A DNA stretch of 64,000 nt from Ostreococcus lucimarinus (lineage: Eukaryota), in the NCBI GenBank assembly GCA_000092065.1, contig CP000601.1; one strand, given 5' to 3'. A program made the position numbers and the translations under genes. Positions 1 to 64,000 of the stretch are shown here, one piece after another. How positions within the stretch are numbered: position 1 is the first letter of the stretch; each line of letters opens with the position of its first letter. The notes beneath the pieces were generated by a model. That model saw only the letters and a program-made list of their open reading frames with translations. It was not told the origin of the DNA and did not search any database.

Positions 1-55
1 GTCTCGACGCGCGCGCGCGCCTCTCGCGCGCCCGCGAGCGGCGTCGCGCGCGCGC

Positions 56-3000
56 ATGGTCGAACTCACGATCGTCCCGTCGTGGGACGGTAAGGGCGTC
101 ACCTGGCGCCCGATATTCGACGACGACGAGGAGGCTTTCGCGGCGTACACGCACGCGTGCGAGTACGCGAAGAGCGGACGCGGGAAGTGCGGGAAGTGCG
201 GGGAAAAGGTGCGGCGAATCGACGAATCGACGCGAAGAGAAGAGAAAAAAGACTGACGACGAGGGGTTCGGATCGGCGACGAAGATCGCGAAGGACGCGG
301 TGCGAATCGGGGAACCGCTCAAGTATCGCGGCGGCGATTACGGATGGATATCGAAGTGGATGCATCCGGAGTGTTATCGCGCGGAGGGAGTCACGAGGGA
401 GGAGCTGGAGACGCGCGTGCACGGGTTGGACGCGCTGAAGGATGGGGATCGGGAGGTGTTGCTGGCGACGGTGCTGTCGCCGGATCGGCCGGAGATCGAG
501 AACACGGCGTTGGACGTGACGAGCGAGGAGTTTTTGCGTCGGCCGGCGGTGGAACCGATGGAGGCGCCGCGGGCGTTGACGCGGCCGTTGTTGGGGTTTC
601 AGCGCGAGGGGTTGCGGTGGATGTGCGATAACGAGAGCGGCGATGCGAAGGGGGGGATATTGGCGGATGAGATGGGGATGGGGAAGACGATACAGTGCAT
701 ATCGATGTTGCTGGCGAGGAAGGAGGCGTGGATGCGAGACCGCGCCGAGGTGGGGGAGATGGTGACGGACGACGACAGACCGCCGCCGACGCTCGTGGTG
801 GTGCCGACGTCGGCGCTCGTTCAGTGGGAAGAAGAGATCAAATCGTGCGTCGAGGAAGGGTCGCTGCGCGTGTTTGTGTATTACGCTGATCGCGCAAACG
901 TCGTGGAAGGAGACTTTAAAGGATACGACGTCGTGTTGACGACGTATCCCGTCGTCGAAGCCGAGTGGCGGAAAATCATCAACCGACACTTGACGGCGTG
1001 TCAGTGGTGTGGGAAAAAGTACTTACCTCGCTCCATGGTGACGCACTTGAAGTACTTCTGTGGACCAGACGCCGTGCGCACGGAAAAACTCGCGCGGCGC
1101 GAGGTGACGCGCGACGTGGCGAACGAAAAAGCCATGCGCACGCTGAAAATCAAGCCGGGCAGCGCCAAGGACGTGAAGAAGGGGATTCCCACGATGGCGA
1201 ACGTATACAAGGAACTCATGGCGATGGCCGGACGGGAGACGCTGAGCATGTATGATGGCGCGCACAAGGCGCGCGCACGCGCGGCTTCAGGTCTCGCCCC
1301 GGGCGGCGACGTCGTCGTCGTCAAGGAGGAAGTTGAAGACGGCGTCGCCGAGCCGAGCGAAGTTCTGAAAGCTTTGATTTCGCAGCTTCCAGTGCCGACG
1401 ATTGTAGTTGAGAATATCAAAGAGGAGTCGATTGAGGAGAAAGAAAAAGAGGTCGAGTCAGTGAACGAGCCCGCCTTGGCTGACGCGTCAACGGCGGCGA
1501 TAGCGAGTACGGTGAAGAAGGCGCAGAAGCGCAAGTCGAAGGCTTCGGGTAAAGCGACTTCGACTTCGAGCGCAAAGAAAAAGAAGAAGAGTCTGCGCGA
1601 AGCTAGCGACGGCGAGGCTGAAAGTGATTACAAACCGGACAGTGATAGCGAAGATGATGAGATCATATTAGTCGACGATAGCGAGAGCGAAGATAGAAAG
1701 CCAAAGAAGAAACAGAAGAAAAAGAAAACGCCGGCGAAAACCGAGGAAGCGGACGACGTGAAGGCGTCCAACATCGACGACATTCCGCAAACCTCGCAAG
1801 GTGGTTCGCAAGGTGGGAGCCAGTTTGAAGACGAAGACGACGTAGATTTGTCGGATTCCCTTCTTCATCGCACGCAGTGGCACCGAATCGTTCTCGACGA
1901 AGCGCACAAGATCAAGGCGCGCACGAGCAACACCGCCAAGTGTATCTACGCTTTGAAATCCACGTATAAGTGGTGTTTGACAGGTACACCGTTGCAGAAT
2001 CGAATCGGCGATCTTTACAGCTTGGTGAGATTTTTGCGTATGGATCCGTACGCGTTTTACTTTTGTTCGACGAAGGGTTGCGAGTGCAAAACGCTCACCT
2101 GGAACTTCGGTCCTCAGGCGCGATTTTGTACCAACTGCGGATGCGGCGCTCCTAGGCATTATTCGCATTTCAATCGCACCGTGCTAAACCCGATCAACCG
2201 TTATGGCTACATCGGTGACGGCAAGAAAGCGATGCTGACTCTTAGAAATGACATTTTGTTGCCGATGCAACTTCGCCGGACCAAGGCGGAACGCGCCGAG
2301 GACGTGCGACTGCCGGACTTGAAGATTATCATTCAAGAAAACACATTCAATGAGGTTGAACAAGACTTTTACGAGTCTCTGTACATGCTGACGCGCTCGA
2401 AGTTCGACGCGTTCGTGAAGAAAGGGAGCGTTTTGCACAACTACGCACACGTCTTCGAGCTCCTCGCACGACTGCGACAAGCGTGCGATCATCCGTACTT
2501 GGTGATTCATTCGAAGAGTGCGAACGTGAAAAAAGACGCCCCTGACGCGCCGAAAGTTGAATCCCCGGCAGACACCGACGTTCCGAAGCATTATTGTGGC
2601 ATGTGTCAGGACGAAATTGAGGAAGAAGACGCGGCTCTGGCGAATTGCAAACACATTTTCCATCGTGAGTGCATCATGCAATACGCGTCTTGTGCGCCTG
2701 CGGATGGCAAAAAAGTGACTTGTCCCGTCTGTCGCACGGCGTTGACGATTGACTTCTCTCCAGAAAGTCTCGAAAACGTCAAGAGTGCCATTAGTCGTAA
2801 TTTCAAGGATGCGCTACCAGACAAGTCAATTCTCAACAAGCTCGATCTCACGCAGTACACGTCGAGCACAAAGGTTGAGACGCTCGTTAACGCTCTGCGA
2901 GACATGCGTAATCAAGAAAATGGGCACTTAAACAAAGCCATCGTGTTTTCGCAGTACACAGCCATGATAGAAATCGTCGAATGGCGTTTGAAAAAGGCCA

Positions 3001-3392
3001 AGTTTACCATCGCCAAGCTTCTCGGTTCCATGCCGGTCACGCAACGCGCGGCGAATTTGCAAGCTTTCCGAGAAGATCCAAACGTCAGCGTGATCTTGAT
3101 GAGTCTCAAATCTGGCGGTGAAGGACTCAACTTGCAAGCGGCGAATTACGTATACGTTCTTGAGCCATGGTGGAACCCAGCGGTGGAAATGCAAGCCGTG
3201 ATGCGCGCACATCGCATCGGGCAGCTTCGACCGGTGACCGCTGTTCGATTTTCGACCAAAGGCACGATTGAAGAACGCATGATGGAGCTTCAAGAAAAGA
3301 AGCAGCTTGTGTTCGAAGGGTGTATGGACGGCAATCAAGCCGCGCTTTCTCAACTGACTGCCGAAGACTTGCAATTTTTGTTCAAGCGATGA
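56..3392 (+). CDS. SNF2-family DNA-dependent ATPase with C3HC4 RING finger (Rad16/Rad5 class), fused to an N-terminal PARP-type zinc finger. Predicted 2 exons, 56..208 and 294..3392. The gene may start upstream of the window, because frame 2 is open from base 2.
   Basis: Helicase motif I is GILADEMGMGKT, motif II is DEAHKIK and motif III is LTGTPLQN. A Cys cluster (CSTKGCECK...CTNCGCG) is inserted between the helicase lobes. The RING is CGMCQDE...CKHIFHRECI...CPVCRTAL. The C-terminal helicase lobe is LKSGGEGLNLQAANYVYVLEPWWNP...QAVMRAHRIGQ. The upstream ORF 56..256 encodes ACEYAKSGRGKCGKCGEK, the first half of a zf-PARP. Its second half (RIGEPLKYRGGDYGWISKWMHPECY) lies in the main ORF frame. 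Confidence 0.75.
209..293 (+). other. Predicted spliceosomal intron (85 nt, phase 0) joining the two halves of the zf-PARP
   Basis: Donor is AAG|GTGCGGCGA at 209. Branch is GACTGACGACGAGGG at 251-265. Acceptor is GCGAAG| at 292-293. Splicing gives CGKCGEK|DAVRIGEPLKY...WMHPEC, i.e. C-x2-C-x26-H-x2-C. The frame-2 stop TGA lies inside the branch motif. Confidence 0.55.
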
Positions 3393-3477
3393 CGATGATG
3401 TATGGTATAATGACAAATTTGACCTATGTAGCTAAAACGCTGTAACGCTGTGATGTGAGCACTTTCTGTCATGGCTC

Positions 3478-5973
3478 TTAAAAATCCTTGAAAATCTCGT
3501 TCGCACGATTCATAGACGCATCCGTCGGTCCTCTCGCCGAATCCATTTCAGTTGCGAGCAACGATTCCCGTTCGATCTCGATAAGACGTTCGCGCTGAAT
3601 TTCTAAAAACTGCCGCGAAAGCGTCAGCGGCTTGGGCGTGTACTCGCCACTCTCTAGCAGCGCCCAGTCAAACTTGGCGAACCAAGGGTGTCTCTTAATC
3701 TGACTGACCCCGCCTTGCATGTTTCCGAGCCTTTTCGCCGAGTTTCGCTGCAAGAGCTGAGAAATAAAATTGCACGCCTCGTCGGTGGCGTACGTGGGGT
3801 ATTGCACCTCGTACGACATGTCCACGATTCGCCGCATCACTTTCAATGGATCGTCTTTTTGGGACGGATCCTTTGATATCGTGAACGGCTGTTGTCCCGT
3901 TATTGTGACGTACGTCAAAACACCCAGCGCCCACCAATCGACGGCGTAGCCGTATCCCGTGGACAGCACAATTTCTGGCGCCACGTACCCAGGGGTGCCG
4001 CAAAACGTAAACGCGCGTTCGCCGACGTCAAGTTTCTTCGCGTAGCCAAAATCTCCGAGCTTACATTTGCCGTTGAGCGCAAGCAATACATTCTCTGGCT
4101 TCAAGTCGCGATAGATGATTTGGTTGCCGTGCAGATACTCGAACGCGAGAATAACCATGGCGGTGTAGTATCGCGCCGTGTCTTCGCTGATGCCAATCTG
4201 CGTGGGCACGTGGCGAATCTCACCATCGATTTGTGTCGGAATTAACTTCACTTGCACCGCGCTCGCAAGCATGTCCATCAAGTCACACCCATCCATGATG
4301 TCGAAAAGCATGTACAGATGATTCCTGTCTTGGAAACTGGCGTGCTGACACATCAACGAAAAGTGGCTGATTTCGCTCGTGACTTCCTTTTCGCAGAAAA
4401 TGTGCGACGGACTCTCCATCACGGCACGCTTACGCACGCGCTTGAGCGCGAAGGCGCGCGGTGACGACACATTCATACCTTCTTGAATAACGCGATACAC
4501 GTGCCCACCAGTGCCTCCACCGAGCATTTCCTTCTCCACTAAATCGATCGACCCCAACTCCCGATTGACGTCCGTGGCGAACGACCTCGGGTTTACTGAG
4601 CCGTACATGCTAATGTTCACCTTCTTTCCTCCCACGCGCGCGCTACCTAACAGGCGAATTCGGGCGGAGCGCCACGACTTTTCACCCTTGAGCTGCCGCA
4701 TGCGATTACGAATGACTTCTCGAGACTTTTCTCGAAGTAAATCTTCGCGCACGGATGACAGCTTCTCGAGGAACACGTCTCGATTGACGACGTAACACAC
4801 CAGAGGAGTTTCCACGCATCGCACGGTGTACTCTCGCGGTTCATCACCGCGAATGATCTCGGAAGCACCAAAAAAGTCGTGTCGAAACAAGTGATTCACC
4901 GTGCGCGGTTCACCCGTGTCCGGGTCGAGCTTGGAAACTTGCGCTCGCCCCGAATTGACGAGGTAAAATTTACCGTCGCACGCTTCGCCTTCGGTAATAA
5001 CGTCCGTGTACGGGTCGAACGAGACCGTCTCCAAGGCATCCGCGAACGACTTCCGCGTGTCGATCGGTAAAGCGCTGAGCACGGGAACTTGTTCGAGGAA
5101 TAAATTCTTCGCGAGCGTCGTCGCCTCGACGCTGTGCTTGACCTCCCTCTTGAAGACTTGTTGCGTGCACACCCAAACCTGCGACCGCGTCTTCGCCCGC
5201 ACCGTCGCCGAGCGCGGCACGCTATAAAGTAAAGCTAACTCGCCGATGATATCGCCTTTCGTGCGCGTGAGGACGCTGATATCGGCGCCGAGCCGATTTT
5301 GCAGCACGTCGAATTCGCCTCCGGCGATGAGATACAACGCGTCGCCCGGTTCGTCCTCCTCCATCAAAATCGTCCCCTCCGGCACGTTGATGAAGAACAT
5401 TTCGCTCGCCACGCGTCGCCTGACGTTCGCATCGAGCTCAGAAAACGTAAACGTCTGCGACAGCGCCTCGCACAGCGGTTCCAATTCGCTCTTCGTCGCT
5501 CTCCGTCGCTTCGCCAGCATCTTCGCGTTCAGCTTCACGAAATACGTCAGCTCCGCCGATCCCGCGTCGCCGACGAACTCATCGTCTCCTCCGTTCGCGT
5601 TCGCCGTCGCCTCTTCCCCCGACGCGAGCGATCCCTGACTCGCGCGCAGCGCGTAGTCGACGCTCTGCCGCCTCGCCTTCGCCTCGCCCGCCGACGCCGA
5701 CGCCGACGTCGACGCCGACGCCGTCGACGTCGCGCGCGCGCGCGTCCCGTCCGACGTCCGACCCGCGTCGGCGTCGCTCGCGCTCGTCGACCCATCGCTC
5801 GCGTCGCGTCGCGCGTCCTCGTCGTCCGACGCCGCGTCCCGCGCGCCGAAGCAGCATCCGACGCGCGCGCGCGCGCGCGCCGTCGGTCGCGCGCGTCCGC
5901 GCGCGCGCGCGTCCGACGACGAGTCCGTCGCGCGGCGCGATCGCATGCGCGCGGTGTCGACCTCGTCCGCCAT
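3478..5973 (-). CDS. cGMP-dependent protein kinase-like protein: two cyclic-nucleotide-binding domains plus an AGC Ser/Thr kinase domain. It has a long Ala/Ser/Arg/Asp-rich N-terminal region, so the true start is uncertain.
   Basis: The cNMP-binding motifs are GDALYLIAGGEFDV and FGELALLYSVPRSATVRA, with a second domain at FGASEII. Kinase motifs are YRDLKPENVLL, GDFGYAKK and GTPGYVAPE. An AGC C-terminal tail follows (HPWFAKFDWALL). Confidence 0.75.
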   Translation of the reverse strand: MADEVDTARMRSRRATDSSSDARARGRARPTARARARVGCCFGARDAASDDEDARRDASDGSTSASDADAGRTSDGTRARATSTASASTSASASAGEAKARRQSVDYALRASQGSLASGEEATANANGGDDEFVGDAGSAELTYFVKLNAKMLAKRRRATKSELEPLCEALSQTFTFSELDANVRRRVASEMFFINVPEGTILMEEDEPGDALYLIAGGEFDVLQNRLGADISVLTRTKGDIIGELALLYSVPRSATVRAKTRSQVWVCTQQVFKREVKHSVEATTLAKNLFLEQVPVLSALPIDTRKSFADALETVSFDPYTDVITEGEACDGKFYLVNSGRAQVSKLDPDTGEPRTVNHLFRHDFFGASEIIRGDEPREYTVRCVETPLVCYVVNRDVFLEKLSSVREDLLREKSREVIRNRMRQLKGEKSWRSARIRLLGSARVGGKKVNISMYGSVNPRSFATDVNRELGSIDLVEKEMLGGGTGGHVYRVIQEGMNVSSPRAFALKRVRKRAVMESPSHIFCEKEVTSEISHFSLMCQHASFQDRNHLYMLFDIMDGCDLMDMLASAVQVKLIPTQIDGEIRHVPTQIGISEDTARYYTAMVILAFEYLHGNQIIYRDLKPENVLLALNGKCKLGDFGYAKKLDVGERAFTFCGTPGYVAPEIVLSTGYGYAVDWWALGVLTYVTITGQQPFTISKDPSQKDDPLKVMRRIVDMSYEVQYPTYATDEACNFISQLLQRNSAKRLGNMQGGVSQIKRHPWFAKFDWALLESGEYTPKPLTLSRQFLEIQRERLIEIERESLLATEMDSARGPTDASMNRANEIFKDF

Positions 5974-6180
5974 CGCGCGCGCGCCGCGGGAAGTGCCGAC
6001 GGACGCGCGGCGTCACATCGCCGCGCCGACGCGCGCCGAGTCGCGCCGCGAGCGCGCCGCGCGTCGGAGCGACGCGCGCGCGACGCGCGCGCGTCGCGCG
6101 TCGACGCGCGTCCGCCGCGAGCGTCGAGCGACGCTCGGAAGCGACGCGAATTCGGGTTGGGATTCGGCGGCGGCGGTGCG

Positions 6181-9100
6181 ATGGCGATTCGACGCGCGTG
6201 CGGCGCGCCGCCGCGCGCGACGGGCGCCGCGCGCGCGCGCGGGACGCGGACGATGGTCGCGCGACGCGCGATCGTGCCGGACAGGGACGACGGCGCGCGC
6301 GCGCGGGATGAGACGCGAGGAGAGACGCGCGCGGGACGAGGGCGCGAGCGCGGCGCGAGCGAGGGCGAACGCGAACGCGAACGCGCGCGGAGGGAATACA
6401 GGGCGTACCGCGCGCGACGGACGGACGTCGGGATGGACGCGCGCGCGGGGGAAGGGACGTCGACGTCGTACGGGACGGATGGCGCGGACGCGGACGCGGA
6501 GGCGGCGGCGAGGCGGGGACACGCGGAGGCGCTGCGCGCCGGGGACGTCGACGGTGCGGTGAAGGCGCTGGCGACGCTGGCGAGGCGGGGGGAAGGGGAC
6601 GCGCGGATGACGCGCGCGGTGGTGTCGAAAGCGATGGCGAAATCGCTCGCGAAATCGCATAAGGGGTTCATGAAGCTGTGCGTGAAGACGTACAGGATGG
6701 ACGCGGCGCTGCGGTACGCGCGTCTCTTCGACGCGCGCGATCGCGATTTCGCGCGCGGGAAGGATTTGTATTGCACGGTGATTTATCTGTGCGGTCGCGA
6801 GGAGGGGTCGAATCAGTGGAACATCGCGCGAGAGGCGTTTGAGCTTCGACGAGACGAAGCGGGGTTGGAGCCGGATCCGTACGCGTACAGCGCGCTCGTG
6901 TGCGCGGCGGGACGGTGCGGAAAGGCTAGGACGGCGCGAGAGGTGTTCGAGGAAGCGAATGCGGTCAATGCGGTGGATACGGTGGTGTACAACGCGTACA
7001 TAGACGTGTGTGCGCACGGGGGTGATTACGACGGCGCGAGGGCGACGCTCGAGCGCATGAAGACGACGCCGAATTGCGCGCCGAATATTCGTTCGTACAA
7101 CGGCGTCATATCCGCGGCGACGCGCAAAAAGCACTTCCCGGGCGCGATGTGGGCTTGGGAAGAGATCGAGACGGCGAATTTACAGCCAACCATGATCACA
7201 TACGGCGCCATGCTCGCCGCGGGCGCGGCGGCGGACGACGTCGACGTGCGTTGGTCGGAGGACTTGTTCGCTCAAGCGTTGGAATCTGGCGCGTGTGGCA
7301 ACGCAGGGAACGATCACATGGTGACTTCTATGCTCCAGACGTATGCTCGCGGCGTCGCGCTCGAGCAAATCGAGCGTGATGTCGCGATGGAACGCGGAGA
7401 GAGCGTCGTGCAAGCGCTCATAGAGGACGCGCAGTGGGACGAACGGCGCGCCGAGTCAACGCCCAACGGACGCGTCTGGTCGGCGTTGATAACGCTTTGC
7501 GCTCGATGTGGGCGCGCCGCGCGCGCGATCGAAGTGCTCAAGATTATGATTTCTACTCGCTCGCATCGTGTGGGACACGAATGGTTGCACTTGACGTACG
7601 CCTTGACGTCCGCGCTCGAAGCGTCGAAGGAGGGCATCGAGTACTTTGCCCGCGTGCAGCGCGAAATCGAACAGAGCCCGGCGATGGTTCGAGACTGCAC
7701 GGGCGTTCGCAACGGCTTAATCGCCACACATTTGCACTTTGGTGATTTCAAGAGTGCGTTTAAAGTCTACGACGACTTCAAAAACGATATTTTCAAGTAC
7801 CGCAAGGCGCACGAAGAGAATTGGAACGCGCGCGCGCGGAGAGGGTTGGAACGTCAACTTCCAGATACGATTACGTACAACTCCCTCATCTACGCGTGCG
7901 CTGATGACGACGTCAAGGCCATGGGACTGTATCACGACATGGTCTCGAACGGAATCAATCCTACAGTGCGAACGTACGTCGCGCTCATCGTCGCCTTGAG
8001 CCGATCAAAGCGTGGAAGTAAAGTCACCGAGGCGGAAAAAATATTCAAAGCCGCCATCGACGACGGCGTGACGCCGAACGAGTTTTTGTTCACCGCGCTC
8101 ATGGACGCTCAGGTCAAAGGCAACCGGCCGTTATCTGCGTTTGAAACGTACGCGCGCATGATTGAAGCTGATGTCAACTGCACGACTGTGACTTTCGGGT
8201 GCGCACTGCAAGCGTGCTGTTACGTCGAGGATGTCGAGGAGAGCGTCGAGCGCGCGTACTCGGTGCTTCGTGATATGACGGAGCGTGACGTCCAGATGAA
8301 CGACTGGTGCTCTAACACGTTCTTGCGCGTCATATCACGCGCCGGTCGCATTGAAGAAATGCTCGAAGAAGTGAAAAAGACGGTTCGTCGTAAAGGCAAG
8401 CTCGAACAAGAGACGCTTGAAGCCATCATTCGGGCCTTGTGTTCGGCGGGTTACGTCGAGCGCGCCAATCGCTTCATCTCTATGATGAACTCGCGTAACT
8501 TGGAACCGCGTGAGCAAACGTTCAAGGAGTTCATCGTCGCGAGTAGTCGCGATGGATTCGTCGATTGGGCTTGGGAGTCGTACAAACGTTTCACACGTTT
8601 AGGACACAAACTCGACGCGGGCACGCGGTCGGCGCTAGTCACCGTCTTGAGCGTCGCTTCGACGAGCCCGGACCCCGACGATGCGGAACTCTTGCTCGCT
8701 CGCGCGATCGGCGTCTTCGAAGCCGCGTTTAAACGCGCGGATGAAGACAATGGGCCACAAGTCTTGGACGTCATCGACGCCGAAGCGCGATGCGCGCTCA
8801 TAGTCGCCATGGCGCGAAGCGAAAAACTTGACCGAGCATTGGATATCTGGCGCGACTCCCCAAAGGCTCAATCATTTTCCAAGGCGCGTAAGCACACTTC
8901 GAGTGAAGGGAACGATTACATCGGCGATGTGCGCGCCATGTATGAGTGCCTCATCGAAGTGTGCTGTCACGAAGATCGCATCGACGACGCGCTGGAGGTG
9001 TTCGATCACTTGAAGGACGCCGGCGTGCGCGTCAGTACGGTGACGCTCGCGTTTTTGGAATCATCGTGCCGCCGATGTCGCGTGGAGGAATGGCGAATGT

Positions 9101-9276
9101 TTGACGTGTGCGCACAAATGCGCGCGCAAGTGGAACAAAAAAACGAAGGTCGCCTGGCGAAGCCGACGAAGATGAGCCACCACGTGCGCGACGACGGCAA
9201 CATCGCGAGCGAACTCGCCACGGATGGACTGGGGGGCGAACAAAAGACGTCGGCGTGGCGCAAAAACGTCGATTGA
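6181..9276 (+). CDS. Pentatricopeptide-repeat (PPR) protein, probably organelle-targeted. The start is uncertain; in-frame Met codons lie at 6181, 6253 and 6433.
   Basis: Tandem ~35-aa PPR units are present, e.g. YSALVCAAGRCGKARTAREVFEEA, VVYNAYIDVCAHGGDYDGARATLERM, SYNGVISAATRKKHFPGAMWAWEEI, ITYGAMLAAG and TYNSLIYACADDD. The N-terminus is Arg/Ala-rich. The region before 6181 in the long ORF (from 5299) overlaps the kinase gene antisense and is low-complexity. Confidence 0.7.
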   Translation: MAIRRACGAPPRATGAARARGTRTMVARRAIVPDRDDGARARDETRGETRAGRGRERGASEGERERERARREYRAYRARRTDVGMDARAGEGTSTSYGTDGADADAEAAARRGHAEALRAGDVDGAVKALATLARRGEGDARMTRAVVSKAMAKSLAKSHKGFMKLCVKTYRMDAALRYARLFDARDRDFARGKDLYCTVIYLCGREEGSNQWNIAREAFELRRDEAGLEPDPYAYSALVCAAGRCGKARTAREVFEEANAVNAVDTVVYNAYIDVCAHGGDYDGARATLERMKTTPNCAPNIRSYNGVISAATRKKHFPGAMWAWEEIETANLQPTMITYGAMLAAGAAADDVDVRWSEDLFAQALESGACGNAGNDHMVTSMLQTYARGVALEQIERDVAMERGESVVQALIEDAQWDERRAESTPNGRVWSALITLCARCGRAARAIEVLKIMISTRSHRVGHEWLHLTYALTSALEASKEGIEYFARVQREIEQSPAMVRDCTGVRNGLIATHLHFGDFKSAFKVYDDFKNDIFKYRKAHEENWNARARRGLERQLPDTITYNSLIYACADDDVKAMGLYHDMVSNGINPTVRTYVALIVALSRSKRGSKVTEAEKIFKAAIDDGVTPNEFLFTALMDAQVKGNRPLSAFETYARMIEADVNCTTVTFGCALQACCYVEDVEESVERAYSVLRDMTERDVQMNDWCSNTFLRVISRAGRIEEMLEEVKKTVRRKGKLEQETLEAIIRALCSAGYVERANRFISMMNSRNLEPREQTFKEFIVASSRDGFVDWAWESYKRFTRLGHKLDAGTRSALVTVLSVASTSPDPDDAELLLARAIGVFEAAFKRADEDNGPQVLDVIDAEARCALIVAMARSEKLDRALDIWRDSPKAQSFSKARKHTSSEGNDYIGDVRAMYECLIEVCCHEDRIDDALEVFDHLKDAGVRVSTVTLAFLESSCRRCRVEEWRMFDVCAQMRAQVEQKNEGRLAKPTKMSHHVRDDGNIASELATDGLGGEQKTSAWRKNVD

Positions 9277-9380
9277 TACACTACATTTACAAGCACCGCA
9301 CGCCGCGCTGCATTTGCTACCACTACTACTGCATTGCTAATTTTTTTCTCTTGTACCAAATACATCGCAAGCACATTTCT

Positions 9381-10283
9381 TTACTCGTACGTCTGCGCGT
9401 ACTTTTCCTGCAAGTAATCGCCGAAGCGAATCGGCGCGTATTTCGCCGCCTCGCCGTCACCCACACACACCGGTTCAATCACGGCGTCGTAACTCGGCTC
9501 GAAGAAAAACGGTATCGAAAACCGTTCGCGCTCGCCCGTCGTCATCACGCGGTGTCGCGTGGAAGCGAACCGTCCGTTGGACCATCTCTCCAGCAAGTCC
9601 CCGACGTTCAACACGAAATGATCCGGAGGCGGCGTCACCGGCACCCACGTCTCTGTCTCTCGGTCGTAAATCTCCAACCCCGTCGAGCCGTCGTTCTCCA
9701 CCGCCAAAATCGTCAAGGCGCCGTAATCCGTGTGCGCGCCGCAGGCGAATTGGCCTTCGCCTTCGTCGCTCCTCGACGCCGAGTACTTTAAAAACCTCAG
9801 CACGCAATTATGCGACGACGCCGACCAATGCGCGTCAAAGTACGCGTCGTTCACGCCGCACGCGCGCGCCAACGCGGGCAACAGCCGTTTCCCGAGCGCG
9901 TACATCGATTCGTAATACGTCGTCGCCGCGTCTTCGAACGCCGCGCTGGGCCATCGATTCTTCGCGCGTTCCCGCACGACGTAAAACCCCTCCTTACTGT
10001 CGCCGACGCTCGAACTCGACGGGTCTAACTTTTCGGACGCGAACGCGGTGTACCCGATCCCCGGCGCGTCGCCCGTCAGCGCGCGCTTCCTCGTCTCGTC
10101 GCTCGAGTCGAAGAACGTCCTGCTCTCCGCGAAACACTTTCGAACGATCTCCGGCTCGGGCAGCGCGCCCTCGTGCGCGACGAACGCGAATCCGCGTCGA
10201 GCGAAATCGTCCGACGCGAACGCGTCCGTCAAACCGCGCGCGGAGCCGTCGCGCGCGAGATTGATGGTTGGAATGCGCGTCAT
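9381..10283 (-). CDS. 2-oxoglutarate/Fe(II)-dependent dioxygenase family protein
   Basis: HxD...H motif GAHTDYGALTIL, with WSNGRFASTRHRV and FSIPFFFEPSYDAV (2OG-FeII_Oxy fold). The ORF is compact at 300 aa. Confidence 0.75.
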   Translation of the reverse strand: MTRIPTINLARDGSARGLTDAFASDDFARRGFAFVAHEGALPEPEIVRKCFAESRTFFDSSDETRKRALTGDAPGIGYTAFASEKLDPSSSSVGDSKEGFYVVRERAKNRWPSAAFEDAATTYYESMYALGKRLLPALARACGVNDAYFDAHWSASSHNCVLRFLKYSASRSDEGEGQFACGAHTDYGALTILAVENDGSTGLEIYDRETETWVPVTPPPDHFVLNVGDLLERWSNGRFASTRHRVMTTGERERFSIPFFFEPSYDAVIEPVCVGDGEAAKYAPIRFGDYLQEKYAQTYE

Positions 10284-10339
10284 GAAGTGTCGTCACGTCG
10301 CGCGTCGCGTCGCCGCACACGCGCGCGCGGTCGCGGTCG

Positions 10340-12112
10340 ATGCGACGCGCGACGTCGCGCGCGGACGTCATGCGCAAGGCGTCGTCCGCGACGAGCGATC
10401 TCGCGATCGACGCGCTCGACGCGAGCCCGCAAAAGGCGTCGCACGCGCGCGGGTCATCTTTATCCTCCACGGGCAGTCTCTCGTCGAACGCGTCGGCGCC
10501 GGGCGCGTCGGCGCGGCGCGGTCGCCACCGCTTCCACCGGCCGTCGATGTTCTTCGCGCTGTGCGCGCTGGTGACGACGACGCTGGCGACGCTGACGCAC
10601 GAGGGGCGATCGGCGACGTGCGCGCGAACGCCGACGCACGTCGTCTTCGTCGACGCCGGGAGCACGGGGTGCCGCGCGCACGCGTTCGCGATAGAAAACG
10701 CGAGGAAAGCGAAAGGGAGAGGATCGTTGTTCGAGATGCGCACGCTCGGGACGAAGGAGAAGACGAGACTGCCGTTGGCGGAGATGGGAGGACGGGTGCG
10801 CGAGGAGTTGATGCCGGCGGTGCGCGCGGCGTTGGCGAAGATCCCGGATCGCGTCGAGCGCGCGCGAACGCCCGTGTACGTGTGGGCCACGGCTGGATTT
10901 CGCGTGTTGACGCCGGCGAAGCAACAAGCGCTGTGGCGCGAGGTGAGGGAGGCGGTGGAGGCTGAGACGGGGACGCGGCACGGGTACGGACATTTTCGAA
11001 CCGTCGACGGCGCCGAGGAAGGATTTTACGCGTGGCTGGCGGCGAATTACTTGTCAGACGTCGACGTCACCGCGGTCGGGCGATTAAACGACGCGAACAC
11101 GCCGGCGCCGGCGTTCGCGCGCGTTTCTGAGGACGATAATCCTTTGCTCAAGTCTGTCGGCGCGATTGACGTCGGCGGCGGGAGCGTGCAGTACGTGGCG
11201 CTGCCAAGGGAAGGCAAAGGCGCGTTCGTGAAGTCCATGCTCGAGTTGAGGAATGCGGTGAAAGTGGAGTCGTTTTTGGGGTACGGGGCGAACCACATGG
11301 AGACGAGATGGCGCGGCGCGCTGGCGGCGGCGAAGACGACGCGAAACGCGTGCGCGTTTCCGGGGCACGTCGTCACCGTGGACGGCGTGGAATTGACCGG
11401 AACCGGCGAATACCGCCAGTGCGTCGTGGGATTACGCAAACAAATCGCATCGATGCAGCGCGAACAAAAAGTGACGCTGCGCATGCCCGACGATTTCAAA
11501 CGCGTAGAGCGGTTTCTTGGCATGTCGCTGCTGTTTCATCTCACAAATTTCATCACCGTCGCCCTTCCGGGCGCGCTGCCATCCATGCCCAAGGCCACGC
11601 TTGCGGAAATTGCGACCGCCGGAGAAAAGCTGTGCGCCATCGAGTGGGCGAAGCTCGTGAAGGATGTCGATGGGAAGGATCCCAACACTCCCGCGGATCG
11701 CCTCAACGGACGTTGCTTCGACGCCGCGCTCGTGCAGGCGCTCCTCGGCGTAGACTTCGCGGAAGACGACATCGCCGCCGGCGAAGTCGGTCTCGGATTT
11801 TCACAAAACGACGAGCGTTTGAATTTCATCGAGCGCATCGACGACGCGGAGGTGGAGTGGACGCTCGGAGCGGCGATGAGCGTCGTGCACCCGACGGCGG
11901 CGCGCTCGAACTCGGCGTGGGCGAAGACGCGCGTACCGACGGAGTGCGCGCGCGTGCTTCACACGTCCTTTTTGAACGCTCTTTACGAGTGGGGCGTCAT
12001 CATCATGCCCGCGGCGCTCGTCGCTACCGGGTATTTATTGTACAAGACGCTCAGGATGACGGCGAACGTCGCCACGATGGCGCGTTCGCCCTCGTACCTC
12101 GAGGTACTCTAG
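10340..12112 (+). CDS. GDA1/CD39-family nucleoside tri/diphosphatase (apyrase/NTPDase) with N- and C-terminal transmembrane segments
   Basis: Apyrase conserved regions are VVFVDAGSTGCRAHAF (ACR1), VWATAGFRVL (ACR2) and IDVGGGSVQ (ACR4). Hydrophobic segments are FFALCALVTTTLATL and VIIMPAALVATGYLLY. Confidence 0.8.
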   Translation: MRRATSRADVMRKASSATSDLAIDALDASPQKASHARGSSLSSTGSLSSNASAPGASARRGRHRFHRPSMFFALCALVTTTLATLTHEGRSATCARTPTHVVFVDAGSTGCRAHAFAIENARKAKGRGSLFEMRTLGTKEKTRLPLAEMGGRVREELMPAVRAALAKIPDRVERARTPVYVWATAGFRVLTPAKQQALWREVREAVEAETGTRHGYGHFRTVDGAEEGFYAWLAANYLSDVDVTAVGRLNDANTPAPAFARVSEDDNPLLKSVGAIDVGGGSVQYVALPREGKGAFVKSMLELRNAVKVESFLGYGANHMETRWRGALAAAKTTRNACAFPGHVVTVDGVELTGTGEYRQCVVGLRKQIASMQREQKVTLRMPDDFKRVERFLGMSLLFHLTNFITVALPGALPSMPKATLAEIATAGEKLCAIEWAKLVKDVDGKDPNTPADRLNGRCFDAALVQALLGVDFAEDDIAAGEVGLGFSQNDERLNFIERIDDAEVEWTLGAAMSVVHPTAARSNSAWAKTRVPTECARVLHTSFLNALYEWGVIIMPAALVATGYLLYKTLRMTANVATMARSPSYLEVL

Positions 12113-12130
12113 CTAGCTAAATCGTTGAAA

Positions 12131-12790
12131 TTAGTCGGCGCGCGGTCGCGGTCGCCAGCACTCGAGCAGCTCGAATTCCTCGTTCGACGCCGGATAATCG
12201 GGATGCGCCTCGGACGCCGGCACGCGCGTGACCTCGAAACCGTTCGCCTCGATGATCGACGCGAACAACTCGACGCTCTCCGGTCGATGCTCTTTACACG
12301 CCGCGAACACCGCCGCGCGACCCGGCCCCACCAACGCCATCGTCGTCGCCGCCAGCGCGCGAATCACGCCTTCGTCCGAGGTATACATCAAATCCGCTCC
12401 CAGCACCACGTCCGGCCGCCGAATCGCCTCCGGCAACCGCTCCACGTCCTCCGCGCGTCCCCACCGCAGCGTCGTCGTCGCCATCGCCACGCTCGCCGGT
12501 ATCCGCCCTCCGCTTTCCGCCTTATTCGCCCGCGCGTTCATCCGCGTCAGCGGCACGACCCGCTTTAAATCCGTCATCGCGCACACCATCCCCGCCTCTC
12601 CCTCCGCGCTTCCCCGCGCCGCCGCGACGAGCAGCGTCGCCAGTCCCGTGCCCGCGCCCAGCTCGAGCGTCGTCGGCCCGCGCGCGTCCTCGCGCGCCTT
12701 CTTCGTCAACCGCCGCCACGTCCTCTCCCGTCCGACGTACTTTCCCAGCAGCACGCTCGCGTCCCACACCGTGAATCCCGTCGCCGGCAC

Positions 12791-12825
<35 letters not shown>

Positions 12826-12976
12826 GCGTCGTCGTCCCGGTCGTCCCGGTCGTCCCGGTCGCCTTGACGAACGCCTCGCTCGACGCGTACTGCCGCACGA
12901 CGACGCCGTCGACGTCGCACGCGTCGACGAATTTCTCGCGAAAGCTCAGGCGGTTCCGGCGCCACGTCGACGCCAT
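12131..12976 (-). CDS. Class I SAM-dependent protein-lysine N-methyltransferase (METTL21/Methyltransf_16-like)
   Basis: TVWDASVLLGKYV and LELGAGTGLATLLVAAA are present. It carries an internal low-complexity insertion, GTTGTTGTT plus D10. Confidence 0.7.
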
Positions 12977-13072
12977 CGCGCGGCGCGGTGCGCGGCGCGG
13001 TGCGTCCGCGCCGTCGCGCGTCCGACCGACCGACCGTTCGTCGGTAGTTAGACTGTATGCACATACGAGACA

Positions 13073-13080
13073 TATATAAT
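13073..13080. promoter_or_regulatory. TATA-like element (TATATAAT) in an AT-rich island between divergent genes
   Basis: catatataatcacg sits in the only AT-rich stretch between the methyltransferase ATG (12976, minus) and the large-ORF ATG (13198, plus). Confidence 0.3.
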
Positions 13081-13197
13081 CACGTAAAGCCCTATATGTA
13101 CGAACCGACGGCGCGGCGACGCCGCCGACGGCGCGCGAGACCGCGTCGCGCGTCGCCGCGCGCCCGCGCGCGCGCGAGACGCCGCGCGCGCGTCGGC

Positions 13198-16100
13198 ATG
13201 TCGCGCGCGACGCGCCTGCGCGCGACGCTGTTCGCCGACGGCGCGAGCGACGCCGAACGACTCGCCGCGGCGCGCGCCGCGCTCGACGACGACGACGACG
13301 ACGACGCGCGCGCGGTCGTCCTCGCGTGGACGCGCGCGCGACTGCGACGCGCGGGACGACGCGACGACGCGTCGACGACGCGCGAGCGCCGAGGCGACGA
13401 CGCGACGCGGGACGGGACGCGGGACGAGGAGACGCTGTGGCGGTGCTTCGCGGACGCGAGCGAAAGGGCGACGCGATCGGGACGCGCGATGACGACGGAC
13501 GCGAGCGCGGGGCGAAGGGAGGTGATGCGCGCGCTGCGACGGGCGGCGGCGTCGAGGGCGCGAGCGGTCGATGGGGAGACGCTGCGACGGGCGTTCGACG
13601 CGTTGACGCGCGACGACGGCGAGCGACGCGGCGCGAGGGCGTCGTGCGAAGAGTGCGTCGAGGTGGCGAAGAGCGCGATGTGGGACGAGGGGAATGCGGC
13701 GCTGATGAGCGCGGCGCTCGCGGCGGCGGCGGCGGCGGCGAACGCGCAGCCGAATAAGCCCGCGCCGGCGTGCGTGGATTTTGAGTTTTTGTGGAGCGTC
13801 GTCGAGACGTGGTCGCGAGCGGGCGAGGGGGACGCGCGGAGAGGTGCGAAGGAGGCGTGCGACGCGACGATGCGGGCGTTCGTGTTGCACCCGATGTACG
13901 CTCGCGCGATTCCGAATTTAGTCGCCGACGCGGCGAGCGCGAAGAAGCAGAAAACGATAGCCTCGACGGACGACGCTCGCGGCGCCGGCGGCGCGCGTTC
14001 GTCCGCGCCCGGGTTCATTTGCGACACCATCGCACGCGTCGCGCGAGCGGCGGAAAGCATGGACGTGGACGCGTTGCGCTTGGCGCCTTGGGTCTTGCGA
14101 GCGACGTGCGAGCAAGACGCAAACGAGCGTAAACCCACGGCGAGCAGTTCGGCGAACAAGTCGAGTGAATCGGTGTCAAAAGACGCGCGCGCGCTCTTCG
14201 TCGAGCTCTTTGAACCGATCGCCGCCGCTTTCGTTGCGGTACCGACGGGCGGGAAGGGTGAGCGACGCGTCGACGAAGACGCCGCCTCCGCGCTCGTCGA
14301 TGCGCTCGTCGGATTACTCGACATTGCCGTCGATTTCACGATTTACTCGCCTCTGGAAGACGAAGGTCGCGTCGAAAGCGCGCTGCAGGCGTTCGTGACC
14401 AGCATCGCAACGGTCGTAAAGACGAATGAGGTGCGCGATCGAGGTTGGTCCAGAGTCATCGGCGCGTTGTCAACGTTGGATTTGCGATTAGTCGAGCCGC
14501 ACGTCAAGGTGATGTTGACGCTCTTACTCGTGAAATCGCGCGACGCCCGTGAAGAGTGCGTCGCGGTGACGCAAACGATGATAAAAGCGTTCGCCGAGAT
14601 GCGTCAGCTACCAGAGTTCATGGAATCTGTAGGTGAAGTCGTCATAGAGGCGATGGCAAACGGCGAAAAAGTCAACGACGCGCTGGCTTCGGAAGAAGTC
14701 CTCGTCGCGTTTCAAGACGCCGCCAAGACCGTCCCGCTCAGGCAAACGCCTGATCTCATGGTGATATGTCGCAAGGCATTCATCACCGCCTACGACGGCG
14801 ACGAGAAGCCCAGCGGTGCGCGAGCGCCGTACGATTCTTTGGACAAGCTCGCGCGAGTGCTGCAAAGCGCGCTCGGGACGTGTCCGATTGACGCGGGCGA
14901 ACCACTGCTGCCAGAAGCGCAAGCGTGCCTCGAAGGGTTTTCGGAAGATATCGCGCAGCGTTTGCACTCCCACGTCGAGAGCTCACCTGCCCGCACAGGT
15001 GCCTTACTCCGAGCGTACGTGCCCGTAGCATCACTCCGCCAAGGCTTGAGCGAGGTCGCGGATGCGACGGCGCGAGATTCTTATTTTCGTTCCGAGAGCG
15101 TCGACTTGTCCGCCATCGTACGACATCTCGTTCGTGATAGTCCACGTGCGAACCAAGAGCACGAAAACGCCGAGTCGGCGGCGATTGGATGCGCCATACA
15201 GCGAGTGAATAATTTGTCGCGGCTGCGGTATCCGCGCGAAGACGTGAGTCCAGAGGAATCCGCTAAGGCTGGGTCGGAGATCAAATCTCTGTTATCTGCG
15301 TGCTTAAAGCTGGTTCCGGATACTTTGACGACTTCATACGATGCGCCCGACTCCAAAACGGAAGCGTGGAAGGTGTTGACTTCCACGATCGACCTCTGGT
15401 ACGAACAAGCGACGGATGCTAGAATCTTAGACTATTATCGATGCCGCCTCGAGACGGACATCGAAGGCGAAGGCGCGCTTTCGACAGAAGAGGAAGATAA
15501 GTTTAGCGAACTCGTGGCGACGTTTAAACCATGGGTCAGGGCGATTGCGAGCGTTATCACGCGTGGTGCGGTAGATTTAACGCGGGAGTTGAAGGAGTCG
15601 CTGAGCAGAGATGACGATTCCAGCGCGGCGGGAAGATGCGACGTTTTAGAAGACATCATCGCAGATTGCGTGGAGAATAAACGGCAAGGCGAGGCGGCAT
15701 GCGATAAAATAAAAGACTTTTGGATCGGACCGGCGAGCACGCCCATCACCGATGGATTTGGAAAGAACTGCACGAGAGAAGATTCGGCGGCGCTGAAGCG
15801 AATGCGAAGAGCCGTGGATGCGGCTGAGCGCTTGCACTACCGTGCGGTATCGGAAACCGACGTCCACGAACTATCTATCGCGTTACAAATAGGCGATTGC
15901 GCGATGTTCAACGCCGCATCGCTCGGCATGTCATCCGCCATGGATTTGTGCACTCGCGTGCGCTCGCGCTCGGCGTTTTTAGCCACGCACGACGAAGATT
16001 CGGCGATGATTGTATCTGGGTTGATCACACGAGGAGGGCATTACTTGAACGTCACCAACCTGGCGCTTCGCAACATGCTCGACGTAGAACTCGCGTCAAG

Positions 16101-17796
16101 GCTCATCGAGTCGACGACTAGTGCGTTCCAGGCGAGCTTGGTCGGAAGCGCGTTGAAGGTAAAAGCTGCGGTGTATACGAACGCGGCGACGAACGTGGCG
16201 CGTCTTTTAGACGACCGATTTATAAACGAAGACTCCATCGAGCGCAACGTCGCAAACGTCGGAGGTGCGTTCGCTCTATCGCTGGTAGAGTCCCTATTCG
16301 CGGCGGCGAACGTGGTGCACACGGAGCCCGAGCGGGAGAAGTACGGCTGGGTCGACGGTAATCCAGATTTGGACGAGGAAGACGAGCTCACGGACGAGCA
16401 AGGCGACGCCATAGCGCAATTTTGGGACGCACCTGCGGTGATGCAAGTTCGTGCGCGTATTGAGTCTATGATTCTCGACATGAAAAATGGTCTTGAGAAC
16501 GGTGAGTTCAAGCCCGTCGCAGAGTCTGTCGAAGTCGTCGCCTCGTGCGTCTCCGCCGCTGGGTTCATTCTCGCGGTGTCGGCGACGACACTGGATTACA
16601 GCGAGGCGTTCCATCGCACGTGCGACGCAGATTTTGTCCAAAACGCGATCGCGGTTGCGATTAAAGTCTTGTTGGACACGTCTAACGAACTATCTTCACG
16701 CGGGACGTCGCGACTGGTCAACTTTATCGGTGCGGCGTGCGACGCGTTGAAGCAGACAGGACCACAGCTCACGTCCGAGGCGCACGCCTCGCTCGTAGCT
16801 GTCCTTATGTTCACGTACACGCGCGGAACGCGCGCTTTAGTGGATCGTGACGGCGCGAAAAGCGCGACGCCAGCGGCAGATTTGCACGAATCGCTCAGTT
16901 TGACGATGTCGGAGCTCGTCTACGGCGCAGGCAAACGTCCCTTGACTGCGATGTACGACGCGTGCGTCGACGCATTCAAGACGACAGACGCAGAATCGCG
17001 AAGGGCGTATTTATCGTCCGATCGCTTGGATGTTTCCCTGGCGGCACCCATGTGGTGCTTGATGAATCTCGTCAAGTCGTTTCATTTGGGCAAGGCGATT
17101 CGCACGGCGGCGCAGGAAAATGTTGAGACCGTGATGGATGCGTGCATGCGAGCGATGACCGTCGCCATTAGGGTGCCGAACGCCAACGCCGTGGTACATA
17201 AGCTCCTCGAAATCACCACCGAGTTCGCCAGACTCGGTCCTCGATGCGAGATAAGCACAAGATGCGTGTCGCGCATGTGTCAGCTTCCGAGCGTCGCGTG
17301 CGCGTCGGACGCCGTATTCGACGACGGCGACGCGATGACAAAGATTTTCTGCCAAGCGTGCGAACTCATCGGCGTGCTGTTGAAGTCTCGAAAAGATCAC
17401 CTGCGTCGCGCGGTATCGGGTATCACCGTGGCGTGTTCAGATCTCCTCGCCGCGTTGCGACGATTTAAAGCCTCGGGCGCGAGCGCCGCCGTCATGGAAA
17501 GCTGCGCCGGTAAGCTCTCCTTCGTGTACGAATCCGCCGAGGCCAGCGGTCTGGACCGTTATTGCACCCACTTACTCGCCGACGCCATCACCGCCATCAC
17601 CGGCGGCGGCATCGGCGTCGTCGCCGAATCCGCGCTCAAGCCCGGTCTCTTCGCCCTGCTCGACTCGAGCGGCGACCGCGAGCTTCAGCAGCTTCACGCC
17701 GCGCTCGGCGCCGGCGCGGGCGGCGCGCGCCGCGTCGTCTTCGCCGCCCTTCGCGAGGAGCACAAGCACACCCACAAGTTCACCGGTCGCGTGTAA
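13198..17796 (+). CDS. Large (~1530 aa) helical nucleolar-type protein, possibly Urb2/Npa2-like ribosome-biogenesis factor. Function is low confidence.
   Basis: The ORF is continuous. The C-terminal block LKPGLFALLDSSGDRELQQLHAALG...RVVFAALREEHKHTHKFTG resembles the Urb2 C-terminal domain. The 13057 ATG lies in the AT-rich promoter island, so the first GC-context ATG at 13198 is preferred. Confidence 0.45.
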   Translation: MSRATRLRATLFADGASDAERLAAARAALDDDDDDDARAVVLAWTRARLRRAGRRDDASTTRERRGDDATRDGTRDEETLWRCFADASERATRSGRAMTTDASAGRREVMRALRRAAASRARAVDGETLRRAFDALTRDDGERRGARASCEECVEVAKSAMWDEGNAALMSAALAAAAAAANAQPNKPAPACVDFEFLWSVVETWSRAGEGDARRGAKEACDATMRAFVLHPMYARAIPNLVADAASAKKQKTIASTDDARGAGGARSSAPGFICDTIARVARAAESMDVDALRLAPWVLRATCEQDANERKPTASSSANKSSESVSKDARALFVELFEPIAAAFVAVPTGGKGERRVDEDAASALVDALVGLLDIAVDFTIYSPLEDEGRVESALQAFVTSIATVVKTNEVRDRGWSRVIGALSTLDLRLVEPHVKVMLTLLLVKSRDAREECVAVTQTMIKAFAEMRQLPEFMESVGEVVIEAMANGEKVNDALASEEVLVAFQDAAKTVPLRQTPDLMVICRKAFITAYDGDEKPSGARAPYDSLDKLARVLQSALGTCPIDAGEPLLPEAQACLEGFSEDIAQRLHSHVESSPARTGALLRAYVPVASLRQGLSEVADATARDSYFRSESVDLSAIVRHLVRDSPRANQEHENAESAAIGCAIQRVNNLSRLRYPREDVSPEESAKAGSEIKSLLSACLKLVPDTLTTSYDAPDSKTEAWKVLTSTIDLWYEQATDARILDYYRCRLETDIEGEGALSTEEEDKFSELVATFKPWVRAIASVITRGAVDLTRELKESLSRDDDSSAAGRCDVLEDIIADCVENKRQGEAACDKIKDFWIGPASTPITDGFGKNCTREDSAALKRMRRAVDAAERLHYRAVSETDVHELSIALQIGDCAMFNAASLGMSSAMDLCTRVRSRSAFLATHDEDSAMIVSGLITRGGHYLNVTNLALRNMLDVELASRLIESTTSAFQASLVGSALKVKAAVYTNAATNVARLLDDRFINEDSIERNVANVGGAFALSLVESLFAAANVVHTEPEREKYGWVDGNPDLDEEDELTDEQGDAIAQFWDAPAVMQVRARIESMILDMKNGLENGEFKPVAESVEVVASCVSAAGFILAVSATTLDYSEAFHRTCDADFVQNAIAVAIKVLLDTSNELSSRGTSRLVNFIGAACDALKQTGPQLTSEAHASLVAVLMFTYTRGTRALVDRDGAKSATPAADLHESLSLTMSELVYGAGKRPLTAMYDACVDAFKTTDAESRRAYLSSDRLDVSLAAPMWCLMNLVKSFHLGKAIRTAAQENVETVMDACMRAMTVAIRVPNANAVVHKLLEITTEFARLGPRCEISTRCVSRMCQLPSVACASDAVFDDGDAMTKIFCQACELIGVLLKSRKDHLRRAVSGITVACSDLLAALRRFKASGASAAVMESCAGKLSFVYESAEASGLDRYCTHLLADAITAITGGGIGVVAESALKPGLFALLDSSGDRELQQLHAALGAGAGGARRVVFAALREEHKHTHKFTGRV

Positions 17797-17904
17797 TCGT
17801 ACAACATTTCGTCTTCGCGTCTTCGCGTCTTCGCCGCCGCCGCTCGCGCCGAGGCGACCGATCGCGTTCGCGTCCACCGTCGCCACTCGTCCGCGCGCGT
17901 CGTC

Positions 17905-19272
17905 ATGAGCGAGCGCGATTCCCTGATACCGGACGTCGATGACGTCGAGCGCGCGTCGCGTCGCGCGTCCTCGTCCTCGCGCGCCGCGTCGCGCGCCGTC
18001 GCGGGCTCGAGCGCCGAGGGTGTTGGGCGACACGTCGTGTTCAACATGCGCGTCGCGAGCGCGCTGTTCTTCGCGGGAACCACGCTGCTCGCGATGGGCG
18101 CGATCGTGGGACGCTCCGCGGACGCCGCGCGGGCGTCGGCGCTCGGCGAAGGGGCGGGAGGGACGTGCGCGTTGTCGCCGACGGGCGCGGGGGCGAACGC
18201 GGCGGCGAACACGTGCGCGGCGCGATACATGGATGAGCTCGGATTGTGGGACGCGGCGGACGCGGGCGATAACGTCGAGTTCGAGACGAAGGTGTACGAG
18301 TGCATGAACGAACCGACGGGCGCGCCGGTCGTGGTGCCGCAGGATGGGGTGGCGAAACCGTTCGCGACGAAGCCGGGTTCGGCGTACGCGTGGATCTTCG
18401 TGCACATTCCCAAAGCCGCGGGGTCGGTTTTCATCGAGATGTTGAAGCAGAATAAGAACCACGAGACGGTCGTGCTTCACGAGCCCGCGCACCCGGACTT
18501 TCTCGTGAATCCGTGGAGGCCGTTGAATTCGTTGCAGGCGCGGCACGTTCCGACGATGTTGAGGACGTTTAAACAAAACCGCGAGTCGAAATCGGGTACG
18601 TTTTCAAAGGAATTTATGCACGCCGACTACGACGAAGGCAGACGGATGTACTTCACCGGTGCGACGGGCATCGGGATGTGCGGAACGGTCGACGCGCCGT
18701 GCGCGTACATCACGGTCCTTCGCGAGCCGATGTCTCGCCTGTGGAGCGAGTACACGTATTTGTGTCTCGAGGCGAACGAGGGCCACTTGTCGTGGACTGC
18801 GGAAGAGATCGCAGCGGACAATCACCAGGGATGCCCATTGAATCCCTTGGAGTGGTACAACCAGAAGCGCAGCACGGCGGCGCAGCTCACGGGCTTACTC
18901 GGCGCGCGCGGCGGTCACACGCCCTGCGGCGCCGAAGCCGCCAAGGCGAATTTGGCCTCGTCGTGCGTGCGCTACATTTTCCAAGACGACATCGAAAACG
19001 GTATGAAGCGCATTCGAGAAAAGCTACCGGACCTCGCGCATCTCGGCGACGACGGCGGGAACAAGCAGTACATCAGCGGCGCTCTTCTCGAGCATCACAA
19101 CGGCAGCGCCGAAAAGCTCGCCCCCGCGCTCGCCGCGCGTCTCGACGCGTACAAAGCCGACCCCACCATCGTCGCGGGATTGCGCGCGCTCGTCGAGCAC
19201 GACATCAGCGTCTACGAATTCGCCAAGGCCAAGTACGACGAGCACTGGAGCGCCCCGCTCGTCTCTTGCTAG
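17905..19272 (+). CDS. Type II membrane (Golgi-type) carbohydrate sulfotransferase, Sulfotransfer_2-like
   Basis: An N-terminal TM segment (ALFFAGTTLLAMGAIVG) is present. The 5'-PSB-like motif is IFVHIPKAAGS and the 3'-PB-like motif is VLREPMSRLWSEY. Confidence 0.6.
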   Translation: MSERDSLIPDVDDVERASRRASSSSRAASRAVAGSSAEGVGRHVVFNMRVASALFFAGTTLLAMGAIVGRSADAARASALGEGAGGTCALSPTGAGANAAANTCAARYMDELGLWDAADAGDNVEFETKVYECMNEPTGAPVVVPQDGVAKPFATKPGSAYAWIFVHIPKAAGSVFIEMLKQNKNHETVVLHEPAHPDFLVNPWRPLNSLQARHVPTMLRTFKQNRESKSGTFSKEFMHADYDEGRRMYFTGATGIGMCGTVDAPCAYITVLREPMSRLWSEYTYLCLEANEGHLSWTAEEIAADNHQGCPLNPLEWYNQKRSTAAQLTGLLGARGGHTPCGAEAAKANLASSCVRYIFQDDIENGMKRIREKLPDLAHLGDDGGNKQYISGALLEHHNGSAEKLAPALAARLDAYKADPTIVAGLRALVEHDISVYEFAKAKYDEHWSAPLVSC

Positions 19273-19496
19273 CGCGTCCCGAGCGTCGGCTGGTTACGGC
19301 GCGGCAATCCGGTACCAGCCGGTACGAGCCGGTACGGAGACGACGACGTCGAGACGCGCCCGCTGGTGACGGTGGTAGGCATGGCGTGAATCGCGCGCGC
19401 GCGCTGTAGTCTTACGAAAGCACCATCGTATCGTCGACCATCGATTTTCAGCCTCGTTCCGCGTTTTCGCGCGCGCACGCGCGCTCGAGCGCCCGG

Positions 19497-19526
19497 ATTC
19501 GCAAAAATTCACAAAAATTCACAAAA
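19497..19526. repeat. Tandem 10-bp repeat (attc[g/a]caaaa) x3 immediately 5' of an ATG
   Basis: ggATTCGCAAAAATTCACAAAAATTCACAAAAatg lies in an AT-rich spacer. It is a candidate core-promoter or initiator element. Confidence 0.5.
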
Positions 19527-19555
19527 ATGTCGAGCGCCGCGTCACACCGTCGCGC

Positions 19556-20275
19556 ATGTCGTCCGCGCGGTCCGCGTCGACCGCGACCGCGTCCGCGCCG
19601 TCGCGCGCCGCCGTCCCCGCGCGCGCGTCCGCGCCGAAACCCGCGCCCGGCGTCACCGTCGACGTCGTGCTCCCCGCCGAGCGCGCGATCTTCACCCTCG
19701 AGCACGTCGACGCCGGCGCGCGCGAGATCTGCGTCGCGCTCGGCCCGTTCCGACGCGCGATCGCGTTCGTCAGAGACGCGCTCGATGGACGCGGCGGCGT
19801 CGTCGCGGCGATCGCGGTGCGAGCGGCGATGGTGGCGGCGATCGCGCGGCCGAACGCGGCGTGCGCGGCGCTGGCGGCGGCGTGCGCGCTGGCGACGCGA
19901 GACGGAAAACGACGCGCGGATCTGCGGCGAGCGCTGATGCGCGGCGAGGGCGGCGGCGAGAATGAGACGGAAGAGACGGCGCCGGTGATGGAGTTCACGG
20001 CGAAAGACGCGACGGTGTTGATGGAACGCGCGGCGAAGGCGGCGGAACGGGCGGCGAGCGTGGCGGAGTGGCGGTCGAGGACGGTGAGCGCGGCGACGAT
20101 GTACGCGGCGATGGCGCTGAGTGGAGTGAGCGCGTTCGTGAGGGCGGATGTGATGATGTGCGCGATCGCGCTGTACGCGACGCGGCCGGCGAGGTTGCGG
20201 GTGATTCCGGATCCGATCAACGCGTGCTGGTCGCGCTTGCCGAGCCTGTGGAAGGATCAGTCGAAGATTCAATGA
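19556..20275 (+). CDS. Hypothetical Ala-rich protein (239 aa)
   Basis: Strong GC3 codon bias in this frame, in contrast with the Arg/Pro-rich alternatives. No recognisable domain. Confidence 0.35.
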   Translation: MSSARSASTATASAPSRAAVPARASAPKPAPGVTVDVVLPAERAIFTLEHVDAGAREICVALGPFRRAIAFVRDALDGRGGVVAAIAVRAAMVAAIARPNAACAALAAACALATRDGKRRADLRRALMRGEGGGENETEETAPVMEFTAKDATVLMERAAKAAERAASVAEWRSRTVSAATMYAAMALSGVSAFVRADVMMCAIALYATRPARLRVIPDPINACWSRLPSLWKDQSKIQ

Positions 20276-20328
20276 CGCGTTCGTTCGAGTTGTGCGCTAA
20301 TGTAGCATCGTGTGTATTCATAGTCTAC

Positions 20329-23300
20329 CTACGTCGTGGGTTTTTTAATTTTGAACGAAAGTTTGAGCTTCTTCGCGGGCGCGGCGTCCTCCGTCGCGGC
20401 GGGCGCGGCGTCCTCCGTCGCGACGGGCGCCGCAGGCTCCACGGCAAACTGCGTGACGCTCGGATTCTGATCTCTCGCGCGCTTCAGGCCACCCACCGGA
20501 GTACCACCTTGAGGCGTGGCGTCGCCTTCTGATCCCATCATCGTCGCCGTGCGCTCGGAGACGGTCGTCTTGTCGTCTTGTACGTGTTCCGCTTGCTGTT
20601 CGACAAACGCCGCCTCGGCGTCGATTCTACGCTGTTCAGCGTTTTTCAAGTCTACCTCGGCGCGCGCGGCTTGTCGCAAGCGCTCGCGTTCTCGCTTCCG
20701 AGCACGCTTAGCTTCCTTCTCCGCGCGCTTGACTTCATCCTCAGCCGTTGGCGCGGCGTGCGCGGCGTGGACATCGACGCCGACTGGGACTTGATCGCCC
20801 GCGCGCCGAATCGCCTCGGCGATGGATTCTCGAATCTCACTCAGGCTCTCATCTTGCGAAGCGAGCGTGGCGAGGATCGAAAACGCCGCGCTCGCAATTT
20901 CGCTTCCGCCCTTTAGCACGAGATCACGGAGGTCGGCCAATATCGGCTTCGAGACGCCCTTCAAAGAATCCGCCCCGGCGACGGATTGCAAGTACTCGCA
21001 CGCGCTCCACAACATGGCAGCCTTTGTCGCCGCAGACTCTTGCGCCGATCGTTCAAGCATGTACTTGAGCGCTTCGATCTCGCTCTTAGTTTCGACGAAG
21101 CGAAGGTACATCATCGTGTCCGCGGAAGCGAGCACGGTGGATTGTCTACCGAGCGCGAATCCAAGTTTGGCGACGTGTTCGGCGTCGGCGCGGAGCTCTT
21201 TCGAGTCGATCGTCGAAGCGAGTAAGCCTAACGCTCTGATTCCAGCGCACGTCACGCAAAGGTCGTCGCTTGGAAATCTGTCATCACGCCGAATGTAGTA
21301 ATGAATCGTCTGCATGACGGTTTGCAGTTGCTTGCCATCCGCGGGAACGCAGCGGCCGAGCGCGGCGATGCACGTCGCCACGAATCCGTCATCACTCTGC
21401 GGATTGCCCTCGTTGTCGTTATACTTTAGTCGGGCAACGATAGCCTCGAGCGCATCCTGATGGGTGATTCCGTTATCCATGACGTAACCAAGCGCCGTGA
21501 TGACGGCTTCGTCAACGATGACTTTCGCGAGGTCTCTAAAGTCGTTTTGTTTCGGCTTTCCCGTGTTGGCGTCGCACTGAAACTTTTTGTAATGCCGAAT
21601 CAACGCGTTCAATCCGCCCCATTGCGTTTTCTCGCTCGCACTTTTGCCGAGCGCTAGCGCTGCTTCGGCGCGCACGCGACAGAAGGTATCCTCAGAGTTC
21701 AGACACTTATCCAGCACGAGAACTGCGCTCACGGATCCGTTGGCGACGCGGCGACCGAGAAATTCCACGGCGATGGTTTGCGCGACGATGTCTTTTTCTT
21801 TCTCCAGCATCTGCGCCATCATCGACTCTAACCCGACCTGCTTCGCACTTTGTTCTATGTTGCCCATCCACTCGAATTCCGGGTCCACGCGGACGTATCG
21901 TACCGGACAATCCATCGCGGCGATGAGTTCGGGGTCACCTCCAGATTCGATGATTGTCTTCGGGCGACGATCTTTGATTTTCGGTTGCAGAGGAATCTCC
22001 ATCAACTGCCAAGCAGAATGTCCTAGCGATACGACGTGATCGTTCGCATCCGGGCGGTTCTCTTCGCGCATGCGCACGGTGACCGAAGTGCGATGGTTTC
22101 TGGCGACGGCGAGTGCCGCTCTGTCGGCCGCCGCCGCCGCGACGCTCCCTTCGAGTTTGACCGCAAACTCCATGACGTTTTTCCTACGTTTCACAACGTA
22201 TCCAACGCACAGCTTCGGCGTGCCCGCGCCATACACCCAGCGTTCTAAGAAGGAGTTCACCTCACCTTTGCCCAAGTTGACCGTCGCGCGGCAGTGATCG
22301 AAGAGTTGCAGCGTGTGAATCCAACGCGCGTTGCTCGACAGCACCTCCGCGGAGGGACCAGCGCGCGTCCCGCCCTCCTTCTTATTTCTACGAACATGCA
22401 ATCCTGCGAAATATTTCAACACCTTCTGCATGACATCCGGCCCGAGGCGTTTCTCGAGCATGTAAATGATCGTCACCGCCTTGGCTTGCAACCCGCGCTC
22501 GACGCTCGCCGAGAGTGGCTTCGGCGTCCCGCCGGCGGCAAGGTCGGGGCCGGCGTACTGTCCGGCGCGCCAAATGCGCGCCGCACGACTGGCGAGAGGG
22601 GGGAGTGATTCACCGTCGTCCATCCGCGCCGTCAATTGCATGTCGCGCATGCGCCTGAACGACAGTTCGTTCAATCCCGTCAACTTTTTCACATACGCGC
22701 CGGCGAGATACTGCGCCAGTCCTTCCACGACCCAACAGTCCGTGGTATCCGCCGGGACGACGACGCCCCCGAACCACTGTCGCGCGATGGCGGTGGCGAT
22801 ATGCACGCGCGCATCGAGCAAAGCCGTGTTGAGCGTCGGGTCTATCAACCATTTAGCCGAGTGAATGTTCATGCACGCGCCCAAGCTATCGCGCGCTCCC
22901 ACGTACTCGTCCGGCATGAAGACGATATTCAAGCACGAAATAGGGTACGGATGCCCGAGATATTCCTCGTACGCCACGATAGCCTTACTCACACCCGCGG
23001 CCGCGATCTCCAAGCGCTCGGCGTAATCGCCGTCTTTGGGAGCGAACAAAGTCACGCCTTTGATCGGGCTCGACACCGCCTTGAACCTGCCACAAATCAA
23101 TCGCATTTCGTGCGCAAACGTCGGATACATCCCCGTGAAGTGATGTCGCAGCCTAAAGCCGTCTTCGTCTTCATCGATGTCGTTGCACCGCTCGACGCGA
23201 TCCCAATGCGCGGACGTGATGACTTGCAAATCCCTCGGCGCGCTCACCGAGAAATCAAACGTCGTCAGCACGTCCCCTCGCTCGACGCACGGAAACCAAC

Positions 23301-24122
23301 ACGCCGGCCGCCTCGACGCCCCCGGGCACAAAAAGTACGATTCATCCGCCGCGATTCCCATCGCGCTTTCGTCCGTTTCGTACTCGATCTCAATCACGAT
23401 TTCCTTCTCCGTAGTCGCCGACGTCGACTCCCCGTTCGCCGCGCCTCGCGCTCGAGCCTCAATCTTCTCCCCGCTCACCGGCGCGATCACCACCTCCCTC
23501 GAGTGTTCCTCTCCGTCCAAGTTACTCTCAGACTCCAAATACGTCCGCACGTCTTTCGCCAGGCTCAACGCATCGCTCGGCGCCGTCTTCGTCCCGATCG
23601 TCGGTTTACTCGTCTTCGTCTTCGTCGCTCGACACTCCACGCCTGGCGCGCGTCGAATTCCATCCATCACCCGTCAGTCTCCCCGCTCGCGCCTCCTCTC
23701 GTCGCGGCGTCGCATCGCGTCGCATCGCATCGTTTGCATCGTTCGAATCGCTCGTCGTCGTCGTCGTCGTCGTCGCTTCGCCTCGCGCGTCTCGCACCGT
23801 TTATCGCGCACGACGCGATCTTCAACCCCTCGGCGCGAACCCGCGCGCCCGCGAACGCGCCGTCCGCGCCCGCGCACGTCAGCGTCGTCCTGCCGCGAAG
23901 CGCGCGTTTCGTGCGCCTCACGTCGACGTCGATGCGCTGATGCGTCACTCTGCGCGCGTCGTTTCGTCGATTCGTCGCGTCAGTCGGCGCGCCCTCGTCG
24001 CGTCATCATCGCGTCGTCGTCGCGCGTCGACGCGCGCGCGCGCGAGAGCGCGTCGGCGTAACGCACCGCGGGAATAACACGCCGCCGTCGTCGACGTCGC
24101 GCGTCGTCGCGCGCGACGCCAT
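20329..24122 (-). CDS. TAF2: Transcription initiation factor TFIID subunit 2 (TAF2), predicted 3 exons: 24067..24122, 23798..23949 and 20329..23642
   Basis: It has an aminopeptidase-N-like fold without HExxH (HIATAIARQWFGGVV...WVVEGLAQYLAG), a WFPCVE motif, C-terminal ARM/HEAT repeats and a KE-rich tail. Exons 1–2 restore the conserved N-terminus GGVLFPRVTHQRIDVDVRRTKRALRGRTTLT, which matches the plant [28 protein letters not shown]. Confidence 0.65.
23643..23797 (-). other. Predicted intron 2 of TAF2 (155 nt)
   Basis: Donor is AAACG|GTGCGAGACG. It contains a (GAC)8 run. Branch is GGGAGACTGACGGG and acceptor is GCGCCAG|GC. Confidence 0.5.
23950..24066 (-). other. Predicted intron 1 of TAF2 (117 nt)
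   Basis: Coding strand has donor CCGCG|GTGCGTTACG, branch GCCGACTGACGCGACG and acceptor CGCGCAG|AGTGACGCATCAG. Confidence 0.5.
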
Positions 24123-24345
24123 GGCGGCGCGCGCGGCCGATGCGTCGGCGAGTGACGATTGCGTCGCGTCATTCCGCCGGCATTCGCGCGCGCGCGCACG
24201 AATCGCGCGCGAATCGCGCGTCGACGCGCGTCGACGCGTCGGTGCGCGTCGCGCGGACGCGCCGACGTCGCGCGGCGCGCGGCGCGTCGCGCGCGGTCGG
24301 CGATTGTGAATCTCGATTGACACAGTTTGGTAAACTCGCGAACGA

Positions 24346-27300
24346 ATGGCGCCGGTGTTCGACGGATCGACGACGAAAAAGCGACACATCTCGCTCGGAG
24401 GACGGCGAAAGGATGAACCGTCGACGCAGCGGGCGCTGATCGAGAGCGCGCGCGAGGCGCGGGAGCGGAGGGCGGCGCAGAGGGCGACGGCGACGGCGAC
24501 GGCGACGGCGCAGCGGTTTCGACGAGGCGCGCGGGAGGTTAGACGCGCGAAAGCGGCGGTGAGGGAAGCGTACGCGAACGCGAGCGAAGGTGTGATGGTT
24601 GATGACGCGTCGTGCAGGGCTTTGGTGTATTTTGGTGATGGATGGAGAGATTGGGCGGCGTGCGCGGCGGCGTGTGAACGGTTGTACGCGGCGGCGACGA
24701 CGACGACGAGCGTGGCGCCGAGCGAGGCGTTCGTGGAGAGATGGGACGACGCGATGCGGGCGTCGGGCGTGGAGCGCGCGCGATGGGTGATTAGGATGCG
24801 GAAGATGGTGCGGTTGATCGTGGGGTCGCTTCGAGCGACGACGCGCTTGGAGGAGACGACTGGACGCGACGTCGCGGAGACGCACTTAGCGAGCGCTTTG
24901 TTGGCGCTCATGGCGAGAGATGACGCGAGATGGAAAGATACTGGCGTTCAATTGTGCGCGACTCTGTGCTCGAACGATGGTTTGGAAGATGTGCGAGAGA
25001 TTTTGCTCGATATTTTGAGAAATCAAAGTCGCCGCGACGACGTCGTTCGGGCGGCGATGCTTAGGACGTGCGAAAACATCGCGCGGTGTAGCGGTGACGA
25101 CGCGAGTGGTGCGCTCGCGTCGATGCTCGCGACGATACCCGGGGTGTGGGACACGTTCGGGCCGGAGATTCATTCGAGAGATTTGTGGTCGTTCGTCGTC
25201 GACGCGTTCAAGTCTGATCGTCACGTCGACTCGGTGGCTACCGTCGCACTCGAGACGCCGCTGAGCGGCGTCGACGCCGCGCTCGGGAACGTGTTGCAAC
25301 TCACGAAAACGTTCATAGGTACGATGGACTTTTCGCAGTCACAGAATGTCGTCGTCGCGGTGACAAAACTCATGGAGTCGTCTGTTTTGAGCGGCGCGCT
25401 CTTTGCCACAACGCCGAACGCGATGGAGGACGAAGACGATGACGAGGGCGGTGCGGACGACGACGACGACGACGACGATAGCGTCAAGATTGACTTACTC
25501 AATCTTCGCGCCGTGCGCGCGGAGGCGCGTAAAATTCGACGCGTGCCCCCTGACGTGGACATGGAGGCGGTGCGAGCCACGAGGACGTGGATGCAAACGC
25601 GCGAATTCTTCGGCGACAACGCGTGTGTCGCGCGACTCGTCACAACGATCATGCCTGCGAACGACGCGCAGCGATGCTTAGTAGGCATCGAAGGGTTCAC
25701 GCATTTCGCGTGCGCGTGCGACATGGTGCTCAGAGGCGCCGAGCGAGCGTCGTTCACGCGCGTGCTCACGTTTGGCACGGATTGCATCGCTCAACTTTGG
25801 CCCGCCCTCGAGCATTGGAGGCAAACTTCCGGAGGTGGGCAAGAACGCTCGTTCCGCAGAGCCTTGGGCGTTTTCGCAAAGTTGTACAACACCTACACCG
25901 CTATTTCCGACGATGAAGAATTTTATCGTCTGGGAAAACCGCTCGGTCTCGAGGCGACGACGCGTCTCGTCGCATTTTTAAGAGACACGCTCTGGACGTT
26001 GCTGTGGGTTGAACGGGGTCCGGATGGCACACCTTTAAACGCGCTGTCTTTCATCGACGAATATTTCGAGGCGGAGACATGGCACGCGTGTTCTATAGCG
26101 CTCGCGCGCCTGCACGATCGCAACGGGCGTCATCAATTTATGAACCCGCTCGAGTTTCAAGTGCGCGACGCCCAAGTGGACATCCCAACGCTTTTGCAAG
26201 AGGCCCGCGATGCAAAATCGCGCGCGTCGATGCTTTTGTGCGGTGCACCGTGTTTGGTACCGTTCGAAGTGCGCGTGCACAAATTCATGGACGTCCGTCG
26301 TCGCGAGCGTCAAATGGGCGCCGTTGGTTACGCCACGATTCGCGTAAGACGCGGGCACTTGCTCGAAGACGGCATCGCCGGTCTTTCGGATAAGCTCACA
26401 GAGACGCTCGGCGGAATCATTCGCGTGCAGTTCATCAATCAGCAAGGGCTCGAAGAGGCTGGCGTCGACGGCGGCGGTTTATTCAAAGATTTCTTGAACG
26501 ATTTAATTGCGGAAGCGTTCGATCCGAAATTCGGCTTGTTCGTCGAGACGCCCGAGCGCACGCTCTACCCGAATCCAGCGTCTGAGTTGCACGCGGGCGA
26601 GCGACACTTGCAGTACTTTTACTTTCTCGGCGCCATCCTCGGCAAAGCGTGCTACGATGGGATTCTTCTCGACGTTCCACTCGCTGATTTCTTCCTCGCC
26701 TCGCTGAAAGGTCGACACGTCGAGTTTAACGACCTGACGACGCTCGATCCCGAGCTTTATCGCAACTTGGTTTCGCTCAAACGCTACCAAGGCGACGTCG
26801 AGGATTTATGTCTGTACTTTACCGCCATCGATCGAAGTGGCATGGAAGAAACTGTGATCGAGCTCATCCCGAATGGCTCGAGCGTACCGGTGACGAGGGC
26901 TAACGTCCCGCGGTACCTTCATTGCATGTCGATTTATTTGCTTCGAGCGCAAATCTACCGCCAACTTTCGAGCATGAAGGCGGGCTTTAGCATCGCCGTT
27001 CGCAAGCGTTGGCTCGACATGTTCACCCCCGCCGAACTGCGATTACTCATATCAGGTAATCGCACGGGAAGCATGGACATCGATGACATGGCGGCAAACT
27101 GCGAATACTCTGGCGGCTACGAGGCGTCGCATCCGACGATTCGCGCGTTGTGGCGCGTCATGCGTACGATTTCCCCAGACGACCAACGTTTGGTGCTCAA
27201 ATTCATCACCTCGTGCAGCAACACACCACTGCTCGGGTTTTCGCATCTCGAACCCAAACTGTGCGTGCATCGAAGCGGTACCGCGGGCACGGACGCCCCC

Positions 27301-27444
27301 GACGCGACCGCGGACTTGACCAGGCTTCCCACCGCCGCGACGTGCATGAACCTTCTGAAACTACCGCCGTATTCTTCCGACGACGCGTTGCGCGAAAAAT
27401 TAATGTACGCCGTCAAGTCCGGCAGCGGCTTCGATTTATCCTGA
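24346..27444 (+). CDS. HECT-type E3 ubiquitin-protein ligase, UBE3B/UBE3C (plant UPL6/7) class, with N-terminal IQ-like motif
   Basis: The N-terminus KKRHISLGGRRKDEPSTQRALIESAREARERR matches UBE3C TRPKVSLGGASRKEE. The C-terminal HECT domain contains GVDGGGLFKDFLNDL and ends in the catalytic Cys context PTAATCMNLLKLPPY. Confidence 0.85.
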   Translation: MAPVFDGSTTKKRHISLGGRRKDEPSTQRALIESAREARERRAAQRATATATATAQRFRRGAREVRRAKAAVREAYANASEGVMVDDASCRALVYFGDGWRDWAACAAACERLYAAATTTTSVAPSEAFVERWDDAMRASGVERARWVIRMRKMVRLIVGSLRATTRLEETTGRDVAETHLASALLALMARDDARWKDTGVQLCATLCSNDGLEDVREILLDILRNQSRRDDVVRAAMLRTCENIARCSGDDASGALASMLATIPGVWDTFGPEIHSRDLWSFVVDAFKSDRHVDSVATVALETPLSGVDAALGNVLQLTKTFIGTMDFSQSQNVVVAVTKLMESSVLSGALFATTPNAMEDEDDDEGGADDDDDDDDSVKIDLLNLRAVRAEARKIRRVPPDVDMEAVRATRTWMQTREFFGDNACVARLVTTIMPANDAQRCLVGIEGFTHFACACDMVLRGAERASFTRVLTFGTDCIAQLWPALEHWRQTSGGGQERSFRRALGVFAKLYNTYTAISDDEEFYRLGKPLGLEATTRLVAFLRDTLWTLLWVERGPDGTPLNALSFIDEYFEAETWHACSIALARLHDRNGRHQFMNPLEFQVRDAQVDIPTLLQEARDAKSRASMLLCGAPCLVPFEVRVHKFMDVRRRERQMGAVGYATIRVRRGHLLEDGIAGLSDKLTETLGGIIRVQFINQQGLEEAGVDGGGLFKDFLNDLIAEAFDPKFGLFVETPERTLYPNPASELHAGERHLQYFYFLGAILGKACYDGILLDVPLADFFLASLKGRHVEFNDLTTLDPELYRNLVSLKRYQGDVEDLCLYFTAIDRSGMEETVIELIPNGSSVPVTRANVPRYLHCMSIYLLRAQIYRQLSSMKAGFSIAVRKRWLDMFTPAELRLLISGNRTGSMDIDDMAANCEYSGGYEASHPTIRALWRVMRTISPDDQRLVLKFITSCSNTPLLGFSHLEPKLCVHRSGTAGTDAPDATADLTRLPTAATCMNLLKLPPYSSDDALREKLMYAVKSGSGFDLS

Positions 27445-27504
27445 GAAGTTTCTACTAGTGATCACTCCAGCAGAGTTTGTATCGATACGCGCATTCATTC
27501 ATTC

Positions 27505-30462
27505 ATGGCGCGTCCGCGAGCCGACAGCGCGTGTGCTCGCCGCTCGCCGCTCGGCTTCGCGTCGAGCGCGCTCGGATCCAGGCACCGCGTCACTCACCCG
27601 CGCGCGCGGGACATGCGCGTCGACGCCGCGCACACAGCGCGCCCGCGACGCGTGCACTTTCTCGTCGACGCGCGCGCGACGCGCGAGCGCGCGAGCGCGA
27701 CGCAGTCGGCGTCGACGTCGGGAGCTGATTTTAAATCTTCAACTTGGAAAACCTTCGCGCGCCGCGCGCTCGAACGCGCCGTCGACGGGCGCGCGGGCGA
27801 AGACGTTGAATTTACCGTGCGCGCGTGCGATGGGTCGGTGCCGCCGCACGCGTTCGACGCGCGGGCGCGAGAGGCGACGGGACGACGCGGCGATGAGTTT
27901 GGAAAGTTTCGGCGGTGCGACAAAAACGCCGTCGAGGACGCGTTCAGGACGTGCGAGACGACGTGCGGGGAGTATTTAGAGACATTTACGAGCGGCGGCG
28001 ACGTCGCGGCGAGCGACGAGGATGGACGGGGGGCGATCGAGAGTTGGTTGGTGAACGCGACGCGGAACGTCGGCGCGGCGACGAACGATTTCGCCGCCGC
28101 GGGCGGCGGATTCGCCGCGACTTTCGCGGACGACGACGACGAAGGCGAGAAGTACAGCGCGTTATTCATCATCACCGCACTCCCCGAGCTGTCGGAAGCG
28201 GAAGCGGCGAAGGTTGATGCGAAGCACGTGGCCAAGTTGTTTAAAGGCATCGAGGAGAAGTTCAAGCGAGACCGCGTTCGAGCGCATTTGTTGTACGTCG
28301 GCGACGGACCGACGGGCGCGTTCGCGGACGTCTTGCAAGAGACGTTTCATAAATTGAATGGTGCGGTGATATCGCTCGATGTCGCGAGCAGACTCGCGTC
28401 CTGGCTGCCGCTGTATTCGACGCTCTCGGCGCTGAGCCGCGGTGACGAGGCGAGCGCGTCCACGACTACGGTGGAGTCGACAAGTACGGTGGACATAATC
28501 GTCGAGACTCGAGACTCGCAATCGGCGCATCGCTTAGGCGAAGCCCATCAAGCGCGATATCATGGTCGAGGTGACGGTTCGATTGCCATTGTCGGTTTCA
28601 TCGACCGCGCCGAAGCGCCCTCAGCCGCGGCGCTGGCTGTTGAAACGCAAACCATTTTGTGCTTTGACGACTCGCCGATTCGTGCGCTTATGGCGATGCT
28701 TGTACTAAAAGACGCAGTCGCAGTCGTCCGACGCGATGCTGGGAGACACGAGCAGATCGCGATTCTAGAGCCGTTGACGTGTTCGTCCTTCATCGTCACT
28801 TCCCTGAAGACGACGCCTGGCGAGCTGTGCCCGCGCGCGTCGGCAGCGAAAGCGAGCGCTCGGAGCGAAATTGTTAAACTCGCGTCGAGGCGAGATTGTT
28901 TAGCGTCACTCGAAAATGTGCACGTATTGCTCGCGAAGATTCGCGAAGACGTGCGCGAGAAGATTGTGTCACCTCCGGCGACGCAGGATTCTTTAGCGTT
29001 GACGCAACAAGTGTTGTCGATGGACGCTGCGACGCAGAGCTCAAGTGCGCCGCTGATGCCGGTCGATGTGAACACCCTTGAGGAAGCTTTCATCGCGGAC
29101 CAGCGAATTGGCGTGCAACAAGATGCCTCTCGGTTGGAAGCTTGGTACGGCTCGCGCGATTTGGTGCCAAAGACTCGAGAAATGTTGCGTCGCGTGGAAG
29201 ATAAAGCGACGAAATCTTCAGACACCGCGGGCGAACTCTTGAATAATCTCGATGAACGGTTCAAGGACATGCTCAAACGCCATAATGGCATTGTTTCGCC
29301 GCCGCGAAAGTCACGAGCGCGACGATCGCTCGCGTCTACGCTAACGGTGTTTGCAATGGACGCTGACGTGCCGCCATGGACTGGGGATGTCGAACAGGCG
29401 GCGCTCGAGGAATACGAGTCATTCGTCGCTACGTTCAGCGCGCTCGAAGGTGGGGACGGATTGAACGAGCCGAATCTCCATGATTTCGCTGCCAAGATTA
29501 TTTATCGATTCCGCTTGAGCGTGGGCTCGAACGAAGACGATAATCTCGTCGAGCGACTCGAACGCGCAATCGCGAAGAATTCAAAAGAGCTCAAGGCAAA
29601 GTACGTCGGTGTACACTCATCCAAGGCGGCCAAGCGGCTGGAGTTCATATTACAGATGCACGTCGCGCTGCAGTTGGCTTCTCTCAAAGTGACGCAAGTG
29701 CGCGATGAGAATGGCGCGGACGCGTGCGAGGCTGTCGAAGAGCGCGCCATCTCGAAGAAAGAGCAAAAGAAACTCGTCAAGTCTGTGCAAAAGTTGGTGG
29801 ACGAGATTCATTTTCTTCTTCAACCCTGCGGCGTCGAGGGCGTGCGCTCGTTGATGGCGGCAGAGTTGACTCCACACTATAGCGGATTCATACCAGACAC
29901 TTTGCGAGTGTTGCAGCGCGATCTCGGCTTGACCATGGAACCCGACGCCGGCGGCGACGCAAGTGCCGTCGCGTTGACGCCGTTTTCTCCCGTGCCCGCG
30001 CTCAGGCGCTCACCAAGAAAGCCGAAAGCACCGGAAAGACTCGCACCCGCAGAACCGGCGCCGAAGCTCAAAATTAAGGCGAAACCGCACGAGGGCTGGC
30101 ATCACCTCGCGCGTGGGCGGAACAACACGAAGGAAGTCAAGGTGTCCGTCAAAGATTTGAAAAAGCCGACGTTCGCGCATCCGCGACCGCAAACGTTTCG
30201 CGGCGTTACGCGCCATTCAGCTCTCCAAGGTGGCGCCACGCCCGCACCGAGCGGTAACCGCGCGCTATCGACGCCCGCGATAGTGAAATGCACGCCCATG
30301 GGCGGCACCACGCCCGCGCCGATGCGCGGGGGACCGCGAGCAATTGTCGCCGCGACACCCGTCGGCGGCGCGATGTCGACGCCGTTGGCGAATCGTGCGC
30401 CCGTCCGCAAGCTGGCCGACGACTTCACGCCCGCGAAAAGATCGCGACTGCACAATACATAG
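27505..30462 (+). CDS. Hypothetical 985-aa protein with a C-terminal cluster of S/T-P sites and a KRSRL basic motif. Start is uncertain.
   Basis: Continuous ORF with coding-like GC3. The C-terminus reads TPAPSGNRALSTPAIVKCTPMGGTTPAPM...ATPVGGAMSTPLANRAPVRKLADDFTPAKRSRL. The ATG at 27505 lies only 60 bp after the HECT stop. Confidence 0.5.
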   Translation: MARPRADSACARRSPLGFASSALGSRHRVTHPRARDMRVDAAHTARPRRVHFLVDARATRERASATQSASTSGADFKSSTWKTFARRALERAVDGRAGEDVEFTVRACDGSVPPHAFDARAREATGRRGDEFGKFRRCDKNAVEDAFRTCETTCGEYLETFTSGGDVAASDEDGRGAIESWLVNATRNVGAATNDFAAAGGGFAATFADDDDEGEKYSALFIITALPELSEAEAAKVDAKHVAKLFKGIEEKFKRDRVRAHLLYVGDGPTGAFADVLQETFHKLNGAVISLDVASRLASWLPLYSTLSALSRGDEASASTTTVESTSTVDIIVETRDSQSAHRLGEAHQARYHGRGDGSIAIVGFIDRAEAPSAAALAVETQTILCFDDSPIRALMAMLVLKDAVAVVRRDAGRHEQIAILEPLTCSSFIVTSLKTTPGELCPRASAAKASARSEIVKLASRRDCLASLENVHVLLAKIREDVREKIVSPPATQDSLALTQQVLSMDAATQSSSAPLMPVDVNTLEEAFIADQRIGVQQDASRLEAWYGSRDLVPKTREMLRRVEDKATKSSDTAGELLNNLDERFKDMLKRHNGIVSPPRKSRARRSLASTLTVFAMDADVPPWTGDVEQAALEEYESFVATFSALEGGDGLNEPNLHDFAAKIIYRFRLSVGSNEDDNLVERLERAIAKNSKELKAKYVGVHSSKAAKRLEFILQMHVALQLASLKVTQVRDENGADACEAVEERAISKKEQKKLVKSVQKLVDEIHFLLQPCGVEGVRSLMAAELTPHYSGFIPDTLRVLQRDLGLTMEPDAGGDASAVALTPFSPVPALRRSPRKPKAPERLAPAEPAPKLKIKAKPHEGWHHLARGRNNTKEVKVSVKDLKKPTFAHPRPQTFRGVTRHSALQGGATPAPSGNRALSTPAIVKCTPMGGTTPAPMRGGPRAIVAATPVGGAMSTPLANRAPVRKLADDFTPAKRSRLHNT

Positions 30463-30514
30463 CTTCGATCATCGTTGTACAACACGTATTCACAATAAAC
30501 TAAGGGAAAATGCT

Positions 30515-31263
30515 CTAAGGGAAATATTCGCGTTCTCGAAACGCGCTGGCGCCGAGCGCCATCGTGAGCTCTCTGGCGCGAGCGATATCCACGCCGGGCG
30601 TTCGCGTCGTCGTCGCCTCTACCTCCATCCCGAGTTCACTACATCGTTCAATGAACGCCAACGCGTCTCCTTGCGTCCTTCCGTCCCTCGGCGCCATGAT
30701 TCGCGCGTACTCATCCGGATCCGCGCTCGCAAAGTTAACCGTCACGCTTCGCAATCCGGCGTCCCGCAACGCGTCGCACACCGCCACATCCACCAGTCCA
30801 TTCGTCGCGACGCGCGTCGCGATTCCGTGTCTTCGCGCTCGTATCTCTCGCAGCGCGTCGCACAGCACGTCGTGGCGCAGCAACGGTTCGCCGTATCCCG
30901 CGAAGACGACGCCCGGGTCGCTCTCGCCGCTGCGCGCGTCGTCCAGAGTCACTTCTTTCGTCAGCGCGGGGTCCGATCGAGCGCGAGAGACGCTCGCGGG
31001 TGGAATCGAGCCGCGCGCGCGGTCGCGTCGACGCACCTGCTCGCGATGGGCGGCAGCGCGTCGTAGAAGGCGTCGATGACGTCGACGAGTTCAGCAGCCG
31101 TCGGCTCGGGCTCGGTCAGTAACTGAAACTTTGACGACGCCGGCATCGAGAACGCGGGTCCGCGGAGTCGCGTCAGCGGCGTCGCATTCGTTTGGTTGGT
31201 CAACGCGAGATACAACGCGCCGCGAAGGGTGTAGGCGACGCCCGGTCGCGCGAGGGACGCCAT
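30515..31263 (-). CDS. Radical-SAM-fold (TIM-barrel) protein lacking the CxxxCxxC triad. Predicted 2 exons, 31037..31263 and 30515..30929.
   Basis: Exon 2 carries GVVFAGYGEPLL...VATNGL...LRSVTVNF, which are radical SAM core motifs. Exon 1 has ALYLALTNQTNATPLTRL where CNLRCxYC is expected. The two ORF-track pieces (30961..31263 and 30515..31036) are in different frames and are joined by the intron. Confidence 0.5.
30930..31036 (-). other. Predicted intron (107 nt, phase 2)
   Basis: Donor is AGCAG|GTGCGTCGACG, branch is CCGCGCTGACGAAAG and acceptor is CGCGCAG|CGGCGAG. Splicing yields ...ALPPIAS-S-GESDPGVVFAGYGEPLL with a total coding length of 642 nt. Confidence 0.5.
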
Positions 31264-31359
31264 GATGTGCCGGGACGGCGGGCGGCGCGCGGCGAGACGC
31301 GAATTCGTTCGACCGGACTCGCTACAGAAGTCGCCGCGACGCGACGCTACGAGCTAAAA

Positions 31360-33927
31360 CTACTTGTACAGAAACGCCACACCGCTCAAGAGTGGGGCGC
31401 GGGATTGCGCCAGGGTGGCGTACACGGTGACGGATCCGCGCTCGCGCGCGGGGGACACGCAGTCGATTTCAATGTTTTCGCCCTGCGCCGAAGCGACGGT
31501 TTCGACGACGGCGACTCCCGCGGGGCGGGCTTGGACGCGCGTGGAACCAAAGTGGCACGTAAGCATCTCACTCGCGACGGCGATGGAGAGCGTGGCGCGA
31601 ACTGGCGTGCCGCCGAATGTCCAACCGCTCGCCGCGTCGACGGCGGACATGTACGATTGCGCCATGGACGTCAACGCCACGCGCGTGTGCGAGGCGGAGG
31701 CGGTCGATCCGGTGGGTAATGCTTTGGTGGAATCGCACTCTTCGAAACACGGCGTCACCCAACGCTCGACCACACCCGTGGACTCTGCGAGCGGAGACTC
31801 GCACATGATCAACGCGCTCGAAACAACGACGCCACCAGAGACGCCGGCGCCGCCGCCGAACACGCACAGCGATTTCGCGGAATCTATCGTTCCCTCGACG
31901 TGCGTGGATATGAGATTCGATCCCGTGATTGATATCACGTCTACCGGTCCCCAGGTCTGGCGCGGATGCGCGCCAGTAACCGCGTGGTCTTCCTTGACTA
32001 ACAAAATCGCCGGCGGATCGAGCGACGCCGCGGCGGCGTCGCGCGCCAATCGCACGACGACGAAGCCTGGGGACAGGAGTGCGGGCGTCGGACAGTGCAC
32101 TGAGGGTGCGACGTACGTACCGACAGTGGCATTTAAATTTCCTGAACCGAACACGCACTTCAAAGTTCCCACGGACAACGTCCCGAGCTGTTGATGATCC
32201 CCGACGATTATTTTCGCCGTCGCCGCAGCGAGGTATGTCGTCGCCGGCGTCAACCACAACGGCGGCGCGACGTACGCCGACGTCGTCTCCGCGGTGACTG
32301 GAATAGTCAACCCGTACTGTACTAAATCTACCGACTCCGTCGCCCCGAACCCGAGCATGAGCGCGCTCTGCGACGGCTTCAACGCCGGTGTCACACATTC
32401 GGCAACTGTCCCGCTCATATATCGCGCGTGCACGGGACCGACGGCACCGAAATGACATCCCGAATACGCTCGACTCTCGCCTTCGTCGGGATACGACGTC
32501 CCAGTGACTTGTAACGCCACGCCACCCTGATGCGTGATCGTCAGCACGTCCACGCTCGTGATCGTTGGCACCGCCACGGGGGCGACGTACACGGAGCGAA
32601 CCACCGCGTTCGCGTCGGCGCTACAGCTAATTTTCACCTCTCCCGATGTCCAAGTCGGGGTGTCCAAACACCGCGCGATAGCGCTAGATACGTACACCAA
32701 TCGTGAAGTCGAGGCATCGGGATAGGTGCACACGCAACCGTCATCATAATCGAAAGAAAAACCTGAACCTCTAACGAAGAAATTGCCGCCGAGGACGACG
32801 TCAAACGGCGTCGCGCCGCTCGCGACGTCTAGCGTCGGATTCATCACCACCAAGCTCTGTGCCTCTTCCGCGGGCTCAAGTGGGTCGGTTGTCTGTCGCG
32901 TTGTTTCGGTAAACGCCACGTTCACGGTCGTCGTGAGTACGAAGCGACCGTTGCCGATGCCCAAGCGCAACGGCACGCTCGCCGCCGCCGCGCGCGCGGG
33001 CGAGTAGCACGTCGCCGTCTTCGACGCCGTCACGCGCGCGTCGATGGGGCCTATCGTGCCAAAGAAGCAACTCAAAAAGTCTCCGTCGTCCTCCCCGCCG
33101 ACGGTGCTAAAACCGTTCCCCGTGACCAACACGGGCGTGCCGCCCGTGACGTTGACGCTCGACGTGGCGCTCGTGAGCGAAAAGTCATTCGTCTCCAACA
33201 CAAATCCCAACACTCCGCGCGATCGCGGAGGTATGGAAACCGTCTGATTCGCCGTCGTCGCCGCGAGCGCATTCGCGTCGTACTCGCTCTGCGACGCCGT
33301 GAACGTCGCGATCACCATGGACGAAATCTCCCCGCTCGTCAGCGGCGGCGTCTCGCATCGAATCAACGCGCTCGACACCACGTCCACCCCCACGTGCGTC
33401 ACCGGCTTCGTCCATCGCACGCTCACCGCCTCGTGCAAGTGCTTCCCTTGCAAATAAAACACCTCTCCCCCGATCTCCGGCGCGTCCGTCGGGTACGCGT
33501 TCGTCACCGACATCTGTTTCGCGAAATTAAACGTCTCGCCGTTTTCATTCATCGGCGCCGTCGTCGCCGCTCGGTTCGCCCTTCGCAGCGTCAGCCCCAC
33601 GCTCACGAACCCTCCTCGATCGTCCGCGTGCCTCGGGCTCAGGCACACCATCGTCGCGTGCCCGCTCTGCGTCCCCTTCGACGTCGGCGCGACGACGGCG
33701 TCGTCGAACGCGCACGCCGCGTCCGCGCTCCCGCCGTACCCCTCGCCCGCGAGCGTCACCAGCGTCCCGCCCACCGCCGGCCCGACCTCGGGCGTCACGC
33801 AGTCGATCGACATCGACGCCCCCGGGCGCAGCGCGACGACGCACGACCACGACGCCGCGATCAGCGCGCGCGCGAGCGCCGTCGCCGCGACGCCGCGACG
33901 CCGCTTCGCTCGACTCGACCGCGGCAT
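31360..33927 (-). CDS. Secreted or cell-surface protein with ~8 tandem IPT/TIG-like (Ig-fold) repeats and an N-terminal signal peptide
   Basis: The repeats follow the pattern C-x-FG...C-x-(T/S)P, e.g. LSCFFGTIGPIDARVTASKTATCYSP, GCHFGAVGPVHARYMSGTVAECVTPAL, KCVFGSGNLNATVGTYVAPSVHCPTPAL and LTCHFGSTRVQ...EIDCVSPA. The signal-like N-terminus MPRSSRAKRRRGVAATALARALIAASWSCVVALRPGA begins at 33927. Confidence 0.55.
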   Translation of the reverse strand: MPRSSRAKRRRGVAATALARALIAASWSCVVALRPGASMSIDCVTPEVGPAVGGTLVTLAGEGYGGSADAACAFDDAVVAPTSKGTQSGHATMVCLSPRHADDRGGFVSVGLTLRRANRAATTAPMNENGETFNFAKQMSVTNAYPTDAPEIGGEVFYLQGKHLHEAVSVRWTKPVTHVGVDVVSSALIRCETPPLTSGEISSMVIATFTASQSEYDANALAATTANQTVSIPPRSRGVLGFVLETNDFSLTSATSSVNVTGGTPVLVTGNGFSTVGGEDDGDFLSCFFGTIGPIDARVTASKTATCYSPARAAAASVPLRLGIGNGRFVLTTTVNVAFTETTRQTTDPLEPAEEAQSLVVMNPTLDVASGATPFDVVLGGNFFVRGSGFSFDYDDGCVCTYPDASTSRLVYVSSAIARCLDTPTWTSGEVKISCSADANAVVRSVYVAPVAVPTITSVDVLTITHQGGVALQVTGTSYPDEGESRAYSGCHFGAVGPVHARYMSGTVAECVTPALKPSQSALMLGFGATESVDLVQYGLTIPVTAETTSAYVAPPLWLTPATTYLAAATAKIIVGDHQQLGTLSVGTLKCVFGSGNLNATVGTYVAPSVHCPTPALLSPGFVVVRLARDAAAASLDPPAILLVKEDHAVTGAHPRQTWGPVDVISITGSNLISTHVEGTIDSAKSLCVFGGGAGVSGGVVVSSALIMCESPLAESTGVVERWVTPCFEECDSTKALPTGSTASASHTRVALTSMAQSYMSAVDAASGWTFGGTPVRATLSIAVASEMLTCHFGSTRVQARPAGVAVVETVASAQGENIEIDCVSPARERGSVTVYATLAQSRAPLLSGVAFLYK

Positions 33928-34147
33928 CTTCTTCAACGTTTCGCGCCTCGCGCGCGCGATCGGCGCTCGCGCGCGCGACTCGGACGCCATCAGACGCGCA
34001 CAAAGATACGTGTGCGCGTTCGCATCGCGCGTTCGAGCGCGCGCGAGGGCGCGCGCGTCGCGGAGTCGCGAATTTGTGACGAATTTCCGTTGACTCATCG
34101 GGACGATCTGCACTCGACGACGCGACGCGACGCGCGCGCGCGGCGAC

Positions 34148-37100
34148 ATGGCGCCGTTTCTCGGTGGTATGCGCGGCCTGACGGTGTTCGTGCAAGACGT
34201 GCGGAACTGCAGTAATAAGGTGCGGCGAGCGCGCGCGCGCGAGGGATGACGACGACGGGCGAGGGCATTCGATCGAACGAAACGACGCGCGGTGACGCGT
34301 TGAGCGGCGAGAGCGCGAGAGAGAGGCGCGCGGACTGACGACGAGGGTCGCGCGCGTCGCGAACGCGAACGCAGGAGCAAGAGCGCGCGCGCGTGGAGAA
34401 GGAACTGGCGAATATTCGACGGAAATTCAATAAGACCCACCGCGCGCTCACGGCGTACGAACGGAAAAAGTACGTGCTGAAGCTGCTGTACATATACATG
34501 CTCGGGTATAACGTGGACTTTGGACACACCGAGGCGCTGAAGTTGATATCGGCGTCGTCGTACGCGGAGAAACAGGTTGGGTACATGACGACGTCGGTGA
34601 TATTGAACGAGAGAAACGAGTTTTTGAGAATGGCCATCAATAGCATACGCACGGATGTGATCTCGAGCAATGAGACGAATCAGTGCTTGGGGTTGTCGTG
34701 CATCGCGAACGTCGGGGGGCGGGAGTTCGCGGATTCGTTAGCTGGGGACGTGGAGACGATTGTGATGACGCCGACGATTCGGCCGGTGGTTCGGAAAAAG
34801 GCGGCGCTGTGTCTGTTGAGGTTGTTTCGTAAGAATCCTGAAATTTTACTCGCGGAAACGTTCGCGTCAAAAATGACCGACTTACTCGACGCCGAGCGCG
34901 ATTTGGGGGTGCTCATGGGCGTCTTGGGTTTGTTGCTGGGTCTCGTGCAGCACGATTACCGAGGGTACGAGGCGTGCGTGCCCAAGGTCATCGCGTTGTT
35001 GGAACGATTGACGAGGAATAAGGACATTCCGCCCGAGTATTTGTACTACGGTATTCCCTCTCCATGGTTACAGGTGAAGTGCATGAAGATTTTGCAGTAC
35101 TTTCCCACACCAGACGATCAGGCGCTGCTCGATTCGCAGCTCATCGCCATGCGAAACATCCTCACCAAGACGGACACGGTGAAAAACTTCAATAAGAACA
35201 ATGCGCTGCACGCCATCTTGTTCGAGGCGATCAATTTAGTTACTAGCATGGACTACGCGCACGAACTGTTGGACCCGTGCGTGGAGATTCTCGGGAATTT
35301 TCTCGACATGAAGGAACCGAATATTCGCTACTTGGCTCTCAACACGCTCAACGCCCTCGCGGCGATGGCGGATTTGCGAGAAGCCATAAAGGTGTACCAA
35401 GAGCAAGTCGTGGCTGCGTTGCACGACGCGGACATTTCCATTCGTCGCCGCGCGTTGACTTTATTGTTTTCTATGTGCGATGCTTCCAACGTGCACTCTG
35501 TCATCGAGGAGCTCATCAAGTACTTCGTCACCGCTGATTTTGACATTCGCGAGGAACTGGCGCTCAAAACGGCCATCTTGGCCGAGCGCTACAGCGTGAA
35601 CGATCGCATGTGGTTCATTGAGATCGCGATGCAAATGATAGACAAGGCGGGCGATTTCATCAACGACGACTTGTGGCATCGCATGGTGCAAATCGCAACC
35701 AACGACGCGTCGCTTCACGGTCGCACGGCGCAATTGATGTTCGTCAAGTTGCGCGACGAGGGCGCGTCGAACGAACTCATGCTTCGCGCGATGTCGTACT
35801 GCATCGGAGAGTTTGGGTATTTGCTTCCCATTCCCGCGTCGCAGTACGTCGATCTCTTAGTGCCACTGTTCCAGGATACGGATGAGGTCACGCAGGGCAT
35901 CATGCTCACAGCCTTCGTCAAGGTTGCGATGCACAAGAATTGCGATCAGGCGTCGATGGGTAAGATCGTGAAGGTGTTCACCGACATGAGCTCATCGTTT
36001 GACGTCGAGTTGCAGCAACGTGCAAACGAATATCTGAAGCTCTTGCGTCTCGGACCGAACATGCGACCGATTCTCGAGCCCATGCCCGAGTACCCTGAAC
36101 GTTCGAGCGTGTTGGAGAAGCACATACAAGTAGAAAACGTCGCCTCGGACGTCGCCGCGGGAGTTCGTAAACTTGCCATGAGTGGTGTCGTGACGGCGAG
36201 AGAGCAACCCCGCGCTCAGGCGCGGTCGGCGCCGGCGCTTCCTGCAGCCGCAGCACCGCCGGTCGATGCCGTCACAGATTTGCTCGGCAACTTGATGGGC
36301 GACGGATCTTCGGCGCCGGCGGCGCTTCCGCCGTCGTCGACTGGGATGAATCTCGACGAGCTTCTCGGAAACGCCCCTCCCGCACTTCCAGCGGTAGAAG
36401 AGCGTCTCGCACTTCCGAGTTCCACGTCACCTCCCGCGGGGCCGGTGACGACCACATCGTCCGCAGACGCTTTAGACGATTTACTAGGCTTAGGCGCGCT
36501 CGCGGCGACGCAACCGCCGCCGGCGACGCACGGCGACGCCTTAGACGCCTTTGGAGCTCTGGGTGCGCCGGCGCCCGCGGCGCCGGCACCGACGCAACCC
36601 GTGGCACCGGTACAATCATTGACGTCGAGCGACGGTATTCAACCCACGGTGAACGTTCAAGACTGCGCGAAACGGTTCCTCATCGCCGACAACGGCTTGC
36701 TGTATGAAGACGCGAACGTACAGATTGGCGTGAAATCGCAGTGGCAAGGGTCTCAAGGTCGCGTGATGTTCTACGTTGGGAACAAGTCCGCGAGCGCGGA
36801 TCTGCAAAACTTCAGAATGGTCATACCGTCGATCGAAGGCTTGCGTCACAGTCTTCAACCCTTCCCCGCGTCCATCGGACCGAAGCGCCAGGTGCAGTTG
36901 ATGTTGCAAGTAGCGATTACGTCGGCGTTTGCCTCGGCGCCAAAACTCGAGTTTTCGTACACGTCCACCGCCGTCGCGGCGGCGTGTGCCAGGTCTCTGG
37001 AGTTGCCCGTACGTGTGACCAAGTTTTTGAGCCCGATGACCATCGCTTCGCCGCAAGAGTTCATCGCCAAGTGGCACCAGATGGCGTCCGCCGGGCAGCA

Positions 37101-37383
37101 ACAGAAAATTATGGACGTGTCGCAGCAGTACGCGACGAGCATCGAAAGCGTGTCAAACGCCTTCTCGGGCATGCGGCTCGTCGTACATAAAGGCTTAGAT
37201 CCAAACCCCGCAAACTTAATCGCGGGAAGCCGGTTCGTCGGCGAACGATGCGGTGAAGTCTTTGTGGGCGTTCGCGTGGAGAGCGACGCGAACGTGCGCG
37301 GACGATATAGATTCACCGTCGCTTCGATGGACGCCGTCGCGGCGGCTGCGGTCATGGATACGATCGTTACCGCACTCCAATAG
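34148..37383 (+). CDS. AP-2 adaptor complex subunit alpha (alpha-adaptin). Predicted 2 exons, 34148..34219 and 34375..37383.
   Basis: Exon 1 MAPFLGGMRGLTVFVQDVRNCSNK joins exon 2 EQERARVEKELANIRRKF. Together they match the metazoan [44 protein letters not shown]. An adaptin N-terminal trunk and a C-terminal appendage domain follow. Confidence 0.85.
34220..34374 (+). other. Predicted intron (155 nt, phase 0)
   Basis: Donor is AAG|GTGCGGCGAGCG, branch is CGGACTGACGACGAGGGTCG at 34332-34350, and acceptor is GAACGCAG|GAG. Confidence 0.7.
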
Positions 37384-37469
37384 AATAGCGCGAAAGGCTT
37401 TCTTTTCTTGTCAATTCTAAGTCGTCTCGTTCACAACATTTCTATATCGTCGCTTTCTATATCGTCGCT

Positions 37470-38337
37470 TTACTCGTTCAAGTCTCGCGGCGCCCCAGCG
37501 GCTCCCTCGACAGCCGCCCCCGCGTCGCGCCGCGCGCGTCGCGCCGCACGCGTTTGCACCCCATCCGTGTCGACTAATCTCTGCCGCGTACCGAACAAAG
37601 CGCACACGATTGCGGGCGTTTTCAACGGCTCCCTCCCCGTCATCTCCGGATACACGTCCTTCAAAAAGTAATACGCGTGTCCGGCGATCATTCCTAGCGC
37701 ATCCGTGATCGGCTGCGATCCGATCAAGGTGGAAAAAATCAGCAACACCCACGGTAAATACGGCGCCGTGAAGTTGAACAACCCCAAAAACGACATCTGC
37801 GTCGCCGCGTTTCTCCGTCCCCACACGTACACCATCATAAACGTCAGGCTCGTCCCCAAAAATTGCACGTTGACGAACGGCGCGAACGCCGTCAACAGCG
37901 TCCCCCCGAACAGCAGCATGTAAAAGAAATCGCACGACCGTCCCTGAAACGACCCTTCCTCGAGCATTCGACAGTACCGGCTCAGGAAGAACATGTGAAA
38001 CACGAAGTCGACGCCGAGCGAGCCGAAGAAGAAGAAATTCGTCACCAACCGCCACAGCTCGTACTCTTGAAATATCAGCTTACTGTTGAAGTACACGTTC
38101 AGCGGCGAGATCAACTGCGTCGAGTCGCGCGCGCGCGTCGTCAGTCTCCCGCCGTTCGCGCGCGTCGCCCCCTTCGCCGCGCGAATCGAATCTTCGTCGC
38201 TCGGCGTCGAATCCAATCGAGCGCTTCCGTCGACGCACCTCGAGCGCGCAGCCCACGGTGACGGCGAACGTCAGCGTGAGGTACATGCGCGTCACCGTCG
38301 GCACGCTCGCGTACCACTCCTCGAGCGTGTTCGCCAT
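37470..38337 (-). CDS. Derlin (Der1-like ERAD component). Predicted 2 exons, 38239..38337 and 37470..38114.
   Basis: Exon 1 MANTLEEWYASVPTVTRMYLTLTFAVTVGCALE joins exon 2 LISPLNVYFNSKLIFQEYELWRLVTNFFFFG...YCRMLEEGSFQGRSCDFFYMLLFGG. This matches Derlin-2 MAYQS..[57 protein letters not shown]. Confidence 0.85.
38115..38238 (-). other. Predicted intron (124 nt, phase 0)
   Basis: Donor is GAG|GTGCGTCGACGG, branch is GGGAGACTGACGACGCG and acceptor is CGACGCAG|TTG. Confidence 0.7.
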
Positions 38338-38436
38338 CGCGCGCGTCGCGCACTGTCGCGAACCGTCGCCGTCGGGACGAGACGAGCGGGACGACGACGA
38401 CGACACTTTACGACGACGCGCGCGGCGCGACGCGCC

Positions 38437-40047
38437 ATGGGCGGCGGACGCGACAAGCGGAAGAAAGTGGCGAAGAAGCTCGGCAAGGTGAGCGCGGATA
38501 AGCGTACGGGGGCGACGAAGACGGCGCTGAAACGAGAGAAGAATGCGGAAAAAAATCACAGACGGCTGGAGAGAGGACTGGTGGAGGATGACATCGACGC
38601 TATTTTAGCCGCGATGGCGATAGAGGACGCGCGGCGCGCGGAGGTGGAGGTGGAGAAGGATTGCCCGCGACCGCAGGCGCGAGGACACGCGTCGCTGACG
38701 GCGACTGTGGTTGGGAGAGGGAATGAGTTGATTTTGTACGGCGGCGAACGCGTGACGCCGGGGGATGAAAAATGCGTCGTGTACGGTGATTTGTATCGAT
38801 ACGACGTCGACCGCGATCGATGGACGAAGGTATCGAACGCGAAAGGACCGCATCCGAGGTCGGGACATCAGGCGTTGGCGTACGGGGGGTACGTGTACGT
38901 GTTCGGGGGAGAGTTTACGTCGCCGAATCAAGAGCGGTTTTTACACCATCGCGACTGCTGGAGATTTGATTTGGAGAGTAACATTTGGGAGGCAATGCCG
39001 GCGAAGGGAGGGCCAAGCGCGCGGTCGGGGCATAGGATGGCGATTTGGGGGAAGAAGGCGATCTTATTCGGCGGGTTTTACGACACTGGACGCGAGGTTC
39101 GGTATTACAACGACGCGTGGGAGTACGATTTCGAGAAGAGCGAGTGGAAGTGTCGGTGCGCGGGGGGCGAGGGAGCGCTCGGACCGAGTCCGCGCAGCGC
39201 GTGTCACGTGGGCGTGCACGATGACGCGTTCATCGTGTACGGAGGGTATTGTAAAAACGTTGACAACGACGGCGACGCCGACGAGGATCGTAGCGAACGC
39301 GGGACGACGTTTTCAGACGCTTGGAAGTTAGATTTAAAGACGTGGCGATGGGAAAAGCTGAAGCGACAAGGATTAGCGCCGAGCGCGCGCGCAGGGGCGT
39401 CGAGTGCGATGCACGCGTTGAAGAAGCGTTTAGTGTTGTTCGGCGGCGTCGTGGATCACGAGGTCAAGCGCGGCGACGTCATCGTCTCTGAGTTCTTCAC
39501 CGACGCGTACAACTTGAACATGGAGGCCAAGAAATGGTTCCCTGTCACCTTGTACGGCGAAGATAAGACGAAAACACACAAAGCGGGGAGCTTGGAAGAG
39601 GCCGAGCGCGTCGCCGCCGGGGACGTGGTGAACGAAAACTTTAATATTCGCAGCGAGGCGCACCGGGCGGCGATTAAGATTCAAGCTCACTTTCGCGGTT
39701 ATCAAGTTCGCAAGGCGTACAAGCTATACAAGGTCGGTGGCGTCGTGAGCGAGTTGCTGTACTCACCCGGAAGTGGAGAGGCGCCGCCGAAATCCCTCCC
39801 GAAACCTCGCGGACGAATCAACGCCGCCATAGCGATCAAGGCGAATAGCATGTACTTGTTCGGCGGCGTCGTCGAGCTCGGCGACGTAGAAGTTTCCCTC
39901 GACGACGTGTGGAAACTCGATCTCGGTAATCGTCCGAAATGGACGTGCATCACACCACTCAGCGACGAAGTGTCCGCACAACTCGCCGGCGGCGGCGCGG
40001 AATCCGATTCCGATTCCGACGACGGTTCGGGCTCCGACTCGGCGTGA
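38437..40047 (+). CDS. Kelch-domain-containing protein 4 (KLHDC4)-like, with a basic N-terminus and C-terminal IQ-like and acidic tail
   Basis: MGGGRDKRKKVAKKLGKVS parallels KLHDC4 MGKKGKKEKKGRGAEKT. Six Kelch blades are present (LILYGGE, GYVYVFGGEF, AILFGGFYD, FIVYGGY, LVLFGGV, MYLFGGV). The ATG at 38437 lies 99 bp from the Derlin ATG on the opposite strand. Confidence 0.75.
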   Translation: MGGGRDKRKKVAKKLGKVSADKRTGATKTALKREKNAEKNHRRLERGLVEDDIDAILAAMAIEDARRAEVEVEKDCPRPQARGHASLTATVVGRGNELILYGGERVTPGDEKCVVYGDLYRYDVDRDRWTKVSNAKGPHPRSGHQALAYGGYVYVFGGEFTSPNQERFLHHRDCWRFDLESNIWEAMPAKGGPSARSGHRMAIWGKKAILFGGFYDTGREVRYYNDAWEYDFEKSEWKCRCAGGEGALGPSPRSACHVGVHDDAFIVYGGYCKNVDNDGDADEDRSERGTTFSDAWKLDLKTWRWEKLKRQGLAPSARAGASSAMHALKKRLVLFGGVVDHEVKRGDVIVSEFFTDAYNLNMEAKKWFPVTLYGEDKTKTHKAGSLEEAERVAAGDVVNENFNIRSEAHRAAIKIQAHFRGYQVRKAYKLYKVGGVVSELLYSPGSGEAPPKSLPKPRGRINAAIAIKANSMYLFGGVVELGDVEVSLDDVWKLDLGNRPKWTCITPLSDEVSAQLAGGGAESDSDSDDGSGSDSA

Positions 40048-40438
40048 CTGCGAATCCGACGCCCCGTCGATCGACGGCGAAACCCGTCGGCGCGCGCCGC
40101 GCGCGCGGCGCCCGCGCCAAAAGTTGTAATATCACGTTACTCAAGCACCCTCGCGAACGCAACCGCGCGCTTCCGCACCGAATCCGTCGAATGTGGTTCT
40201 CGCGAGCCAGAGGGGGAAGGAACCGCGAGGACGGGGTCCCGCGCGTCAAACACCGCCGCCTCGCATCGCCGCGAACGCACCGTAAACGCGCCACGCGCGC
40301 GTCGGGCGATAGTACGCGTCGTGTTGAAAGCTCAACCGCGCGCGCGCGCGTGGCGCGCGTCGGTGCGCGACGCTCGTCGACGTAACGACCCCGCGGCATT
40401 CCGCAAATTCGCGAAATTCGGTGCAAAACCGACGCGGA

Positions 40439-43400
40439 ATGGACACGAATTGGACGCCAGCGACGCCCGCGCGCGCGCGTGCGGACGCACGAATCGCGTC
40501 GGATAAGGTGCTGTCGACAAAGGCGTTCGAGGACGCGCGGGTGAAGGATCACCGCGACGTGGAGCGGGAACGCGGGGTGTACCTGCCGCCGAGCGCGGAA
40601 GAGGCGGCGACGCACGCGGACAGCGCGCAGCCGAGACTGCTGAGCGAGGATGGGAAATTGGAAAAACTTAAATATTTTGACTCCGAAGTAGACTTGGGAT
40701 TGGAGTTCGGGGCGGGGGTATCGGGATACTTTTTCGTGCTGCGGGCGTTCGCGTGCTTGTTCTTCGCGGCGTTCGCGTTGAATTTGCCCGCGATGTTCAT
40801 TAATTACACGAGCACGTATTACGCGTCGCATTACGAAGCGGAGCCTGAAACCGCGACAGCGCCGACGGCGGACGCGCTCAGTGGACGCCCGACGACGTCG
40901 TTTCACTCGTGGTTCGTCGATTGGCACTGGGCGAATCCGATGAGCGCGAGCTTGGGGACCGTGGCGCCTGACGATGTGCCGCAACGAGCGTGGGTGCTCG
41001 CGGGGACAACGAGTGGGGTGCTGCGGTGGAGCTCCAGTAAGATAGATTTCATTCGATTTTCGGTGGTGATGGATGTCGTGGTGTCCTTGATAATTATATT
41101 GAGCGTTCCAGTGATTATGCTTGTGTTGATGCGTACGGAGCGACGGGTCGAGAGAGGGACGGCGACGTTGAAGGATTACACGGTATTAGTTACAGGATTA
41201 CCAAGCGATGCGACCGATGAAGAAGTGCGATGCTTTTTCGCGCTCAGGTTTGGGACGGTAGCCGACGTCGTGCTCGTAAAGACGGAGTGTATGCAAATCA
41301 ACGCGCAGCGACGGCGTCGGCGCTTGTTGGAGGATTACGACGAAGCCGAAGCTGCGCTCATCGCCGCAGGTAATCGCGGAGGTGACGGCACGAAGACGGC
41401 TATAGAAAACGAGATATTGGCTGTGGATAGGAAATTGAAGCGCAGAAGAGCGCGAACGCGGGCGAAACAGTGTAGTGCTTTCATCACGTTTGAAACCGAA
41501 GGCTCAAAGATTGATTGTATATTGCGCAACACGCGCAGTATAATGTCGTACATCTTTGCGTTTCCTAGGAAAGAGCGTTTCCGAGGAAAGCGGAAGTACA
41601 GAGTGCGAGATGCTCCCGAACCTGAGGACGTACGATTCGAGAATCTGAATCTCTCGAATCGCTCATGGCGTCGACTCGTCGTGCTATTCTCGTGCTCGGC
41701 CGTCGTGCTCTTGTGTTACGGCTTTTTGAAGATGCTCGTGGATGACAAGGAGAAGCTGTGGGAGAACGCAGACATGATGGTCACTACGCTTGCGGACGAT
41801 GTTGGCATTGTCGTCGCCCACGGTAATCCGGTTGAGCAATTCGAGACGCATAAGAATCAGTTCAGGACAGCATGCAGAGCTCGCTTGGACCAATGCGGCG
41901 TGGCTTTTTCCAAGGACAAAACGTACGTTGGCATGCCTTGGGGGGCGCCAATTTACGCTTTCTACGACTACCCCAACGCCACACTCTTAGATCGTCGTTA
42001 CGCTCAGCAGGATGCGGTTCGTGATTTGACGAATTGCGCCCAAGACACCAACCGTTGTCCGGGAGGTCCGACGATGCAAAACTGTCACGCGTGCTACTGC
42101 GCCAGTCTGAAGTACGGCTTAACTTCGGAGGTTGTTCGGGCATACAACAAAGCCATTCGCCACTCGTGCGCGAAATACGTGAACCTCGGTCCAGGAGAGT
42201 ATTACAACTGGTTGTGGGTGTCGTTTTGCATTACGCTCATGAACGTCCTCCTCGAATGGATTGTGCCCCTCCTCGTCGCCGCAGAACGTTTGCGCACGCG
42301 CAGTGCCACGAAGGTGCTCAAGACGAAAATAATCTTCTGGGTGCGATATTTGAACGTCGCGGTTATTTATGGCTTGCTCAACGCCAATTTCTATCACATT
42401 GGCAGGTATTTCCCGCTCATCAAGCAAATGTTTGGGCTCAAAGGCGAGTACGCAGATTTCACGAGCGAATGGTTCAACGACGTCGGCTTGGTGTTGTTTT
42501 TCGCAATCATGATGAGCGTGACGATACGTATTTTGGCTCGAGTACTTGTAGACATCATCACGCATGTCGGTCGAAAATTCTCCGTGGCGTACTGTCACAC
42601 GCAAGCAAAGCTGAACAAGGCGTTTGAAGGGCCATCGTTTGACACCGGCGCCAAGTGCGGCGACGTTTGCTTTACGATTATGGCGGCGATGACCTTTTCG
42701 AGCGGTATGCCGCTGATATACTTGGTTTTGTCGATGTACTTCGTGTTGGTGTACCTGTACGATTACCGCCTCCTGTTGAAAGTGTGCAAGTTGCCCGAAA
42801 GATCGAAGAGCACGCTTCCCATGACGGCGGCGAAGGTGCTTTTCATCTCAGTCTCGATTCACGCTCTCATCGGTCTTTGGATGTTCTCGTACCACTGGAC
42901 ACCTGATTTGGCGAAACCGACGAAAGACTTTGAACATTCGAGTAAGAACAATGCTCCTCCGCTTGCGTATGAGATTGGGGGTGAAATATTAAACCCGCCG
43001 CACGACAACGGCGCGCTCACGGCCATCGTGCAAAGCACCGGCGTCGCGACGACGTACTTTCATCAGTATCGCGACGCGACAGTCGGGGCGTTGTCGGCGG
43101 GAGATTTCGTCGCTCCACCGCCACGCGTACAGCTGCGTTTCGCAGAACGACCGTTCAGCGAAGCGGGGATGCCGTTCATGGGTATGTTCTTCGCCCTTTT
43201 GGGCGTCATGGGTTTGTGGCAAATCGCAGTCGCGTGGCATAACTGGGGCAAGTCGCGTCGAGACATCGCGCGCTCGTGGAAAAACTTACCTCAGTATCAC
43301 GAAGCCATCATGACCGGGTTAATCGTCGGTTCGGAGACGTACCGTCCCGAATATCAGCCCGATTACGCGTTCTTGTTCGACAAGAGCACTGTCGCGGCGG

Positions 43401-43891
43401 CCAAAATGAAACTAGGCTCGTACGCGGGAGGCCCCGTGCGCGGCGACTCGGTGAACTCGCGAGACGCGTGGTCGCTCGGACAAGGCGACGACGATGATAT
43501 CGCGGAGCTGATTCATCATCGTTATGATAACGAACGCGAGTACGACGGTGGCGCGCCTTGGGTGCGTAAGACCGGTTCAAAGATATACGGCGGCGACGCC
43601 GCGACCGCGAAGCGAGGCTCTCGCGGCACGCGCCAGCGCGACGGCGGACATTACGGCGTACCAGTGGTCGATGTTCGCGCTTTGGGGGTTGGAAGCGACT
43701 ACAATCACGTCGAAAACAACGCGTTCGGGCACTCCGACGCGTTCGTCGCGGATGATCATGAGTGGGACTCCGCCTCCGACGCCGACACGCTCGACGACGA
43801 CGCGTCGACGCAGCGAAGTCAATCCTTTAGCGATTACGAGAACGATGATCAACGATTCGACGGCGCCAGGCGACCGGCATGGCTCGACTAG
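40439..43891 (+). CDS. Multi-pass membrane protein, OSCA/TMEM63/CSC1-like (DUF221, hyperosmolality-gated cation channel family) with a long low-complexity C-terminal tail. Family assignment is moderate confidence.
   Basis: TM segments flank a cytosolic RRM-like domain (ATLKDYTVLVTGLPSDATDEEVRCFFALRFGTVADVVLV...AFITFETEGS). A 7-TM C-terminal block follows. The ORF-track start at 40421 is a GTG; the first ATG is at 40439. Confidence 0.5.
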   Translation: MDTNWTPATPARARADARIASDKVLSTKAFEDARVKDHRDVERERGVYLPPSAEEAATHADSAQPRLLSEDGKLEKLKYFDSEVDLGLEFGAGVSGYFFVLRAFACLFFAAFALNLPAMFINYTSTYYASHYEAEPETATAPTADALSGRPTTSFHSWFVDWHWANPMSASLGTVAPDDVPQRAWVLAGTTSGVLRWSSSKIDFIRFSVVMDVVVSLIIILSVPVIMLVLMRTERRVERGTATLKDYTVLVTGLPSDATDEEVRCFFALRFGTVADVVLVKTECMQINAQRRRRRLLEDYDEAEAALIAAGNRGGDGTKTAIENEILAVDRKLKRRRARTRAKQCSAFITFETEGSKIDCILRNTRSIMSYIFAFPRKERFRGKRKYRVRDAPEPEDVRFENLNLSNRSWRRLVVLFSCSAVVLLCYGFLKMLVDDKEKLWENADMMVTTLADDVGIVVAHGNPVEQFETHKNQFRTACRARLDQCGVAFSKDKTYVGMPWGAPIYAFYDYPNATLLDRRYAQQDAVRDLTNCAQDTNRCPGGPTMQNCHACYCASLKYGLTSEVVRAYNKAIRHSCAKYVNLGPGEYYNWLWVSFCITLMNVLLEWIVPLLVAAERLRTRSATKVLKTKIIFWVRYLNVAVIYGLLNANFYHIGRYFPLIKQMFGLKGEYADFTSEWFNDVGLVLFFAIMMSVTIRILARVLVDIITHVGRKFSVAYCHTQAKLNKAFEGPSFDTGAKCGDVCFTIMAAMTFSSGMPLIYLVLSMYFVLVYLYDYRLLLKVCKLPERSKSTLPMTAAKVLFISVSIHALIGLWMFSYHWTPDLAKPTKDFEHSSKNNAPPLAYEIGGEILNPPHDNGALTAIVQSTGVATTYFHQYRDATVGALSAGDFVAPPPRVQLRFAERPFSEAGMPFMGMFFALLGVMGLWQIAVAWHNWGKSRRDIARSWKNLPQYHEAIMTGLIVGSETYRPEYQPDYAFLFDKSTVAAAKMKLGSYAGGPVRGDSVNSRDAWSLGQGDDDDIAELIHHRYDNEREYDGGAPWVRKTGSKIYGGDAATAKRGSRGTRQRDGGHYGVPVVDVRALGVGSDYNHVENNAFGHSDAFVADDHEWDSASDADTLDDDASTQRSQSFSDYENDDQRFDGARRPAWLD

Positions 43892-44226
43892 GACGAAACG
43901 TACAGTGTAAGAAAACATAGCGTATTCATAGCGACAATCATAAAACGTGGTCACACTACAAACGCGGTCTGTTCGCGCTCCCTCGCCGGCGCCGCGTAAA
44001 AAACTAAACAACATCACGATTCACCATCAACGCGCGCGCGTCATCGGAGCACGAACTTCGAACACTCACTATGAAGTCGATTTCGTTCGATGCCCGTCAC
44101 GTGCGCGCGCGCCGCGGCGTCGTTTCGTCGTTTCTTCGTTCGCTCGCGCGTCCCGAAGGCCACGTCACTTTAGATAACGTAACCTTTCGCGCTCACCGCG
44201 CGCTCGAACCGAGCTTCGCCGTCCCG

Positions 44227-44382
44227 TCACTTCCCCCCGGGGAAGCGCTGCGGCGTCTTCTTCTTTTGCTCCGGTCGCTTCGTCTTATTCGCCGCCTTGT
44301 TCGCGCCGGAGTCGCGCTCAGCCTTGATGAAGCTCCACACGCCGGTGCCTTGCAGCTTATCGGTCGCGCCGACGGCGTACAT
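44227..44382 (-). CDS. Small Lys-rich hypothetical protein (51 aa)
   Basis: MYAVGATDKLQGTGVWSFIKAERDSGANKAANKTKRPEQKKKTPQRFPGGK has good GC3 bias. It sits in the otherwise empty 770-bp gap between the channel-like gene and the FKBP gene, and is preceded by a 4-codon uORF-like ATGCCCATCTTCTGA. Confidence 0.2.
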   Translation of the reverse strand: MYAVGATDKLQGTGVWSFIKAERDSGANKAANKTKRPEQKKKTPQRFPGGK

Positions 44383-44520
44383 CGCGCCGTCGGCGGCCGT
44401 TTTGATGGTTCAGAAGATGGGCATGACGCGTTCGCGACGTTCGAGCGGGCGCGTAAGTCGACGCTTTTGCGCGACGTCGTGTGCGGCGACGCCGTCGCCG
44501 TCGCCGTCGCCGTCGCCGCG

Positions 44521-44600
44521 GCGCCGCGAAGACGAAGACGAAGACGACGACGAAGACGACGACGAAGACGAAACGAAACGAAACGAAACGAAACAGATGA
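44521..44600. repeat. Compound microsatellite in a 3'UTR/intergenic region: (GACGAA/GACGAC)n followed by (CGAAA)4
   Basis: gacgaagacgaagacgacgacgaagacgacgacgaagacgaaacgaaacgaaacgaaac, flanked by a (GCCGTC)4 run at 44491-44514. Confidence 0.6.
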
Positions 44601-44659
44601 ACAAAAGTATTCAAAACGCTAACCGTCACCAGCGCGACCGACGCGCGACGACGTCGGCC

Positions 44660-45187
44660 TCACGCGACGGCGACGAGCTCGACGTCGAAGTACAGCGTCG
44701 CGTTCGGCGGTATCGCCCCTCCCGCGCCTCGCGCCCCGTACCCGAGCTCCGGCGGGATCACCAACCGTCGCTTCCCTCCCACGCGCATCGCGGGTATCGC
44801 GTCGCCGTCGCCGCAGATCCCGAGTCCCCAGCCCTGAATCACCTGCGACGGTTTAAACTGCAGCGGCGCGCCGCGCTCGTAGCTCGAGTCGAACGCGCGT
44901 CCGCTCTCCAACCGCCCGACGTAGTGCGCCTTGATGACGCTCGACGCCGTCGGCGTCGCGCCGTCGCCGACGACGGCGTCGCAGAACGCCAGCCCGCGCG
45001 CGCCGACGACGAGTTCGTTCGCGCACTCGAGCGTCGGCAGGCCGCGCGCGCGCGCGCCGCGCGGCGCGAGCGCGACCGCGAGCGCGCCCGCGGCGACCGC
45101 GGCGCGGCGCGACGCGATGGACGCGTCCGCGTCCGGCGCGCGCGCGGCGGCGACGACGGCGGCGCGCGAGAGCGTCGACGCGAACAT
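44660..45187 (-). CDS. FKBP-type peptidyl-prolyl cis-trans isomerase with a twin-arginine-type (thylakoid-lumen-like) N-terminal targeting sequence
   Basis: The C-terminal FKBP domain is YVGRLESGRAFDSSYERGAPLQFKPSQVIQGWGLGI...MRVGGKRRLVIPPELGYG...TLYFDVELVAVA. The N-terminus MFASTLSRAAVVAAARAP...SRRAAVAAGALAVALAPRGARA has a twin-arginine motif. The longer ORF to 45934 is an Arg-rich artefact. Confidence 0.75.
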   Translation of the reverse strand: MFASTLSRAAVVAAARAPDADASIASRRAAVAAGALAVALAPRGARARGLPTLECANELVVGARGLAFCDAVVGDGATPTASSVIKAHYVGRLESGRAFDSSYERGAPLQFKPSQVIQGWGLGICGDGDAIPAMRVGGKRRLVIPPELGYGARGAGGAIPPNATLYFDVELVAVA

Positions 45188-45391
45188 TTTTGCGAACGAT
45201 TGGTGTTGCGCGCGCGAGTGACGCGACGAACGCGACTCGGCGACGCGCGACTTCGCGACGGCCGCGACGCGACGCGCGAGGACGCGACGGCGACGGACGG
45301 GACGCGCGCGGGACGCGCGCGGCGCGAGCGGGCGCGCGCGAGGGCTCGATCGGGCGAATCGACGAGGGCGCAACACCCTCGGGGACGCGCG

Positions 45392-46423
45392 ATGGCGTCG
45401 CTCGTGCGCGCGATGGTGAACGGCACCGCGGTGGTGAACGCGACGAAGGTGCAAGAGCTGCTGAACGACGTGGACGCGGCGATGGACTGGAAGAACGACC
45501 CGCTGAGGTACCTGTGGGCGACGGCGAGCGCGGTGTCGACGTTCATGTGGTTCGGGTTCGCGGGCGATAACTTGCAGTACTATCGCATGAACGGTGGGTT
45601 GGCGTACGCGGGCGGGGCGACGAATCGAAGCGTGTGGGCGGAGTCGTTCGGGAAGTCTGGGGTGTTTTTGTTGGCGTATCGAGCGTGCGCGACGGCGGCG
45701 TGCGCGTACTACGAAGTGCGAGAGAAAATCGCGCCGCGATTGACGGTGAACGCGGAGACGGAGATGTATGGGTTGGACATGTCGTACTTTTTGAATCTGC
45801 ACGATTGGACCGTGCACTCGGTGACGCTGTTTTTCTTTTTCGCGACGCTGGCGTCGCTCGCGGGGATGTGTTCGAGAACGGCGACGCACGATCACTACCT
45901 CGGCCACAGCGGGCGGTGTAACACGTTGGGACACTGGGTTATGGCGCTGTACACCATCGCTTTCACGATGAGCGTTTCATTTCTCGTCATCGTGCTCTTT
46001 GAGGCGGCGTTCGCCCCGCAGTGCGTGCCGTCGAGCGCGAGAGGGAAGTTGACGACGTTTCTCGATCCCGCCTCGCGCCTGTGTTACCTCGAGCCGCAAT
46101 ACATGATAGGGTACTTGGGCAACGTCTTGTTGTTGCTCATCGAGGCCTCTCTCGGGCGATTGGTGTTCCCAAAGTGCTACATGTCGCAGCCGATCTTTTA
46201 CGCCAGCACGTTTTTCATCATCGGTCAGTTCAACGTCATGGTGCTGAACGGCGACTGGGCGTACCAGTGGACGAATTATTGGCGTCGAGAAACCGTGGTG
46301 TACCTGAACGCGTTCTTGTGTCTCGTCATGTTCACTCACTTGGTGTTGGTGAAGTTTTTACGCGCGAATTCGAATTCGAAGCTGGCGAAAAACGTCGAGG
46401 AGCGCGTTCCCTTGTTCATGTAA
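45392..46423 (+). CDS. Hypothetical multi-pass membrane protein (343 aa)
   Basis: Several hydrophobic helices are present (FMWFGFAG, VTLFFFFATLASLAGM, MALYTIAFTMSVSFLVIVLF, NVLLLLIEASLG, FYASTFFIIGQFNVMVLNG, AFLCLVMFTHLVLV). The part of ORF 44297..46423 before 45392 is antisense to the FKBP gene and is not coding. Confidence 0.45.
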   Translation: MASLVRAMVNGTAVVNATKVQELLNDVDAAMDWKNDPLRYLWATASAVSTFMWFGFAGDNLQYYRMNGGLAYAGGATNRSVWAESFGKSGVFLLAYRACATAACAYYEVREKIAPRLTVNAETEMYGLDMSYFLNLHDWTVHSVTLFFFFATLASLAGMCSRTATHDHYLGHSGRCNTLGHWVMALYTIAFTMSVSFLVIVLFEAAFAPQCVPSSARGKLTTFLDPASRLCYLEPQYMIGYLGNVLLLLIEASLGRLVFPKCYMSQPIFYASTFFIIGQFNVMVLNGDWAYQWTNYWRRETVVYLNAFLCLVMFTHLVLVKFLRANSNSKLAKNVEERVPLFM

Positions 46424-46532
46424 ACCCGTAGCAGTCCCGTAGTCTAGTAGCGTGTCGACGACGTCATATTTCAACATTTACATCTACCCCGTTCGATCGA
46501 TCCCGCTCGTCGCTCGGGCAATACTACTACGC

Positions 46533-47216
46533 TCAGTCGCGCTTGCTCTTCGCCGCACCCAAAACCTTCTTGCGTTGGCCGAGCATGTACCCGTACAACA
46601 TCGGAAAGCCCGGCGCGTATCCCGCGAAGAACATGAGCATCGCCGTCGGCAAATGAAACGCAAAGTTCACCGCATTCGGCATCTCGTACGCCAACGGGTT
46701 CGTTTTTACCAAATATTTGAACCCGCTGTACGCCAGAAACAGCTCAGAGCTCACGCCTAGCGGGTACAGCACGATGAACAACGTGTATCGACACCACGTC
46801 ACCGCCCTCGGCACGTCGCCCCGAACGAGCTTAAAAAAGTAAAAGCTATACCGCACGACCTCGGTGACGCCCCAGGCGAGCATGAGCGACGGTACGCCGA
46901 TTTTCAGCGGTCCGACGACGTCCAGACTCGCCGTGCGCGAGACCGGGGCGAGATGTAAGACGCCCCAGACGACCATCAACCTGCTGCTCACCTGCATCGC
47001 GGTGACGAGCACGGGCGATCGCGCGATCCCGCACGCGGCGTGCGCGATCTCGAGCACGGCGGCGGTCTGTGCGAGCGCGAGCGGGCGCTCGACGGCGGCG
47101 TAGACGGCGGAGGGGCCGGCGGTGCGGAGCGCGGCGAAGGCGAGGATGAGGACGTAGGACCAGCCGGCGACGAGCGCGGCGTTGTACGACGCGAGGTACG
47201 TCTTCGCGAGGGACAT
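46533..47216 (-). CDS. Very-long-chain (3R)-3-hydroxyacyl-CoA dehydratase (PTPLA/HACD/PHS1/PAS2 family)
   Basis: WGVTEVVRYSFYF, VLYPLGVSSELFLAYSG and six TM helices. The start YLASYNAALVAGWSYVLI is typical of the family. Confidence 0.75.
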   Translation of the reverse strand: MSLAKTYLASYNAALVAGWSYVLILAFAALRTAGPSAVYAAVERPLALAQTAAVLEIAHAACGIARSPVLVTAMQVSSRLMVVWGVLHLAPVSRTASLDVVGPLKIGVPSLMLAWGVTEVVRYSFYFFKLVRGDVPRAVTWCRYTLFIVLYPLGVSSELFLAYSGFKYLVKTNPLAYEMPNAVNFAFHLPTAMLMFFAGYAPGFPMLYGYMLGQRKKVLGAAKSKRD

Positions 47217-47322
47217 CGCCGTGGAGAGATCGTGCGTTGAGTTGCGTGCGTTATTTACGGCGACCGACGACGGGACGTCGCGAGCGGCGAAGTGAGGCTA
47301 CGGGCGCGGCGAAGGGCGACGC

Positions 47323-48771
47323 TCAGTCGGCGACGACGCCCTCGAGAGCGCGCGGGATCGATTGATTCGACGCGCGTAAGACGTGCGCGAGCTCTCGCGC
47401 GTGCTTGCCGTCGCGCAAGATAGAGAAGAACGTGTGCGATTTGCCTTTGCGTCCGGCGCGACCGGTGCGACCGATTCTGTGGACGTATTCCTCGACGCTC
47501 TTCGGAAAGTCGTGGTTGACGACGAGCTTCACGCCGACGACGTCCAAGCCGCGACTGGCAACGTCGGTGCTGATCATGATCGGCGATCGCGCGGCGCGAA
47601 ATTCTTCGAGGACCCAGTCGCGCTCTTTCTGTTCTTTGTCGCCGTGCAAGCCGAGCGCGGGCCAACCCTCCGAACGGAGTCGACGCGTCAGCTGGTCCAC
47701 GAGCGCCTTGGTCTCGACGAAGACCAAGATCGAGCTCCCGTCCATCTCTTCTTCTAAAATATCCATGAGTTTAGCGTACTTTGCCTCCGCGTCTTCGACT
47801 ATGTGCACGATTTGTTCGACGTTTTTCGATGCGAGCAAACCGTCGCCCGCGCCGCCGACGCGCATCTCCACCGGGTCGTTGCGAATAAACTCTCTCGCCA
47901 CTTCTCGCACCTCCACCGGCCACGTCGCGGTGAACAGGAGCGTTTGGCGATCGCAGCGCGTTTGAGCGATGATTCGACGAATCTGCGGCTCGAAACCCAT
48001 GTCGAGCATTCGATCTGCCTCGTCTAGGACGACGAACGACGTTCGTCGCAAATTCGTCTGCCCGCCGTCCAAAAAATCAATCAGGCGGCCCGGCGTCGCG
48101 ACGCAAATCTCGCTCCCTCCTGATTTCAACGCTTTTATTTGCGGACCTTTTGGGACGCCACCGGTAACGCACGCGTGCTTGATCTCGCTCGACGCCGCGA
48201 ATTTGGCGACCTCGAGTTCGATTTGACTCGCCAACTCTCGAGTCGGCGCGAGCACCAACGCGATCGGCCCCTCCCCCTTCTCCAGCACCGGCTGCGCGTT
48301 CACGTGCACGATCGCGGGTAACACGTACGCCAACGTCTTTCCAGACCCCGTCTCCGCGACCGCGATCAAGTCTCGTCCGCTCAGCGCGATCGGCCACGCC
48401 TGGCACTGACACGGCGTCGGCGTCGCCAAACCGCGCTCCTTCAAATCGTCCATCACGTACGCCGGGAACGACGCCTCCTCGAACGTCGTCACGATTTTGG
48501 GCACATCTGCCCCTCGCACCACGCGCACGCCGCGCGCTCGCATCGCGTCTTCCGTCGCTCTCGCGCTTCGCGCCGTCGTCGACGGGTGCTCAAAGTACAA
48601 ATTCTTCGAAAACACCTCCCCATCCCTCACCGTCGCGCTCGTTGACGCGTCTGCGTCGCCCGCGCGGCGCACGGCATCCATGGCGATCTCCGTTCGCGCG
48701 TCTTCGCGCGCGCGCTTGGCGCTTTCGTACGTTTCTCGAGTCGTCCCCGTCGCGGACGAGTTTTCCACCAT
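47323..48771 (-). CDS. ATP-dependent DEAD-box RNA helicase, DDX5/DDX17/Dbp2 class
   Basis: Q-motif region YVMDDLKERGLATPTPCQCQAWPIALSGRDLIAVAETGSGKT, DEAD box VLDEADRMLDMGFEPQIRRII, FTATWP and HRIGRTGRAGRKG. Confidence 0.9.
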   Translation of the reverse strand: MVENSSATGTTRETYESAKRAREDARTEIAMDAVRRAGDADASTSATVRDGEVFSKNLYFEHPSTTARSARATEDAMRARGVRVVRGADVPKIVTTFEEASFPAYVMDDLKERGLATPTPCQCQAWPIALSGRDLIAVAETGSGKTLAYVLPAIVHVNAQPVLEKGEGPIALVLAPTRELASQIELEVAKFAASSEIKHACVTGGVPKGPQIKALKSGGSEICVATPGRLIDFLDGGQTNLRRTSFVVLDEADRMLDMGFEPQIRRIIAQTRCDRQTLLFTATWPVEVREVAREFIRNDPVEMRVGGAGDGLLASKNVEQIVHIVEDAEAKYAKLMDILEEEMDGSSILVFVETKALVDQLTRRLRSEGWPALGLHGDKEQKERDWVLEEFRAARSPIMISTDVASRGLDVVGVKLVVNHDFPKSVEEYVHRIGRTGRAGRKGKSHTFFSILRDGKHARELAHVLRASNQSIPRALEGVVAD

Positions 48772-48836
48772 CGACGTTTCGCCGTCTTTCGCGCGCGTCG
48801 CGCGGCGATTCCGCGCGCCGACGCCGCGCGCGCCCG

Positions 48837-48844
48837 TTATAAAG
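48837..48844. promoter_or_regulatory. TATA-like element (TTATAAAG) in the divergent spacer between the helicase and aminopeptidase genes
   Basis: cccgTTATAAAGcc lies about 70 bp upstream of the minus-strand helicase ATG and about 200 bp upstream of the plus-strand aminopeptidase ATG. Confidence 0.3.
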
Positions 48845-49044
48845 CCTTCGCGACGCGCGCGCGCGCCGCGGTCGCGCTCGACGCGACGCGCGCCGCGTCG
48901 CCGCGTTTTGAAGCGCTGGAAAGTGTGCTTTTCGCTCGCAGTCGCGCTCGGCGCCGCACAGCGCGACGACGACGCGCGCCCGGACGCTCGCGCGCGCCGC
49001 GACGAATCCCCGAGACGACGCCCGAGCGAGCGTCGGCGCCGACG

Positions 49045-51807
49045 ATGCGATCGAGCGCGCGAGGCGTCGCGAGCGCGGCGTTTCGAGCGCTGACGTCACG
49101 ACCGAAACCATCGAACGCGACGTCGCGAACGAGCGCGGTGAAGCCGCGCGCGATGACGACGGCGACGGAGACGCCGACGGAGGCGCCGAAGACGATATAT
49201 CTGAAGGATTACGAGCGACCGGCGTACGCGTTCGAAAGGGTGAATTTGGACTTTGAGCTCGGGGAGGCGACGACGACGGTGACGTCGACGATTCGAGTTC
49301 GACCGGCGAACGATGCGAATGGGAAATCGTTGTTCCTGAACGGCGATGAATCGGTGGAGTTGGCGGCGATCGAGGTGGACGGCGCGAAATTCACGACGTA
49401 CGAACGGACGGGGAAGGGGATCACGCTGCGCGCGCTGCCGACGGAGGCGTTTGATTTGCGAGTGACGACGACGATTAAGCCGCAAGAGAACACCGCGCTC
49501 GAGGGACTTTATAAGTCGTCTGGGAACTTTTGCACGCAATGCGAGGCGGAAGGTTTCCGACGAATCACGTTTTATCAAGATAGACCGGATGTGATGTCGA
49601 TATTCACGACGCGCATCACGGCGGATAAGACGAAGTATCCGGTGCTGCTCGGCAACGGAAACTTGGTGGATTCTGGAGATTTGGAGGGTGGTAAGCACTT
49701 CACCGTGTGGGAAGATCCGTGGGCAAAACCGTGTTACCTTTTCGCGCTCGTCGCGGGTGATCTCGGGATGGTGGAGGATAAATTCAAGACGATGACGGGC
49801 AAAGAAGTGACGCTTCGCATCTTCACCGAGACGCACAACTTGGACAAGTGCGCGCACGCGATGACGAGCTTGATCAAATCCATGAAATGGGACGAAGACA
49901 CGTATGGTTTGGAGTACGACTTGGAGCTTTTCAACATCGTCGCCGTGGACGATTTCAACATGGGCGCCATGGAGAACAAGTCGCTGAACATTTTCAACTC
50001 GCGTCTCGTGTTGGCGACGCCGCAGAGCGCCACGGATGCCGATTACGCCGCCATTGAAGGTGTCGTGGCGCACGAATACTTTCACAACTACACTGGAAAC
50101 CGTGTGACGTGTCGTGATTGGTTCCAACTGTCCCTCAAGGAAGGGCTGACTGTGTACAGAGACCAAGAGTTCAGCGCGGATATGAACTCGCGAGGCGTCA
50201 AGCGCATCGGCGACGTCTCGCGCCTTCGCATGGCGCAATTCGCCCAAGACGCGGGTCCGATGGCGCACCCGATTCGCCCGGAATCGTACATTAAGATGGA
50301 TAACTTTTACACCGTGACAGTTTACGAAAAGGGAGCGGAAGTCGTGCGCATGTACGAGACGCTCCTCGGCAAGGATGGGTTCCGCAAGGGGATGGATTTG
50401 TACTTTGAACGTCACGACGGTCAAGCGGTGACGACGGAGGATTTCTTCGCCGCCATGTGCGACGCCAACGGTGCGGACTTGTCCACGTTCAAGCCCTGGT
50501 ACTCCCAAGCGGGTACGCCGCGCGTCACCGCGAACGGGTCTTACGACGCCGCCGCGAAGACGTTCACCCTCGAATGCTCGCAAGTGGTTCCGAAAACGCC
50601 CGGTCAAGACTCCAAGGTTCCGGTCTTGTGCCCGATCGCCGTTGGTCTCGTTGGTCCCGACGGTGCAGACATGAACCTCACGATCGACGGCAAATCCCAC
50701 GGCACGACGGCGGTGCTTCGTTTCGATCAAGCCTCGGCGACGTACACTTTCACCGGCGTCGACGCCAAGCCCGTGCCGAGCATCTTGCGCAACTTCAGCG
50801 CGCCCGTGCGTTTGACGACCAACTTGACGCAAGACGACTTGTTGTTCCTCATGGCGAACGACTCGGACGCGTTCAACCGATGGGAGGCTGGGCAGACGCT
50901 GCTCAGAAACCTCTGCCTGGATCTGATCAAGGGCGGCGAGCAGTCATTCAAGATGAACGACGCCATCACGGCGGCGATGCGCACGATTCTTTCGGGCGCC
51001 AAGGCTGCCGACGCGGACAAGGCGTTCATCGCGCGCGCCATGATGGTGCCTTCCGAGGGCGAGCTGAGCGACATGCTCGAAGAGGGCACGGTGGATCCCG
51101 CCGCCGTGCACGCCGCTCGCGACTTTGTCATGAAGACGCTCGCCACGGAGCTTCGCGCTGAGTTGGAAGCCACGGCGCAAGCGAACAGCGCCGCGGTGTA
51201 TTCGAACGAACCCGCCGATCGCGCCGCGCGATCGCTGAAAAACGCGTGCATCGGATATTTGTCGTATTTGGACGCGCCGGAAATCGCCGCGATGACGTAC
51301 GAGCGCTACGTCGCCGCGGACAACATGACGGATAAGATTGCCGCCCTGAGCGCGCTCAGCGGCAAAGACTGCGACGAACGCATCAAAGCCATCGATGCGT
51401 TTTACGCCGAGTGGTCGCACGACCCGCTCGTCATGAACAAATGGCTCAGCATCCAAGCCGCGTCGTCGCTCCCGAACAACCTCGCCAACGTTCGCGCGCT
51501 CGCCGCCGGCTCCGCCTTCGACATCAAGAACCCCAACAAAGTGTACTCCCTCATCGGTGGTTTCTGCGCCTCTCCCACCAACTTTCACGCCATCGACGGC
51601 TCCGGTTACGAATTCCTCGCCGACATCGTCCTCGAGCTCGACGATCTCAACGGCCAAGTCGCCTCTCGCATGGTGTCCGCGTTTACGCGTTGGCGCAAAT
51701 TCGAGCCGACGCGCGCGTCGGCGATGAAGGCGCAGCTCGAGCGCATCGCCGCCAAGACGGGTCTGAGCGAAAACGTCTTCGAGATCGTCTCCAAGTCGCT
51801 CGAGTGA
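49045..51807 (+). CDS. M1-family aminopeptidase N (bacterial PepN-type), with an N-terminal targeting-like extension
   Basis: GAMENKSLNIF, the zinc site VAHEYFHNYTGNRVTCRDWFQLSLKEGLTVYRDQEF (HExxH...E), and a PepN-like C-terminal helical domain. The mature region starts KTIYLKDYERPAYAFERVNLDFEL, cf. E. coli PepN MTQQPQAKYRHDYRAPDYQITDIDLTFDL. Confidence 0.85.
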   Translation: MRSSARGVASAAFRALTSRPKPSNATSRTSAVKPRAMTTATETPTEAPKTIYLKDYERPAYAFERVNLDFELGEATTTVTSTIRVRPANDANGKSLFLNGDESVELAAIEVDGAKFTTYERTGKGITLRALPTEAFDLRVTTTIKPQENTALEGLYKSSGNFCTQCEAEGFRRITFYQDRPDVMSIFTTRITADKTKYPVLLGNGNLVDSGDLEGGKHFTVWEDPWAKPCYLFALVAGDLGMVEDKFKTMTGKEVTLRIFTETHNLDKCAHAMTSLIKSMKWDEDTYGLEYDLELFNIVAVDDFNMGAMENKSLNIFNSRLVLATPQSATDADYAAIEGVVAHEYFHNYTGNRVTCRDWFQLSLKEGLTVYRDQEFSADMNSRGVKRIGDVSRLRMAQFAQDAGPMAHPIRPESYIKMDNFYTVTVYEKGAEVVRMYETLLGKDGFRKGMDLYFERHDGQAVTTEDFFAAMCDANGADLSTFKPWYSQAGTPRVTANGSYDAAAKTFTLECSQVVPKTPGQDSKVPVLCPIAVGLVGPDGADMNLTIDGKSHGTTAVLRFDQASATYTFTGVDAKPVPSILRNFSAPVRLTTNLTQDDLLFLMANDSDAFNRWEAGQTLLRNLCLDLIKGGEQSFKMNDAITAAMRTILSGAKAADADKAFIARAMMVPSEGELSDMLEEGTVDPAAVHAARDFVMKTLATELRAELEATAQANSAAVYSNEPADRAARSLKNACIGYLSYLDAPEIAAMTYERYVAADNMTDKIAALSALSGKDCDERIKAIDAFYAEWSHDPLVMNKWLSIQAASSLPNNLANVRALAAGSAFDIKNPNKVYSLIGGFCASPTNFHAIDGSGYEFLADIVLELDDLNGQVASRMVSAFTRWRKFEPTRASAMKAQLERIAAKTGLSENVFEIVSKSLE

Positions 51808-51984
51808 TCGCGCGACGCGCCTCGGTTTCAACGCTAAGACCGCGCATTCGTTCCTTCGCGTCTCCGTCCCTCTCGCGCGTTCGCTCGCGGCGTCGCCCGT
51901 CGTCCATCGCCGCGCCATCGCGCGCCACTCCGCGCCCCTGCCGCGCGCGCGCGGCGCGCACGGCGACGCCCGGGTCGAGCGCGC

Positions 51985-52926
51985 ATGCCGCCTCCCTCCC
52001 GCGTCCCTGCCGACGCCGATCGCGCGCGCGCGCGCCGCGAAACGCGCCGCGACGCTTCGTCGTCGGCGACCGACCGACCGCCGTCGTTCGCGCGTTCCCT
52101 CCGCGTCGGCATCGCGAGCGGCGCGTGCGCCGGCATCGCGTGCCAGCTCGTGCTGTTCCCGCTGAACACGCTCAAGACGCGCGCGCAGGCGGGCGGGCGA
52201 TTGACCGCGGACCGGCTGTACGGCGGCGTCGCGGCGGAGCTGCTCGGCGCGGCGCCGGGCACCGCGTTGTTCATGTCGGCGTACGAGTGCGCGAAGAGCA
52301 CGCTCGGGTTGGACCCGTCGATCGCGGCGATGCTCGGCGCGCTGGCGTCGAGCGCGGTGCTGGCGCCGATGGAGCTGATCGCGCGGCGAATGCAAGTGTC
52401 GCGGTTGAGCCTGGCGACGGCGGCGAGGCTGTCGGCGAGACGAGGAGAGCTGTTCGCGGGATTCGGAAGCTTTCTGGCGAGGGAACTGCCGTTCGACACG
52501 ATCCAGATGAGCGCGTTCGAGGCGATGAAACGAGCGACGCTGGCGATCGAGGGCGCGGCGGCGGACGAGAGCGGGAAGAAGACGAAGAAGAAGAGAGCGC
52601 TGGGGAAGCGACAGACGGCGATCATCGGCGGCGTCGCGGGCGGTCTCACGGGATTGGTGACGACGCCGTTTGACGTCTCGCGCACGGCGCACGTGTGCGC
52701 GTCTTCGATGGGAATCGATCTCAAGACGCATCCAAAGGGATTGGCGGGGTTGAAACGACTGAAGGAGAGGTTCGGGATGTCGTTTTTCTTTCGCGGCGCG
52801 GCGCCGCGCGCGCTGGAAATCGGTTTGGGCGGGGTGATTTACTTCACCGTCATCGAAACCACGAGGAGGTACTTTGAGTCGTCGTCCAGAGAGACGAAAG
52901 ACGCGAAGGTTTTGAAAACCGTGTAG
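51985..52926 (+). CDS. Mitochondrial carrier family protein, S-adenosylmethionine carrier (SAMC)-like
   Basis: Three carrier repeats: FPLNTLKTRAQ, PMELIARRMQ and PFDVSRTAH. LYGGVAAELLGAAPGTALFMSAYECAK matches SAMC GIYAGVPSAAIGSFP..AFF.TYE.K. Confidence 0.7.
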   Translation: MPPPSRVPADADRARARRETRRDASSSATDRPPSFARSLRVGIASGACAGIACQLVLFPLNTLKTRAQAGGRLTADRLYGGVAAELLGAAPGTALFMSAYECAKSTLGLDPSIAAMLGALASSAVLAPMELIARRMQVSRLSLATAARLSARRGELFAGFGSFLARELPFDTIQMSAFEAMKRATLAIEGAAADESGKKTKKKRALGKRQTAIIGGVAGGLTGLVTTPFDVSRTAHVCASSMGIDLKTHPKGLAGLKRLKERFGMSFFFRGAAPRALEIGLGGVIYFTVIETTRRYFESSSRETKDAKVLKTV

Positions 52927-53063
52927 TCGCGTCGCGCTTCGAAGCGAGGCGCGTCGTGTTTAACGTTATTGTGCAGTTGTGATTGATTTGTTGTTGTTTA
53001 CCGCTACGAGACGCCCCGAAGGTTGTCCGCGCCGCGTCCATCTACGACTACGCCTACGACTAA

Positions 53064-54383
53064 TCAGTACTGCTCCGCGAACACGACGTCATCGCTGCGA
53101 TAGTTCTTCTTCTTCTTCTTCAGTCTCACGTTCAGGATCAAGTGCACTTTGCGATTGAGCGCGCGCTCGAGCATCGCTCTGGCGTTGATGCCGATTCGCC
53201 CGACGACTTCGCCCGACTTTCCGACGACTATTTTCCTCTGCGACGCGGTGTCGACTAAAATATTTTGCTCTATGCGCGCGTCACCGTTTCTAAAGTCTTC
53301 CCACGAGACGTGCGCGATGTCGATGCCGTACGGTAAATCTTCGTGCACGCCGTCGTACACGCTCTCGCGCACGATTTCCAGCGCCCTCTGCGCCGGCGTC
53401 ATATCGCTCGTCGACGTCGCGTCGAACTCCCACGGCGCCTCCCGAGCGCCGGCGACGATGTGATCCATCAGCGCTCTCGTTCCCGCCCCCGTGAGCGCGC
53501 TGACGGGAAACACGCGCGCGAATTCAAAATCCCCCGCGGCGCGGAAATCGTCCACCATCTTCGTCAACCCCGCGCGTCGCTCCTTCGGAATCTTATCAAC
53601 CTTATTCAGCACCAGCACCGCCTCCGGCGGCGCGCGCATCTCCCCCAGCGCCGCTCGCGTCTTTCGCACCGCCTCCAGCACGCGCAAATCCCGTCGCTCC
53701 AACTGTCTCGCCGCGTCCACGACGAAGACCAACGCGTCGCACTCGCTCGCCAGCGCCGTCGCGTCCTCCACCTTTCTCGCGTGCGCCGCGTTCCTGTAGT
53801 GCTCGCGCCCCACGATCCCCGGCGCGTCCACGAACACCACCTGCGCGTCCCCGACCGTGCGCACCCCCAGCGCGCGCGTCCGCGTCGTGTTCGTCTTTCG
53901 ACTCACCGCGCTCACCGCGTCGCCGACGAGCGCGCACGCCAGCGCGCTCTTCCCCGCGTTCGGCGCGCCCAGCACGCCGACCCGCGACAACTTTTCGACG
54001 CGACGCGCGCCGTCGTCGCGGTACGCGCCGTCGCGCGCGTCCGCGCGCGCCGTCGCGTCCCACGCGCGCGCTCGCCGCGCCGCCGCCGCCGCCGCCGCGC
54101 GCGTCGACCGCGCGATCGCCGCCGCCACCGCCGCGCGTCGACGCTTCGACTCCAGGTACGACGACGACGGCGCGCACCGCGACGACGTCGTCCCGTCGCA
54201 CGCGCCGCGCGCGCGCGCGCCGCGACGCCACCGCGACGCCGGCATCGACGACGACGTCGATTCGCGCCCTTCGCCGCCGCCGACGCGCGGCGCGGCGTCC
54301 GCGACCGCCGACGCGCCGCGCGCGGGTCGCGACGCGTTCGACGCGCCCGCGACGACGCGACGAAGCGCGCGCGACGCCGACAT
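53064..54383 (-). CDS. Era-type GTPase (organellar ribosome assembly) with a C-terminal KH domain
   Basis: G1 GAPNAGKS, G3 VDAPGIV, G4 LNKVDKI, and a KH-like C-terminus KIVVGKSGEVVGRIGINAR. The start is taken at MSASRALRRVVAG (ATG 54383). The upstream part of the 622-aa ORF is Arg-rich low-complexity. Confidence 0.8.
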   Translation of the reverse strand: MSASRALRRVVAGASNASRPARGASAVADAAPRVGGGEGRESTSSSMPASRWRRGARARGACDGTTSSRCAPSSSYLESKRRRAAVAAAIARSTRAAAAAAARRARAWDATARADARDGAYRDDGARRVEKLSRVGVLGAPNAGKSALACALVGDAVSAVSRKTNTTRTRALGVRTVGDAQVVFVDAPGIVGREHYRNAAHARKVEDATALASECDALVFVVDAARQLERRDLRVLEAVRKTRAALGEMRAPPEAVLVLNKVDKIPKERRAGLTKMVDDFRAAGDFEFARVFPVSALTGAGTRALMDHIVAGAREAPWEFDATSTSDMTPAQRALEIVRESVYDGVHEDLPYGIDIAHVSWEDFRNGDARIEQNILVDTASQRKIVVGKSGEVVGRIGINARAMLERALNRKVHLILNVRLKKKKKNYRSDDVVFAEQY

Positions 54384-55171
54384 CGCGACGCACGAACGCG
54401 AATCGATTCGATCCTCGCGCGGCACTGTGCCGCGCGCGTCGACCGCGCCGCGATGCGCGTCGCGCGCGCGGACGTCGCGACGACGAGCGAAGACGCCGCG
54501 ACGACGGCGACGACCTCGATCGACGCGGCGAAACCGCCCTCGACGGCGACGCGGCGCCGCGAGCTGGACAAAGCCGAGAAGAAGGCGCGGCGAATGGCCG
54601 AGATCGACGCGTTCTTGCGAGCGCGCGAAGTCGCCGCGGCGCGCGAAGACGCGTCGCGGGATGACGCGGACGGCGACGCGTCGAACGGCGCGGCTCGACG
54701 ACGCGAAAACGAAAAGAAAAAGAAACCGACCGCCGCGGCCGACGGCGTCGCCGCCGCGGCCGACGGCGCGCGCGTCTCGCGCGAGTGGTTCGCCGCCTTC
54801 GCCGTCGTCGCGTTCTTCGCCGTCGTCGGCGGCGCGTATTCCTTGTATTCTTTCGTCGCGCGCGTGGCGTCGCGCGCGTTCGCGTCGTAGCGTCGTCAGG
54901 CGTCGCGCGCGTTCGCGTCGTAGCGTTGGCAACGACCAAACGAAAATCCGCGCCCATCGGTTCCCGACTCGTCGCGCGTTCCGAGACCGCCGAGAATCGG
55001 CGCGTTCCGATACCGCCGAGGATCGAATCGACGAAAATCGACGCGGCGCGTCGCCGCGCGAGCGGTCGCGGTCGACGCCGCGCCGCAGTTCGCGACGTGC
55101 GCTCGGGGTGGGCGTCTCCGGACAGTCGGCGCGGCCACCTCGCGCGCGACGTCCGAGACGCGCGCGGGCGC

Positions 55172-55768
55172 ATGTGCCTGATCACGGACGAACACGGGAA
55201 CGCGCTTCCGGCGCTCGCGCGGTCGCCGGCGATGGGAACGTCGTCGAGCCGGGTGAAGGTGCCCTCGCCGCGGCGAGACGCGGCGGCGCGACGGGACGTC
55301 GCGAGCGCGCCGGCGTCGCCGCGCCGCGCGCGACGCGCGCCGAAGCGCGAGGACGCGAACGCGCGCGTCGAGTTTCGTCCGCGCGCGGTCTCGCGCGACG
55401 CGCGAAAGCACCGGCGCGCGAAGAGCGAAGAGGCGCGCGCGCGGGACGTCCCGAGACGAGAACGAGAACGAGAACGAGAACGCGCGGGGACGCTTTTCCA
55501 AGATTTCGACGCGCTCGGGATCGAACGGCGCGACGATTCGTCGGAATCGTCGCGCGCGGACGAGGGCGAACGACGCGCGAAGCCTCGCGTGGGTTACGCC
55601 TCGGTGGCGCCGATGAAGGAAATTCTACAGACCCGCGGGGGCTCCGCGCTCGAGGCGCTCGGGATTTTATTTCGAGATTCCGATCGAGAATTCGAGCGCG
55701 CGGCGGCGACGACGACGCCGTCGAGCGATGATTATTCTCGTCGTCTATCCTCGCGAGACGCGCTGTGA
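55172..55768 (+). CDS. Hypothetical Arg/Ser-rich disordered protein. Very uncertain.
   Basis: It is the only less low-complexity reading frame in the 1.6-kb CGC-rich stretch between the Era and WW genes (MCLITDEHGNALPALARSPAM...MKEILQTRGGSALEALGILFRDSDREFERA). No domain is recognised. Confidence 0.2.
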   Translation: MCLITDEHGNALPALARSPAMGTSSSRVKVPSPRRDAAARRDVASAPASPRRARRAPKREDANARVEFRPRAVSRDARKHRRAKSEEARARDVPRRERERERERAGTLFQDFDALGIERRDDSSESSRADEGERRAKPRVGYASVAPMKEILQTRGGSALEALGILFRDSDREFERAAATTTPSSDDYSRRLSSRDAL

Positions 55769-55993
55769 TGCGGACCGGTCGCGCGTCGGCGAAACATTTT
55801 TTGAGTGAAATTTGGTCGGAACGGCGAGGACGCCGTCGAGGTCGGCGTCCCGTCGCGAACTCGCGACGCGCTCACGAAACCATCCCGCGATGCACCCACG
55901 AAACCATTCTTTTGTAACAACAGCGCGCTACGAGATCCACGCGCGTTCGCGCCATCCGCGCGATCGATCGCGTCTTTAAAGAACCGCTCGCGA

Positions 55994-56371
55994 TCAACCG
56001 AACGCGATTCTCGCCGCGACGGCGACCGCCGCGAAACCGAGGGACGCGCCCGCGCCCATCGCGAACGCCGACCCGATCTGCGTCCCGATTCCCTCGCGCG
56101 CGGACGCGCCTGGATCGTCCGCTAAAAATTCCGTCGCGGGGCGCGGCGCGCCGACCGCGGAGGTTTCGCCGGTGCGAGGATTCCAAAAGTACACGCGCCG
56201 CGTCTCGCGGTCCACCACCGGTCGCCAAGGATTGGCGTCCGACGACGACGACGACGACGCGACGTCGCTCGAGTCGCGGCGGACGACGTCTTTGCCCGCG
56301 CCGGACGCGAACGCGCGCGCGTCGGCGACGCGCGGGACGAGGCGCGCGAGGCGACGGAGGGGCGGGGACAT
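55994..56371 (-). CDS. Small WW-domain protein with a presequence-like N-terminus and a C-terminal hydrophobic anchor
   Basis: NPWRPVVDRETRRVYFWNPRTGETS matches the WW core (W...R.Y[YF].N..T.ET). The C-terminal anchor is GSAFAMGAGASLGFAAVAVAARIAF. The ORF-track start (56443) is a TTG; the first ATG is at 56371 (MSPPLRRLARLVPRV). Confidence 0.3.
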   Translation of the reverse strand: MSPPLRRLARLVPRVADARAFASGAGKDVVRRDSSDVASSSSSSDANPWRPVVDRETRRVYFWNPRTGETSAVGAPRPATEFLADDPGASAREGIGTQIGSAFAMGAGASLGFAAVAVAARIAFG

Positions 56372-56450
56372 CGCGCGCGCGAGGCGAAGTGACGCGAGGG
56401 ACGCGGCGCGGCGCGAACTATACCGGTGCGTTGACGATGACAAATTGTCG

Positions 56451-57988
56451 TTAATACGCCTGCGCCTGGGTGTTGGCCAACACGGCTTGCGTGAGGGCGG
56501 TGGTCTTGGACAGCAAGGCTTTGGTCTTTTCGATGATTTGCTCGTTGACGGATTTCTTCTCGACGTGCACGTGCACGAAGCCGGCTTCGGAATCGATTCG
56601 CGCGTTGAGCTTACTGCCGCGGATGAGAGTCGCGATGGTGGCCTCGACGTCGGCGGCGGGCATACCGAGCATTTGCGCCAAGTTGGCGATGTCGATGCGC
56701 TTGTTCACCTTGCAGTAGTTTTCGATGACGTACTGTCGAGCGTTTTCGTCAAACGCGTCCTTGCAGCCGATTAAAAAGAAATCCTTTTCAATCATCGCGT
56801 CGCACTTCTTCAGCATCTCTTGCGTCTTGGAGAAGTCGTAGTCGACGAAGGCCGCGACGACGAAGTCGAGCGCGGGATCGTCGTACACGTCGCTCTGGAT
56901 AATCTTCACTAAGTCTTTGAGCATGTTGCGGCGCTTCTTGTTGGCGACGATGGCGACGGCGAGGTAACGCAACAAATGCGGCGCCTCTTGTTGCACCGCT
57001 TGCATGTATCGCTCCTGGAACAACACGTCGATGATCAAGTTGCGACCGTTCGGGTGGTTGAAGAAGACGAACAGGGCGTAATGCAACAACCACGCGCGCT
57101 GCTTCATCTTGACGAGGTTGCTCGTGCTCGCGTTGCTCTCCAACGCGTCTCGCAACCTATTCATGTCGTCCAGAGCCCCGCCCCAGTTCCGCAACAAAAT
57201 GTCCGCCGCGAACTTCCCCCACAGCGCGCTCTCGCACCGCTCGTTGTCCGCGCTCAACAACTGCACCGCGCCCAAGTGCTCCGAGGCGTTTTCGTAATCG
57301 CCGCACTCGTACTCAAACTTGGCAAACTTGTACAGCGCGTCCACGTCCGCGCTCGTCACCCCGTGATTATCCTCCGCGAACTTCGCGTTCGCCGCCTTAT
57401 CCCGTCGCAAGTTCTTGATCAGCGCCCCATCGCTCGCGAACTTCACCGCCCGCGCCGCCGCCTTCCCCAGCGCCGCGTGCGCCTCCACCGTCGCGTCCCG
57501 CCTCGCCTTCGCCTCCGCCGCCGATCCCGACCCGCTCGCCTCCGCGCGCGCCTCCTCCGCCCAATCGCACATCTTCGTCTTCACCAGCGTCGCCAGCTTC
57601 GCCTCTCGCAGCGACTTCGCATCGTGCGTGCCCTCCGCGAGCGCGAACTCCAGCAGCGGCAGCGTCAGGTGCGCGTCCAGCCGCGCCGCGATCTGCGTCG
57701 TCGTCCCGCGCTCCGTCAGTCCTCGCGCTCGACCGCGGCGCGTCGGCCCTTCGCGTCCGCGACGCGTTCGCGATGCGTTACTCTTCGCCCGCGTCCTCGC
57801 GCGTCCGCCGCCGTCGCGCGCGCCGCGTCGCCGTCGCGATCGCGCAAACCCTGCCGCCGCCGCGTCGCCGCGTTCGCGTTCGCCGTCCGCTCGTCGCGTC
57901 GCCGCCCGTCGTCTCCCGTCGTCTCCCGTCGCGCGTCGCGTCGCGCTCGCGTCGCGTCGCGTCGCACCGTCGACGTCAGGTCGCGCAT
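56451..57988 (-). CDS. EIF3E: Eukaryotic translation initiation factor 3 subunit E (eIF3e/Int6). Predicted 2 exons, 57968..57988 and 56451..57692.
   Basis: The spliced N-terminus MRDLTST|IAARLDAHLTLPLLEFALAEG matches human [26 protein letters not shown]. The PCI domain and conserved core follow (YKFAKFEYECGDYENASEHL...WGKFAADILLRNW...WLLHYALFVFFNHPNGRNLIIDVLF). Exon 1 is the ORF-track ORF 57716..57988, which begins MRDLTST. Confidence 0.9.
57693..57967 (-). other. Predicted intron (275 nt, phase 0)
   Basis: Donor is ACG|GTGCGACGCGACG, branch is GCGAGGACTGACGGAGCG and acceptor is GACGACGCAG|ATC. Confidence 0.7.
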
Positions 57989-58231
57989 CGCGCGTCGCCG
58001 TGTCGCGCGCGCGCCGTCGATCGCGCGATCCGTCGGCGCTAATTAAATCACACCGCCCGTATTGAAGCACCGCGCAAACAGCGCGCTGACTGCGCCTCCA
58101 TACGTCGTATTCGAGAACGAATTCGTTCGAGACGTCGACGCGCGGGCGTCGAAAATGTCGTCTGTACTGTTTACGCACATACGGTCGGTCGCCCCGCCGC
58201 CACGCGCCGCCGCGTCCCGGTAACGCGTCAC

Positions 58232-59623
58232 ATGGCGCTCGCGCCCGGCGCGTACCGCGCGCGCGAGCGCGCGCCCGCGCGCGATGGCCACGACGCGGCG
58301 CGCGCGACGGTCGCGTTCGATCCGGCGCGTCGCGCGGCGACGCCCGCGATCGACGCAAACGCGCCGACAGCGACCGACGCGAAAGCGGATAACGCGCGCG
58401 CGGGACGCGCGGCGACGGCGTGGCGACCGCGCGCGAAGCCGCCGCGCGCGCGACCGCTGAGGTTCGAGATGGACGCGACGCGACGGGAGGTGGCGAGCGA
58501 ACGGGCGTATGCGCTCAGCGCGCGGTTCGCGGCGCGCGTGGCGTGGTGCTGCCAGGAGGGATGTTATCCGCACAAGGATCATCACGTGAATCAGGACGCG
58601 TGCGCGACGTGGGAGGGAAGGGAGATGGCGCACGAGGAGGCGGTGATCGATGGGGAGGGAAACGATGCGGTGGCGCGGCGAGAGACGGGACGGGTGCTGG
58701 TGGGGGTGTTCGATGGGCACGGGAAGCACGGGGAGGAGTGCGCGCAAATCGCGCGGGCGACGTTCGCGGAGACGCTGGCGAGGGAGACGCGGGGAGGCGC
58801 GGCGCTGAGGGATGGGTACGCGCGGACGTTCGAGGCGGTGAACGCGGTGGTGTGCAAAGAGATGGGGGAGAACGCGTCGTTTTCGGGGTCGACGGCGATC
58901 ACGGCGCTGTTTGATGACGAAGGCGTGGTGCGCGTGGGAAACGTCGGGGATTCGCGATGCGTCGTCGGCGTCGAGCGCGCGGCGGGCGTCGCGGTCGGGA
59001 ATCGACACACGAGGCGATGGGAGGTGAGAGATTTGACGCATGATCAGACGTGCTTTCGCGCGGACGAGCGCGCGCGGATGAAAGCGGAGGCGACGTCGCC
59101 GATGACGTTCGCCACCATCGGCATGGTTTTGGGCGAAACCGAGGCGCACGAGGACTTTGGCGACGGCGAACCGGGTTCGGACGAGGAATATTGCGACGAC
59201 CCGCCGCGCGTTTTCATGGCTGGTTATCGTTTTCCCGGATGCGCGTTCACTCGCTCGATCGGTGACACCGTGGGGAAGTCGCTCGGCGTGAGCGCGACGC
59301 CCGAGATGAGCGAGTTTGACTTGAACGCCGAGCCGTCGACGCGGTGCGTCGTCGTCGCCTCCGACGGCGTGTTCGAGTTCATGTCCAGCGCGGAAACGAT
59401 GGCGATCGCGGAGAAATTTTACGAGGAGAACATGCCCGGTGCCGCCGAACGCGCCGCGCACGCCATCGTGCGCGCCGCGTTCTCGCGTTGGCAAGAGCAC
59501 GACGAGCGAGCCGACGACATCACCGCCGTGGTGACGTTTATTTATCCGCTCGACTCCGACACGTCCACGGCGACGGTGGTGGTGAACGACATGGACGATG
59601 CGCTTAATAAACTCTTGTTGTAG
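58232..59623 (+). CDS. PP2C-family Ser/Thr protein phosphatase
   Basis: VGVFDGHGKHGEECAQ, ALFDDEGVVRVGNVGDSRCVVG, TRSIGDTVGK, VVASDGVFEFMS and DDITAVVTFI are present. The ATG lies 244 bp from the eIF3e ATG on the opposite strand. Confidence 0.8.
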   Translation: MALAPGAYRARERAPARDGHDAARATVAFDPARRAATPAIDANAPTATDAKADNARAGRAATAWRPRAKPPRARPLRFEMDATRREVASERAYALSARFAARVAWCCQEGCYPHKDHHVNQDACATWEGREMAHEEAVIDGEGNDAVARRETGRVLVGVFDGHGKHGEECAQIARATFAETLARETRGGAALRDGYARTFEAVNAVVCKEMGENASFSGSTAITALFDDEGVVRVGNVGDSRCVVGVERAAGVAVGNRHTRRWEVRDLTHDQTCFRADERARMKAEATSPMTFATIGMVLGETEAHEDFGDGEPGSDEEYCDDPPRVFMAGYRFPGCAFTRSIGDTVGKSLGVSATPEMSEFDLNAEPSTRCVVVASDGVFEFMSSAETMAIAEKFYEENMPGAAERAAHAIVRAAFSRWQEHDERADDITAVVTFIYPLDSDTSTATVVVNDMDDALNKLLL

Positions 59624-59787
59624 ACTAGACTGCGTGCGCGCGCGATTCTTTCTTAATACCGATATTATAAGCGTTATCGCTAAGCGAGACACCACCGCGC
59701 TTCGGCGTTCGACGTTCCGATGAATAGAATTAAAATTCGTTTGAGCTACTGATGATGAACGATCGATGCGATTTTCGTTGCCTACGA

Positions 59788-61749
59788 CTAGCGCGCCTTC
59801 GCTGTCTCTTCCTCGATGATCTCTTTCGCGCGCTCGAGTTTCTCCGACGTGTCCCCGTCAACGTCGTCGACGGCGGCGTCGAACTCGTCCGCGCTCGCCG
59901 TCGGGGCGTCGATGGACCCTCGAACGACGTCGACGTCTTCCAGGTTGCTCAACGCCATACCGGTGACGTACGTGCCGTCCATCTCTCGCCCACCTCGCCC
60001 ATCGCGGCGCTTGAGCTTGACGTGCAAGCCGTTCGTGGTGTGAATCGTCGCGCCCGTCGTCATGCCGCATTCGCCGTCGGGGTGCTTGGACTCGTCGAGT
60101 TCAAAGTCGAATCGTCGCATGAGCATGGCGAGCGACACGATTGACTCAAAAATAGCAAACTGATCGCCCACGCATTTGCGCTGGCCACCGCCGAAGGGCA
60201 AGTACGCGTACTCTTCGGTGTACTCGTTCGGCATCGGGGCGTCGATCGGGAAGCGTTCGGGCTTGAACGCGTCGGGTTCGTCCCAAATCCGCGGGTTTCT
60301 GTGCAAGTTCCAAACCGAAATGAAGAAGTCGGTTCCGGCGTCGATGTTGTACCCTCCGAGGGTGACGGGCTCTAACGCGCGCCTGATTAACACCGGAGGT
60401 TGCGGGTAAAGTCGCATGGACTCGTTGATGACGCGCGTCGTGTACACGAGCGCGCGCATATCCGCCACCGTCGGGTTGCGGTCGCCGACGACGCGGTCAA
60501 CCTCCTCGAATACCTTGGCCTTCACTTCGGGGTGCTTGGCGAGCAAAAATGTCGTCCACGTCAGCACCGCGGCGGTGGTTTCGTGGCCGGCGATCAGGAG
60601 CGTCATTAAATCATCGCGAAGTTGCTTGGACGTCACGTCGTCGCCGCTCGCGATGAGAAAGTGCAAAATGCTCGGATCGTCCGTGTTCATGTACTCCTCG
60701 ACGAATTCCTCATCCTCTTCCTCCACCACGGCTTTGCATCGGTTGATGAGGTCATCCAAGGTGTCGTTCACCACTTGCAGCGCCTCCTGGCACTGACGCT
60801 GCCTCGGCACGAGCCAGCGAAGCGGGGGAACCTTCCAATAGGGAATAAACGTCACGCTCCGGTACTCGGCTTCGCGCAAAACCGTGTACACGGCTTTGAT
60901 CACGGGGTCGTCCGTGGACAAGGAGTCGAAATCGTAATTGAACACCGCCTTGCCTATGATATCCAAGGCGAATCGCGAGTAAAAGTTCTCCATCTCCACC
61001 GACTCGTTCGCCTTCTCCGCGCGCGCGAGCTGCGACATCCCCTTCAACCCGCAGTCGCCGAACATGTCCACCATGGACGTGACGTACTTTTTGTGCAAGC
61101 TCGGCACGATCACCTTGCGTCGAATCTTCCACACCTCACCGTTCGCCGGGATTAACCCCTGACCCATGACAAAGTCCAAAATCTCCGACAGCAATCCCTT
61201 GGAGAAGCTCTTCGCCTGCGTGAGCAACATCTCCTTGGCCACCGCGTTGTCGCTCACGACGACGAATTTCTTCGGCCCGATCGCCAGGACGAACATCTCC
61301 CCGTACGCCAAGAACAGCTTATACAGCGGCACAAAAACCGGTTGTCCCGCGATCTCGCGAATGTCCCCGCTCGCCACCGGCATCTTCGACATCGCCTCGG
61401 CGCGCCACCGCCTCGATAACCTCGCGAGCGCCAGCGACACCCCTCGCCCCACCGGTCCCGCGTCTTCGGGCACCAGTCCCCGCAGCCCGTCCGCCACCTT
61501 TCGAAACGGTCCCGTGGACGACGCCTTCGTGAACTCTCCGCTCGCGATGCGCTCCTCGAGCGTCAGCGCCTTTTTATCGTCGCCCGACGCCGCCGCGCGC
61601 GTCCCGGCTCGCGCGCGTCCCGGCCCTCGTCCCGCCCATCGCGCGCGTCCCATCGCGCGCTCGTCCCGCGCCGTCGCGCCGCATCGAGGCATCGCGCGTC
61701 GTCGCCCGTCGTCGCGCGCGCGTCCCTCGCGCGCGCGTCGCCCGCCGCG

Positions 61750-61780
<31 letters not shown>

Positions 61781-61800
61781 CGCATCGTCGTCGTCGGCAT
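59788..61800 (-). CDS. Cytochrome P450, CYP97-like (carotenoid ring hydroxylase class), with a transit-peptide-like N-terminus and an unusual ~100-aa acidic C-terminal extension
   Basis: The heme loop FGGGQRKCVGDQFAIFESIVSLAMLMRRFDF matches CYP97 FGGGPRKCIGDMFA. Other motifs are AGHETTAAVLTWTTFLL, ESMRLYPQPPVLIRR and MTTGATIHTTNGL. The start is placed at MPTTTMRTTTT (61800); the track ORF start at 61989 lies in AT-rich intergenic DNA. Confidence 0.75.
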
Positions 61801-62183
61801 CGTCGCCACCGCGGCGTCCGTCGGCGCTCGCGCGCGGTCGAGCGCGGTCGAGTCGACGCTCGAGTCGCGCGCGCGCGGTCGAGCGCGCGCCGGCGCGTCG
61901 CGCGGTCGCGTCGCGTCGCGGTGTGGCGCGTGGCGCCGTCGTGGATAGCGTTTCGAGAAAATATACGTGATGGGGTAAATATGAATCACAATACTGGTCG
62001 TACGTATTCGGACATACGGGTGTGTGTATTTAGTGTACGTGATAGTTTAGTGTAAGCATCGTCGCGCGCTCGATCGCGCGCGCGCCGTCGAATCGCGCGA
62101 GACGTCGGCGCGGCGCGGCGCCGACGCGACGACGCGACGCGCGCTCGAACGTCGGCGTTCGAACGCGCCGGCGCGGCGCGCGA

Positions 62184-63413
62184 ATGCGCGCGGCGTTCGG
62201 CGACGGCGCGCCGGGATTCAAATTCCAATTCCACGCGCGCGGAAAGCGACGCGAGACGACGACGCGCGCGACGCGCGCGCTCGCCGCGGCGACGCTCGCG
62301 GCGACGGTGACGACGGCGACGATGTCGCGCGCGAGCGCGCGCGGCGCGGAGGCGTCGACGTCGGCGAAACGACGCGAAGGGACGCGAGAGGAGGCGCGCG
62401 CGCGAGCCGCGAGCGGGACGACGGCGACGACGACGCGAGACGCGACGAGAGGGAGGACGCGAATCGCGAGGGACGCGAGCGAGGACGCGCGAACGACGGC
62501 GGTGTGGGTGACGACGACGGCGGGCGCGCTGGCGGGCGCGACGGCGCGCGTGTGCGTGGCGCCGTTGGACGTGATTAAGATTCGGTTGCAGGTGCAAGTC
62601 GAGCGAGGCGCGAGCGGGAAGTATCGAGGGCTGGCGGACGCGACGCGGACGATACTGCGCGAGGAGGGGGGGCGCGCGATGTGGGCGGGGACGGTGCCGG
62701 CGCTGCTGCTGTGGGTGCCGTACACGGCGATACAGTTCACGGTGTTGAATAAGTTTAAGGAGGCGGCGAGGGAGCGGGAGCGCGCGAAACCGGGATCGAC
62801 GGCGGGACTGCCGGTGAGTTTCATCGGTGGCGCCGCCGCGGGATCGGTGGCGACGGTGGCGACGTACCCGTTCGATGTCATTCGAACGTTACTGGCGAGT
62901 CAGGGTCACCCGAAGGTGTATAATAACGTGTTCGACGCCGCGCTCGGCGTCGTTCGCGAACGCGGCGTCGCCAAAGGTTTGTACGCGGGCGTCTCCGTGA
63001 CGCTCGCCGAGATCGTTCCCGCGAGCGCGGTGCAGTTCGGCTCGTACGCTGCGTTGAAATCAAACCTCCCCGAAGTGTTCGGGGAGAACGATTTCGCGTG
63101 CGGGTTCGCCGCGGGCACCATCGCGCGGCTCGTCATTCACCCGCTCGACGTCGTCAAGAAACGATTCCAAGTCGCCGGATTCTCTCGAAGTTTAGCCTAC
63201 GGCCAACGCGTCGACGCGGGCGCGTACAAAAGTTTCTTCGCCGCCGTGCGAACGATCGCGCGCAGCGAGGGCGTGGGTGGGTTTTACAAGGGCTTGATGC
63301 CGAGTCTGATCAAGTCCGCCCCCGCGAGCGCGATTACTTTTAGCGTCTTCGAAGCCGCGCGACGGTTGTTAGAGCGCGCCGCGGACGACGACGACGAGGC
63401 GCCGCGACGATAG
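62184..63413 (+). CDS. Mitochondrial carrier family protein, thiamine-pyrophosphate carrier (Tpc1/SLC25A19)-like
   Basis: PLDVIKIRLQVQ, YPFDVIRTLLASQ and HPLDVVKKRFQV are three carrier signatures. It has a long Arg/Thr-rich N-terminal extension. An alternative start lies at 62319. Confidence 0.7.
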   Translation: MRAAFGDGAPGFKFQFHARGKRRETTTRATRALAAATLAATVTTATMSRASARGAEASTSAKRREGTREEARARAASGTTATTTRDATRGRTRIARDASEDARTTAVWVTTTAGALAGATARVCVAPLDVIKIRLQVQVERGASGKYRGLADATRTILREEGGRAMWAGTVPALLLWVPYTAIQFTVLNKFKEAARERERAKPGSTAGLPVSFIGGAAAGSVATVATYPFDVIRTLLASQGHPKVYNNVFDAALGVVRERGVAKGLYAGVSVTLAEIVPASAVQFGSYAALKSNLPEVFGENDFACGFAAGTIARLVIHPLDVVKKRFQVAGFSRSLAYGQRVDAGAYKSFFAAVRTIARSEGVGGFYKGLMPSLIKSAPASAITFSVFEAARRLLERAADDDDEAPRR

Positions 63414-63525
63414 GTCGCGACGGCGAACGCGTTAGGGATCGGGACGCCGCGTCCCGAAGATGTAGAAGAGTCAGAGCCAGTCGCAGTGAGTCGAGCGCGG
63501 TCGAGCCGACGCCGTCCCGCACAAG

Positions 63526-64000
63526 ATGACGCTTTTCGACGAAGAGATCGCGCGCCTCGACGTCGAGCGCGCCGATCTCGCCGCGCGCGCTGCCCGAGAG
63601 ACCGACGACGGTCGTCGCGCGTACGTCGACGCGATCGTCGCGCGCGTCGAGCGCGCGCGCGCGACGCTCGCCGCCGCCGCCGCCGCAGATTCGGGTGTCG
63701 AAAAACCGACGACGACGGGACGCGACGTCGCGCGCGTGCACGCGCGCGATCTCACGCCGCGACGTTTTCGACTCGAATACGTCGCCACGGATACCCCGGT
63801 CGTGATCGAGGGGCTCGGGAGCGCGCTGACGGAGGACGGCGCGGACGGCGAGACGTGCGCGTGGTTGACGCGGCGCGCCGGGAATAAAAAAGTCGCCGTC
63901 ACGAGGAAGGATGGTCACCGACGCGCGACGCTGTCGTGCGAGGTGACGGACGTTTTGGATTTAAAGGACTTTTTCGCGGAAGTCGTGGACGATCGAGGGG
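63526..64000 (+). CDS. Partial CDS continuing beyond the window. Possible cupin/JmjC-like protein, N-terminal part only.
   Basis: An open frame with strong GC3 bias begins at ATG 63526: MTLFDEEIARLDVERADLAA...RDLTPRRFRLEYVATDTPVVIEGLGSALTEDGADGETCAWLTRRAGNKKVAVT. There is no stop before the window end. It is not in the ORF track because it is incomplete. Confidence 0.35.
   Translation, partial: MTLFDEEIARLDVERADLAARAARETDDGRRAYVDAIVARVERARATLAAAAAADSGVEKPTTTGRDVARVHARDLTPRRFRLEYVATDTPVVIEGLGSALTEDGADGETCAWLTRRAGNKKVAVTRKDGHRRATLSCEVTDVLDLKDFFAEVVDDRG

What the first reader, a model, noticed from the sequence alone, without database searches (positions are those of the whole stretch)
209..57967. 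Hidden 5'-proximal introns with an almost invariant GTGCG donor and (G)ACTGACG branch site
The eight introns at 209-293, 23643-23797, 23950-24066, 30930-31036, 34220-34374, 38115-38238 and 57693-57967 are invisible in an ORF-only view. Each falls within the first ~70 codons of its gene. All begin GTGCG[G/A/T] (three begin GTGCGGCGA, two GTGCGTCGACG). All carry (G)ACTGACG 25-37 nt upstream of a (C)AG acceptor, which is mostly GCGCAG. Splicing them restores conserved N-termini of eIF3e, AP-2 alpha, Derlin-2 and TAF2. Signals this uniform, together with a strong 5' position bias and 85-275 nt lengths, are the signature of an intron-poor genome with a streamlined spliceosome. They also suggest intron loss by reverse-transcript-mediated conversion.
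Basis: partly seen in the sequence, partly recalled or inferred. Interest (0 to 1): 0.8.

Follow-up and report, generated by a model that had tools for sequence, protein, structure and literature searches.

The report
Known Ostreococcus introns with uniform signals
The window comes from the tiny green alga Ostreococcus lucimarinus, and the listed intervals are real but ordinary introns whose unusually uniform splice signals were described for this species in 2008.

Summary
The window is Ostreococcus lucimarinus CCE9901 nuclear DNA. The finding says eight introns but lists seven intervals. All seven start GTGCG and end AG on the stated strand. Six carry GACTGACG and one carries GCTGACG, with the branch A 23-37 nt before the acceptor. 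Removing them joins short ATG-initiated first exons to long ORFs. The joined proteins align without gaps across the junction to AP-2 alpha, eIF3e and Derlin, and complete a zf-PARP domain. Corrections: the first intron most likely ends at 284, not 293. GTGCGGCGA starts two introns, not three. GCGCAG ends two of seven (CGCAG five of seven). GenBank protein models already splice five of the seven. Intron-less contigs in public read assemblies carry the exact Derlin and radical-SAM junctions. The two TAF2 introns are missing from the GenBank model. A related Ostreococcus contig supports them, with the same GT/AG positions and different intron lengths. The whole pattern is published: GTGCGTG donor, (G)ACTGACG branch, CGCAG acceptor and a 20-35 nt branch-to-AG distance (Irimia & Roy 2008). 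The 5' bias is published for Micromonas (Verhelst 2013). An unmodified U1 snRNA is reported in a 2022 preprint. Verdict: real, correctly interpreted in the main, already known, low interest.

The parts
209..284 (+). Intron of the RAD16-like zf-PARP/SNF2/RING gene. Donor AAG|GTGCGGCGA, branch AGACTGACG, acceptor GACGAAG. Phase 0 after codon 51.
   Evidence: The GenBank XP_001421157 protein equals the 209-284 splice exactly. zf-PARP scores 55.4 bits against 39.5 bits for the 293 acceptor. Features.
56..208 (+). Exon 1 of the RAD16-like gene (51 codons, first half of the zf-PARP finger). Exon 2 runs 285-3392.
23950..24066 (-). TAF2 intron 1, 117 nt. Donor GCG|GTGCGTTAC, branch CGACTGACG, acceptor CGCGCAG. 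Phase 2 after codon 18. Absent from the GenBank model.
   Evidence: Relative L011 has GT and CAG at the homologous positions, with an intron of 121 nt instead of 117.
23643..23797 (-). TAF2 intron 2, 155 nt. Donor ACG|GTGCGAGAC, branch AGACTGACG, acceptor GCGCCAG. Phase 1 after codon 69. The GenBank model XP_001421003 starts at an ATG (23667) inside this intron.
   Evidence: Relative L011 has GTGCGT, GACTGACG and CAG at homologous positions, with an intron of 113 nt.
24067..24122 (-). TAF2 exon 1 (MASRATTRDVDDGGVLFP + 2 nt). Exon 2 runs 23798-23949 and exon 3 runs 20329-23642.
   Evidence: Exon 1 end (VLFPR) and exon 2 are conserved in L011, and the spliced ORF is intact in both species.
30930..31036 (-). 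Intron of a small radical-SAM-like gene, 107 nt. Donor CAG|GTGCGTCGACG, branch GCGCTGACG (the one without ACTGACG), acceptor CGCGCAG. Phase 2 after codon 75 (codon 36 with the GenBank start).
   Evidence: The exact 40-nt spliced junction is present in five intron-less public contigs, L001-L005. GenBank XP_001421002 uses the same junction.
31037..31263 (-). Exon 1 of the radical-SAM-like gene. Exon 2 runs 30515-30929.
34220..34374 (+). AP-2 alpha intron, 155 nt, with stops in all three frames. Donor AAG|GTGCGGCGA, branch GGACTGACG, acceptor AACGCAG. Phase 0 after codon 24.
   Evidence: Ungapped alignment to mammalian AP-2 alpha-2 across K24|E25. GenBank XP_001421149 and XP_001422806 use the same junction. 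It is retained in contigs L008 and L009.
34148..34219 (+). AP-2 alpha exon 1 (MAPFLGGMRGLTVFVQDVRNCSNK). Exon 2 runs 34375-37383.
38115..38238 (-). Derlin intron, 124 nt. Donor GAG|GTGCGTCGACG, branch AGACTGACG, acceptor GACGCAG. Phase 0 after codon 33.
   Evidence: GenBank XP_001421000 equals the spliced model. The exact junction is present in intron-less contigs L006-L009. Ungapped alignment to human Derlin-1. The DER1 profile is covered 1-190 of 191.
38239..38337 (-). Derlin exon 1 (33 codons). Exon 2 runs 37470-38114.
57693..57967 (-). eIF3e intron, 275 nt, 78% G+C. Donor ACG|GTGCGACGC, branch GGACTGACG, acceptor GACGCAG. Phase 0 after codon 7.
   Evidence: GenBank XP_001420993 equals the spliced model. 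The eIF3_N profile is covered 1-132 of 133 from residue 3. Ungapped alignment to human eIF3e. Environmental variants have introns of about 276 and 285 nt. No Rfam match inside.
57968..57988 (-). eIF3e exon 1 (MRDLTST). Exon 2 runs 56451-57692.

Best explanation
The seven intervals are canonical U2-type (GT-AG) spliceosomal introns of six nuclear genes of Ostreococcus lucimarinus. They carry the strong, lineage-specific splice-signal consensus already described for the bulk (non-outlier) genome of this alga and its relatives. That consensus is an exon|GTGCG(T) donor, a (G)ACTGACG branch site and a (CG)CAG acceptor 20-35 nt downstream, with no polypyrimidine tract.

Mechanism (inferred from general spliceosome knowledge, not tested here):
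- U2 snRNA pairs with ACUGAC and bulges the A.
- The first AG far enough downstream of the branch is used. This predicts 284 rather than 293 in the first gene.
- The donor is recognised by a U1 snRNP whose RNA is reported to be unmodified although +3G and +4C pair poorly with it.

Removal of each intron fuses a short 5' exon (7-76 codons) to the main ORF. The 5' clustering fits the known pattern of intron-poor genomes. Its cause is not resolved by these data. It could be 3'-biased loss through reverse-transcribed mRNA, or selective retention of expression-enhancing 5' introns.
For: Organism: exact protein matches to O. lucimarinus CCE9901 records.

Signals. Six of the 8 ACTGACG copies in the window lie in the 1,009 intron nucleotides.

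Frame and homology:
- Pfam DER1, eIF3_N and zf-PARP are covered from profile position 1 only after splicing.
- Alignments to solved AP-2 alpha, eIF3e and Derlin-1 chains run ungapped across the junctions.

Existing annotation: GenBank models contain 5 of the 7 junctions.

Excision: the exact predicted 40-nt junctions are present in nine intron-less contig loci (eight distinct contigs) assembled from eight SRA runs. The intron-containing form is called on 515-556 contigs.

Comparative evidence:
- In a relative with about 64% protein identity, both TAF2 introns keep GT and AG at the homologous positions. Their lengths change (121 against 117 nt, 113 against 155 nt) and the spliced ORF stays open.
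- Environmental variants change the intron length of eIF3e and RAD16-like while the exons stay fixed.

Literature:
- PMC2483917 reports, for EST-confirmed non-chromosome-2 introns of this species, 87% ACTGAC, 66.5% GACTGACG, donor consensus GTGCGTG, a CGCAG acceptor preference and a branch-to-AG distance of 20-35 bp.
- PMC3879977 reports AG|GTGCGT and NCTGAC for canonical introns (shown in Micromonas) and a 5' positional bias.
- bioRxiv 10.1101/2022.06.08.495308 reports a standard U1 pairing region in the Mamiellales it examined.
Against: - No library metadata were available, so the intron-less contigs are not proven to be RNA.
- Two of those contigs retain the AP-2 alpha intron while lacking the Derlin intron.
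- Exact-junction scans of JGI metagenome contigs for AP-2 alpha and eIF3e found nothing.
- The TAF2 N-terminal extension has no detectable similarity to solved TAF2 proteins.
- The motif combination alone is only about 3-fold over a Markov expectation.
- The 5' bias (Fisher P 1.3e-4) rests on seven introns that were found by looking at N-termini.
Confidence: 0.93

Rival explanations
1. Some of the intervals are not introns. The genes are single-exon, translation starts at a downstream ATG (as in the GenBank TAF2 model that begins MDGIRRAPG), and the upstream 'exons' are chance open frames in G+C-rich DNA.
For: GenBank models TAF2 as a single 1112-aa ORF. Long chance ORFs are common in this 62% G+C window. 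TAF2 residues 1-170 have no hit to solved TAF2.
Against: For five genes, conserved domains are cut by the interval and restored by splicing. For TAF2, exons 1 and 2 are conserved as protein in a relative while the intervening DNA diverges and changes length. The GT and AG positions are kept, and the reading frames differ between species unless the introns are spliced.
Confidence: 0.04
2. The introns are copies of a mobile intron family (introner-like elements, as in Micromonas). This would explain the shared GTGCGGCGA and GTGCGTCGACG starts and the GACTGACG motif.
For: The Micromonas IE-C elements carry the same GACTGACG branch motif (PMC3879977). Two pairs of introns share 9-11 nt at the 5' end. 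Two introns are both 155 nt long.
Against: Intron interiors show no similarity beyond composition: 20 of 21 pairs have z below 2. The one pair at z 2.7 aligns only through GACGAC-type low-complexity runs, and its branch motifs do not align. Both TAF2 introns sit at conserved positions in a diverged relative. Lengths range from 76 to 275 nt.
Confidence: 0.02
3. The intron-less public contigs are genomic DNA. Natural O. lucimarinus-like populations would then be polymorphic for precise loss of the Derlin and radical-SAM introns, which would be live evidence of reverse-transcript-mediated intron loss.
For: Contigs L008 and L009 span several genes on both strands and two divergent promoters. They lack the Derlin intron but keep the AP-2 alpha intron with intact signals. 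L008 ends exactly at the radical-SAM exon 1/intron boundary, as expected at an assembly-graph branch between two alleles.
Against: Intron-containing ORF calls are about 100 times commoner (515-556 contigs up to 140 kb, against 4-5 contigs of at most 9.4 kb). Two contigs end 41 and 61 nt after the stop codon of the spliced gene, as an mRNA 3' end would. Overlapping transcripts on opposite strands are documented in this species (PMC2367439). A spliced/unspliced mix in RNA gives the same graph branch.
Confidence: 0.05
4. The 5' clustering reflects selective retention of promoter-proximal introns that enhance expression, rather than 3'-biased loss through cDNA recombination.
For: In this species, intron number and density correlate positively with expression, which the authors read as a functional role for retained introns (PMC2367439). 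All seven introns lie within 21-227 nt of the start codon.
Against: Nothing in the window discriminates the two. The genes concerned (TAF2, AP-2 alpha, a RAD16-like repair gene) are not obviously highly expressed. The two explanations are not exclusive.
Confidence: 0.35

Closest known systems
EST-confirmed non-chromosome-2 introns of Ostreococcus lucimarinus (Irimia & Roy 2008, PLoS Genet 4:e1000148, PMC2483917)
   Same: Same species. Same donor (GTGCGTG consensus; GTGCG in 7 of 7 here). Same branch motif (published 87% ACTGAC and 66.5% GACTGACG; 6 of 7 here). Same acceptor preference (CGCAG; 5 of 7 here). Same branch-to-AG distance (20-35 bp; 21-34 nt here from motif end to AG, using acceptor 284). 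Same interpretation as the constrained signals of an intron-poor genome.
   Different: Nothing in kind. The paper gives genome-wide statistics, not these loci. The two TAF2 introns are not in the GenBank gene model that such surveys started from.
Canonical introns of Mamiellophyceae (Verhelst, Van de Peer & Rouze 2013, GBE 5:2393, PMC3879977)
   Same: [quoted passage not shown]
   Different: In Micromonas the branch is reported 43-52 bp from the acceptor. Here the branch A lies 23-37 nt from it.
Intron-poor eukaryotes with homogenised signals and 5'-biased introns (for example Saccharomyces: GTATGT, TACTAAC)
   Same: Few introns (6 of about 30 genes here), near-invariant donor and branch motifs, and introns close to the start codon.
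   Different: Different motif sequences. G+C-rich introns (56-78%). No polypyrimidine tract (pyrimidines 37.5% between branch and AG). Donor +3G/+4C without a compensating U1 change, according to bioRxiv 10.1101/2022.06.08.495308.
Micromonas introner elements (IE-A to IE-D)
   Same: IE-C shares the GACTGACG branch motif.
   Different: Introner elements are repeat families with alignable interiors at novel positions. These seven introns share no interior similarity, and at least two are at conserved positions.

Membership tests
Canonical (bulk-genome) Mamiellophyceae U2-type spliceosomal introns | GT...AG boundaries interrupting a protein-coding frame, whose removal restores a continuous conserved protein | tested here: met
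   All 7 are GT-AG. Spliced products are covered from profile position 1 for DER1, eIF3_N and zf-PARP. They align ungapped to solved AP-2 alpha, eIF3e and Derlin. TAF2 is supported by a congeneric relative only.
Canonical (bulk-genome) Mamiellophyceae U2-type spliceosomal introns | Donor consensus GTGCGT(G) | tested here: met
   GTGCG in 7 of 7. Position +6 is T in 3, G in 2 and A in 2. Published consensus in PMC2483917 and PMC3879977.
Canonical (bulk-genome) Mamiellophyceae U2-type spliceosomal introns | (G)ACTGAC(G) branch motif 20-35 nt before a (CG)CAG acceptor | tested here: met
   GACTGACG in 6 of 7 and GCTGACG in 1. Motif end to AG is 21-34 nt (using acceptor 284). CGCAG in 5 of 7.
Canonical (bulk-genome) Mamiellophyceae U2-type spliceosomal introns | Lies in the high-G+C bulk genome, not the low-G+C outlier region (chromosome 2 / BOC) | tested here: met
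   The window is 62% G+C with no low-G+C block. Introns are 56-78% G+C and 76-275 nt long. The chromosome number itself was not determined.
Canonical (bulk-genome) Mamiellophyceae U2-type spliceosomal introns | Excised from transcripts | tested here: inconclusive
   Exact intron-less junctions for Derlin and radical-SAM occur in contigs assembled from SRA runs, but the library type is unknown. AP-2 alpha is retained in two of those contigs. There are no transcript data for RAD16-like, TAF2 or eIF3e. ESTs confirm the class genome-wide (PMC2483917).
Canonical (bulk-genome) Mamiellophyceae U2-type spliceosomal introns | Unique sequence with no similarity to other introns | tested here: met
   Pairwise local alignment of interiors against shuffles gives z of at most 2.7, mostly below 1.
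Introner elements (repeat introns, Micromonas type) | Members of a family with conserved, alignable internal sequence | tested here: not met
Outlier-chromosome (BOC1 / chromosome 2) introns | Short (below 75 nt), A+T-rich, with weak donor and no branch motif | tested here: not met
   Lengths 76-275 nt, G+C 56-78%, strong motifs.
U12-type (minor spliceosome) introns | [AG]TATCCTT donor and TCCTTAAC branch close to the 3' end | tested here: not met
   Donors are GTGCG and branches are CTGACG.

The most novel reading that the evidence does not exclude
The intron-less contigs (Derlin, radical-SAM) are genomic rather than transcript assemblies. Wild O. lucimarinus-like populations would then segregate precise intron deletions at two loci within one 64-kb stretch. 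That would catch reverse-transcript-mediated intron loss in progress in a genome already near the lower limit of intron content.
Probability: 0.05. Interest if true: 0.6.

Novelty: already known. Interest (0 to 1): 0.1.

Why it matters
It matters little beyond annotation. The signal uniformity, the atypical GTGCG donor, the GACTGACG branch, the CGCAG acceptor, the branch-to-AG spacing and their link to intron poverty were published for this very species in 2008. The 5' bias (shown in Micromonas) and the unmodified U1 snRNA in Mamiellales were published later.

The practical yield is twofold. First, the GenBank TAF2 model (XP_001421003) probably lacks about 70 N-terminal residues encoded by two unannotated exons. 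The case also confirms that a motif-aware reader can recover Mamiellophyceae introns from raw sequence.

Tried and rejected
- Motif-only significance. ACTGACG is not over-represented in the window as a whole (8 copies against 9-11 expected), and the donor/branch/AG triple is only about 3-fold enriched. I therefore relied on frame restoration and homology instead.
- Search for an eighth intron. A relaxed CTGAC plus GTGCG scan and inspection of the other GTGCGGCGA sites (46558 and 10318 on the minus strand) gave nothing convincing. Pfam on about 30 ORFs showed contiguous domains and no split genes.
- Exact spliced-junction scans of JGI metagenome contigs for AP-2 alpha and eIF3e gave 0 hits.
- TAF2 N-terminus:
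  - The word-indexed homologue search returned only ORF fragments.
  - The exhaustive representative search with the exon-2 peptide returned only a read-through ORF and low-complexity hits.
  - phmmer against PDB gave no hit to the first 170 residues.
  - Pfam at E up to 10 gave only a weak Peptidase_M1_N hit, at profile positions 84-156 for O. lucimarinus and 129-165 for the relative.
- Intron-hosted RNAs. There is no Rfam family in the window at gathering score, nor in the 275-nt eIF3e intron at E up to 1.
- Introner-like repeat hypothesis: rejected.
- SRA run identifiers could not be traced in the paper library. The Palenik et al. 2007 genome paper is not held.

Full report
**Source of the window.** Exact look-up of spliced protein models built from the window returned Ostreococcus lucimarinus CCE9901 proteins on a 528,469-bp record. 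The matches were Derlin XP_001421000, eIF3e XP_001420993 and a RAD16-like zf-PARP/SNF2 protein XP_001421157. The window is 62% G+C with no low-G+C block. It is tiled by about 30 mostly single-exon genes.

**Observation.** The finding announces eight introns but lists seven intervals.
- All seven begin GTGCG[G/A/T] and end AG on the implied strand.
- Six contain GACTGACG. Interval 30930-31036 has GCGCTGACG instead.
- The branch A lies 23-37 nt before the intron end.
- Lengths are 85 (76 after correction) to 275 nt.
- The positions are codons 7, 19, 24, 33, 51, 69 and 76.
- GTGCGGCGA starts two of the listed introns, not three. GTGCGTCGACG starts two.
- GCGCAG ends two and CGCAG ends five. The first intron ends AAG.

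**Chance.**
- ACTGACG is not enriched in the window overall: 8 copies on both strands against 9-11 expected from Markov models. The donor/branch/AG combination alone occurs 7 times against about 2 expected.
- The signal lies in the placement. Six of the eight copies fall in the 1,009 intron nucleotides (binomial P about 7e-12). Every interval sits just upstream of a long ORF on the same strand.

**Are they introns?** Splicing joins an ATG-initiated short exon to the long ORF in every case.
- After splicing, Pfam covers DER1 1-190 of 191, eIF3_N 1-132 of 133 and zf-PARP 1-83 of 87.
- phmmer alignments run without a gap across the junctions of three proteins. These are mammalian AP-2 alpha-2 (GMRGLTVFVQDVRNCSNK|EQERARVEKELANIRRKF), human eIF3e (DLTST|IAARLD) and human Derlin-1.
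- GenBank models already contain five of the seven junctions. Derlin, eIF3e and RAD16-like match exactly. The radical-SAM model XP_001421002 has the same junction with a later ATG. AP-2 alpha XP_001421149 and XP_001422806 have the same K24|E25 junction.
- For the RAD16-like gene the GenBank protein corresponds to an acceptor at 284, not 293. The 284 model keeps the residues IAK and scores 55.4 against 39.5 bits on zf-PARP. Position 284 is also the first AG at a workable distance from the branch.

**Excision.** Eight distinct contigs (loci L001-L005 and L007-L009; L006 is part of the L009 contig), assembled from eight public sequencing runs, are 99.2-99.9% identical to the window.
- They carry the exact predicted 40-nt junctions with the intron missing. 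Five do so for the radical-SAM gene and three for Derlin.
- The intron-containing ORF calls of the same genes occur on 515-556 contigs up to 140 kb.
- Two of the intron-less contigs end 41 and 61 nt after the stop codon of the spliced gene.
- I read them as transcript assemblies, but I could not retrieve the library type.
- One oddity remains. L008 and L009 lack the Derlin intron yet keep the AP-2 alpha intron with intact signals. L008 stops exactly at the exon 1/intron boundary of the radical-SAM gene.

**TAF2.** The GenBank model (1112 aa) starts at an ATG inside the second proposed intron. These two introns are therefore not annotated.
- A contig from a related Ostreococcus (L011, about 64% protein identity) keeps GT and AG at the homologous positions of both introns. 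Intron 1 has GTACGC and TTGACG. Intron 2 has GTGCGT and GACTGACG.
- The intron lengths differ (121 against 117 nt, 113 against 155 nt). Exon 2 differs by three codons.
- Splicing gives an open frame in both species, with conserved exon peptides: VLFPR|VT[HR]QR[IV]DV...LRG.TTL.CA...AEGLKI...NG|[VI]ECRAT.
- Similarity to human or yeast TAF2 starts only at residue 173. The 'conserved N-terminus' is therefore shown within the genus only.
- Environmental variants also change the lengths of the eIF3e and RAD16-like introns while leaving the exons unchanged.

**Rivals.**
- The introns are not repeat (introner-like) elements. Their interiors have no similarity beyond composition.
- They are not of the short A+T-rich outlier-chromosome type or of the U12 type.
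- No Rfam family lies in the window or in the longest intron.

**What is known.**
- Irimia & Roy 2008 (PMC2483917, section 'The Peculiar Case of Ostreococcus' and the acceptor section) studied 319 EST-confirmed non-chromosome-2 introns of this species. They report:
  - 87.2% with ACTGAC and 66.5% with GACTGACG;
  - a 4.8-bit 5' splice site with the atypical consensus GTGCGTG;
  - a CGCAG acceptor preference;
  - a branch-to-AG distance of about 20-35 bp.
  They interpret this as the constrained-signal state of intron-poor genomes.
- Verhelst et al. 2013 (PMC3879977) give AG|GTGCGT and NCTGAC for canonical introns (in Micromonas). They note a 5' positional bias ascribed to 3' intron loss.
- Roy & Bowser 2022 (bioRxiv 10.1101/2022.06.08.495308) found the standard U1 pairing region in the Mamiellales they examined, so there is no compensatory change.
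- Lanier et al. 2008 (PMC2367439) report 16-20% of genes with introns, overlapping transcripts on opposite strands, and a positive intron-expression correlation. Here 6 of about 30 genes have introns.

**Verdict.** Both the pattern and most of the individual introns are already public. The evolutionary inference (cDNA-mediated 3' loss) is a standard hypothesis that this window cannot test. The 5' clustering is significant for these seven (Fisher P 1.3e-4) but is subject to ascertainment. Selective retention of 5' introns is an equally viable cause. Novelty: already known. Interest: low.

Noticed in passing
window 31037-40359 (loci L008, L009): Public assembled contigs lack the Derlin intron exactly but retain the AP-2 alpha intron with intact splice signals. 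L008 ends exactly at the radical-SAM exon 1/intron boundary (31037). This means either differential splicing or antisense coverage in RNA assemblies, or intron presence/absence polymorphism in DNA.
   Followed up: partly
window about 20300-58000, against 1-3400: TAF2, radical-SAM, AP-2 alpha, Derlin and eIF3e proteins each carry two GenBank accessions on two O. lucimarinus records (528,469 and 321,799 bp). The RAD16-like protein has one. Most of the window seems to be part of a near-identical segmental duplication whose boundary lies between 3.4 and 20.3 kb.
   Followed up: no
window 34148-37383 (AP-2 alpha): The two GenBank AP-2 alpha models of the duplicated copies remove different in-frame pieces of the Ala/Pro-rich hinge (residues 627-658 against 653-686). 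Both lack the last 16 residues. The contigs L008 and L009 show no gap there. These are probably annotation artefacts.
   Followed up: partly
window 20329-24122, minus strand (TAF2): The GenBank TAF2 model XP_001421003 starts at ATG 23667, between the branch site and acceptor of intron 2. It probably lacks about 70 N-terminal residues encoded by two upstream exons.
   Followed up: yes
window 30515-31263, minus strand: The radical-SAM-like protein has no cysteine before residue 99 and so has no CxxxCxxC cluster motif. It matches only positions 47-151 of the Pfam Radical_SAM profile. It may be a degenerate, non-catalytic relative.
   Followed up: no
whole window, both strands: Outside the introns ACTGACG occurs only twice (60792 on the plus strand, 9036 on the minus strand), against 9-11 expected from Markov models (Poisson P 0.002-0.005). 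This may be avoidance of cryptic branch sites. The null model ignores codon structure.
   Followed up: partly
the seven introns, branch site to acceptor: The stretch between branch motif and AG is purine- and G+C-rich (pyrimidines 37.5%, T about 8%). There is no polypyrimidine tract.
   Followed up: partly
window about 54400-56450: This stretch is 72% G+C with long overlapping ORFs on both strands and no Pfam match. It lies upstream of an Era-like GTPase gene (53067-54383, or up to 54932, minus strand), and its gene content is unresolved.
   Followed up: no
window 57693-57967 and 209-284 (proteins P0024, P0030, P0060): Environmental relatives have eIF3e introns of about 276 and 285 nt and a longer RAD16-like intron. 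These happen to be open in frame, so prokaryote-style gene callers translate straight through them. This is intron-length polymorphism with invariant exons.
   Followed up: partly

What the first reader, a model, noticed from the sequence alone, without database searches (positions are those of the whole stretch)
56..3392. Rad16/Rad5-class SNF2-RING ATPase carrying an N-terminal PARP-type (nick-sensing) zinc finger split by an intron
The zf-PARP halves (EYAKSGRGKCGKCGEK and RIGEPLKYRGGDYGWISKWMHPECY) sit in different frames and are joined only by the 85-nt intron. The resulting architecture is zf-PARP, then SNF2 lobe 1, an internal Cys cluster, a RING and SNF2 lobe 2. This would couple DNA-break recognition directly to a translocase and ubiquitin ligase. 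I do not recognise this domain combination as a standard one. The gene may also extend 5' of the window.
Basis: partly seen in the sequence, partly recalled or inferred. Interest (0 to 1): 0.65.

Follow-up and report, generated by a model that had tools for sequence, protein, structure and literature searches.

The report
Annotated algal RAD16 with PARP-type finger
This is the ordinary, already annotated RAD16 DNA-repair gene of the green alga Ostreococcus lucimarinus; its N-terminal PARP-type zinc finger, split by a small intron, is the usual form of RAD16 in many protists, not a new domain fusion.

Summary
The gene is real at 56..3392 (+). It has two exons and encodes 1086 aa: a PARP-type zinc finger, a split SNF2 ATPase with a RING between the lobes, and Helicase_C.

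Two details of the finding are wrong. The intron is 76 nt (209..284), not 85 nt. The coding region does not extend 5' of the window.

Three lines of evidence fix the junction:
- An intron-less Ostreococcus orthologue reads GAA AAG ATC GCC straight across it.
- A 91%-identical lineage keeps the AG|ATC acceptor.
- A conspecific contig carries a 22-nt, frame-breaking indel inside the intron.

The finger scores 56.4 bits against Pfam zf-PARP (cut-off 39.3). It keeps the CCHC ligands. An orthologue model (pLDDT 94) superposes on DNA-bound PARP1 Zn1/Zn2.

The architecture is not unusual. 93 of the 120 best homologues carry it; the named ones are green algae, kinetoplastids, apicomplexans, dinoflagellates, oomycetes and other stramenopiles, several called RAD16/rhp16. 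The exact spliced protein is already public as XP_001421157.1 (UniProt A4S6V0).

What remains open is what the finger does in RAD16. Sensing of nicks or gaps during global-genome excision repair is inferred, not shown. I found no functional study.

The parts
56..208 (+). Exon 1 (codons 1-51): start Met, N-terminal beta-hairpin extension, and the first half of the zinc finger with C45 and C48
   Evidence: ORF and translation. All full-length orthologues start at the same Met. Compared with the intron-less orthologue, 14 codons differ synonymously and 9 non-synonymously, and 16 of 30 base differences are at third positions, as expected for coding sequence.
209..284 (+). Spliceosomal intron, 76 nt, phase 0: GTGCGG...CGAAG, with a CTGAC branch-point-like motif at 252-256
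   Evidence: Absent from the intron-less orthologue L002, which reads GAA AAG ATC GCC across the site. The conspecific contig L001 has a 22-nt GA-rich insertion here (98 nt in total), which is not a multiple of 3. L003 keeps AG|ATC. The spliced product equals XP_001421157.1. There is no RNA evidence.
285..3392 (+). Exon 2 (codons 52-1086 plus TGA stop at 3390-3392)
   Evidence: Continuous ORF, collinear with orthologues to the C-terminal ...EDLQFLFKR.
65..112 (+). Predicted N-terminal beta-hairpin (residues 4-19, W17 nearly invariant); a RAD16-specific extension in front of the finger
   Evidence: Strands 4-8 and 15-19 in the AlphaFold model of the 82%-identical orthologue, pLDDT above 90. W17 is conserved in at least 90% of 37-38 diverse orthologues. 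The Pfam zf-PARP match starts only at residue 36.
161..461 (+). PARP-type zinc finger (residues 36-110, spanning the intron). Zn ligands C45, C48, H78, C81; R58 aligned to the Arg of the LRM (Zn1) / VRL (Zn2) motif of PARP1
   Evidence: Pfam PF00645: 56.4 bits against a cut-off of 39.3. phmmer to PARP1 Zn1 and Zn2 (about 1e-7 each) and to the DNA ligase III finger 1uw0 (1.3e-6). The four ligands are invariant in 38 orthologues. The 28 best Foldseek PDB hits (27 at E<=0.001) are all PARP1 Zn1/Zn2 or ligase III finger, with TM up to 0.81.
600..977 (+). SNF2 ATPase lobe 1, first part (about residues 157-282), with motif I GILADEMGMGKT (K185 at nt 684-686)
   Evidence: Pfam SNF2-rel_dom (two stretches) and DEAD 180-277. 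G174-T186 are invariant in the 14-sequence alignment.
999..1061 (+). Cys/His cluster A: C290-x2-C293-x11-H305-x4-C310 (CQWCGKKYLPRSMVTHLKYFCGP)
   Evidence: All four residues are invariant in 14 RAD16 homologues, including land-plant RAD16 P0114. Metal binding is inferred.
1119..1841 (+). Low-complexity acidic and basic insertion within lobe 1 (about residues 330-570), variable in length between lineages
   Evidence: Poorly aligned and gap-rich. Lys- and Ser/Asp/Glu-rich in translation. Much shorter in the plant and oomycete homologues.
1854..2501 (+). SNF2 lobe 1, second part (residues 575-790): motif II DEAH (1896-1907), motif III TGTPLQN, and the C-terminal part of the SNF2 N-domain
   Evidence: Best Pfam SNF2-rel_dom stretch is 575-790. 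D589, E590, A591, H592 and G618-R624 are invariant.
2064..2159 (+). Cys/His cluster B: C645, C650, C652, C666, C669, (H671), H676 (FCSTKGCECKTLTWNFGPQARFCTNCGCGAPRHYSH)
   Evidence: Invariant in 14 RAD16 homologues including the land-plant one. Metal binding is inferred.
2595..2735 (+). RING finger (residues 822-868), inserted between the two ATPase lobes
   Evidence: Pfam zf-RING_2 at 31.1 bits (cut-off 27.3) and zf-C3HC4 at 24.7 bits (cut-off 21). C822, C825, C839, C847, C864, C867 are invariant.
2874..3221 (+). SNF2 lobe 2 / Helicase_C (residues 915-1030), with motif VI Q1021-A-x2-R1025-x-H-R-x-G-Q1031
   Evidence: Pfam Helicase_C E 1.1e-20. Invariant residues. PDB homologues: Rad5 6l8n at 1e-61 and other Snf2 ATPases.

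Best explanation
Shown:
- Window 56..3392 (+) is the two-exon RAD16 orthologue of Ostreococcus lucimarinus CCE9901 (XP_001421157.1 / UniProt A4S6V0).
- A 76-nt phase-0 intron (209..284) interrupts the codons of an N-terminal PARP-type CCHC zinc finger.
- Splicing gives a 1086-aa protein. It starts with a short conserved beta-hairpin and one PARP-like finger.
- The Snf2 ATPase follows. Its lobe 1 carries two family-wide Cys/His clusters and a low-complexity insert. A RING domain sits between the lobes, and lobe 2 ends the protein.
- The ATPase motifs, the RING ligands and the finger ligands are all intact, so the protein looks functional.

From established knowledge of yeast Rad7-Rad16:
- The ATPase is a DNA translocase that generates superhelical torsion needed to excise damaged DNA in global-genome nucleotide excision repair.
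- The RING contributes a cullin-type E3 ligase activity.

Inferred:
- By analogy with PARP1 Zn1/Zn2 and the DNA ligase III finger, the N-terminal finger binds DNA discontinuities: nicks, gaps, ends or single/double-strand junctions.
- It would use the conserved Arg (R58) and the hydrophobic loop residues Y70 and I73.
- This would anchor or recruit the translocase and E3 ligase at incised or broken DNA.
- This finger-bearing form is the common form of RAD16 outside fungi and land plants.
For: Gene model:
- ORFs and frames.
- The 76-nt splice gives the best zf-PARP score, 56.4 against 40.5 bits.
- The intron-less orthologue is contiguous across the junction.
- The acceptor is conserved in L003.
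- A 22-nt indel sits inside the intron of a conspecific contig.
- The spliced product is identical to the RefSeq protein.

Finger:
- Pfam score above the cut-off.
- Alignment to PARP1 Zn1, Zn2 and the ligase III finger, with C45/C48/H78/C81, R58 and Y70/I73 in register.
- The four ligands are invariant in 38 orthologues.
- The AlphaFold model of the 82%-identical orthologue has pLDDT 94 and pTM 0.83.
- Its 28 best PDB fold matches (27 at E<=0.001) are all PARP-type fingers, mostly DNA-bound.

RAD16 identity:
- The best named homologues are called RAD16 or rhp16; plant RAD16 scores 1.8e-182.
- Members of its own cluster are named 'DNA repair protein RAD16'.
- Rad5 in the PDB scores only 1e-61.
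- No HIRAN, PHD or H15 domain was found.
- The Cys clusters are shared with plant RAD16.

Breadth of the architecture:
- 93 of 120 homologues carry PF00645.

Yeast mechanism:
- PMC3472735 and PMC10454142.
Against: - No RNA evidence for splicing was available here.
- DNA binding by the finger, and its preference for nicks, is untested in any RAD16 I could find in the searchable literature.
- In the HMMER alignment, the position aligned to PARP1 Zn1 F44 is Gly (G68); the numbering F44 is from memory. The match of the base-stacking loop is therefore to Zn2-type positions only.
- Yeast, Arabidopsis and other land-plant RAD16 work without this finger, so it is not essential to RAD16 chemistry.
- The structure model is of an orthologue, not the window protein.
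Confidence: 0.85

Rival explanations
1. The finger is real, but it is not a nick sensor. It might act as a regulatory or protein-contact module, bind intact or UV-distorted DNA or chromatin, or merely add general DNA affinity. The ligase III finger, for comparison, is dispensable for core catalysis.
For: The residue aligned to PARP1 Zn1 F44 is Gly. A RAD16-specific beta-hairpin with a nearly invariant Trp packs in front of the finger, so the module differs from PARP1 and ligase III. The T. brucei orthologue turned up in a differentiation (quorum-sensing) RNAi screen, not a repair screen (PMC4403954).
Against: The Arg and the hydrophobic loop positions that align with DNA-contacting parts of PARP1 Zn2 are retained. 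The best fold matches are DNA-bound PARP1 fingers. All characterised members of this fold that I know of bind DNA discontinuities (my own knowledge).
Confidence: 0.3
2. Both acceptors (284|285 and 293|294) are used. Alternative splicing would then give isoforms with and without the three residues I-A-K of the finger.
For: Both are in-frame AG acceptors 9 nt apart, and both products pass the Pfam cut-off (56.4 and 40.5 bits).
Against: The intron-less orthologue, O. tauri and Micromonas all encode I-A-K here. In the 91% lineage the distal AG is out of frame. K54, the K of I-A-K, is nearly invariant.
Confidence: 0.08
3. Exon 1 is not part of the mRNA's coding region. The 76-nt segment would be a disrupting insertion, and the protein would start downstream and lack a complete finger.
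For: Prokaryote-style gene calls on metagenome contigs start inside or after the intron (P0001, P0002). No RNA data are available.
Against: The segment has exact GT..AG ends at the codon boundary of the intron-less orthologue and a branch-point-like CTGAC. Exon 1 shows coding-type substitution and an 82%-conserved protein sequence. No ATG lies in frame near the start of exon 2 (the long ORF's first start is GTG 300). The RefSeq model uses the splice.
Confidence: 0.03
4. The protein is a RAD5/HLTF- or SHPRH-type enzyme (post-replication repair), not RAD16.
For: The closest solved structure is Rad5 (6l8n). All three groups share a RING between the Snf2 lobes.
Against: No HIRAN, PHD or H15 domain. 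Rad5 scores 1e-61, against 1e-180 to 1e-210 for proteins named RAD16/rhp16. Two Cys/His clusters are shared with land-plant RAD16. No RAD16 structure appeared among the PDB matches, which explains why Rad5 is the top hit.
Confidence: 0.04

Closest known systems
RAD16 / rhp16 (Snf2 family, Rad5/16-like group), the ATPase-E3 subunit of the yeast Rad7-Rad16 global-genome NER complex
   Same: Split Snf2 ATPase with intact motifs I, II, III and VI, a RING between the lobes, and Helicase_C. The best named homologues are RAD16/rhp16, and two internal Cys/His clusters are shared with plant RAD16.
   Different: It carries an N-terminal beta-hairpin plus a PARP-type zinc finger, which the land-plant RAD16 hits lack. 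The published Pfam domain diagrams of yeast and Arabidopsis RAD16 also do not show it (PMC10454142). It has a long acidic and basic insert in lobe 1.
Finger-bearing RAD16 orthologues of other protists (O. tauri, Micromonas commoda, Chloropicon primus, Leishmania/Trypanosoma incl. Tb927.11.750, Plasmodium 'rhp16', oomycetes, Nannochloropsis)
   Same: Same full architecture, same roughly 125-aa spacing from finger to motif I, and the same N-terminal Trp motif. The domains of the T. brucei protein are listed in PMC4403954.
   Different: Only species-level differences. Here the finger is split by a lineage-specific 76-nt intron. Other Ostreococcus lineages have none. Micromonas has a different intron 13 nt upstream.
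PARP1 zinc fingers Zn1/Zn2 and the DNA ligase III N-terminal zinc finger (Pfam PF00645)
   Same: CCHC ligands with matching spacing, a conserved Arg and hydrophobic loop residues in register, and the same fold with TM up to 0.81 to DNA-bound structures.
   Different: There is a single finger, as in ligase III, not the PARP1 pair. It is preceded by an extra beta-hairpin. It is attached to a translocase and E3 ligase rather than to an ADP-ribosyl transferase or a ligase. DNA binding is untested.
RAD5 / HLTF
   Same: Snf2 ATPase with an embedded RING. Rad5 is the closest solved structure (6l8n).
   Different: There is no HIRAN domain, and sequence similarity is far weaker than to RAD16 homologues.

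Membership tests
zf-PARP (Pfam PF00645) | Profile score above Pfam's gathering threshold | tested here: met
   56.4 bits (E 5e-15) against a cut-off of 39.3 with the 76-nt splice; 40.5 bits with the 85-nt splice.
zf-PARP (Pfam PF00645) | C-x2-C ... H-x2-C zinc ligands | tested here: met
   C45, C48, H78 and C81 align with the ligand positions of PARP1 Zn1 and Zn2. They are invariant in 38 orthologues.
zf-PARP (Pfam PF00645) | PARP-finger fold | tested here: met
   AlphaFold model of the 82%-identical orthologue N-terminus, pLDDT 94. The 28 best Foldseek PDB hits (27 at E<=0.001) are all PARP1 Zn1/Zn2 or ligase III finger. The model is of an orthologue, not the window protein itself.
zf-PARP (Pfam PF00645) | Binding to nicks, gaps or DNA ends | not testable with these tools
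   Only conservation of R58 and of Y70/I73 at aligned contact positions. This needs biochemistry.
Snf2-family ATPase | Helicase-like motifs I (GxGKT), II (DEAH), III (TGTPLQN) and VI (QxxxRxHRxGQ) in two RecA-like lobes | tested here: met
   Pfam SNF2-rel_dom E 2e-57 and Helicase_C E 1e-20. The motif residues are invariant. ATPase activity was not tested.
Rad5/16-like group of Snf2 proteins | RING finger inserted between ATPase lobe 1 and lobe 2 | tested here: met
   RING 822-868 lies between SNF2-rel_dom (ends at 790) and Helicase_C (starts at 915).
RAD16 subfamily | Closest similarity to RAD16/rhp16 rather than to RAD5/HLTF or SHPRH | tested here: met
   Named hits are RAD16/rhp16 at 1e-180 to 1e-210, including plant RAD16 P0114. 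Cluster members are named RAD16. Rad5 scores 1e-61. No formal tree with reference sequences was made.
RAD16 subfamily | Complex with a Rad7-type partner and a role in global-genome NER | not testable with these tools
   No interaction or phenotype data.
RAD5/HLTF | N-terminal HIRAN domain | tested here: not met
   No HIRAN match in the Pfam scan at E up to 1.
SHPRH | Linker-histone H15 and PHD domains within the ATPase | tested here: not met
   No such matches in the Pfam scan.
Spliceosomal (U2-type GT-AG) intron | GT..AG ends whose removal restores the reading frame and the orthologous codons | tested here: met
   GTGCGG...GAAG at 209..284. The intron-less orthologue is contiguous at exactly this point. 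The acceptor is conserved in L003. A frame-breaking 22-nt indel is tolerated in L001.
Spliceosomal (U2-type GT-AG) intron | Removal from the mRNA | not tested
   No transcript data were reachable for this species. The RefSeq model is a prediction.

The most novel reading that the evidence does not exclude
The beta-hairpin plus PARP-type finger may be the ancestral N-terminus of eukaryotic RAD16, lost in fungi and land plants. It may direct the GG-NER translocase and E3 ligase to nicks or gaps, for example the incised intermediate. That would give a physical basis for the long-discussed post-incision and excision role of Rad7-Rad16. It would also give lineages that may have few other PARP-type fingers a break sensor independent of PARP. 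The module's presence in green algae, Euglenozoa, alveolates and stramenopiles, with the same spacing and the same Trp motif, fits a single early origin. Neither ancestry nor nick binding was tested.
Probability: 0.35. Interest if true: 0.5.

Novelty: already known. Interest (0 to 1): 0.2.

Why it matters
For genome annotation it matters little. The gene model and its domains are already public, and the architecture is common.

Two points have some residual value:
- Nobody appears to have asked what a PARP-type finger does on RAD16. Model-organism RAD16 (yeast, Arabidopsis) lacks it, so the field's picture of Rad7-Rad16 may describe a reduced form.
- The locus is a clean small example of intron gain or loss within a genus. 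One Ostreococcus lineage has no intron; two have an intron at the same site, with unrelated sequence apart from the branch-point-like GACTGACGACGA stretch. Micromonas has a different intron 13 nt away in the same finger.

Tried and rejected
- The 85-nt intron (acceptor 293|294) is rejected. It has a lower zf-PARP score, it deletes the conserved I-A-K, and it is out of frame in L003.
- The 55-nt option (acceptor 263|264) is rejected. It inserts seven residues (GFGSATK) absent from all orthologues, and its AG lies only about 7 nt after the branch-like A.
- A 5' extension of the gene is rejected.
- Searching the word-indexed protein database with the N-terminal 137 aa alone returned only near-identical fragments. 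It added nothing on distribution.
An 82%-identical orthologue was modelled instead.
- The exhaustive profile search with the N-terminal module found 4039 representatives. Its top ranks are dominated by multi-finger proteins, and it carries no taxonomy. Name look-ups added only a euglenid, Flectonema.
- Is the intron a repeated 'introner'-like element? There is no other copy in the window.
- Literature searches for RAD16/rhp16 together with PARP-type finger terms found no functional study. They found only domain listings.
Full report
**What is in the sequence**

The + strand carries an ATG at 56, followed by 51 codons that end ...EYAKSGRGKCGKCGEK at nt 208. That frame then stops at TGA 254-256. 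A second frame is open from before nt 285 to a TGA at 3390-3392. Only removal of a GT..AG segment starting at GT 209 joins the two frames.

Several in-frame acceptors exist, giving introns of 31, 34, 43, 55, 76, 85 and 115 nt.

**Which splice is right**

Four independent observations point to acceptor 284|285, a 76-nt intron.

- The Pfam zf-PARP score is 56.4 bits with the 76-nt intron, 48.7 with 55 nt and 40.5 with 85 nt. The gathering cut-off is 39.3.
- A related Ostreococcus lineage (P0004, 81% identical, locus L002) encodes the whole protein in one uninterrupted ORF. Aligned to the window, it reads ...GGT GAA AAG ATC GCC AAG GAT... across the exact point where the window has GAA AAG | GTGCGG...CGAAG | ATC GCG AAG GAC.
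- A 91%-identical lineage (P0002, L003) also has an intron here. Its sequence is different: a GACTGAC motif, a (GAC)n run, then GGGAAATAG|ATCGCGAAAGAC. The AG|ATC acceptor is conserved there, and the 85-type AG falls out of frame.
- The 76-nt product is, residue for residue, XP_001421157.1 / ABO99450.1 / UniProt A4S6V0, 'predicted protein [Ostreococcus lucimarinus CCE9901]'. This also identifies the source of the window.

Further support that 209..284 is non-coding comes from a conspecific metagenome contig (L001), which is identical in the aligned coding flanks. It has a 22-nt GA-rich insertion inside the segment, making it 98 nt, which would break any reading frame. A CTGAC branch-point-like motif lies 29 nt upstream of the acceptor.

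Exon 1 behaves as coding sequence. Against L002 it shows 14 synonymous and 9 non-synonymous codon differences, and 16 of 30 base differences are at third positions. I had no RNA data, so splicing itself is inferred.

**The 5' end**

The exon-1 frame is open to the first base of the window. However, every full-length orthologue starts at the equivalent Met: MPDLTVVPSWDGK..., MAQLTVVP..., MALLTVVD..., and Micromonas MPSALTIVEFEGK.... On contig L001 the next called upstream gene ends 114 nt before window base 1. The coding region therefore does not run off the window.

**Domains**

| Feature | Residues | Evidence |
|---|---|---|
| zf-PARP | 36-110 | Pfam, |
| SNF2-rel_dom | two stretches, best 575-790 | E 2e-57, |
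| RING | 822-868 | zf-RING_2 31.1 bits, cut-off 27.3; |
| Helicase_C | 915-1030 | E 1e-20, |

No HIRAN, PHD or H15 domain was found.

A 14-sequence alignment spans green algae, a land plant, kinetoplastids, apicomplexans, oomycetes, other stramenopiles and a dinoflagellate. The following are invariant in it:
- motif I, GILADEMGMGKT;
- motif II, DEAH 589-592;
- TGTPLQN;
- motif VI, Q1021..R1025.HR.GQ1031;
- the RING cysteines.

Two further Cys/His clusters are also invariant, including in land-plant RAD16. They are C290-x2-C293-x11-H305-x4-C310, and C645/C650/C652/C666/C669/H676. A low-complexity acidic and basic insert (about residues 330-570) is lineage-variable.

**Is the finger a true PARP-type finger?**

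By sequence, the N-terminal 137 aa match the human PARP1 F1F2 fragment at 1e-16 (2n8a, two matched stretches). They match Zn1-only and Zn2-only PDB chains at about 1e-7, and the DNA ligase III finger (1uw0) at 1.3e-6.

In those alignments C45, C48, H78 and C81 sit on the zinc ligands. R58 aligns with the Arg of the LRM (Zn1) and VRL (Zn2) motifs. Y70-G71 and I73 align with L-G and I of the Zn2 loop QLGMIDRW. Calling these residues the 'backbone grip' and 'base-stacking loop' rests on my memory of the PARP1 literature, not on a tool result. The position aligned to Zn1 F44 is Gly.

The four ligands are invariant in 38 diverse orthologues. W17, K54, G60, P62, G71 and W76 are at least 90% conserved.

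I therefore modelled the 82%-identical O. tauri-type N-terminus with a 37-sequence alignment. The model has pLDDT 94.0 and pTM 0.83. It contains a beta-hairpin (residues 4-19), then the finger strands, then helices. The 28 best Foldseek PDB matches (27 at E<=0.001) are all PARP1 Zn1/Zn2 or the ligase III finger, mostly DNA-bound structures. Target-normalised TM reaches 0.81. The hairpin with W17 is an addition specific to these RAD16 proteins.

**Which Snf2 subfamily?**

- The best named homologues are 'DNA repair protein RAD16' or 'rhp16'. They include a land-plant RAD16 at 1.8e-182.
- Members of the protein's own 90% cluster are named RAD16 by JGI.
- The closest solved structure is Rad5 (6l8n) at only 1.3e-61, and no RAD16 structure was among the PDB matches.
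- The missing HIRAN, H15 and PHD domains argue against RAD5/HLTF and SHPRH.
- I did not build a reference phylogeny.

**Is the combination unusual?**

No. Of the 120 best homologues, 93 carry PF00645 together with SNF2, RING and Helicase_C. An independent pattern scan also found a C-x2-C...H-x2-C finger upstream of motif I in 93 proteins, with broadly similar finger-to-motif-I spacing.

Named carriers include:
- green algae: O. tauri, Micromonas commoda, Chloropicon primus;
- kinetoplastids: Leishmania, Leptomonas, Novymonas, Phytomonas, Trypanosoma, Perkinsela;
- apicomplexans: Plasmodium species, Cryptosporidium felis, Eimeria;
- other alveolates: Perkinsus and the dinoflagellate Durusdinium;
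- oomycetes: Phytophthora, Peronospora, Plasmopara, Aphanomyces;
- other stramenopiles: Nannochloropsis and Aureococcus;
- a euglenid, Flectonema, added by a later look-up.

Most Micromonas-like hits that seem to lack the finger are prokaryote-style gene calls beginning inside the second half of the finger (VGVPIKWRGGEYGWISSWQHP...). They are cut short by an intron. The land-plant RAD16 hits genuinely lack the finger. Published Pfam diagrams of yeast and Arabidopsis RAD16 show only SNF2, RING and Helicase_C (PMC10454142).

In the literature I could search, the architecture appears only in domain listings:
- T. brucei Tb927.11.750, with 'Helicase, RING-finger, zf-PARP' (PMC4403954);
- T. cruzi RING E3 ligases (PMC5976635);
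- Toxoplasma Snf2 ATPases (PMC12215852).

No paper addressed the function of the finger in RAD16.

**How it most likely works**

- Shown: the protein has intact ATPase, RING and finger determinants.
- From established yeast work: the Rad16 ATPase is a DNA translocase. It generates superhelical torsion needed to excise damage in global-genome NER, and it does not slide nucleosomes. The RING contributes E3 ligase activity (PMC3472735; PMC10454142).
- Inferred: the N-terminal finger binds a DNA discontinuity and positions the translocase and E3 ligase there. Candidate sites are the incised NER intermediate or single-strand breaks and gaps.
- The main rival is that the finger has a regulatory or general DNA- or chromatin-binding role rather than nick specificity. 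I put that at about 0.3.

**Verdict**

It needs two corrections: the intron is 76 nt, and there is no 5' extension. The classification as a Rad5/16-class ATPase with a PARP-type finger is right.

The suggestion of an unusual fusion is not. This is the annotated O. lucimarinus RAD16 orthologue, and its architecture is the common one in many eukaryotic lineages. I rate novelty as already known and interest as low (0.2). The residual interest is the unstudied role of the finger.

Noticed in passing
window 209..284; L002 about 6150; L003 1..125; L001 6023..6120: The intron in the finger varies within the genus. One Ostreococcus lineage (81% identical protein) has no intron. A 91% lineage has a longer intron (over 120 nt) at the same site with a (GAC)n run. 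A conspecific contig has a 22-nt GA-rich insertion. This looks like recent intron gain or loss plus microsatellite-like length variation.
   Followed up: yes
L004 1501..1830 (Micromonas-like contig): Micromonas has a different intron in the same zinc finger. It is 102 nt, phase 2, inside the Lys codon before the second Cys (AA|GTGCGC...CGCAG|G TGC), 13 nt upstream of the Ostreococcus site. Because its length is a multiple of 3 with no stop, metagenome gene calls read through it (P0012, P0015).
   Followed up: partly
window 1..12000: G+C falls from the 5' to the 3' end of genes. It drops from 0.65-0.66 to 0.48-0.50 along RAD16. It reaches 0.79-0.80 at 5601-6400, where two divergent genes start, and is about 0.50-0.55 at their 3' ends.
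   Followed up: no
window 3478..5973 (-): The convergent neighbour is an 831-aa protein with cNMP-binding and protein kinase domains (PKG-like; Pfam hits on the matching 831-aa gene called in L001). Only 85 nt separate the two stop codons. Gene order around RAD16 (FSAF1, zf-4CXXC_R1, two unknowns, RAD16, kinase, PPR) is the same in L001 and L002.
   Followed up: no
P0160 (metagenomic protein, 1376 aa): The profile of the RAD16 N-terminal module matched 11 separate stretches in one 1376-aa protein (E 2e-164). This looks like an array of about 11 PARP-type fingers. Others in the list have 3-5 stretches. Their nature and source organism are unknown.
   Followed up: no
Literature: PMC4403954: The T. 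brucei protein with the same architecture (Tb927.11.750, 'Hyp 9') is listed among hits of a screen for components of the stumpy-formation (quorum-sensing) pathway. That is an unexpected phenotype for a RAD16-type repair protein.
   Followed up: no
P0001, P0002, P0013-P0026: Public metagenome gene calls for this gene family are often mis-started or truncated at the finger, because prokaryote-style callers ignore the intron. Precomputed Pfam lists therefore under-report zf-PARP in Mamiellales RAD16.
   Followed up: partly
P0052 (KAH9259092.1, Batrachochytrium salamandrivorans BASA81_002712): A finger-bearing RAD16-like protein is deposited under a chytrid fungus. If it is genuine and not contamination, the finger persists in early-diverging fungi. 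I could not check this.
   Followed up: no

What the first reader, a model, noticed from the sequence alone, without database searches (positions are those of the whole stretch)
5973..62184. Eight head-to-head gene pairs with start-to-start spacers of ~100-390 bp (five between 208 and 244 bp)
ATG-to-ATG spacers are kinase/PPR 5973/6181, methyltransferase/large ORF 12976/13198, TAF2/HECT 24122/24346, IPT/AP-2 alpha 33927/34148, Derlin/KLHDC4 38337/38437, DDX5/PepN 48771/49045, eIF3e/PP2C 57988/58232 and CYP97/TPC 61800/62184. Five of the eight spacers fall within 208-244 bp and the full range is 99-383 bp. The spacers are the only AT-enriched sequence nearby and twice contain TATA-like elements. 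This suggests compact bidirectional promoters spanning roughly one nucleosome-free region.
Basis: seen in the sequence. Interest (0 to 1): 0.5.

Follow-up and report, generated by a model that had tools for sequence, protein, structure and literature searches.

The report
Short divergent promoters in Ostreococcus
The window is nuclear DNA of the tiny marine green alga Ostreococcus lucimarinus, and the short gaps between its back-to-back genes are the ordinary, already described consequence of its extremely compact genome rather than a special promoter unit.

Summary
All 16 start codons exist, the gene names are confirmed, and 13 of the 16 starts are supported by conservation in other Ostreococcus lineages or by clean intron models.

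Three points do not hold.
- The list is incomplete. The window has at least ten head-to-head pairs. The omitted ones are 56 bp (2OG oxygenase/apyrase), 204 bp (FKBP/unknown) and possibly about 65 bp (Era GTPase/unknown).
- The spacers are not AT-enriched. They are the most GC-rich and CpG-rich DNA in the window (72% GC against 62% overall). The AT-rich spacers are the tail-to-tail ones (46%).
- The 208-244 bp cluster is marginal (corrected P 0.02-0.07). It does not recur in 26 spacers from other lineages, which range from 43 to 832 bp. The eIF3e/PP2C spacer, for example, measures 243, 485 and 666 bp in three lineages.

Spacer size follows the number of 5' ends it holds: median 220 bp for divergent, 112 for tandem and 86 for convergent. 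No motif and no TATA element is conserved between lineages, and several pairs have been broken by insertions or an inversion.

Compact intergenic DNA (<200 bp) and about 2,300 bidirectional pairs are already published for Ostreococcus. Verdict: real, ordinary, already known.

The parts
5974..6180 (.). Divergent spacer between the cNMP-binding protein kinase (3478-5973, -) and the PPR protein (6181-9276, +). It is 207 bp and 81% GC, with no AT core.
   Evidence: The starts are only weakly constrained (kinase 5973 or 5946; PPR 6181 or 6253). Length is 170-208 bp in environmental variants and 355-379 bp in lineage L019.
10284..10339 (.). It is 56 bp and 77% GC.
   Evidence: Both starts are conserved (MRRATSRADVMRK in four lineages). 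The orthologous spacers measure 60 bp (L019) and 43 bp (L018).
12977..13197 (.). Divergent spacer between the Methyltransf_16 protein (12131-12976, -) and Urb2 (13198-17796, +). It is 221 bp and 73% GC, with an AT core at 13045-13100 that contains TATATAA at 13073.
   Evidence: The orthologous spacers are 182 and 241 bp and lack a TATA element. In L020 the pair is split by an inserted gene.
24123..24345 (.). Divergent spacer between TAF2 (20329-24122, -, three exons) and a HECT E3 ligase (24346-27444, +). It is 223 bp and 73% GC.
   Evidence: The two-intron TAF2 model starting at ATG 24122 gives 1173 aa, colinear with human TAF2. The spacer is identical in three environmental contigs. No other-lineage copy was obtained.
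33928..34147 (.). Divergent spacer between the IPT/TIG protein (31360-33927, -) and AP-2 alpha adaptin (34148-37383, +, with a 24-aa first exon). It is 220 bp and 69% GC.
   Evidence: Exon 1 (MAPFLGGMRGLTVFVQDVRNCSNK) is 96-100% identical in three other lineages. The orthologous spacers are 192, 216 and 433 bp.
38338..38436 (.). Divergent spacer between Derlin (37470-38337, -, two exons) and a Kelch/IQ protein (38437-40047, +). It is 99 bp and 75% GC.
   Evidence: MGGGRDKRKK is conserved in four lineages. The orthologous spacers are 129, 88 and 65 bp. Length is 95-97 bp in environmental variants.
45188..45391 (.). It is 204 bp and 76% GC.
   Evidence: It is masked by a spurious 746-aa antisense ORF. 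The orthologous spacers are 238-310 bp, measured from gene-caller starts.
48772..49044 (.). Divergent spacer between DDX5-like DEAD-box helicase (47323-48771, -) and aminopeptidase N (49045-51807, +). It is 273 bp and 76% GC, with TTATAAA at 48837.
   Evidence: The orthologous spacers are 262, 172 and 241 bp and lack a TATA element.
57989..58231 (.). Divergent spacer between eIF3e (56451-57988, -, with a 7-aa first exon) and PP2C (58232-59623, +). It is 243 bp and 65% GC, with AT-richer patches at 58037-58170.
   Evidence: The PP2C N-terminus MALAPGAY is conserved in O. tauri and L022. The orthologous spacers are 666 bp (O. tauri) and 485 bp (L022).
61801..62183 (.). Divergent spacer between CYP97-type P450 (59788-61800, -) and a mitochondrial carrier (62184-63413, +). 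It is 383 bp and 69% GC, with a 100-bp AT core at 61950-62050.
   Evidence: The carrier start is uncertain (62184 or 62322). The spacer is 832 bp in L022. In O. tauri a Tectonin gene lies between the two genes.

Best explanation
The window is nuclear DNA of Ostreococcus lucimarinus or a near-identical environmental strain. This picoalga has about one gene per 2 kb and almost no intergenic DNA.

Each head-to-head spacer is simply the place where the two short 5' flanks of neighbouring genes meet. Each flank holds a core promoter plus a 5' UTR and contributes very roughly 100 bp. Deletion-biased genome compaction has trimmed the spacers close to what the two genes tolerate, so many of them sit near 200-250 bp.

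The spacers are GC- and CpG-rich and mostly lack TATA elements. In composition they resemble CpG-island-type promoters, sometimes with a short AT-richer core.

Shown here: gene identities and starts, spacer sizes by orientation class, composition, lack of conservation, and variability between lineages. Inferred: that transcription of both genes starts inside the spacer, and that the two promoters act largely independently.
For: - Organism. The methyltransferase is identical to O. lucimarinus XP_001421004.1.
- Density. About 30 genes lie in 64 kb.
- Size follows the number of 5' ends in a spacer. Divergent spacers have a median of 220 bp (n=10), tandem 112 (n=9) and convergent 86 (n=9). Kruskal-Wallis P=0.008; divergent exceeds convergent at P=0.002. 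The additive expectation 2T-C is 138 bp from medians and 250 bp from means, which brackets the observed values.
- Composition. GC peaks at 74% from -100 to +100 around the ATGs. Pooled divergent GC is 72.4%, and CGCGCG occurs at 53 per kb against 10 per kb for the window.
- No shared element. Orthologous spacers share no motif beyond CG-rich k-mers, and the TATA-like elements are not conserved.
- Variable length. Between lineages the ranges are 243/485/666, 383/832, 220/192/216/433 and 207/355-379. Within the species, small indels change lengths, for example 170-208 bp for kinase/PPR.
- Pairs are not locked together. They are broken by gene insertions (MT/Urb2 in L020; CYP97/carrier in O. tauri), by gene replacement (2OG in L020) and by a 12.6-kb inversion.
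- Literature. Ostreococcus intergenic regions are below 200 bp (PMC2850359). O. tauri has 2,288 bidirectional pairs (PMC4035068). Micromonas intergenic distances average 167-211 nt (PMC4815162).
Against: - Six of the ten spacers lie within 204-243 bp, tighter than a smooth lognormal predicts (corrected P 0.02-0.07). Some lower size bound or preferred unit is therefore not excluded.
- Three spacers of 56-99 bp cannot hold two ordinary 100-bp flanks. In those cases at least one promoter or UTR must overlap the neighbouring gene.
- The difference between divergent and tandem spacers is not significant in this small sample (P=0.14).
- No transcription start sites were available, so where transcripts actually begin is inferred.
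Confidence: 0.8

Rival explanations
1. These are true bidirectional promoters. One shared regulatory unit, about the size of a single nucleosome-free region (around 220 bp ATG to ATG), drives both genes.
For: - The spacers are short, and 6 of 10 fall within 204-243 bp.
- Two spacers carry a single near-palindromic TATA-like element that could serve both directions.
- Most pairs are syntenic in 3-4 lineages.
- Spacer length is moderately pair-specific across lineages (Spearman 0.63, P=0.07).
- The published nucleosome repeat length of O. lucimarinus is 183 bp, with well-positioned nucleosomes (bioRxiv 10.1101/2025.04.21.649811; PMC5728721).
Against: - No conserved motif or TATA element occurs in the orthologous spacers.
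- Lengths range from 43 to 832 bp in 26 spacers of other lineages, with no cluster (P=0.37).
- Several pairs are broken by insertions or inversion.
- The partners have unrelated functions.
- The AT-rich premise is wrong.
- Prior footprinting work is cited as finding fewer bidirectional elements than in yeast (PMC2850359).
Confidence: 0.12
2. The pattern is mostly an artefact of choosing start codons and pairs by eye. GC-rich 5' regions lack stop codons, so 'first ATG' calls run too far upstream and shorten the spacers, and the cluster is a chance effect of a small, selected sample.
For: - First-ATG calls are demonstrably too long for the neighbouring unknown gene (27505 against the conserved start 27613).
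- A spurious 746-aa ORF lies antisense to FKBP.
- The interval 208-244 was chosen after seeing the data.
- Three starts remain ambiguous.
Against: Thirteen of the 16 quoted starts are supported by conserved N-termini or clean splice models. The measured distances are therefore largely right, and the short spacers are real.
Confidence: 0.08

Closest known systems
Genome-wide compact intergenic regions and bidirectional gene pairs of Ostreococcus (O. tauri and O. lucimarinus genome papers; Piganeau et al. 2009 footprinting; the O. tauri bidirectional-pair census in PMC4035068)
   Same: Same organism group and same feature. Intergenic regions are below about 200 bp (PMC2850359), 2,288 head-to-head pairs were counted in O. 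tauri (PMC4035068), and intergenic properties depend on the orientation of the neighbouring genes (PMC2850359, citing Piganeau 2009). The window's 220 / 112 / 86 bp medians fit this picture.
   Different: Nothing essential. This window adds only local detail: start codons checked against other lineages, spacer lengths compared across lineages, and the GC-rich composition.
Mammalian CpG-island bidirectional promoters (head-to-head genes less than 1 kb apart)
   Same: Head-to-head genes separated by a short spacer that is GC- and CpG-rich and mostly lacks TATA elements. The comparison with mammals rests on general knowledge.
   Different: - The spacers here are several-fold shorter when measured ATG to ATG.
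- The whole genome is CpG-rich (observed/expected 1.73), so these are peaks rather than islands.
- No shared motifs or co-regulation were shown.
- The pairs are not preferentially conserved.
Divergent promoters of budding yeast sharing one nucleosome-depleted region
   Same: A compact genome in which divergent intergenic regions are longer than tandem ones, and tandem longer than convergent ones.
   Different: - Yeast divergent regions are AT-rich and longer (general knowledge).
[quoted passage not shown]
Overlapping transcription in extremely compacted eukaryotic genomes (microsporidia, nucleomorphs)
   Same: The 56-99 bp spacers (2OG/GDA1, Derlin/Kelch, possibly Era/unknown) leave too little room for two promoters plus UTRs. 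Some promoter or UTR sequence must overlap the neighbouring gene.
   Different: No transcript data were examined here. Most spacers in the window are long enough not to need overlap.

Membership tests
Bidirectional gene pair / bidirectional promoter (operational definition) | Two genes on opposite strands, arranged head-to-head and adjacent, with no gene between them | tested here: met
   No ORF with a family match or cross-lineage conservation lies inside any of the ten spacers.
Bidirectional gene pair / bidirectional promoter (operational definition) | Less than 1 kb between the two transcription start sites | tested here: inconclusive
   ATG-to-ATG distances are 57-384 bp. That bounds the TSS distance only if both TSSs lie between the ATGs. 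No TSS data were available.
Bidirectional promoter in the functional sense (shared regulatory unit) | Shared cis-elements conserved in orthologous spacers | tested here: not met
   Only CG-rich low-complexity k-mers are shared. The TATA-like elements are absent from the orthologues.
Bidirectional promoter in the functional sense (shared regulatory unit) | Co-expression of the two partners | not testable with these tools
Bidirectional promoter in the functional sense (shared regulatory unit) | Preferential evolutionary retention of the head-to-head arrangement | tested here: not met
   Four head-to-head adjacencies are broken in at least one lineage: MT/Urb2, 2OG/GDA1, CYP97/carrier, and unknown-985/PHM7. 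This is comparable to what happens to tandem and convergent adjacencies.
Single nucleosome-free region of fixed size | A narrow, conserved spacer length | tested here: not met
   The window values are 56-383 bp. Relatives range from 43 to 832 bp with no cluster (P=0.37). The window's own cluster is marginal (P 0.02-0.07).
Single nucleosome-free region of fixed size | Nucleosome depletion across the spacer | not testable with these tools
   MNase-seq for O. lucimarinus CCE9901 exists (SRR847307, cited in bioRxiv 10.1101/2025.04.21.649811) but cannot be read here. A sequence proxy, phasing of AT periodicity to the ATG, was negative.
AT-rich / TATA-type core promoter | AT enrichment relative to the surroundings, and a TATA box | tested here: not met
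   The spacers are 65-81% GC against a window mean of 62%. TATA-like elements occur in 2 of 10 spacers and are not conserved.

The most novel reading that the evidence does not exclude
Head-to-head spacers in O. lucimarinus might pile up at a real lower bound of about 205-245 bp ATG to ATG. That bound could be set by a fixed chromatin unit: two well-positioned +1 nucleosomes around one gap, in a genome with a 183-bp nucleosome repeat and linker-only methylation. A distinct minority class under 100 bp would then have promoters embedded in the neighbour's coding sequence. The marginal cluster in this window (6 of 10; corrected P 0.02-0.07) and the conserved 43-60 bp 2OG/GDA1 spacer do not exclude this.
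Probability: 0.12. Interest if true: 0.45.

Novelty: already known. Interest (0 to 1): 0.15.

Why it matters
It matters little beyond this window. Short intergenic regions and abundant head-to-head pairs are a textbook property of Ostreococcus and other Mamiellales.

Three practical points follow.
- Promoters of this alga for transgene work can be expected within about 100-250 bp upstream of the ATG, and they are GC-rich rather than AT-rich.
- First-ATG and long-ORF rules mislead in the stop-codon-poor 5' regions.
- Existing MNase and bisulfite data could settle the nucleosome question directly.

Tried and rejected
- Motif discovery. Shared k-mers among orthologous spacers, and 6-mer enrichment against dinucleotide shuffles, returned only (CG)n and GACGCG-type low-complexity words.
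- TATA conservation. The two TATA-like elements are not present in other lineages.
- Nucleosome phasing from sequence. A weak 180-200 bp periodicity in AT/CpG content exists, but it is not phase-locked to the start codons (P=0.62). It therefore gave no estimate of gap size.
- Purine and GC-skew switch points as a proxy for the boundary between the two transcription units. The minima scatter up to 250 bp outside the spacers.
- tRNA and Rfam scans of the window found nothing.
- A tblastx comparison of the GC-rich 54-56 kb region with O. tauri was swamped by low-complexity hits. The Era/unknown pair therefore remains uncertain.
- The metagenome scan with the HECT N-terminus returned only same-species loci, so there is no cross-lineage check of TAF2/HECT.
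- The kinase look-up returned only a 3.6-kb contig.
- The genome papers (PMC1544224, PMC1863510) and Huff & Zilberman 2014 (PMC3969382) are not held in the library.
- A genome-wide histogram could not be made, because only the window, about 9 kb of extra same-genome sequence (L024) and eight loci from other lineages were reachable.
Full report
**What the window is.** The 64-kb window is 62% GC and packed with long ORFs on both strands. The 281-aa methyltransferase at 12131-12976 is identical to Ostreococcus lucimarinus CCE9901 XP_001421004.1. Its neighbours occur on 0.5-Mb contigs and in hundreds of marine metagenome assemblies. The window is therefore nuclear DNA of O. lucimarinus or a near-identical environmental strain, with about 30 genes in 64 kb.

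**Checking the observation.** Pfam confirms every gene name.

I tested the start codons against orthologous loci from at least five other Ostreococcus-like lineages:
- L015-L017 cover the centre of the window.
- L018-L020 cover the left.
- L021 (the NCBI O. tauri assembly) and L022 cover the right.

Conserved N-termini support these starts:
- Kelch protein at 38437 (MGGGRDKRKK in four lineages)
- DDX5 at 48771
- PepN at 49045
- IPT at 33927
- methyltransferase at 12976
- Urb2 at 13198
- PP2C at 58232 (MALAPGAY, against O. tauri MALDPGTF)

For PP2C, the 384-aa database model looks truncated at its N-terminus.

Four genes have short first exons followed by introns with the same GTGCG...ACTGAC...CAG signature:
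- AP-2 alpha. Its exon 1 is 96-100% identical in three lineages.
- Derlin.
- eIF3e.
- TAF2. A two-intron model from ATG 24122 gives an open 1173-aa protein that is colinear with human TAF2, with residue 173 aligned to residue 178.

The HECT start rests on resemblance to the UBE3C N-terminus, recalled from memory and not tested. Three starts remain ambiguous: the kinase, PPR and the carrier at 62184.

*The list is incomplete.*
- The 2OG oxygenase (start 10283) and the apyrase (start 10340) are head-to-head with only 56 bp between them. Both starts are conserved, and the orthologous spacers are 60 and 43 bp.
- FKBP (start 45187) and a conserved unknown gene (start 45392) are head-to-head with 204 bp between them. 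This pair is hidden under a spurious 746-aa antisense ORF.
- The Era GTPase probably faces another gene across about 65 bp, but I could not settle that pair.

*The composition claim is the reverse of the truth.*
- The spacers are 65-81% GC, and each lies at the 69th-99th percentile of all 220-bp windows.
- Pooled GC is 72.4% for divergent spacers, 67.7% for tandem and 46.0% for convergent.
- CGCGCG occurs at 53 per kb in divergent spacers against 10 per kb for the window.
- Averaged over 27 genes, GC peaks at 74% from -100 to +100 around the ATG. It falls to 57-60% beyond +600 and to 54% after the stop codon.
- Only short cores (30 bp at 30-47% GC) in six of the ten spacers are AT-richer.

**Is the size cluster more than chance?** With ten pairs the spacers are 56, 99, 204, 207, 220, 221, 223, 243, 273 and 383 bp.
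- A scan statistic for a pre-set width gives P of about 0.005-0.04.
- Allowing for the post-hoc choice of width gives P = 0.02-0.07.
- Twenty-six divergent spacers measured in the other lineages, plus one further pair in L024, range from 43 to 832 bp. They have a median of 242 bp and show no significant clustering (P=0.37).
- For single pairs the length changes a great deal between lineages. eIF3e/PP2C is 243, 485 and 666 bp. CYP97/carrier is 383 and 832 bp. IPT/AP2-alpha is 220, 192, 216 and 433 bp. Kinase/PPR is 207 against 355-379 bp.
- Other pairs stay short or medium. Derlin/Kelch is 99, 129, 88 and 65 bp. DDX5/PepN is 273, 262, 172 and 241 bp.
- The rank correlation between the window and its relatives is 0.63 (P=0.07).
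- Within the species, small indels change several spacers, for example kinase/PPR at 170-208 bp.

The length is therefore loosely pair-specific and not quantised.

**What sets the size.** In the window, divergent spacers have a median of 220 bp, tandem (stop to ATG) 112 bp and convergent (stop to stop) 86 bp.
- Kruskal-Wallis gives P=0.008. Divergent exceeds convergent at P=0.002, and tandem exceeds convergent at P=0.017. Divergent against tandem gives P=0.14.
- If each 5' end and each 3' end contributes its own piece, the divergent size should be 2T-C. That is 138 bp from medians and 250 bp from means, which brackets the observed 213-220 bp.

This is the pattern expected from two independent short 5' flanks in a genome under strong compaction. 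It matches published statements:
- Ostreococcus intergenic regions are below 200 bp, and footprint sizes depend on the orientation of the neighbouring genes.
- Bidirectional regulatory elements are less frequent there than in yeast (PMC2850359, citing Piganeau et al. 2009).
- O. tauri has 2,288 bidirectional pairs (PMC4035068).
- Micromonas intergenic distances average 167-211 nt (PMC4815162).

**Evidence on shared regulation.**
- Orthologous spacers share no k-mer other than CG-rich words such as CGCGCGTCG.
- 6-mer enrichment against dinucleotide shuffles finds only (CG)n and GACGCG.
- The TATA-like elements are not present in any orthologous spacer.
- The partner genes have unrelated functions.
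- Head-to-head adjacency is not specially protected. An extra gene separates the methyltransferase from Urb2 in L020, where an APH gene also replaces the 2OG oxygenase. A Tectonin gene sits between CYP97 and the carrier in O. tauri.
- The window's own lineage carries a 12.6-kb inversion (about 27.45-40.4 kb). That inversion destroyed a head-to-head pair, unknown-985/PHM7, that the three other lineages keep.

**Chromatin.** I could not test nucleosome occupancy.
- Published re-analysis gives a nucleosome repeat of 183 bp for O. lucimarinus, and MNase and bisulfite data exist (bioRxiv 10.1101/2025.04.21.649811). Methylation is confined to linkers (PMC5728721, citing Huff and Zilberman 2014).
- In the sequence I found a weak excess of spectral power at 180-200 bp in AT and CpG content. 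It appears in the window and in most of the seven loci from other lineages.
- That periodicity is not phase-locked to the start codons, so it says nothing about the width of any gap at the promoters.

**Verdict.** The feature is the ordinary, published compactness of Ostreococcus. The AT-rich/TATA premise is wrong, and the preferred-size idea is marginal in this window and not reproduced in relatives.

The most novel reading still open is a lower size bound near 205-245 bp, plus a class of spacers under 100 bp whose promoters overlap neighbouring genes. Public data would test it cheaply.

Noticed in passing
window ~27445-40440; compare L015, L016, L017: The block from the unknown 985-aa gene to the Kelch gene is inverted relative to three other Ostreococcus-like lineages. 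Both breakpoints lie in intergenic spacers (27444-27613 and 40047-40439). In the other lineages the unknown-985 and PHM7 genes are head-to-head (244-488 bp), and the inversion removed that pair.
   Followed up: partly
whole window; profile around 27 start codons: There is a strong 5'-to-3' GC gradient in genes. GC is 74% from -100 to +100 of the ATG, 57-60% beyond +600 and 54% just after stop codons. CpG observed/expected is 1.73 window-wide and about 2.0 at gene starts. Tail-to-tail spacers are the AT-rich DNA (46% GC). In lineage L016 the divergent spacers are instead slightly AT-richer than its average, so the GC-rich spacers are lineage-specific.
   Followed up: partly
window 10284-10339; L019 9911-9970; L018 4012-4054: The head-to-head spacer between the 2OG oxygenase and the apyrase is ultra-short (56 bp, and 60 and 43 bp in two other lineages), with both start codons conserved. 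There is too little room for two promoters and two leaders, so some promoter or UTR sequence probably lies inside the neighbouring gene.
   Followed up: partly
whole window and L015-L022: There is a weak excess of spectral power at periods of 180-200 bp in AT and CpG content (about 1.4-1.6 times the local background in the window, and up to 3.3 times in L015). This is close to the published 183-bp nucleosome repeat of O. lucimarinus. It is not phase-locked to start codons.
   Followed up: partly
window 58232-58468: The database models of this PP2C (384 aa in O. lucimarinus, 385 aa in O. tauri) start at an internal Met. The 79-aa N-terminal extension beginning MALAPGAY is conserved in O. tauri (MALDPGTF) and L022 (MAVVPGAY), so the annotated proteins look truncated.
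   Followed up: partly
window 44183-46420 (+) and 27505-27612: Stop-codon-poor GC-rich DNA produces misleading ORFs. A 746-aa ORF runs antisense across the FKBP gene. The first ATG of the unknown 985-aa gene (27505) lies 36 codons upstream of the start conserved in other lineages (27613).
   Followed up: yes
window 30518-31311 (-) and 43892-44659: Two genes are not obvious from the ORF list. One is a radical-SAM gene on the minus strand, split into two frames by a probable ~120-bp intron and homologous to genes in L015 and L016. The other is a possible small minus-strand gene in the 770-bp gap after PHM7, whose peptide ends ...KTAADGAMYAVGATDKLQGTGVWSFIKAERD.... The same gap is 560-690 bp in the three other lineages.
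   Followed up: partly
L021 (O. tauri) 14060-14076: The long O. tauri eIF3e/PP2C spacer (666 bp) contains two tandem copies of the plant telomere repeat (CCTAAACCCTAAACCCT, telo-box-like) about 140 bp upstream of the eIF3e ATG. It also contains a run of GATGAGAGAC-type repeats. Neither is present in the window's 243-bp spacer.
   Followed up: no
window 34220-34374, 38087-38237, 57693-57967, 23643-23797, 23950-24066: All five introns seen share the same strict signals: donor GTGCG, branch site (G)ACTGAC and acceptor CAG about 25-35 nt further on. All lie near the 5' end of their genes.
   Followed up: partly
L018-L022 versus window: Gene content differs between lineages.
- An extra 303-aa gene lies after PPR in L019.
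- In L020 an APH gene replaces the 2OG oxygenase, an extra 249-aa gene lies before Urb2, and the sulfotransferase-like gene is missing.
- O. tauri lacks the 313-aa mitochondrial carrier between PepN and Era.
- L022 has a ligand-gated-channel-like gene near Era.
   Followed up: no

What the first reader, a model, noticed from the sequence alone, without database searches (positions are those of the whole stretch)
30515..31263. Radical-SAM-fold protein in which the CxxxCxxC cluster is replaced by TNQTNAT
The spliced 213-aa product keeps the radical-SAM core elements GYGEPLL, VATNGL and VTVNFAS. At the position of the 4Fe-4S ligands it reads LYLALTNQTNATPLTRL and has no cysteine triad. This would be a catalytically dead or repurposed radical-SAM homolog. 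It may be a pseudoenzyme, or a missing third exon could supply the Cys motif.
Basis: partly seen in the sequence, partly recalled or inferred. Interest (0 to 1): 0.6.

Follow-up and report, generated by a model that had tools for sequence, protein, structure and literature searches.

The report
Radical-SAM-fold protein without iron-sulfur cysteines
This small green-alga gene encodes a protein with the shape of a radical SAM enzyme that has lost all three cysteines that hold the iron-sulfur cluster, and it belongs to a large, conserved and uncharacterised marine-algal family that all lack them, so it must do something other than radical chemistry.

Summary
Two intronless orthologs read straight across the proposed junction, which supports the splice.

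- **Homology:** The product matches Pfam Radical_SAM and aligns end to end with the small bacterial families TIGR04038 (TatD-associated) and TIGR04100, below both curated cut-offs.
- **Motif register:** An ungapped alignment to a bacterial relative puts CxxxCxxC on T25-NAT-P29-LT-R32.
- **Family:** None of about 130 family representatives has the cysteine triad, against 119 of 120 bacterial relatives. Named members come from Mantoniella, Pycnococcus, Diacronema, Phaeodactylum and Triparma.
- **What is kept:** The non-cluster residues survive, including the G-x-G-[E/D]-P and T-N-G motifs, four arginines and three tyrosines.
- **Selection:** dN/dS against a near relative is 0.10.

It is therefore not a pseudogene, and no missing exon supplies cysteines. 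My best reading is a functional, cluster-less binding protein or repurposed enzyme. Its role is unknown. Fusions elsewhere to ankyrin, TPR, a J domain and a 3'-5' exonuclease hint at work in complexes.

The parts
31037..31263 (-). Exon 1. It runs from the ATG at 31263 and covers residues 1-75 plus two bases of codon 76. It holds strand beta1 and the degenerate cluster loop.
   Evidence: ORF list. Splice enumeration. The N-terminus RPGVAY... is conserved in the orthologs.
30930..31036 (-). Intron of 107 nt (GTGCGT...GCGCAG), with a CTGAC branch-like site at 30964-30960. It is absent from orthologs P0002 and P0005.
   Evidence: In the near relative L005, four of its five indels against the window lie inside this stretch.
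30515..30929 (-). Exon 2. It covers the last base of codon 76 through P213 plus the stop codon TAG (30517-30515). It holds the radical-SAM core from beta2 to beta6.
   Evidence: Pfam PF04055 at E 2.6e-12. TIGR04038 at 8.9e-17 on this exon alone.
31168..31191 (-). The eight codons that occupy the CxxxCxxC position: T25-N-A-T-P29-L-T-R32. Cys1 became Thr, Cys2 became Pro and Cys3 became Arg.
   Evidence: Ungapped BLASTP and hhalign register against the bacterial TIGR04100 protein. A MoaA profile alignment places Cys1 at the same column.
31141..31164 (-). R34-G35-P36-A-F38-S-M-P41. R34 is ancestral (the Arg of the bacterial CxxC-x-R). G-P-x-F-x-x-P is a loop motif specific to the algal clade.
   Evidence: Column frequencies are R 96%, G 100%, P 92%, F 97% and P 81% in the algal clade. 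The bacterial relatives have N/K/D/N at the four clade-specific columns.
30884..30898 (-). G87-Y-G89-E90-P91, the 'GGE' motif that binds the amino group of SAM in radical SAM enzymes.
   Evidence: Frequencies are G 99%, G 99%, E/D 100% and P 97% across the family. The motif is shared with the bacterial relatives.
30797..30805 (-). T118-N119-G120 at the end of the strand that follows the GGE helix. This is a conserved core motif of this radical SAM subfamily (MoaA 'TTNG').
   Evidence: Frequencies are T/S 100%, N 74% and G 99%. It aligns with the TNG of MoaA and of TIGR04100.
30518..30541 (-). C-terminal F206-R-E-R209-E-Y-F-P213, shared with the bacterial FRLREY ending.
   Evidence: R209 is 86% in the algal clade and 100% in the bacterial set.

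Best explanation
The gene encodes a functional, cluster-less descendant of the minimal (~200 aa) bacterial radical SAM enzymes of the TIGR04038 / TIGR04100 type.

**Shown:**
- It keeps the partial TIM-barrel fold.
- It keeps most conserved non-cluster positions of its bacterial relatives, 22 of the 37 best-conserved columns. These include G-x-G-[E/D]-P, T-N-G, R34, R94, R115, R209, Y11, Y18 and Y150.
- It has lost all three [4Fe-4S] ligands, the aromatic residue between Cys2 and Cys3, and two further cysteines that are invariant in the bacterial TIGR04100 set.
- The loss is ancient and fixed in a large clade of marine-algal proteins from prasinophytes, haptophytes, diatoms and bolidophytes.
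- The gene is under strong purifying selection.

**Inferred:**
- Without the cluster it cannot reduce and cleave SAM, so it makes no 5'-deoxyadenosyl radical.
- The retained pocket and barrel face most likely still bind the ancestral ligand or substrate. That would be SAM or a nucleoside-like molecule, plus a macromolecule, as in the open barrels of activase-sized radical SAM proteins.
- The protein most likely acts as a non-radical binding or adaptor subunit (a pseudoenzyme) inside a complex.
- In this species it has no N-terminal extension, so it is probably cytosolic.
For: - **Gene model:**
- **Homology:** Pfam 47.6 bits. TIGR04038 68.9 bits, end to end. hhalign of the family against a bacterial TIGR04100 protein gives probability 99.5 and E 2.3e-23 over 193 columns.
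- **Cysteine loss across the clade:** The profile search found 1589 relatives at E <= 1e-3. Among ~130 representatives that cover the motif, none has CxxxCxxC. The Cys1 column is Cys in 41%. The Cys2 column is T/S/P and never Cys, and Cys is not among the common residues at the Cys3 column.
- **Bacterial contrast:** 119 of 120 bacterial relatives have the triad.
- **Retained and clade-specific residues:**
- **Selection:** dN/dS is 0.10 overall (16 synonymous against 5 non-synonymous changes) and 0.06 in exon 1, which holds the degenerate motif.
- **Expression:** An ortholog occurs in an MMETSP transcriptome.
- **Partner domains elsewhere:** J domain, TPR, ankyrin (two clusters) and the ExoIII part of a DEDDy 3'-5' exonuclease in the same ORF.
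Against: - No biochemical data exist for this clade or for either bacterial sister family, so no function can be transferred.
- Keeping the GGE and TNG motifs could be purely structural.
- Each fusion partner is seen in only one or two sequence clusters from short metagenome or transcript contigs.
- I could not inspect the model coordinates, so the shape of the pocket is not verified.
- Cys1 survives in 41% of the clade and another column is Cys in 80% (Leu in this protein). Some members may therefore have thiol chemistry that this one lacks.
Confidence: 0.7

Rival explanations
1. It is a repurposed true enzyme. The barrel still binds SAM or another nucleoside cofactor and catalyses polar, non-radical chemistry, for example alkyl or aminocarboxypropyl transfer, or a step in nucleic-acid 3'-end processing alongside an exonuclease.
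For: - The acidic residue of G-x-G-[E/D]-P is 100% conserved. Four arginines and three tyrosines shared with the bacterial enzymes are kept.
- dN/dS is 0.10.
- A DEDDy exonuclease segment is fused in P0026/L009.
- The sister family is named for its linkage to the TatD nuclease (family name).
Against: - I found no new clade-wide catalytic-looking residue (His, Asp, Lys or Cys). The clade-specific gains are Gly, Pro, Phe, Ala and Leu.
- SAM binding in radical SAM enzymes depends heavily on chelation to the unique iron, which is gone. This point rests on established knowledge of the superfamily.
Confidence: 0.2
2. It is still a radical SAM enzyme that holds a cluster through unconventional ligands or through a partner protein.
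For: Cys1 is kept in 41% of family representatives, and one other column is Cys in 80%.
Against: - The window protein has Thr at Cys1 and Leu at the 80%-Cys column.
- Its three cysteines (99, 127, 172) are not conserved across the family.
- Cys is not seen at the Cys2 column (T/S/P/A/G/R) and is not among the common residues at the Cys3 column.
- The two extra invariant cysteines of the bacterial relatives are Ala and Leu here.
Confidence: 0.04
3. It is a decaying pseudogene or an annotation artefact, either two unrelated ORFs or a gene whose real first exon, carrying the cysteines, lies elsewhere.
For: - The reading frame is interrupted, and prokaryotic gene callers split it into products of 100 and 145 aa.
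- The close relative L005 shows a 1-nt indel in exon 2.
Against: - A canonical GT..AG intron restores exactly the junction seen in the intronless orthologs.
- dN/dS is 0.10.
- 85 positions are invariant among the seven Mamiellales-like sequences.
- The motif position is present in exon 1. The upstream intergenic spacer is 96 nt with no Cys motif.
- The L005 contig carries scattered small indels that are typical of an error-prone assembly.
Confidence: 0.03

Closest known systems
TIGR04038 / IPR023821, the TatD family nuclease-associated radical SAM proteins (bacterial and archaeal, ~190 aa, function unknown)
   Same: - It is the best-scoring curated family, and the match runs end to end: residues 9-211 against profile positions 2-191 of 192, E 4.9e-19, and down to 3.4e-28 for orthologs.
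- The size is the same.
- Public pipelines already label members of the algal clade with this name.
   Different: - The score of 68.9 bits is far below the curated cut-off of 129.7.
- There is no CxxxCxxC.
- The protein is eukaryotic and nuclear-encoded, with no TatD gene among the large ORFs of the window.
- I could not retrieve true TIGR04038 sequences for a direct comparison.
TIGR04100 family radical SAM proteins (Clostridia, ~200 aa, function unknown), for example WP_320691400.1 of Monoglobus pectinilyticus
   Same: - The two are collinear over 96% of the length at 25% identity. hhalign gives probability 99.5.
- They share Y11, Y18, T22, R34, the EPS motif, F-x-G-x-G-E-P, R94, R115-x-x-T-N-G, Y150, F168 and the C-terminal FRxREY.
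   Different: - 119 of 120 bacterial members carry NxTNRCSNxCxFCxR with the full triad.
- They also have invariant Cys at the FCGYGEP and DCG positions. All of these are replaced in the algal clade.
- The HMM score of 53.5 is far below the cut-off of 262.
Structurally characterised small radical SAM enzymes: NifB core, BlsE, pyruvate formate-lyase activating enzyme, MoaA and viperin
   Different: All of these bind a [4Fe-4S] cluster through CxxxCxxC and cleave SAM reductively. This protein has no ligand at any of the three positions.

Membership tests
Radical SAM superfamily (PF04055, partial TIM-barrel fold) | Sequence match to the Pfam Radical_SAM model above its gathering score | tested here: met
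   The score is 47.6 bits against a cut-off of 29.5, E 2.6e-12. The match covers profile positions 46-151 only, downstream of the cysteine motif.
Radical SAM superfamily (PF04055, partial TIM-barrel fold) | Radical SAM (beta/alpha)6 partial-barrel fold | tested here: met
Radical SAM superfamily (PF04055, partial TIM-barrel fold) | CxxxCxxC (or variant) cysteine triad that ligates the [4Fe-4S] cluster | tested here: not met
   The aligned positions are T25, P29 and R32. No triad occurs anywhere in the product, the intron or the flanks. No family representative has one.
Radical SAM superfamily (PF04055, partial TIM-barrel fold) | GGE-type motif that contacts the SAM amino group | tested here: met
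   G87-Y-G89-E90-P91 is present. Across the family the frequencies are G 99%, G 99%, E/D 100% and P 97%.
Radical SAM superfamily (PF04055, partial TIM-barrel fold) | Reductive cleavage of SAM to the 5'-deoxyadenosyl radical | not testable with these tools
   This needs purified protein. I infer it is absent because all three ligands are missing.
TIGR04038 (TatD family nuclease-associated radical SAM protein) | HMM score at or above the curated cut-off (129.7 bits) | tested here: not met
   The score is 68.9 bits for the 213-aa product. The best ortholog reaches E 3.4e-28, and none is reported above the cut-off.
TIGR04038 (TatD family nuclease-associated radical SAM protein) | Genomic association with a TatD-family nuclease gene | tested here: inconclusive
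   None of the 19 large ORFs of the window that I scanned is a TatD. Gene adjacency carries little meaning in a eukaryote, and small or spliced genes were not scanned.
TIGR04100 family radical SAM protein | HMM score at or above the curated cut-off (262 bits), with the conserved NxTNRCSNxCxFCxR motif | tested here: not met
   The score is 53.5 bits. The motif reads LTNQTNATPLTRLR.
Pseudoenzyme (a conserved, selected homolog of an enzyme that lacks the catalytic apparatus) | Essential catalytic or cofactor residues are lost while purifying selection and the fold are kept | tested here: met
   The triad is lost in the whole clade. dN/dS is 0.10. The fold is kept.
Pseudoenzyme (a conserved, selected homolog of an enzyme that lacks the catalytic apparatus) | No catalytic activity of any kind | not testable with these tools
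   This requires biochemistry. A new non-radical activity cannot be excluded.

The most novel reading that the evidence does not exclude
A widespread marine-phytoplankton clade has turned a minimal radical SAM enzyme into an iron-free protein. It still recognises the ancestral ligand (SAM or a nucleoside) and the ancestral macromolecular substrate. It now works as a sensor, reader or non-radical catalyst in nucleic-acid 3'-end processing, as hinted by the bacterial TatD linkage and by a eukaryotic fusion to a DEDDy 3'-5' exonuclease. To my knowledge, and as far as the searchable literature shows, this would be the first characterised cluster-free functional lineage of the radical SAM fold. It would also be a possible case of iron-sparing evolution in the ocean.
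Probability: 0.2. Interest if true: 0.8.

Novelty: new variant of a known kind. Interest (0 to 1): 0.6.

Why it matters
- **Redefines the fold:** Radical SAM enzymes are defined by their cluster-binding cysteines. A large, old, selected eukaryotic clade that keeps the fold and most other conserved residues but none of the ligands shows the scaffold can serve a cluster-independent role.
- **Annotation error:** These proteins are currently auto-annotated as 'radical SAM protein', 'TatD family-associated radical SAM protein', or even MoaA or PFL-activating enzyme. Counts of Fe-S proteins and radical SAM enzymes in algal genomes are therefore inflated.
- **Ecology and tractability:** The clade sits in ecologically dominant, iron-limited marine phytoplankton. 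It has genetically tractable members, such as Ostreococcus and Phaeodactylum, so its function can be tested.
- **A route to the bacterial families:** Working out its function could also shed light on the uncharacterised bacterial TIGR04038 and TIGR04100 families.

Tried and rejected
- **Simplest intron rejected.** GT at 31036 to the first AG after the CTGAC (30956-30955) is out of frame. The enumeration shows that only the acceptor at 30931-30930 gives the ortholog junction.
- The sequence is not literally in the window, so I repeated the search with orthologs only.
- **No prokaryotic relatives retrieved from genomes.** Two scans of 185,579 prokaryotic genomes, using patterns I[GA]SSGE[SD]DP, EL[VA]x[AV][VM]D[ARS]FY and F[AG]GxGEPLLR, found none. 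A direct comparison with TIGR04038 members was therefore not possible. A plasmid tblastn gave one TIGR04100 protein, which I used to fetch 120 bacterial relatives.
- **Alignment too diverse.** Alignment A3 could not be used for pattern search.
- **AlphaFold-database fold search unavailable**.
- **Literature searches found nothing on this clade.** I searched for TatD with radical SAM, TIGR04038, IPR023821, Cys-less or pseudoenzyme radical SAM, and the UniProt or NCBI accessions of named members.
- **N-glycosylation rejected.** The NQT and NAT sequons are not meaningful: there is no signal peptide and the sequons are not conserved.
- **R34 as a cluster replacement rejected.** The same Arg follows Cys3 in the bacterial enzymes.
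- **Exonuclease domain not confirmed upstream in L009.** Pfam does not recognise the upstream ORF of L009 as the N-terminal part of the exonuclease domain. The FDTEW motif there is my reading only.

Full report
**Setting.** The window is compact, GC-rich (about 0.6) eukaryotic nuclear DNA. Its large ORFs encode TAF2, a HECT ligase, AP-2 alpha adaptin, a Kelch/IQ protein, an SNF2-RING helicase, a cNMP-dependent kinase, a PPR protein, eIF3e, a P450 and others. The closest named relatives of the gene of interest come from prasinophyte green algae, so the source is probably a Mamiellophyceae-like picoalga. That is an inference; I did not identify the organism.

**The gene.** On the minus strand, an ORF from the ATG at 31263 reads MASLARPGVAYTLRGALYLALTNQTNATPLTRLRGPAF... 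and hits a stop after 100 codons. A second ORF in another frame ends at 30515 and holds GYGEPLL, VATNGL and VTVNFAS.
- I enumerated all in-frame GT/GC..AG introns. The donor cagGTGCGT at 31036 with the acceptor AG at 30931-30930 gives a 107-nt intron, the junction ...PPIASS|GESDPGVVF... and a 213-aa product.
- The more obvious acceptor just after the CTGAC is out of frame.
- Six homologs of 58-65% identity all read I[AG]SSGE[SD]DPGVVF across the junction.
- Two of them, P0005 and P0002, are uninterrupted ORFs of 217 and 216 codons on long metagenome contigs. Those contigs show the same neighbourhood: adaptin, a TIG-domain protein, this gene, then a ~1000-aa protein with no Pfam hit.
- The ATG lies 96 nt from the stop of the upstream TIG-domain gene, and those 96 nt encode no cysteine motif in any frame.

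**Homology and fold.**
- Exon 2 alone matches Pfam Radical_SAM above threshold (E 2.6e-12, 47.6 bits against 29.5).
- The full product aligns end to end with NCBIfam TIGR04038, the TatD family nuclease-associated radical SAM protein. Residues 9-211 match profile positions 2-191 of 192, at 68.9 bits.
- It also aligns with TIGR04100 at 53.5 bits. Both scores are far below the curated cut-offs of 129.7 and 262.
- AlphaFold2 on ortholog P0002 with a 62-sequence alignment gave mean pLDDT 96.5 and pTM 0.92.
- The 50 best Foldseek matches are all radical SAM enzymes.
- The radical SAM fold is therefore established.

**The cysteine motif.** A tblastn against plasmids found a TIGR04100 protein of Monoglobus pectinilyticus.
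- BLASTP (E 4e-13) and hhalign of the family profile (probability 99.5, E 2.3e-23, 193 columns) both align the N-terminal region without gaps: LYVNITNRCSNACVFCVR against LYLALTNQTNATPLTRLR.
- So Cys1 became T25, Cys2 became P29 and Cys3 became R32. The aromatic residue between Cys2 and Cys3 is T31.
- The product's only cysteines (99, 127, 172) are not conserved across the family.

**This is a family trait, not an accident of this genome.** A profile search of 1.84 billion representative proteins found 1589 relatives at E <= 1e-3, and 75 at E <= 1e-30.
- About 130 representatives cover the motif, and none has CxxxCxxC.
- The Cys1 column is Cys in 41%, Ser in 26% and otherwise A, T or V.
- The Cys2 column is T (52%), S (28%) or P (14%) and never Cys.
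- The Cys3 column is mostly A, E, Q, D or S, and Cys is not among its common residues.
- In contrast, 119 of the 120 closest bacterial TIGR04100 proteins carry NxTNRCSNxCxFCxR. The single exception appears truncated.
- Two further cysteines that are invariant in the bacterial set, in FCGYGEP (100%) and DCG (94%), are Ala and Leu in the algal clade.
- Named members come from Mantoniella antarctica (a transcriptome sequence), Pycnococcus provasolii, the haptophyte Diacronema lutheri, the diatom Phaeodactylum tricornutum (B7G5A2) and the bolidophyte Triparma verrucosa. There are also many marine metagenome and Tara sequences.
- Pipelines label them 'TatD family-associated radical SAM protein', 'Radical SAM core domain-containing protein', 'MoaA' or 'PFL-activating enzyme'.

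**What is kept and what is new.** Of the 37 columns that are at least 80% conserved in the algal clade, 22 carry the same residue in the bacterial enzymes.
- Shared residues: Y11, L17, Y18, T22, R34 (the Arg two residues after Cys3), L49, P54, F85, G87, G89, P91, R94, R115, T118, G120, Y150, F168, V179, G202, R209 and others.
- E90 is E or D in 100% of sequences.
- Clade-specific residues: G35-P36-x-F38-x-x-P41 just after the former cluster loop, A86, L93, L121, P156, G176 and L201.
- In short, the cluster ligands were removed and the adjoining loop was remodelled. The rest of the ancestral conserved surface was preserved.

**Selection.** A metagenome contig 97% identical in DNA (L005) differs from the window CDS by 16 synonymous and 5 non-synonymous changes.
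- dS is 0.102, dN is 0.011 and dN/dS is 0.10.
- In exon 1, which holds the degenerate motif, the counts are 11 synonymous against 2 non-synonymous, giving 0.06. The motif codons themselves show only synonymous changes.
- Four of the five indels fall in the intron.
- Together with 85 invariant positions among seven Mamiellales-like sequences, this excludes a pseudogene.

**Interpretation.** Shown: the protein has a radical SAM fold, it cannot ligate the canonical cluster, and it is functional in the evolutionary sense. Inferred: it cannot generate a 5'-deoxyadenosyl radical.
- Its preserved GGE and TNG motifs, arginines and tyrosines suggest that the ligand or substrate face is still used.
- Proteins of this size, like the PFL activase, have open barrels that act on macromolecules. 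That rests on established knowledge of the superfamily.
- I therefore favour a non-radical binding or adaptor role (pseudoenzyme), at confidence about 0.7 for the package. Roughly 0.2 goes to a genuinely repurposed polar enzyme.

**Context clues.**
- In other lineages the same Cys-less domain is fused to a J domain (P0113), TPR repeats (P0044) and ankyrin repeats (P0147, P0159).
- On contig L009 it follows the ExoIII segment of a DEDDy 3'-5' exonuclease in the same ORF (PF01612, E 1.2e-11). The upstream ORF has an ExoI-like FDTEW by my eye only.
- The bacterial sister family is named for its linkage to the TatD 3'-5' exonuclease. That makes a nucleic-acid-end connection an attractive but thinly supported lead.
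- The window protein has no N-terminal extension. The Mantoniella transcript has a ~70-residue Ala/Ser/Arg/Pro-rich extension with no cysteine motif, so localisation may differ between lineages.

**Comparison with what is known.**
- The protein works on the scaffold of TIGR04038/TIGR04100-type minimal radical SAM proteins, but it fails the membership tests of both: it scores below the cut-offs and has no triad.
- It also fails the defining cofactor test of the radical SAM superfamily, while passing the fold and Pfam tests.
- Neither bacterial family has a known function.
- Full-text searches found nothing on TIGR04038 or IPR023821 function, on Cys-less radical SAM homologs, or on the named algal proteins.
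- I rate it a new variant of a known kind: the sequences are in databases and mislabelled, but the cluster-less nature and breadth of the clade appear undescribed in the searchable literature.

**Limits.**
- I could not obtain genuine TIGR04038 sequences, the AlphaFold-database fold search or the model coordinates.
- I did not determine whether these algae also keep a Cys-bearing paralog.
- No transcript data for the source organism itself were available.

Noticed in passing
window 30930-31036 (minus strand); L001 6001-6654; L006 5001-5651; L005 ~3230-3345: The 107-nt intron is specific to this lineage. Orthologs P0005 and P0002 are intronless, while the 97%-identical relative L005 shares the intron. 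In L005 the putative CTGAC branch site reads CGGAC.
   Followed up: partly
L009 51-605 and 651-1697 (Logan contig SRR22390403_344146): One family member has the C-terminal (ExoIII, Y-x3-D) part of a DEDDy 3'-5' exonuclease domain in the same ORF, upstream of the Cys-less radical-SAM-like domain. The preceding ORF, in another frame, has an FDTEW motif that looks like ExoI but is not recognised by Pfam. This is probably a spliced exonuclease and rSAM-like fusion gene.
   Followed up: partly
proteins P0113, P0044, P0147, P0159 (family members from other organisms): C-terminal fusions of the Cys-less domain to a DnaJ domain, TPR repeats and ankyrin repeats (two separate clusters). These suggest the domain works inside protein complexes.
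   Followed up: partly
bacterial relatives P0232-P0351 compared with the algal clade (alignment columns of window residues 86 and 201): Besides the triad, the bacterial TIGR04100 proteins have two further near-invariant cysteines: FCGYGEP at 100% and DCG at 94%. Both are replaced by Ala and Leu in the algal clade. Whether they bind a second metal site in the bacterial enzymes is unknown.
   Followed up: no
window 27505-30462 (+), 31360-34527 (-), 34393-37383 (+), 40421-43891 (+); L001; L006: The gene order is conserved between the window and two metagenome contigs: AP-2 alpha adaptin, a TIG/IPT-domain protein, the rSAM-like gene, a ~1000-aa protein with no Pfam match, and a PHM7/RSN1-type membrane protein. 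The 985-aa neighbour has no recognisable domain.
   Followed up: no
window-wide, for example 28560-29495 (-), 31364-32194 (+), 31568-32458 (-): There are many long ORFs antisense to, or overlapping, the real genes. This is expected from the high G+C content and they are not evidence of genes.
   Followed up: no
L004 (JGI metagenome 3300048032) and proteins P0001, P0008-P0010: Prokaryotic gene callers split this spliced gene into separate 'proteins', an exon-1 read-through of 100-143 aa and an exon-2 piece of 145 aa. Public protein collections therefore hold chimeric or truncated versions of it.
   Followed up: yes
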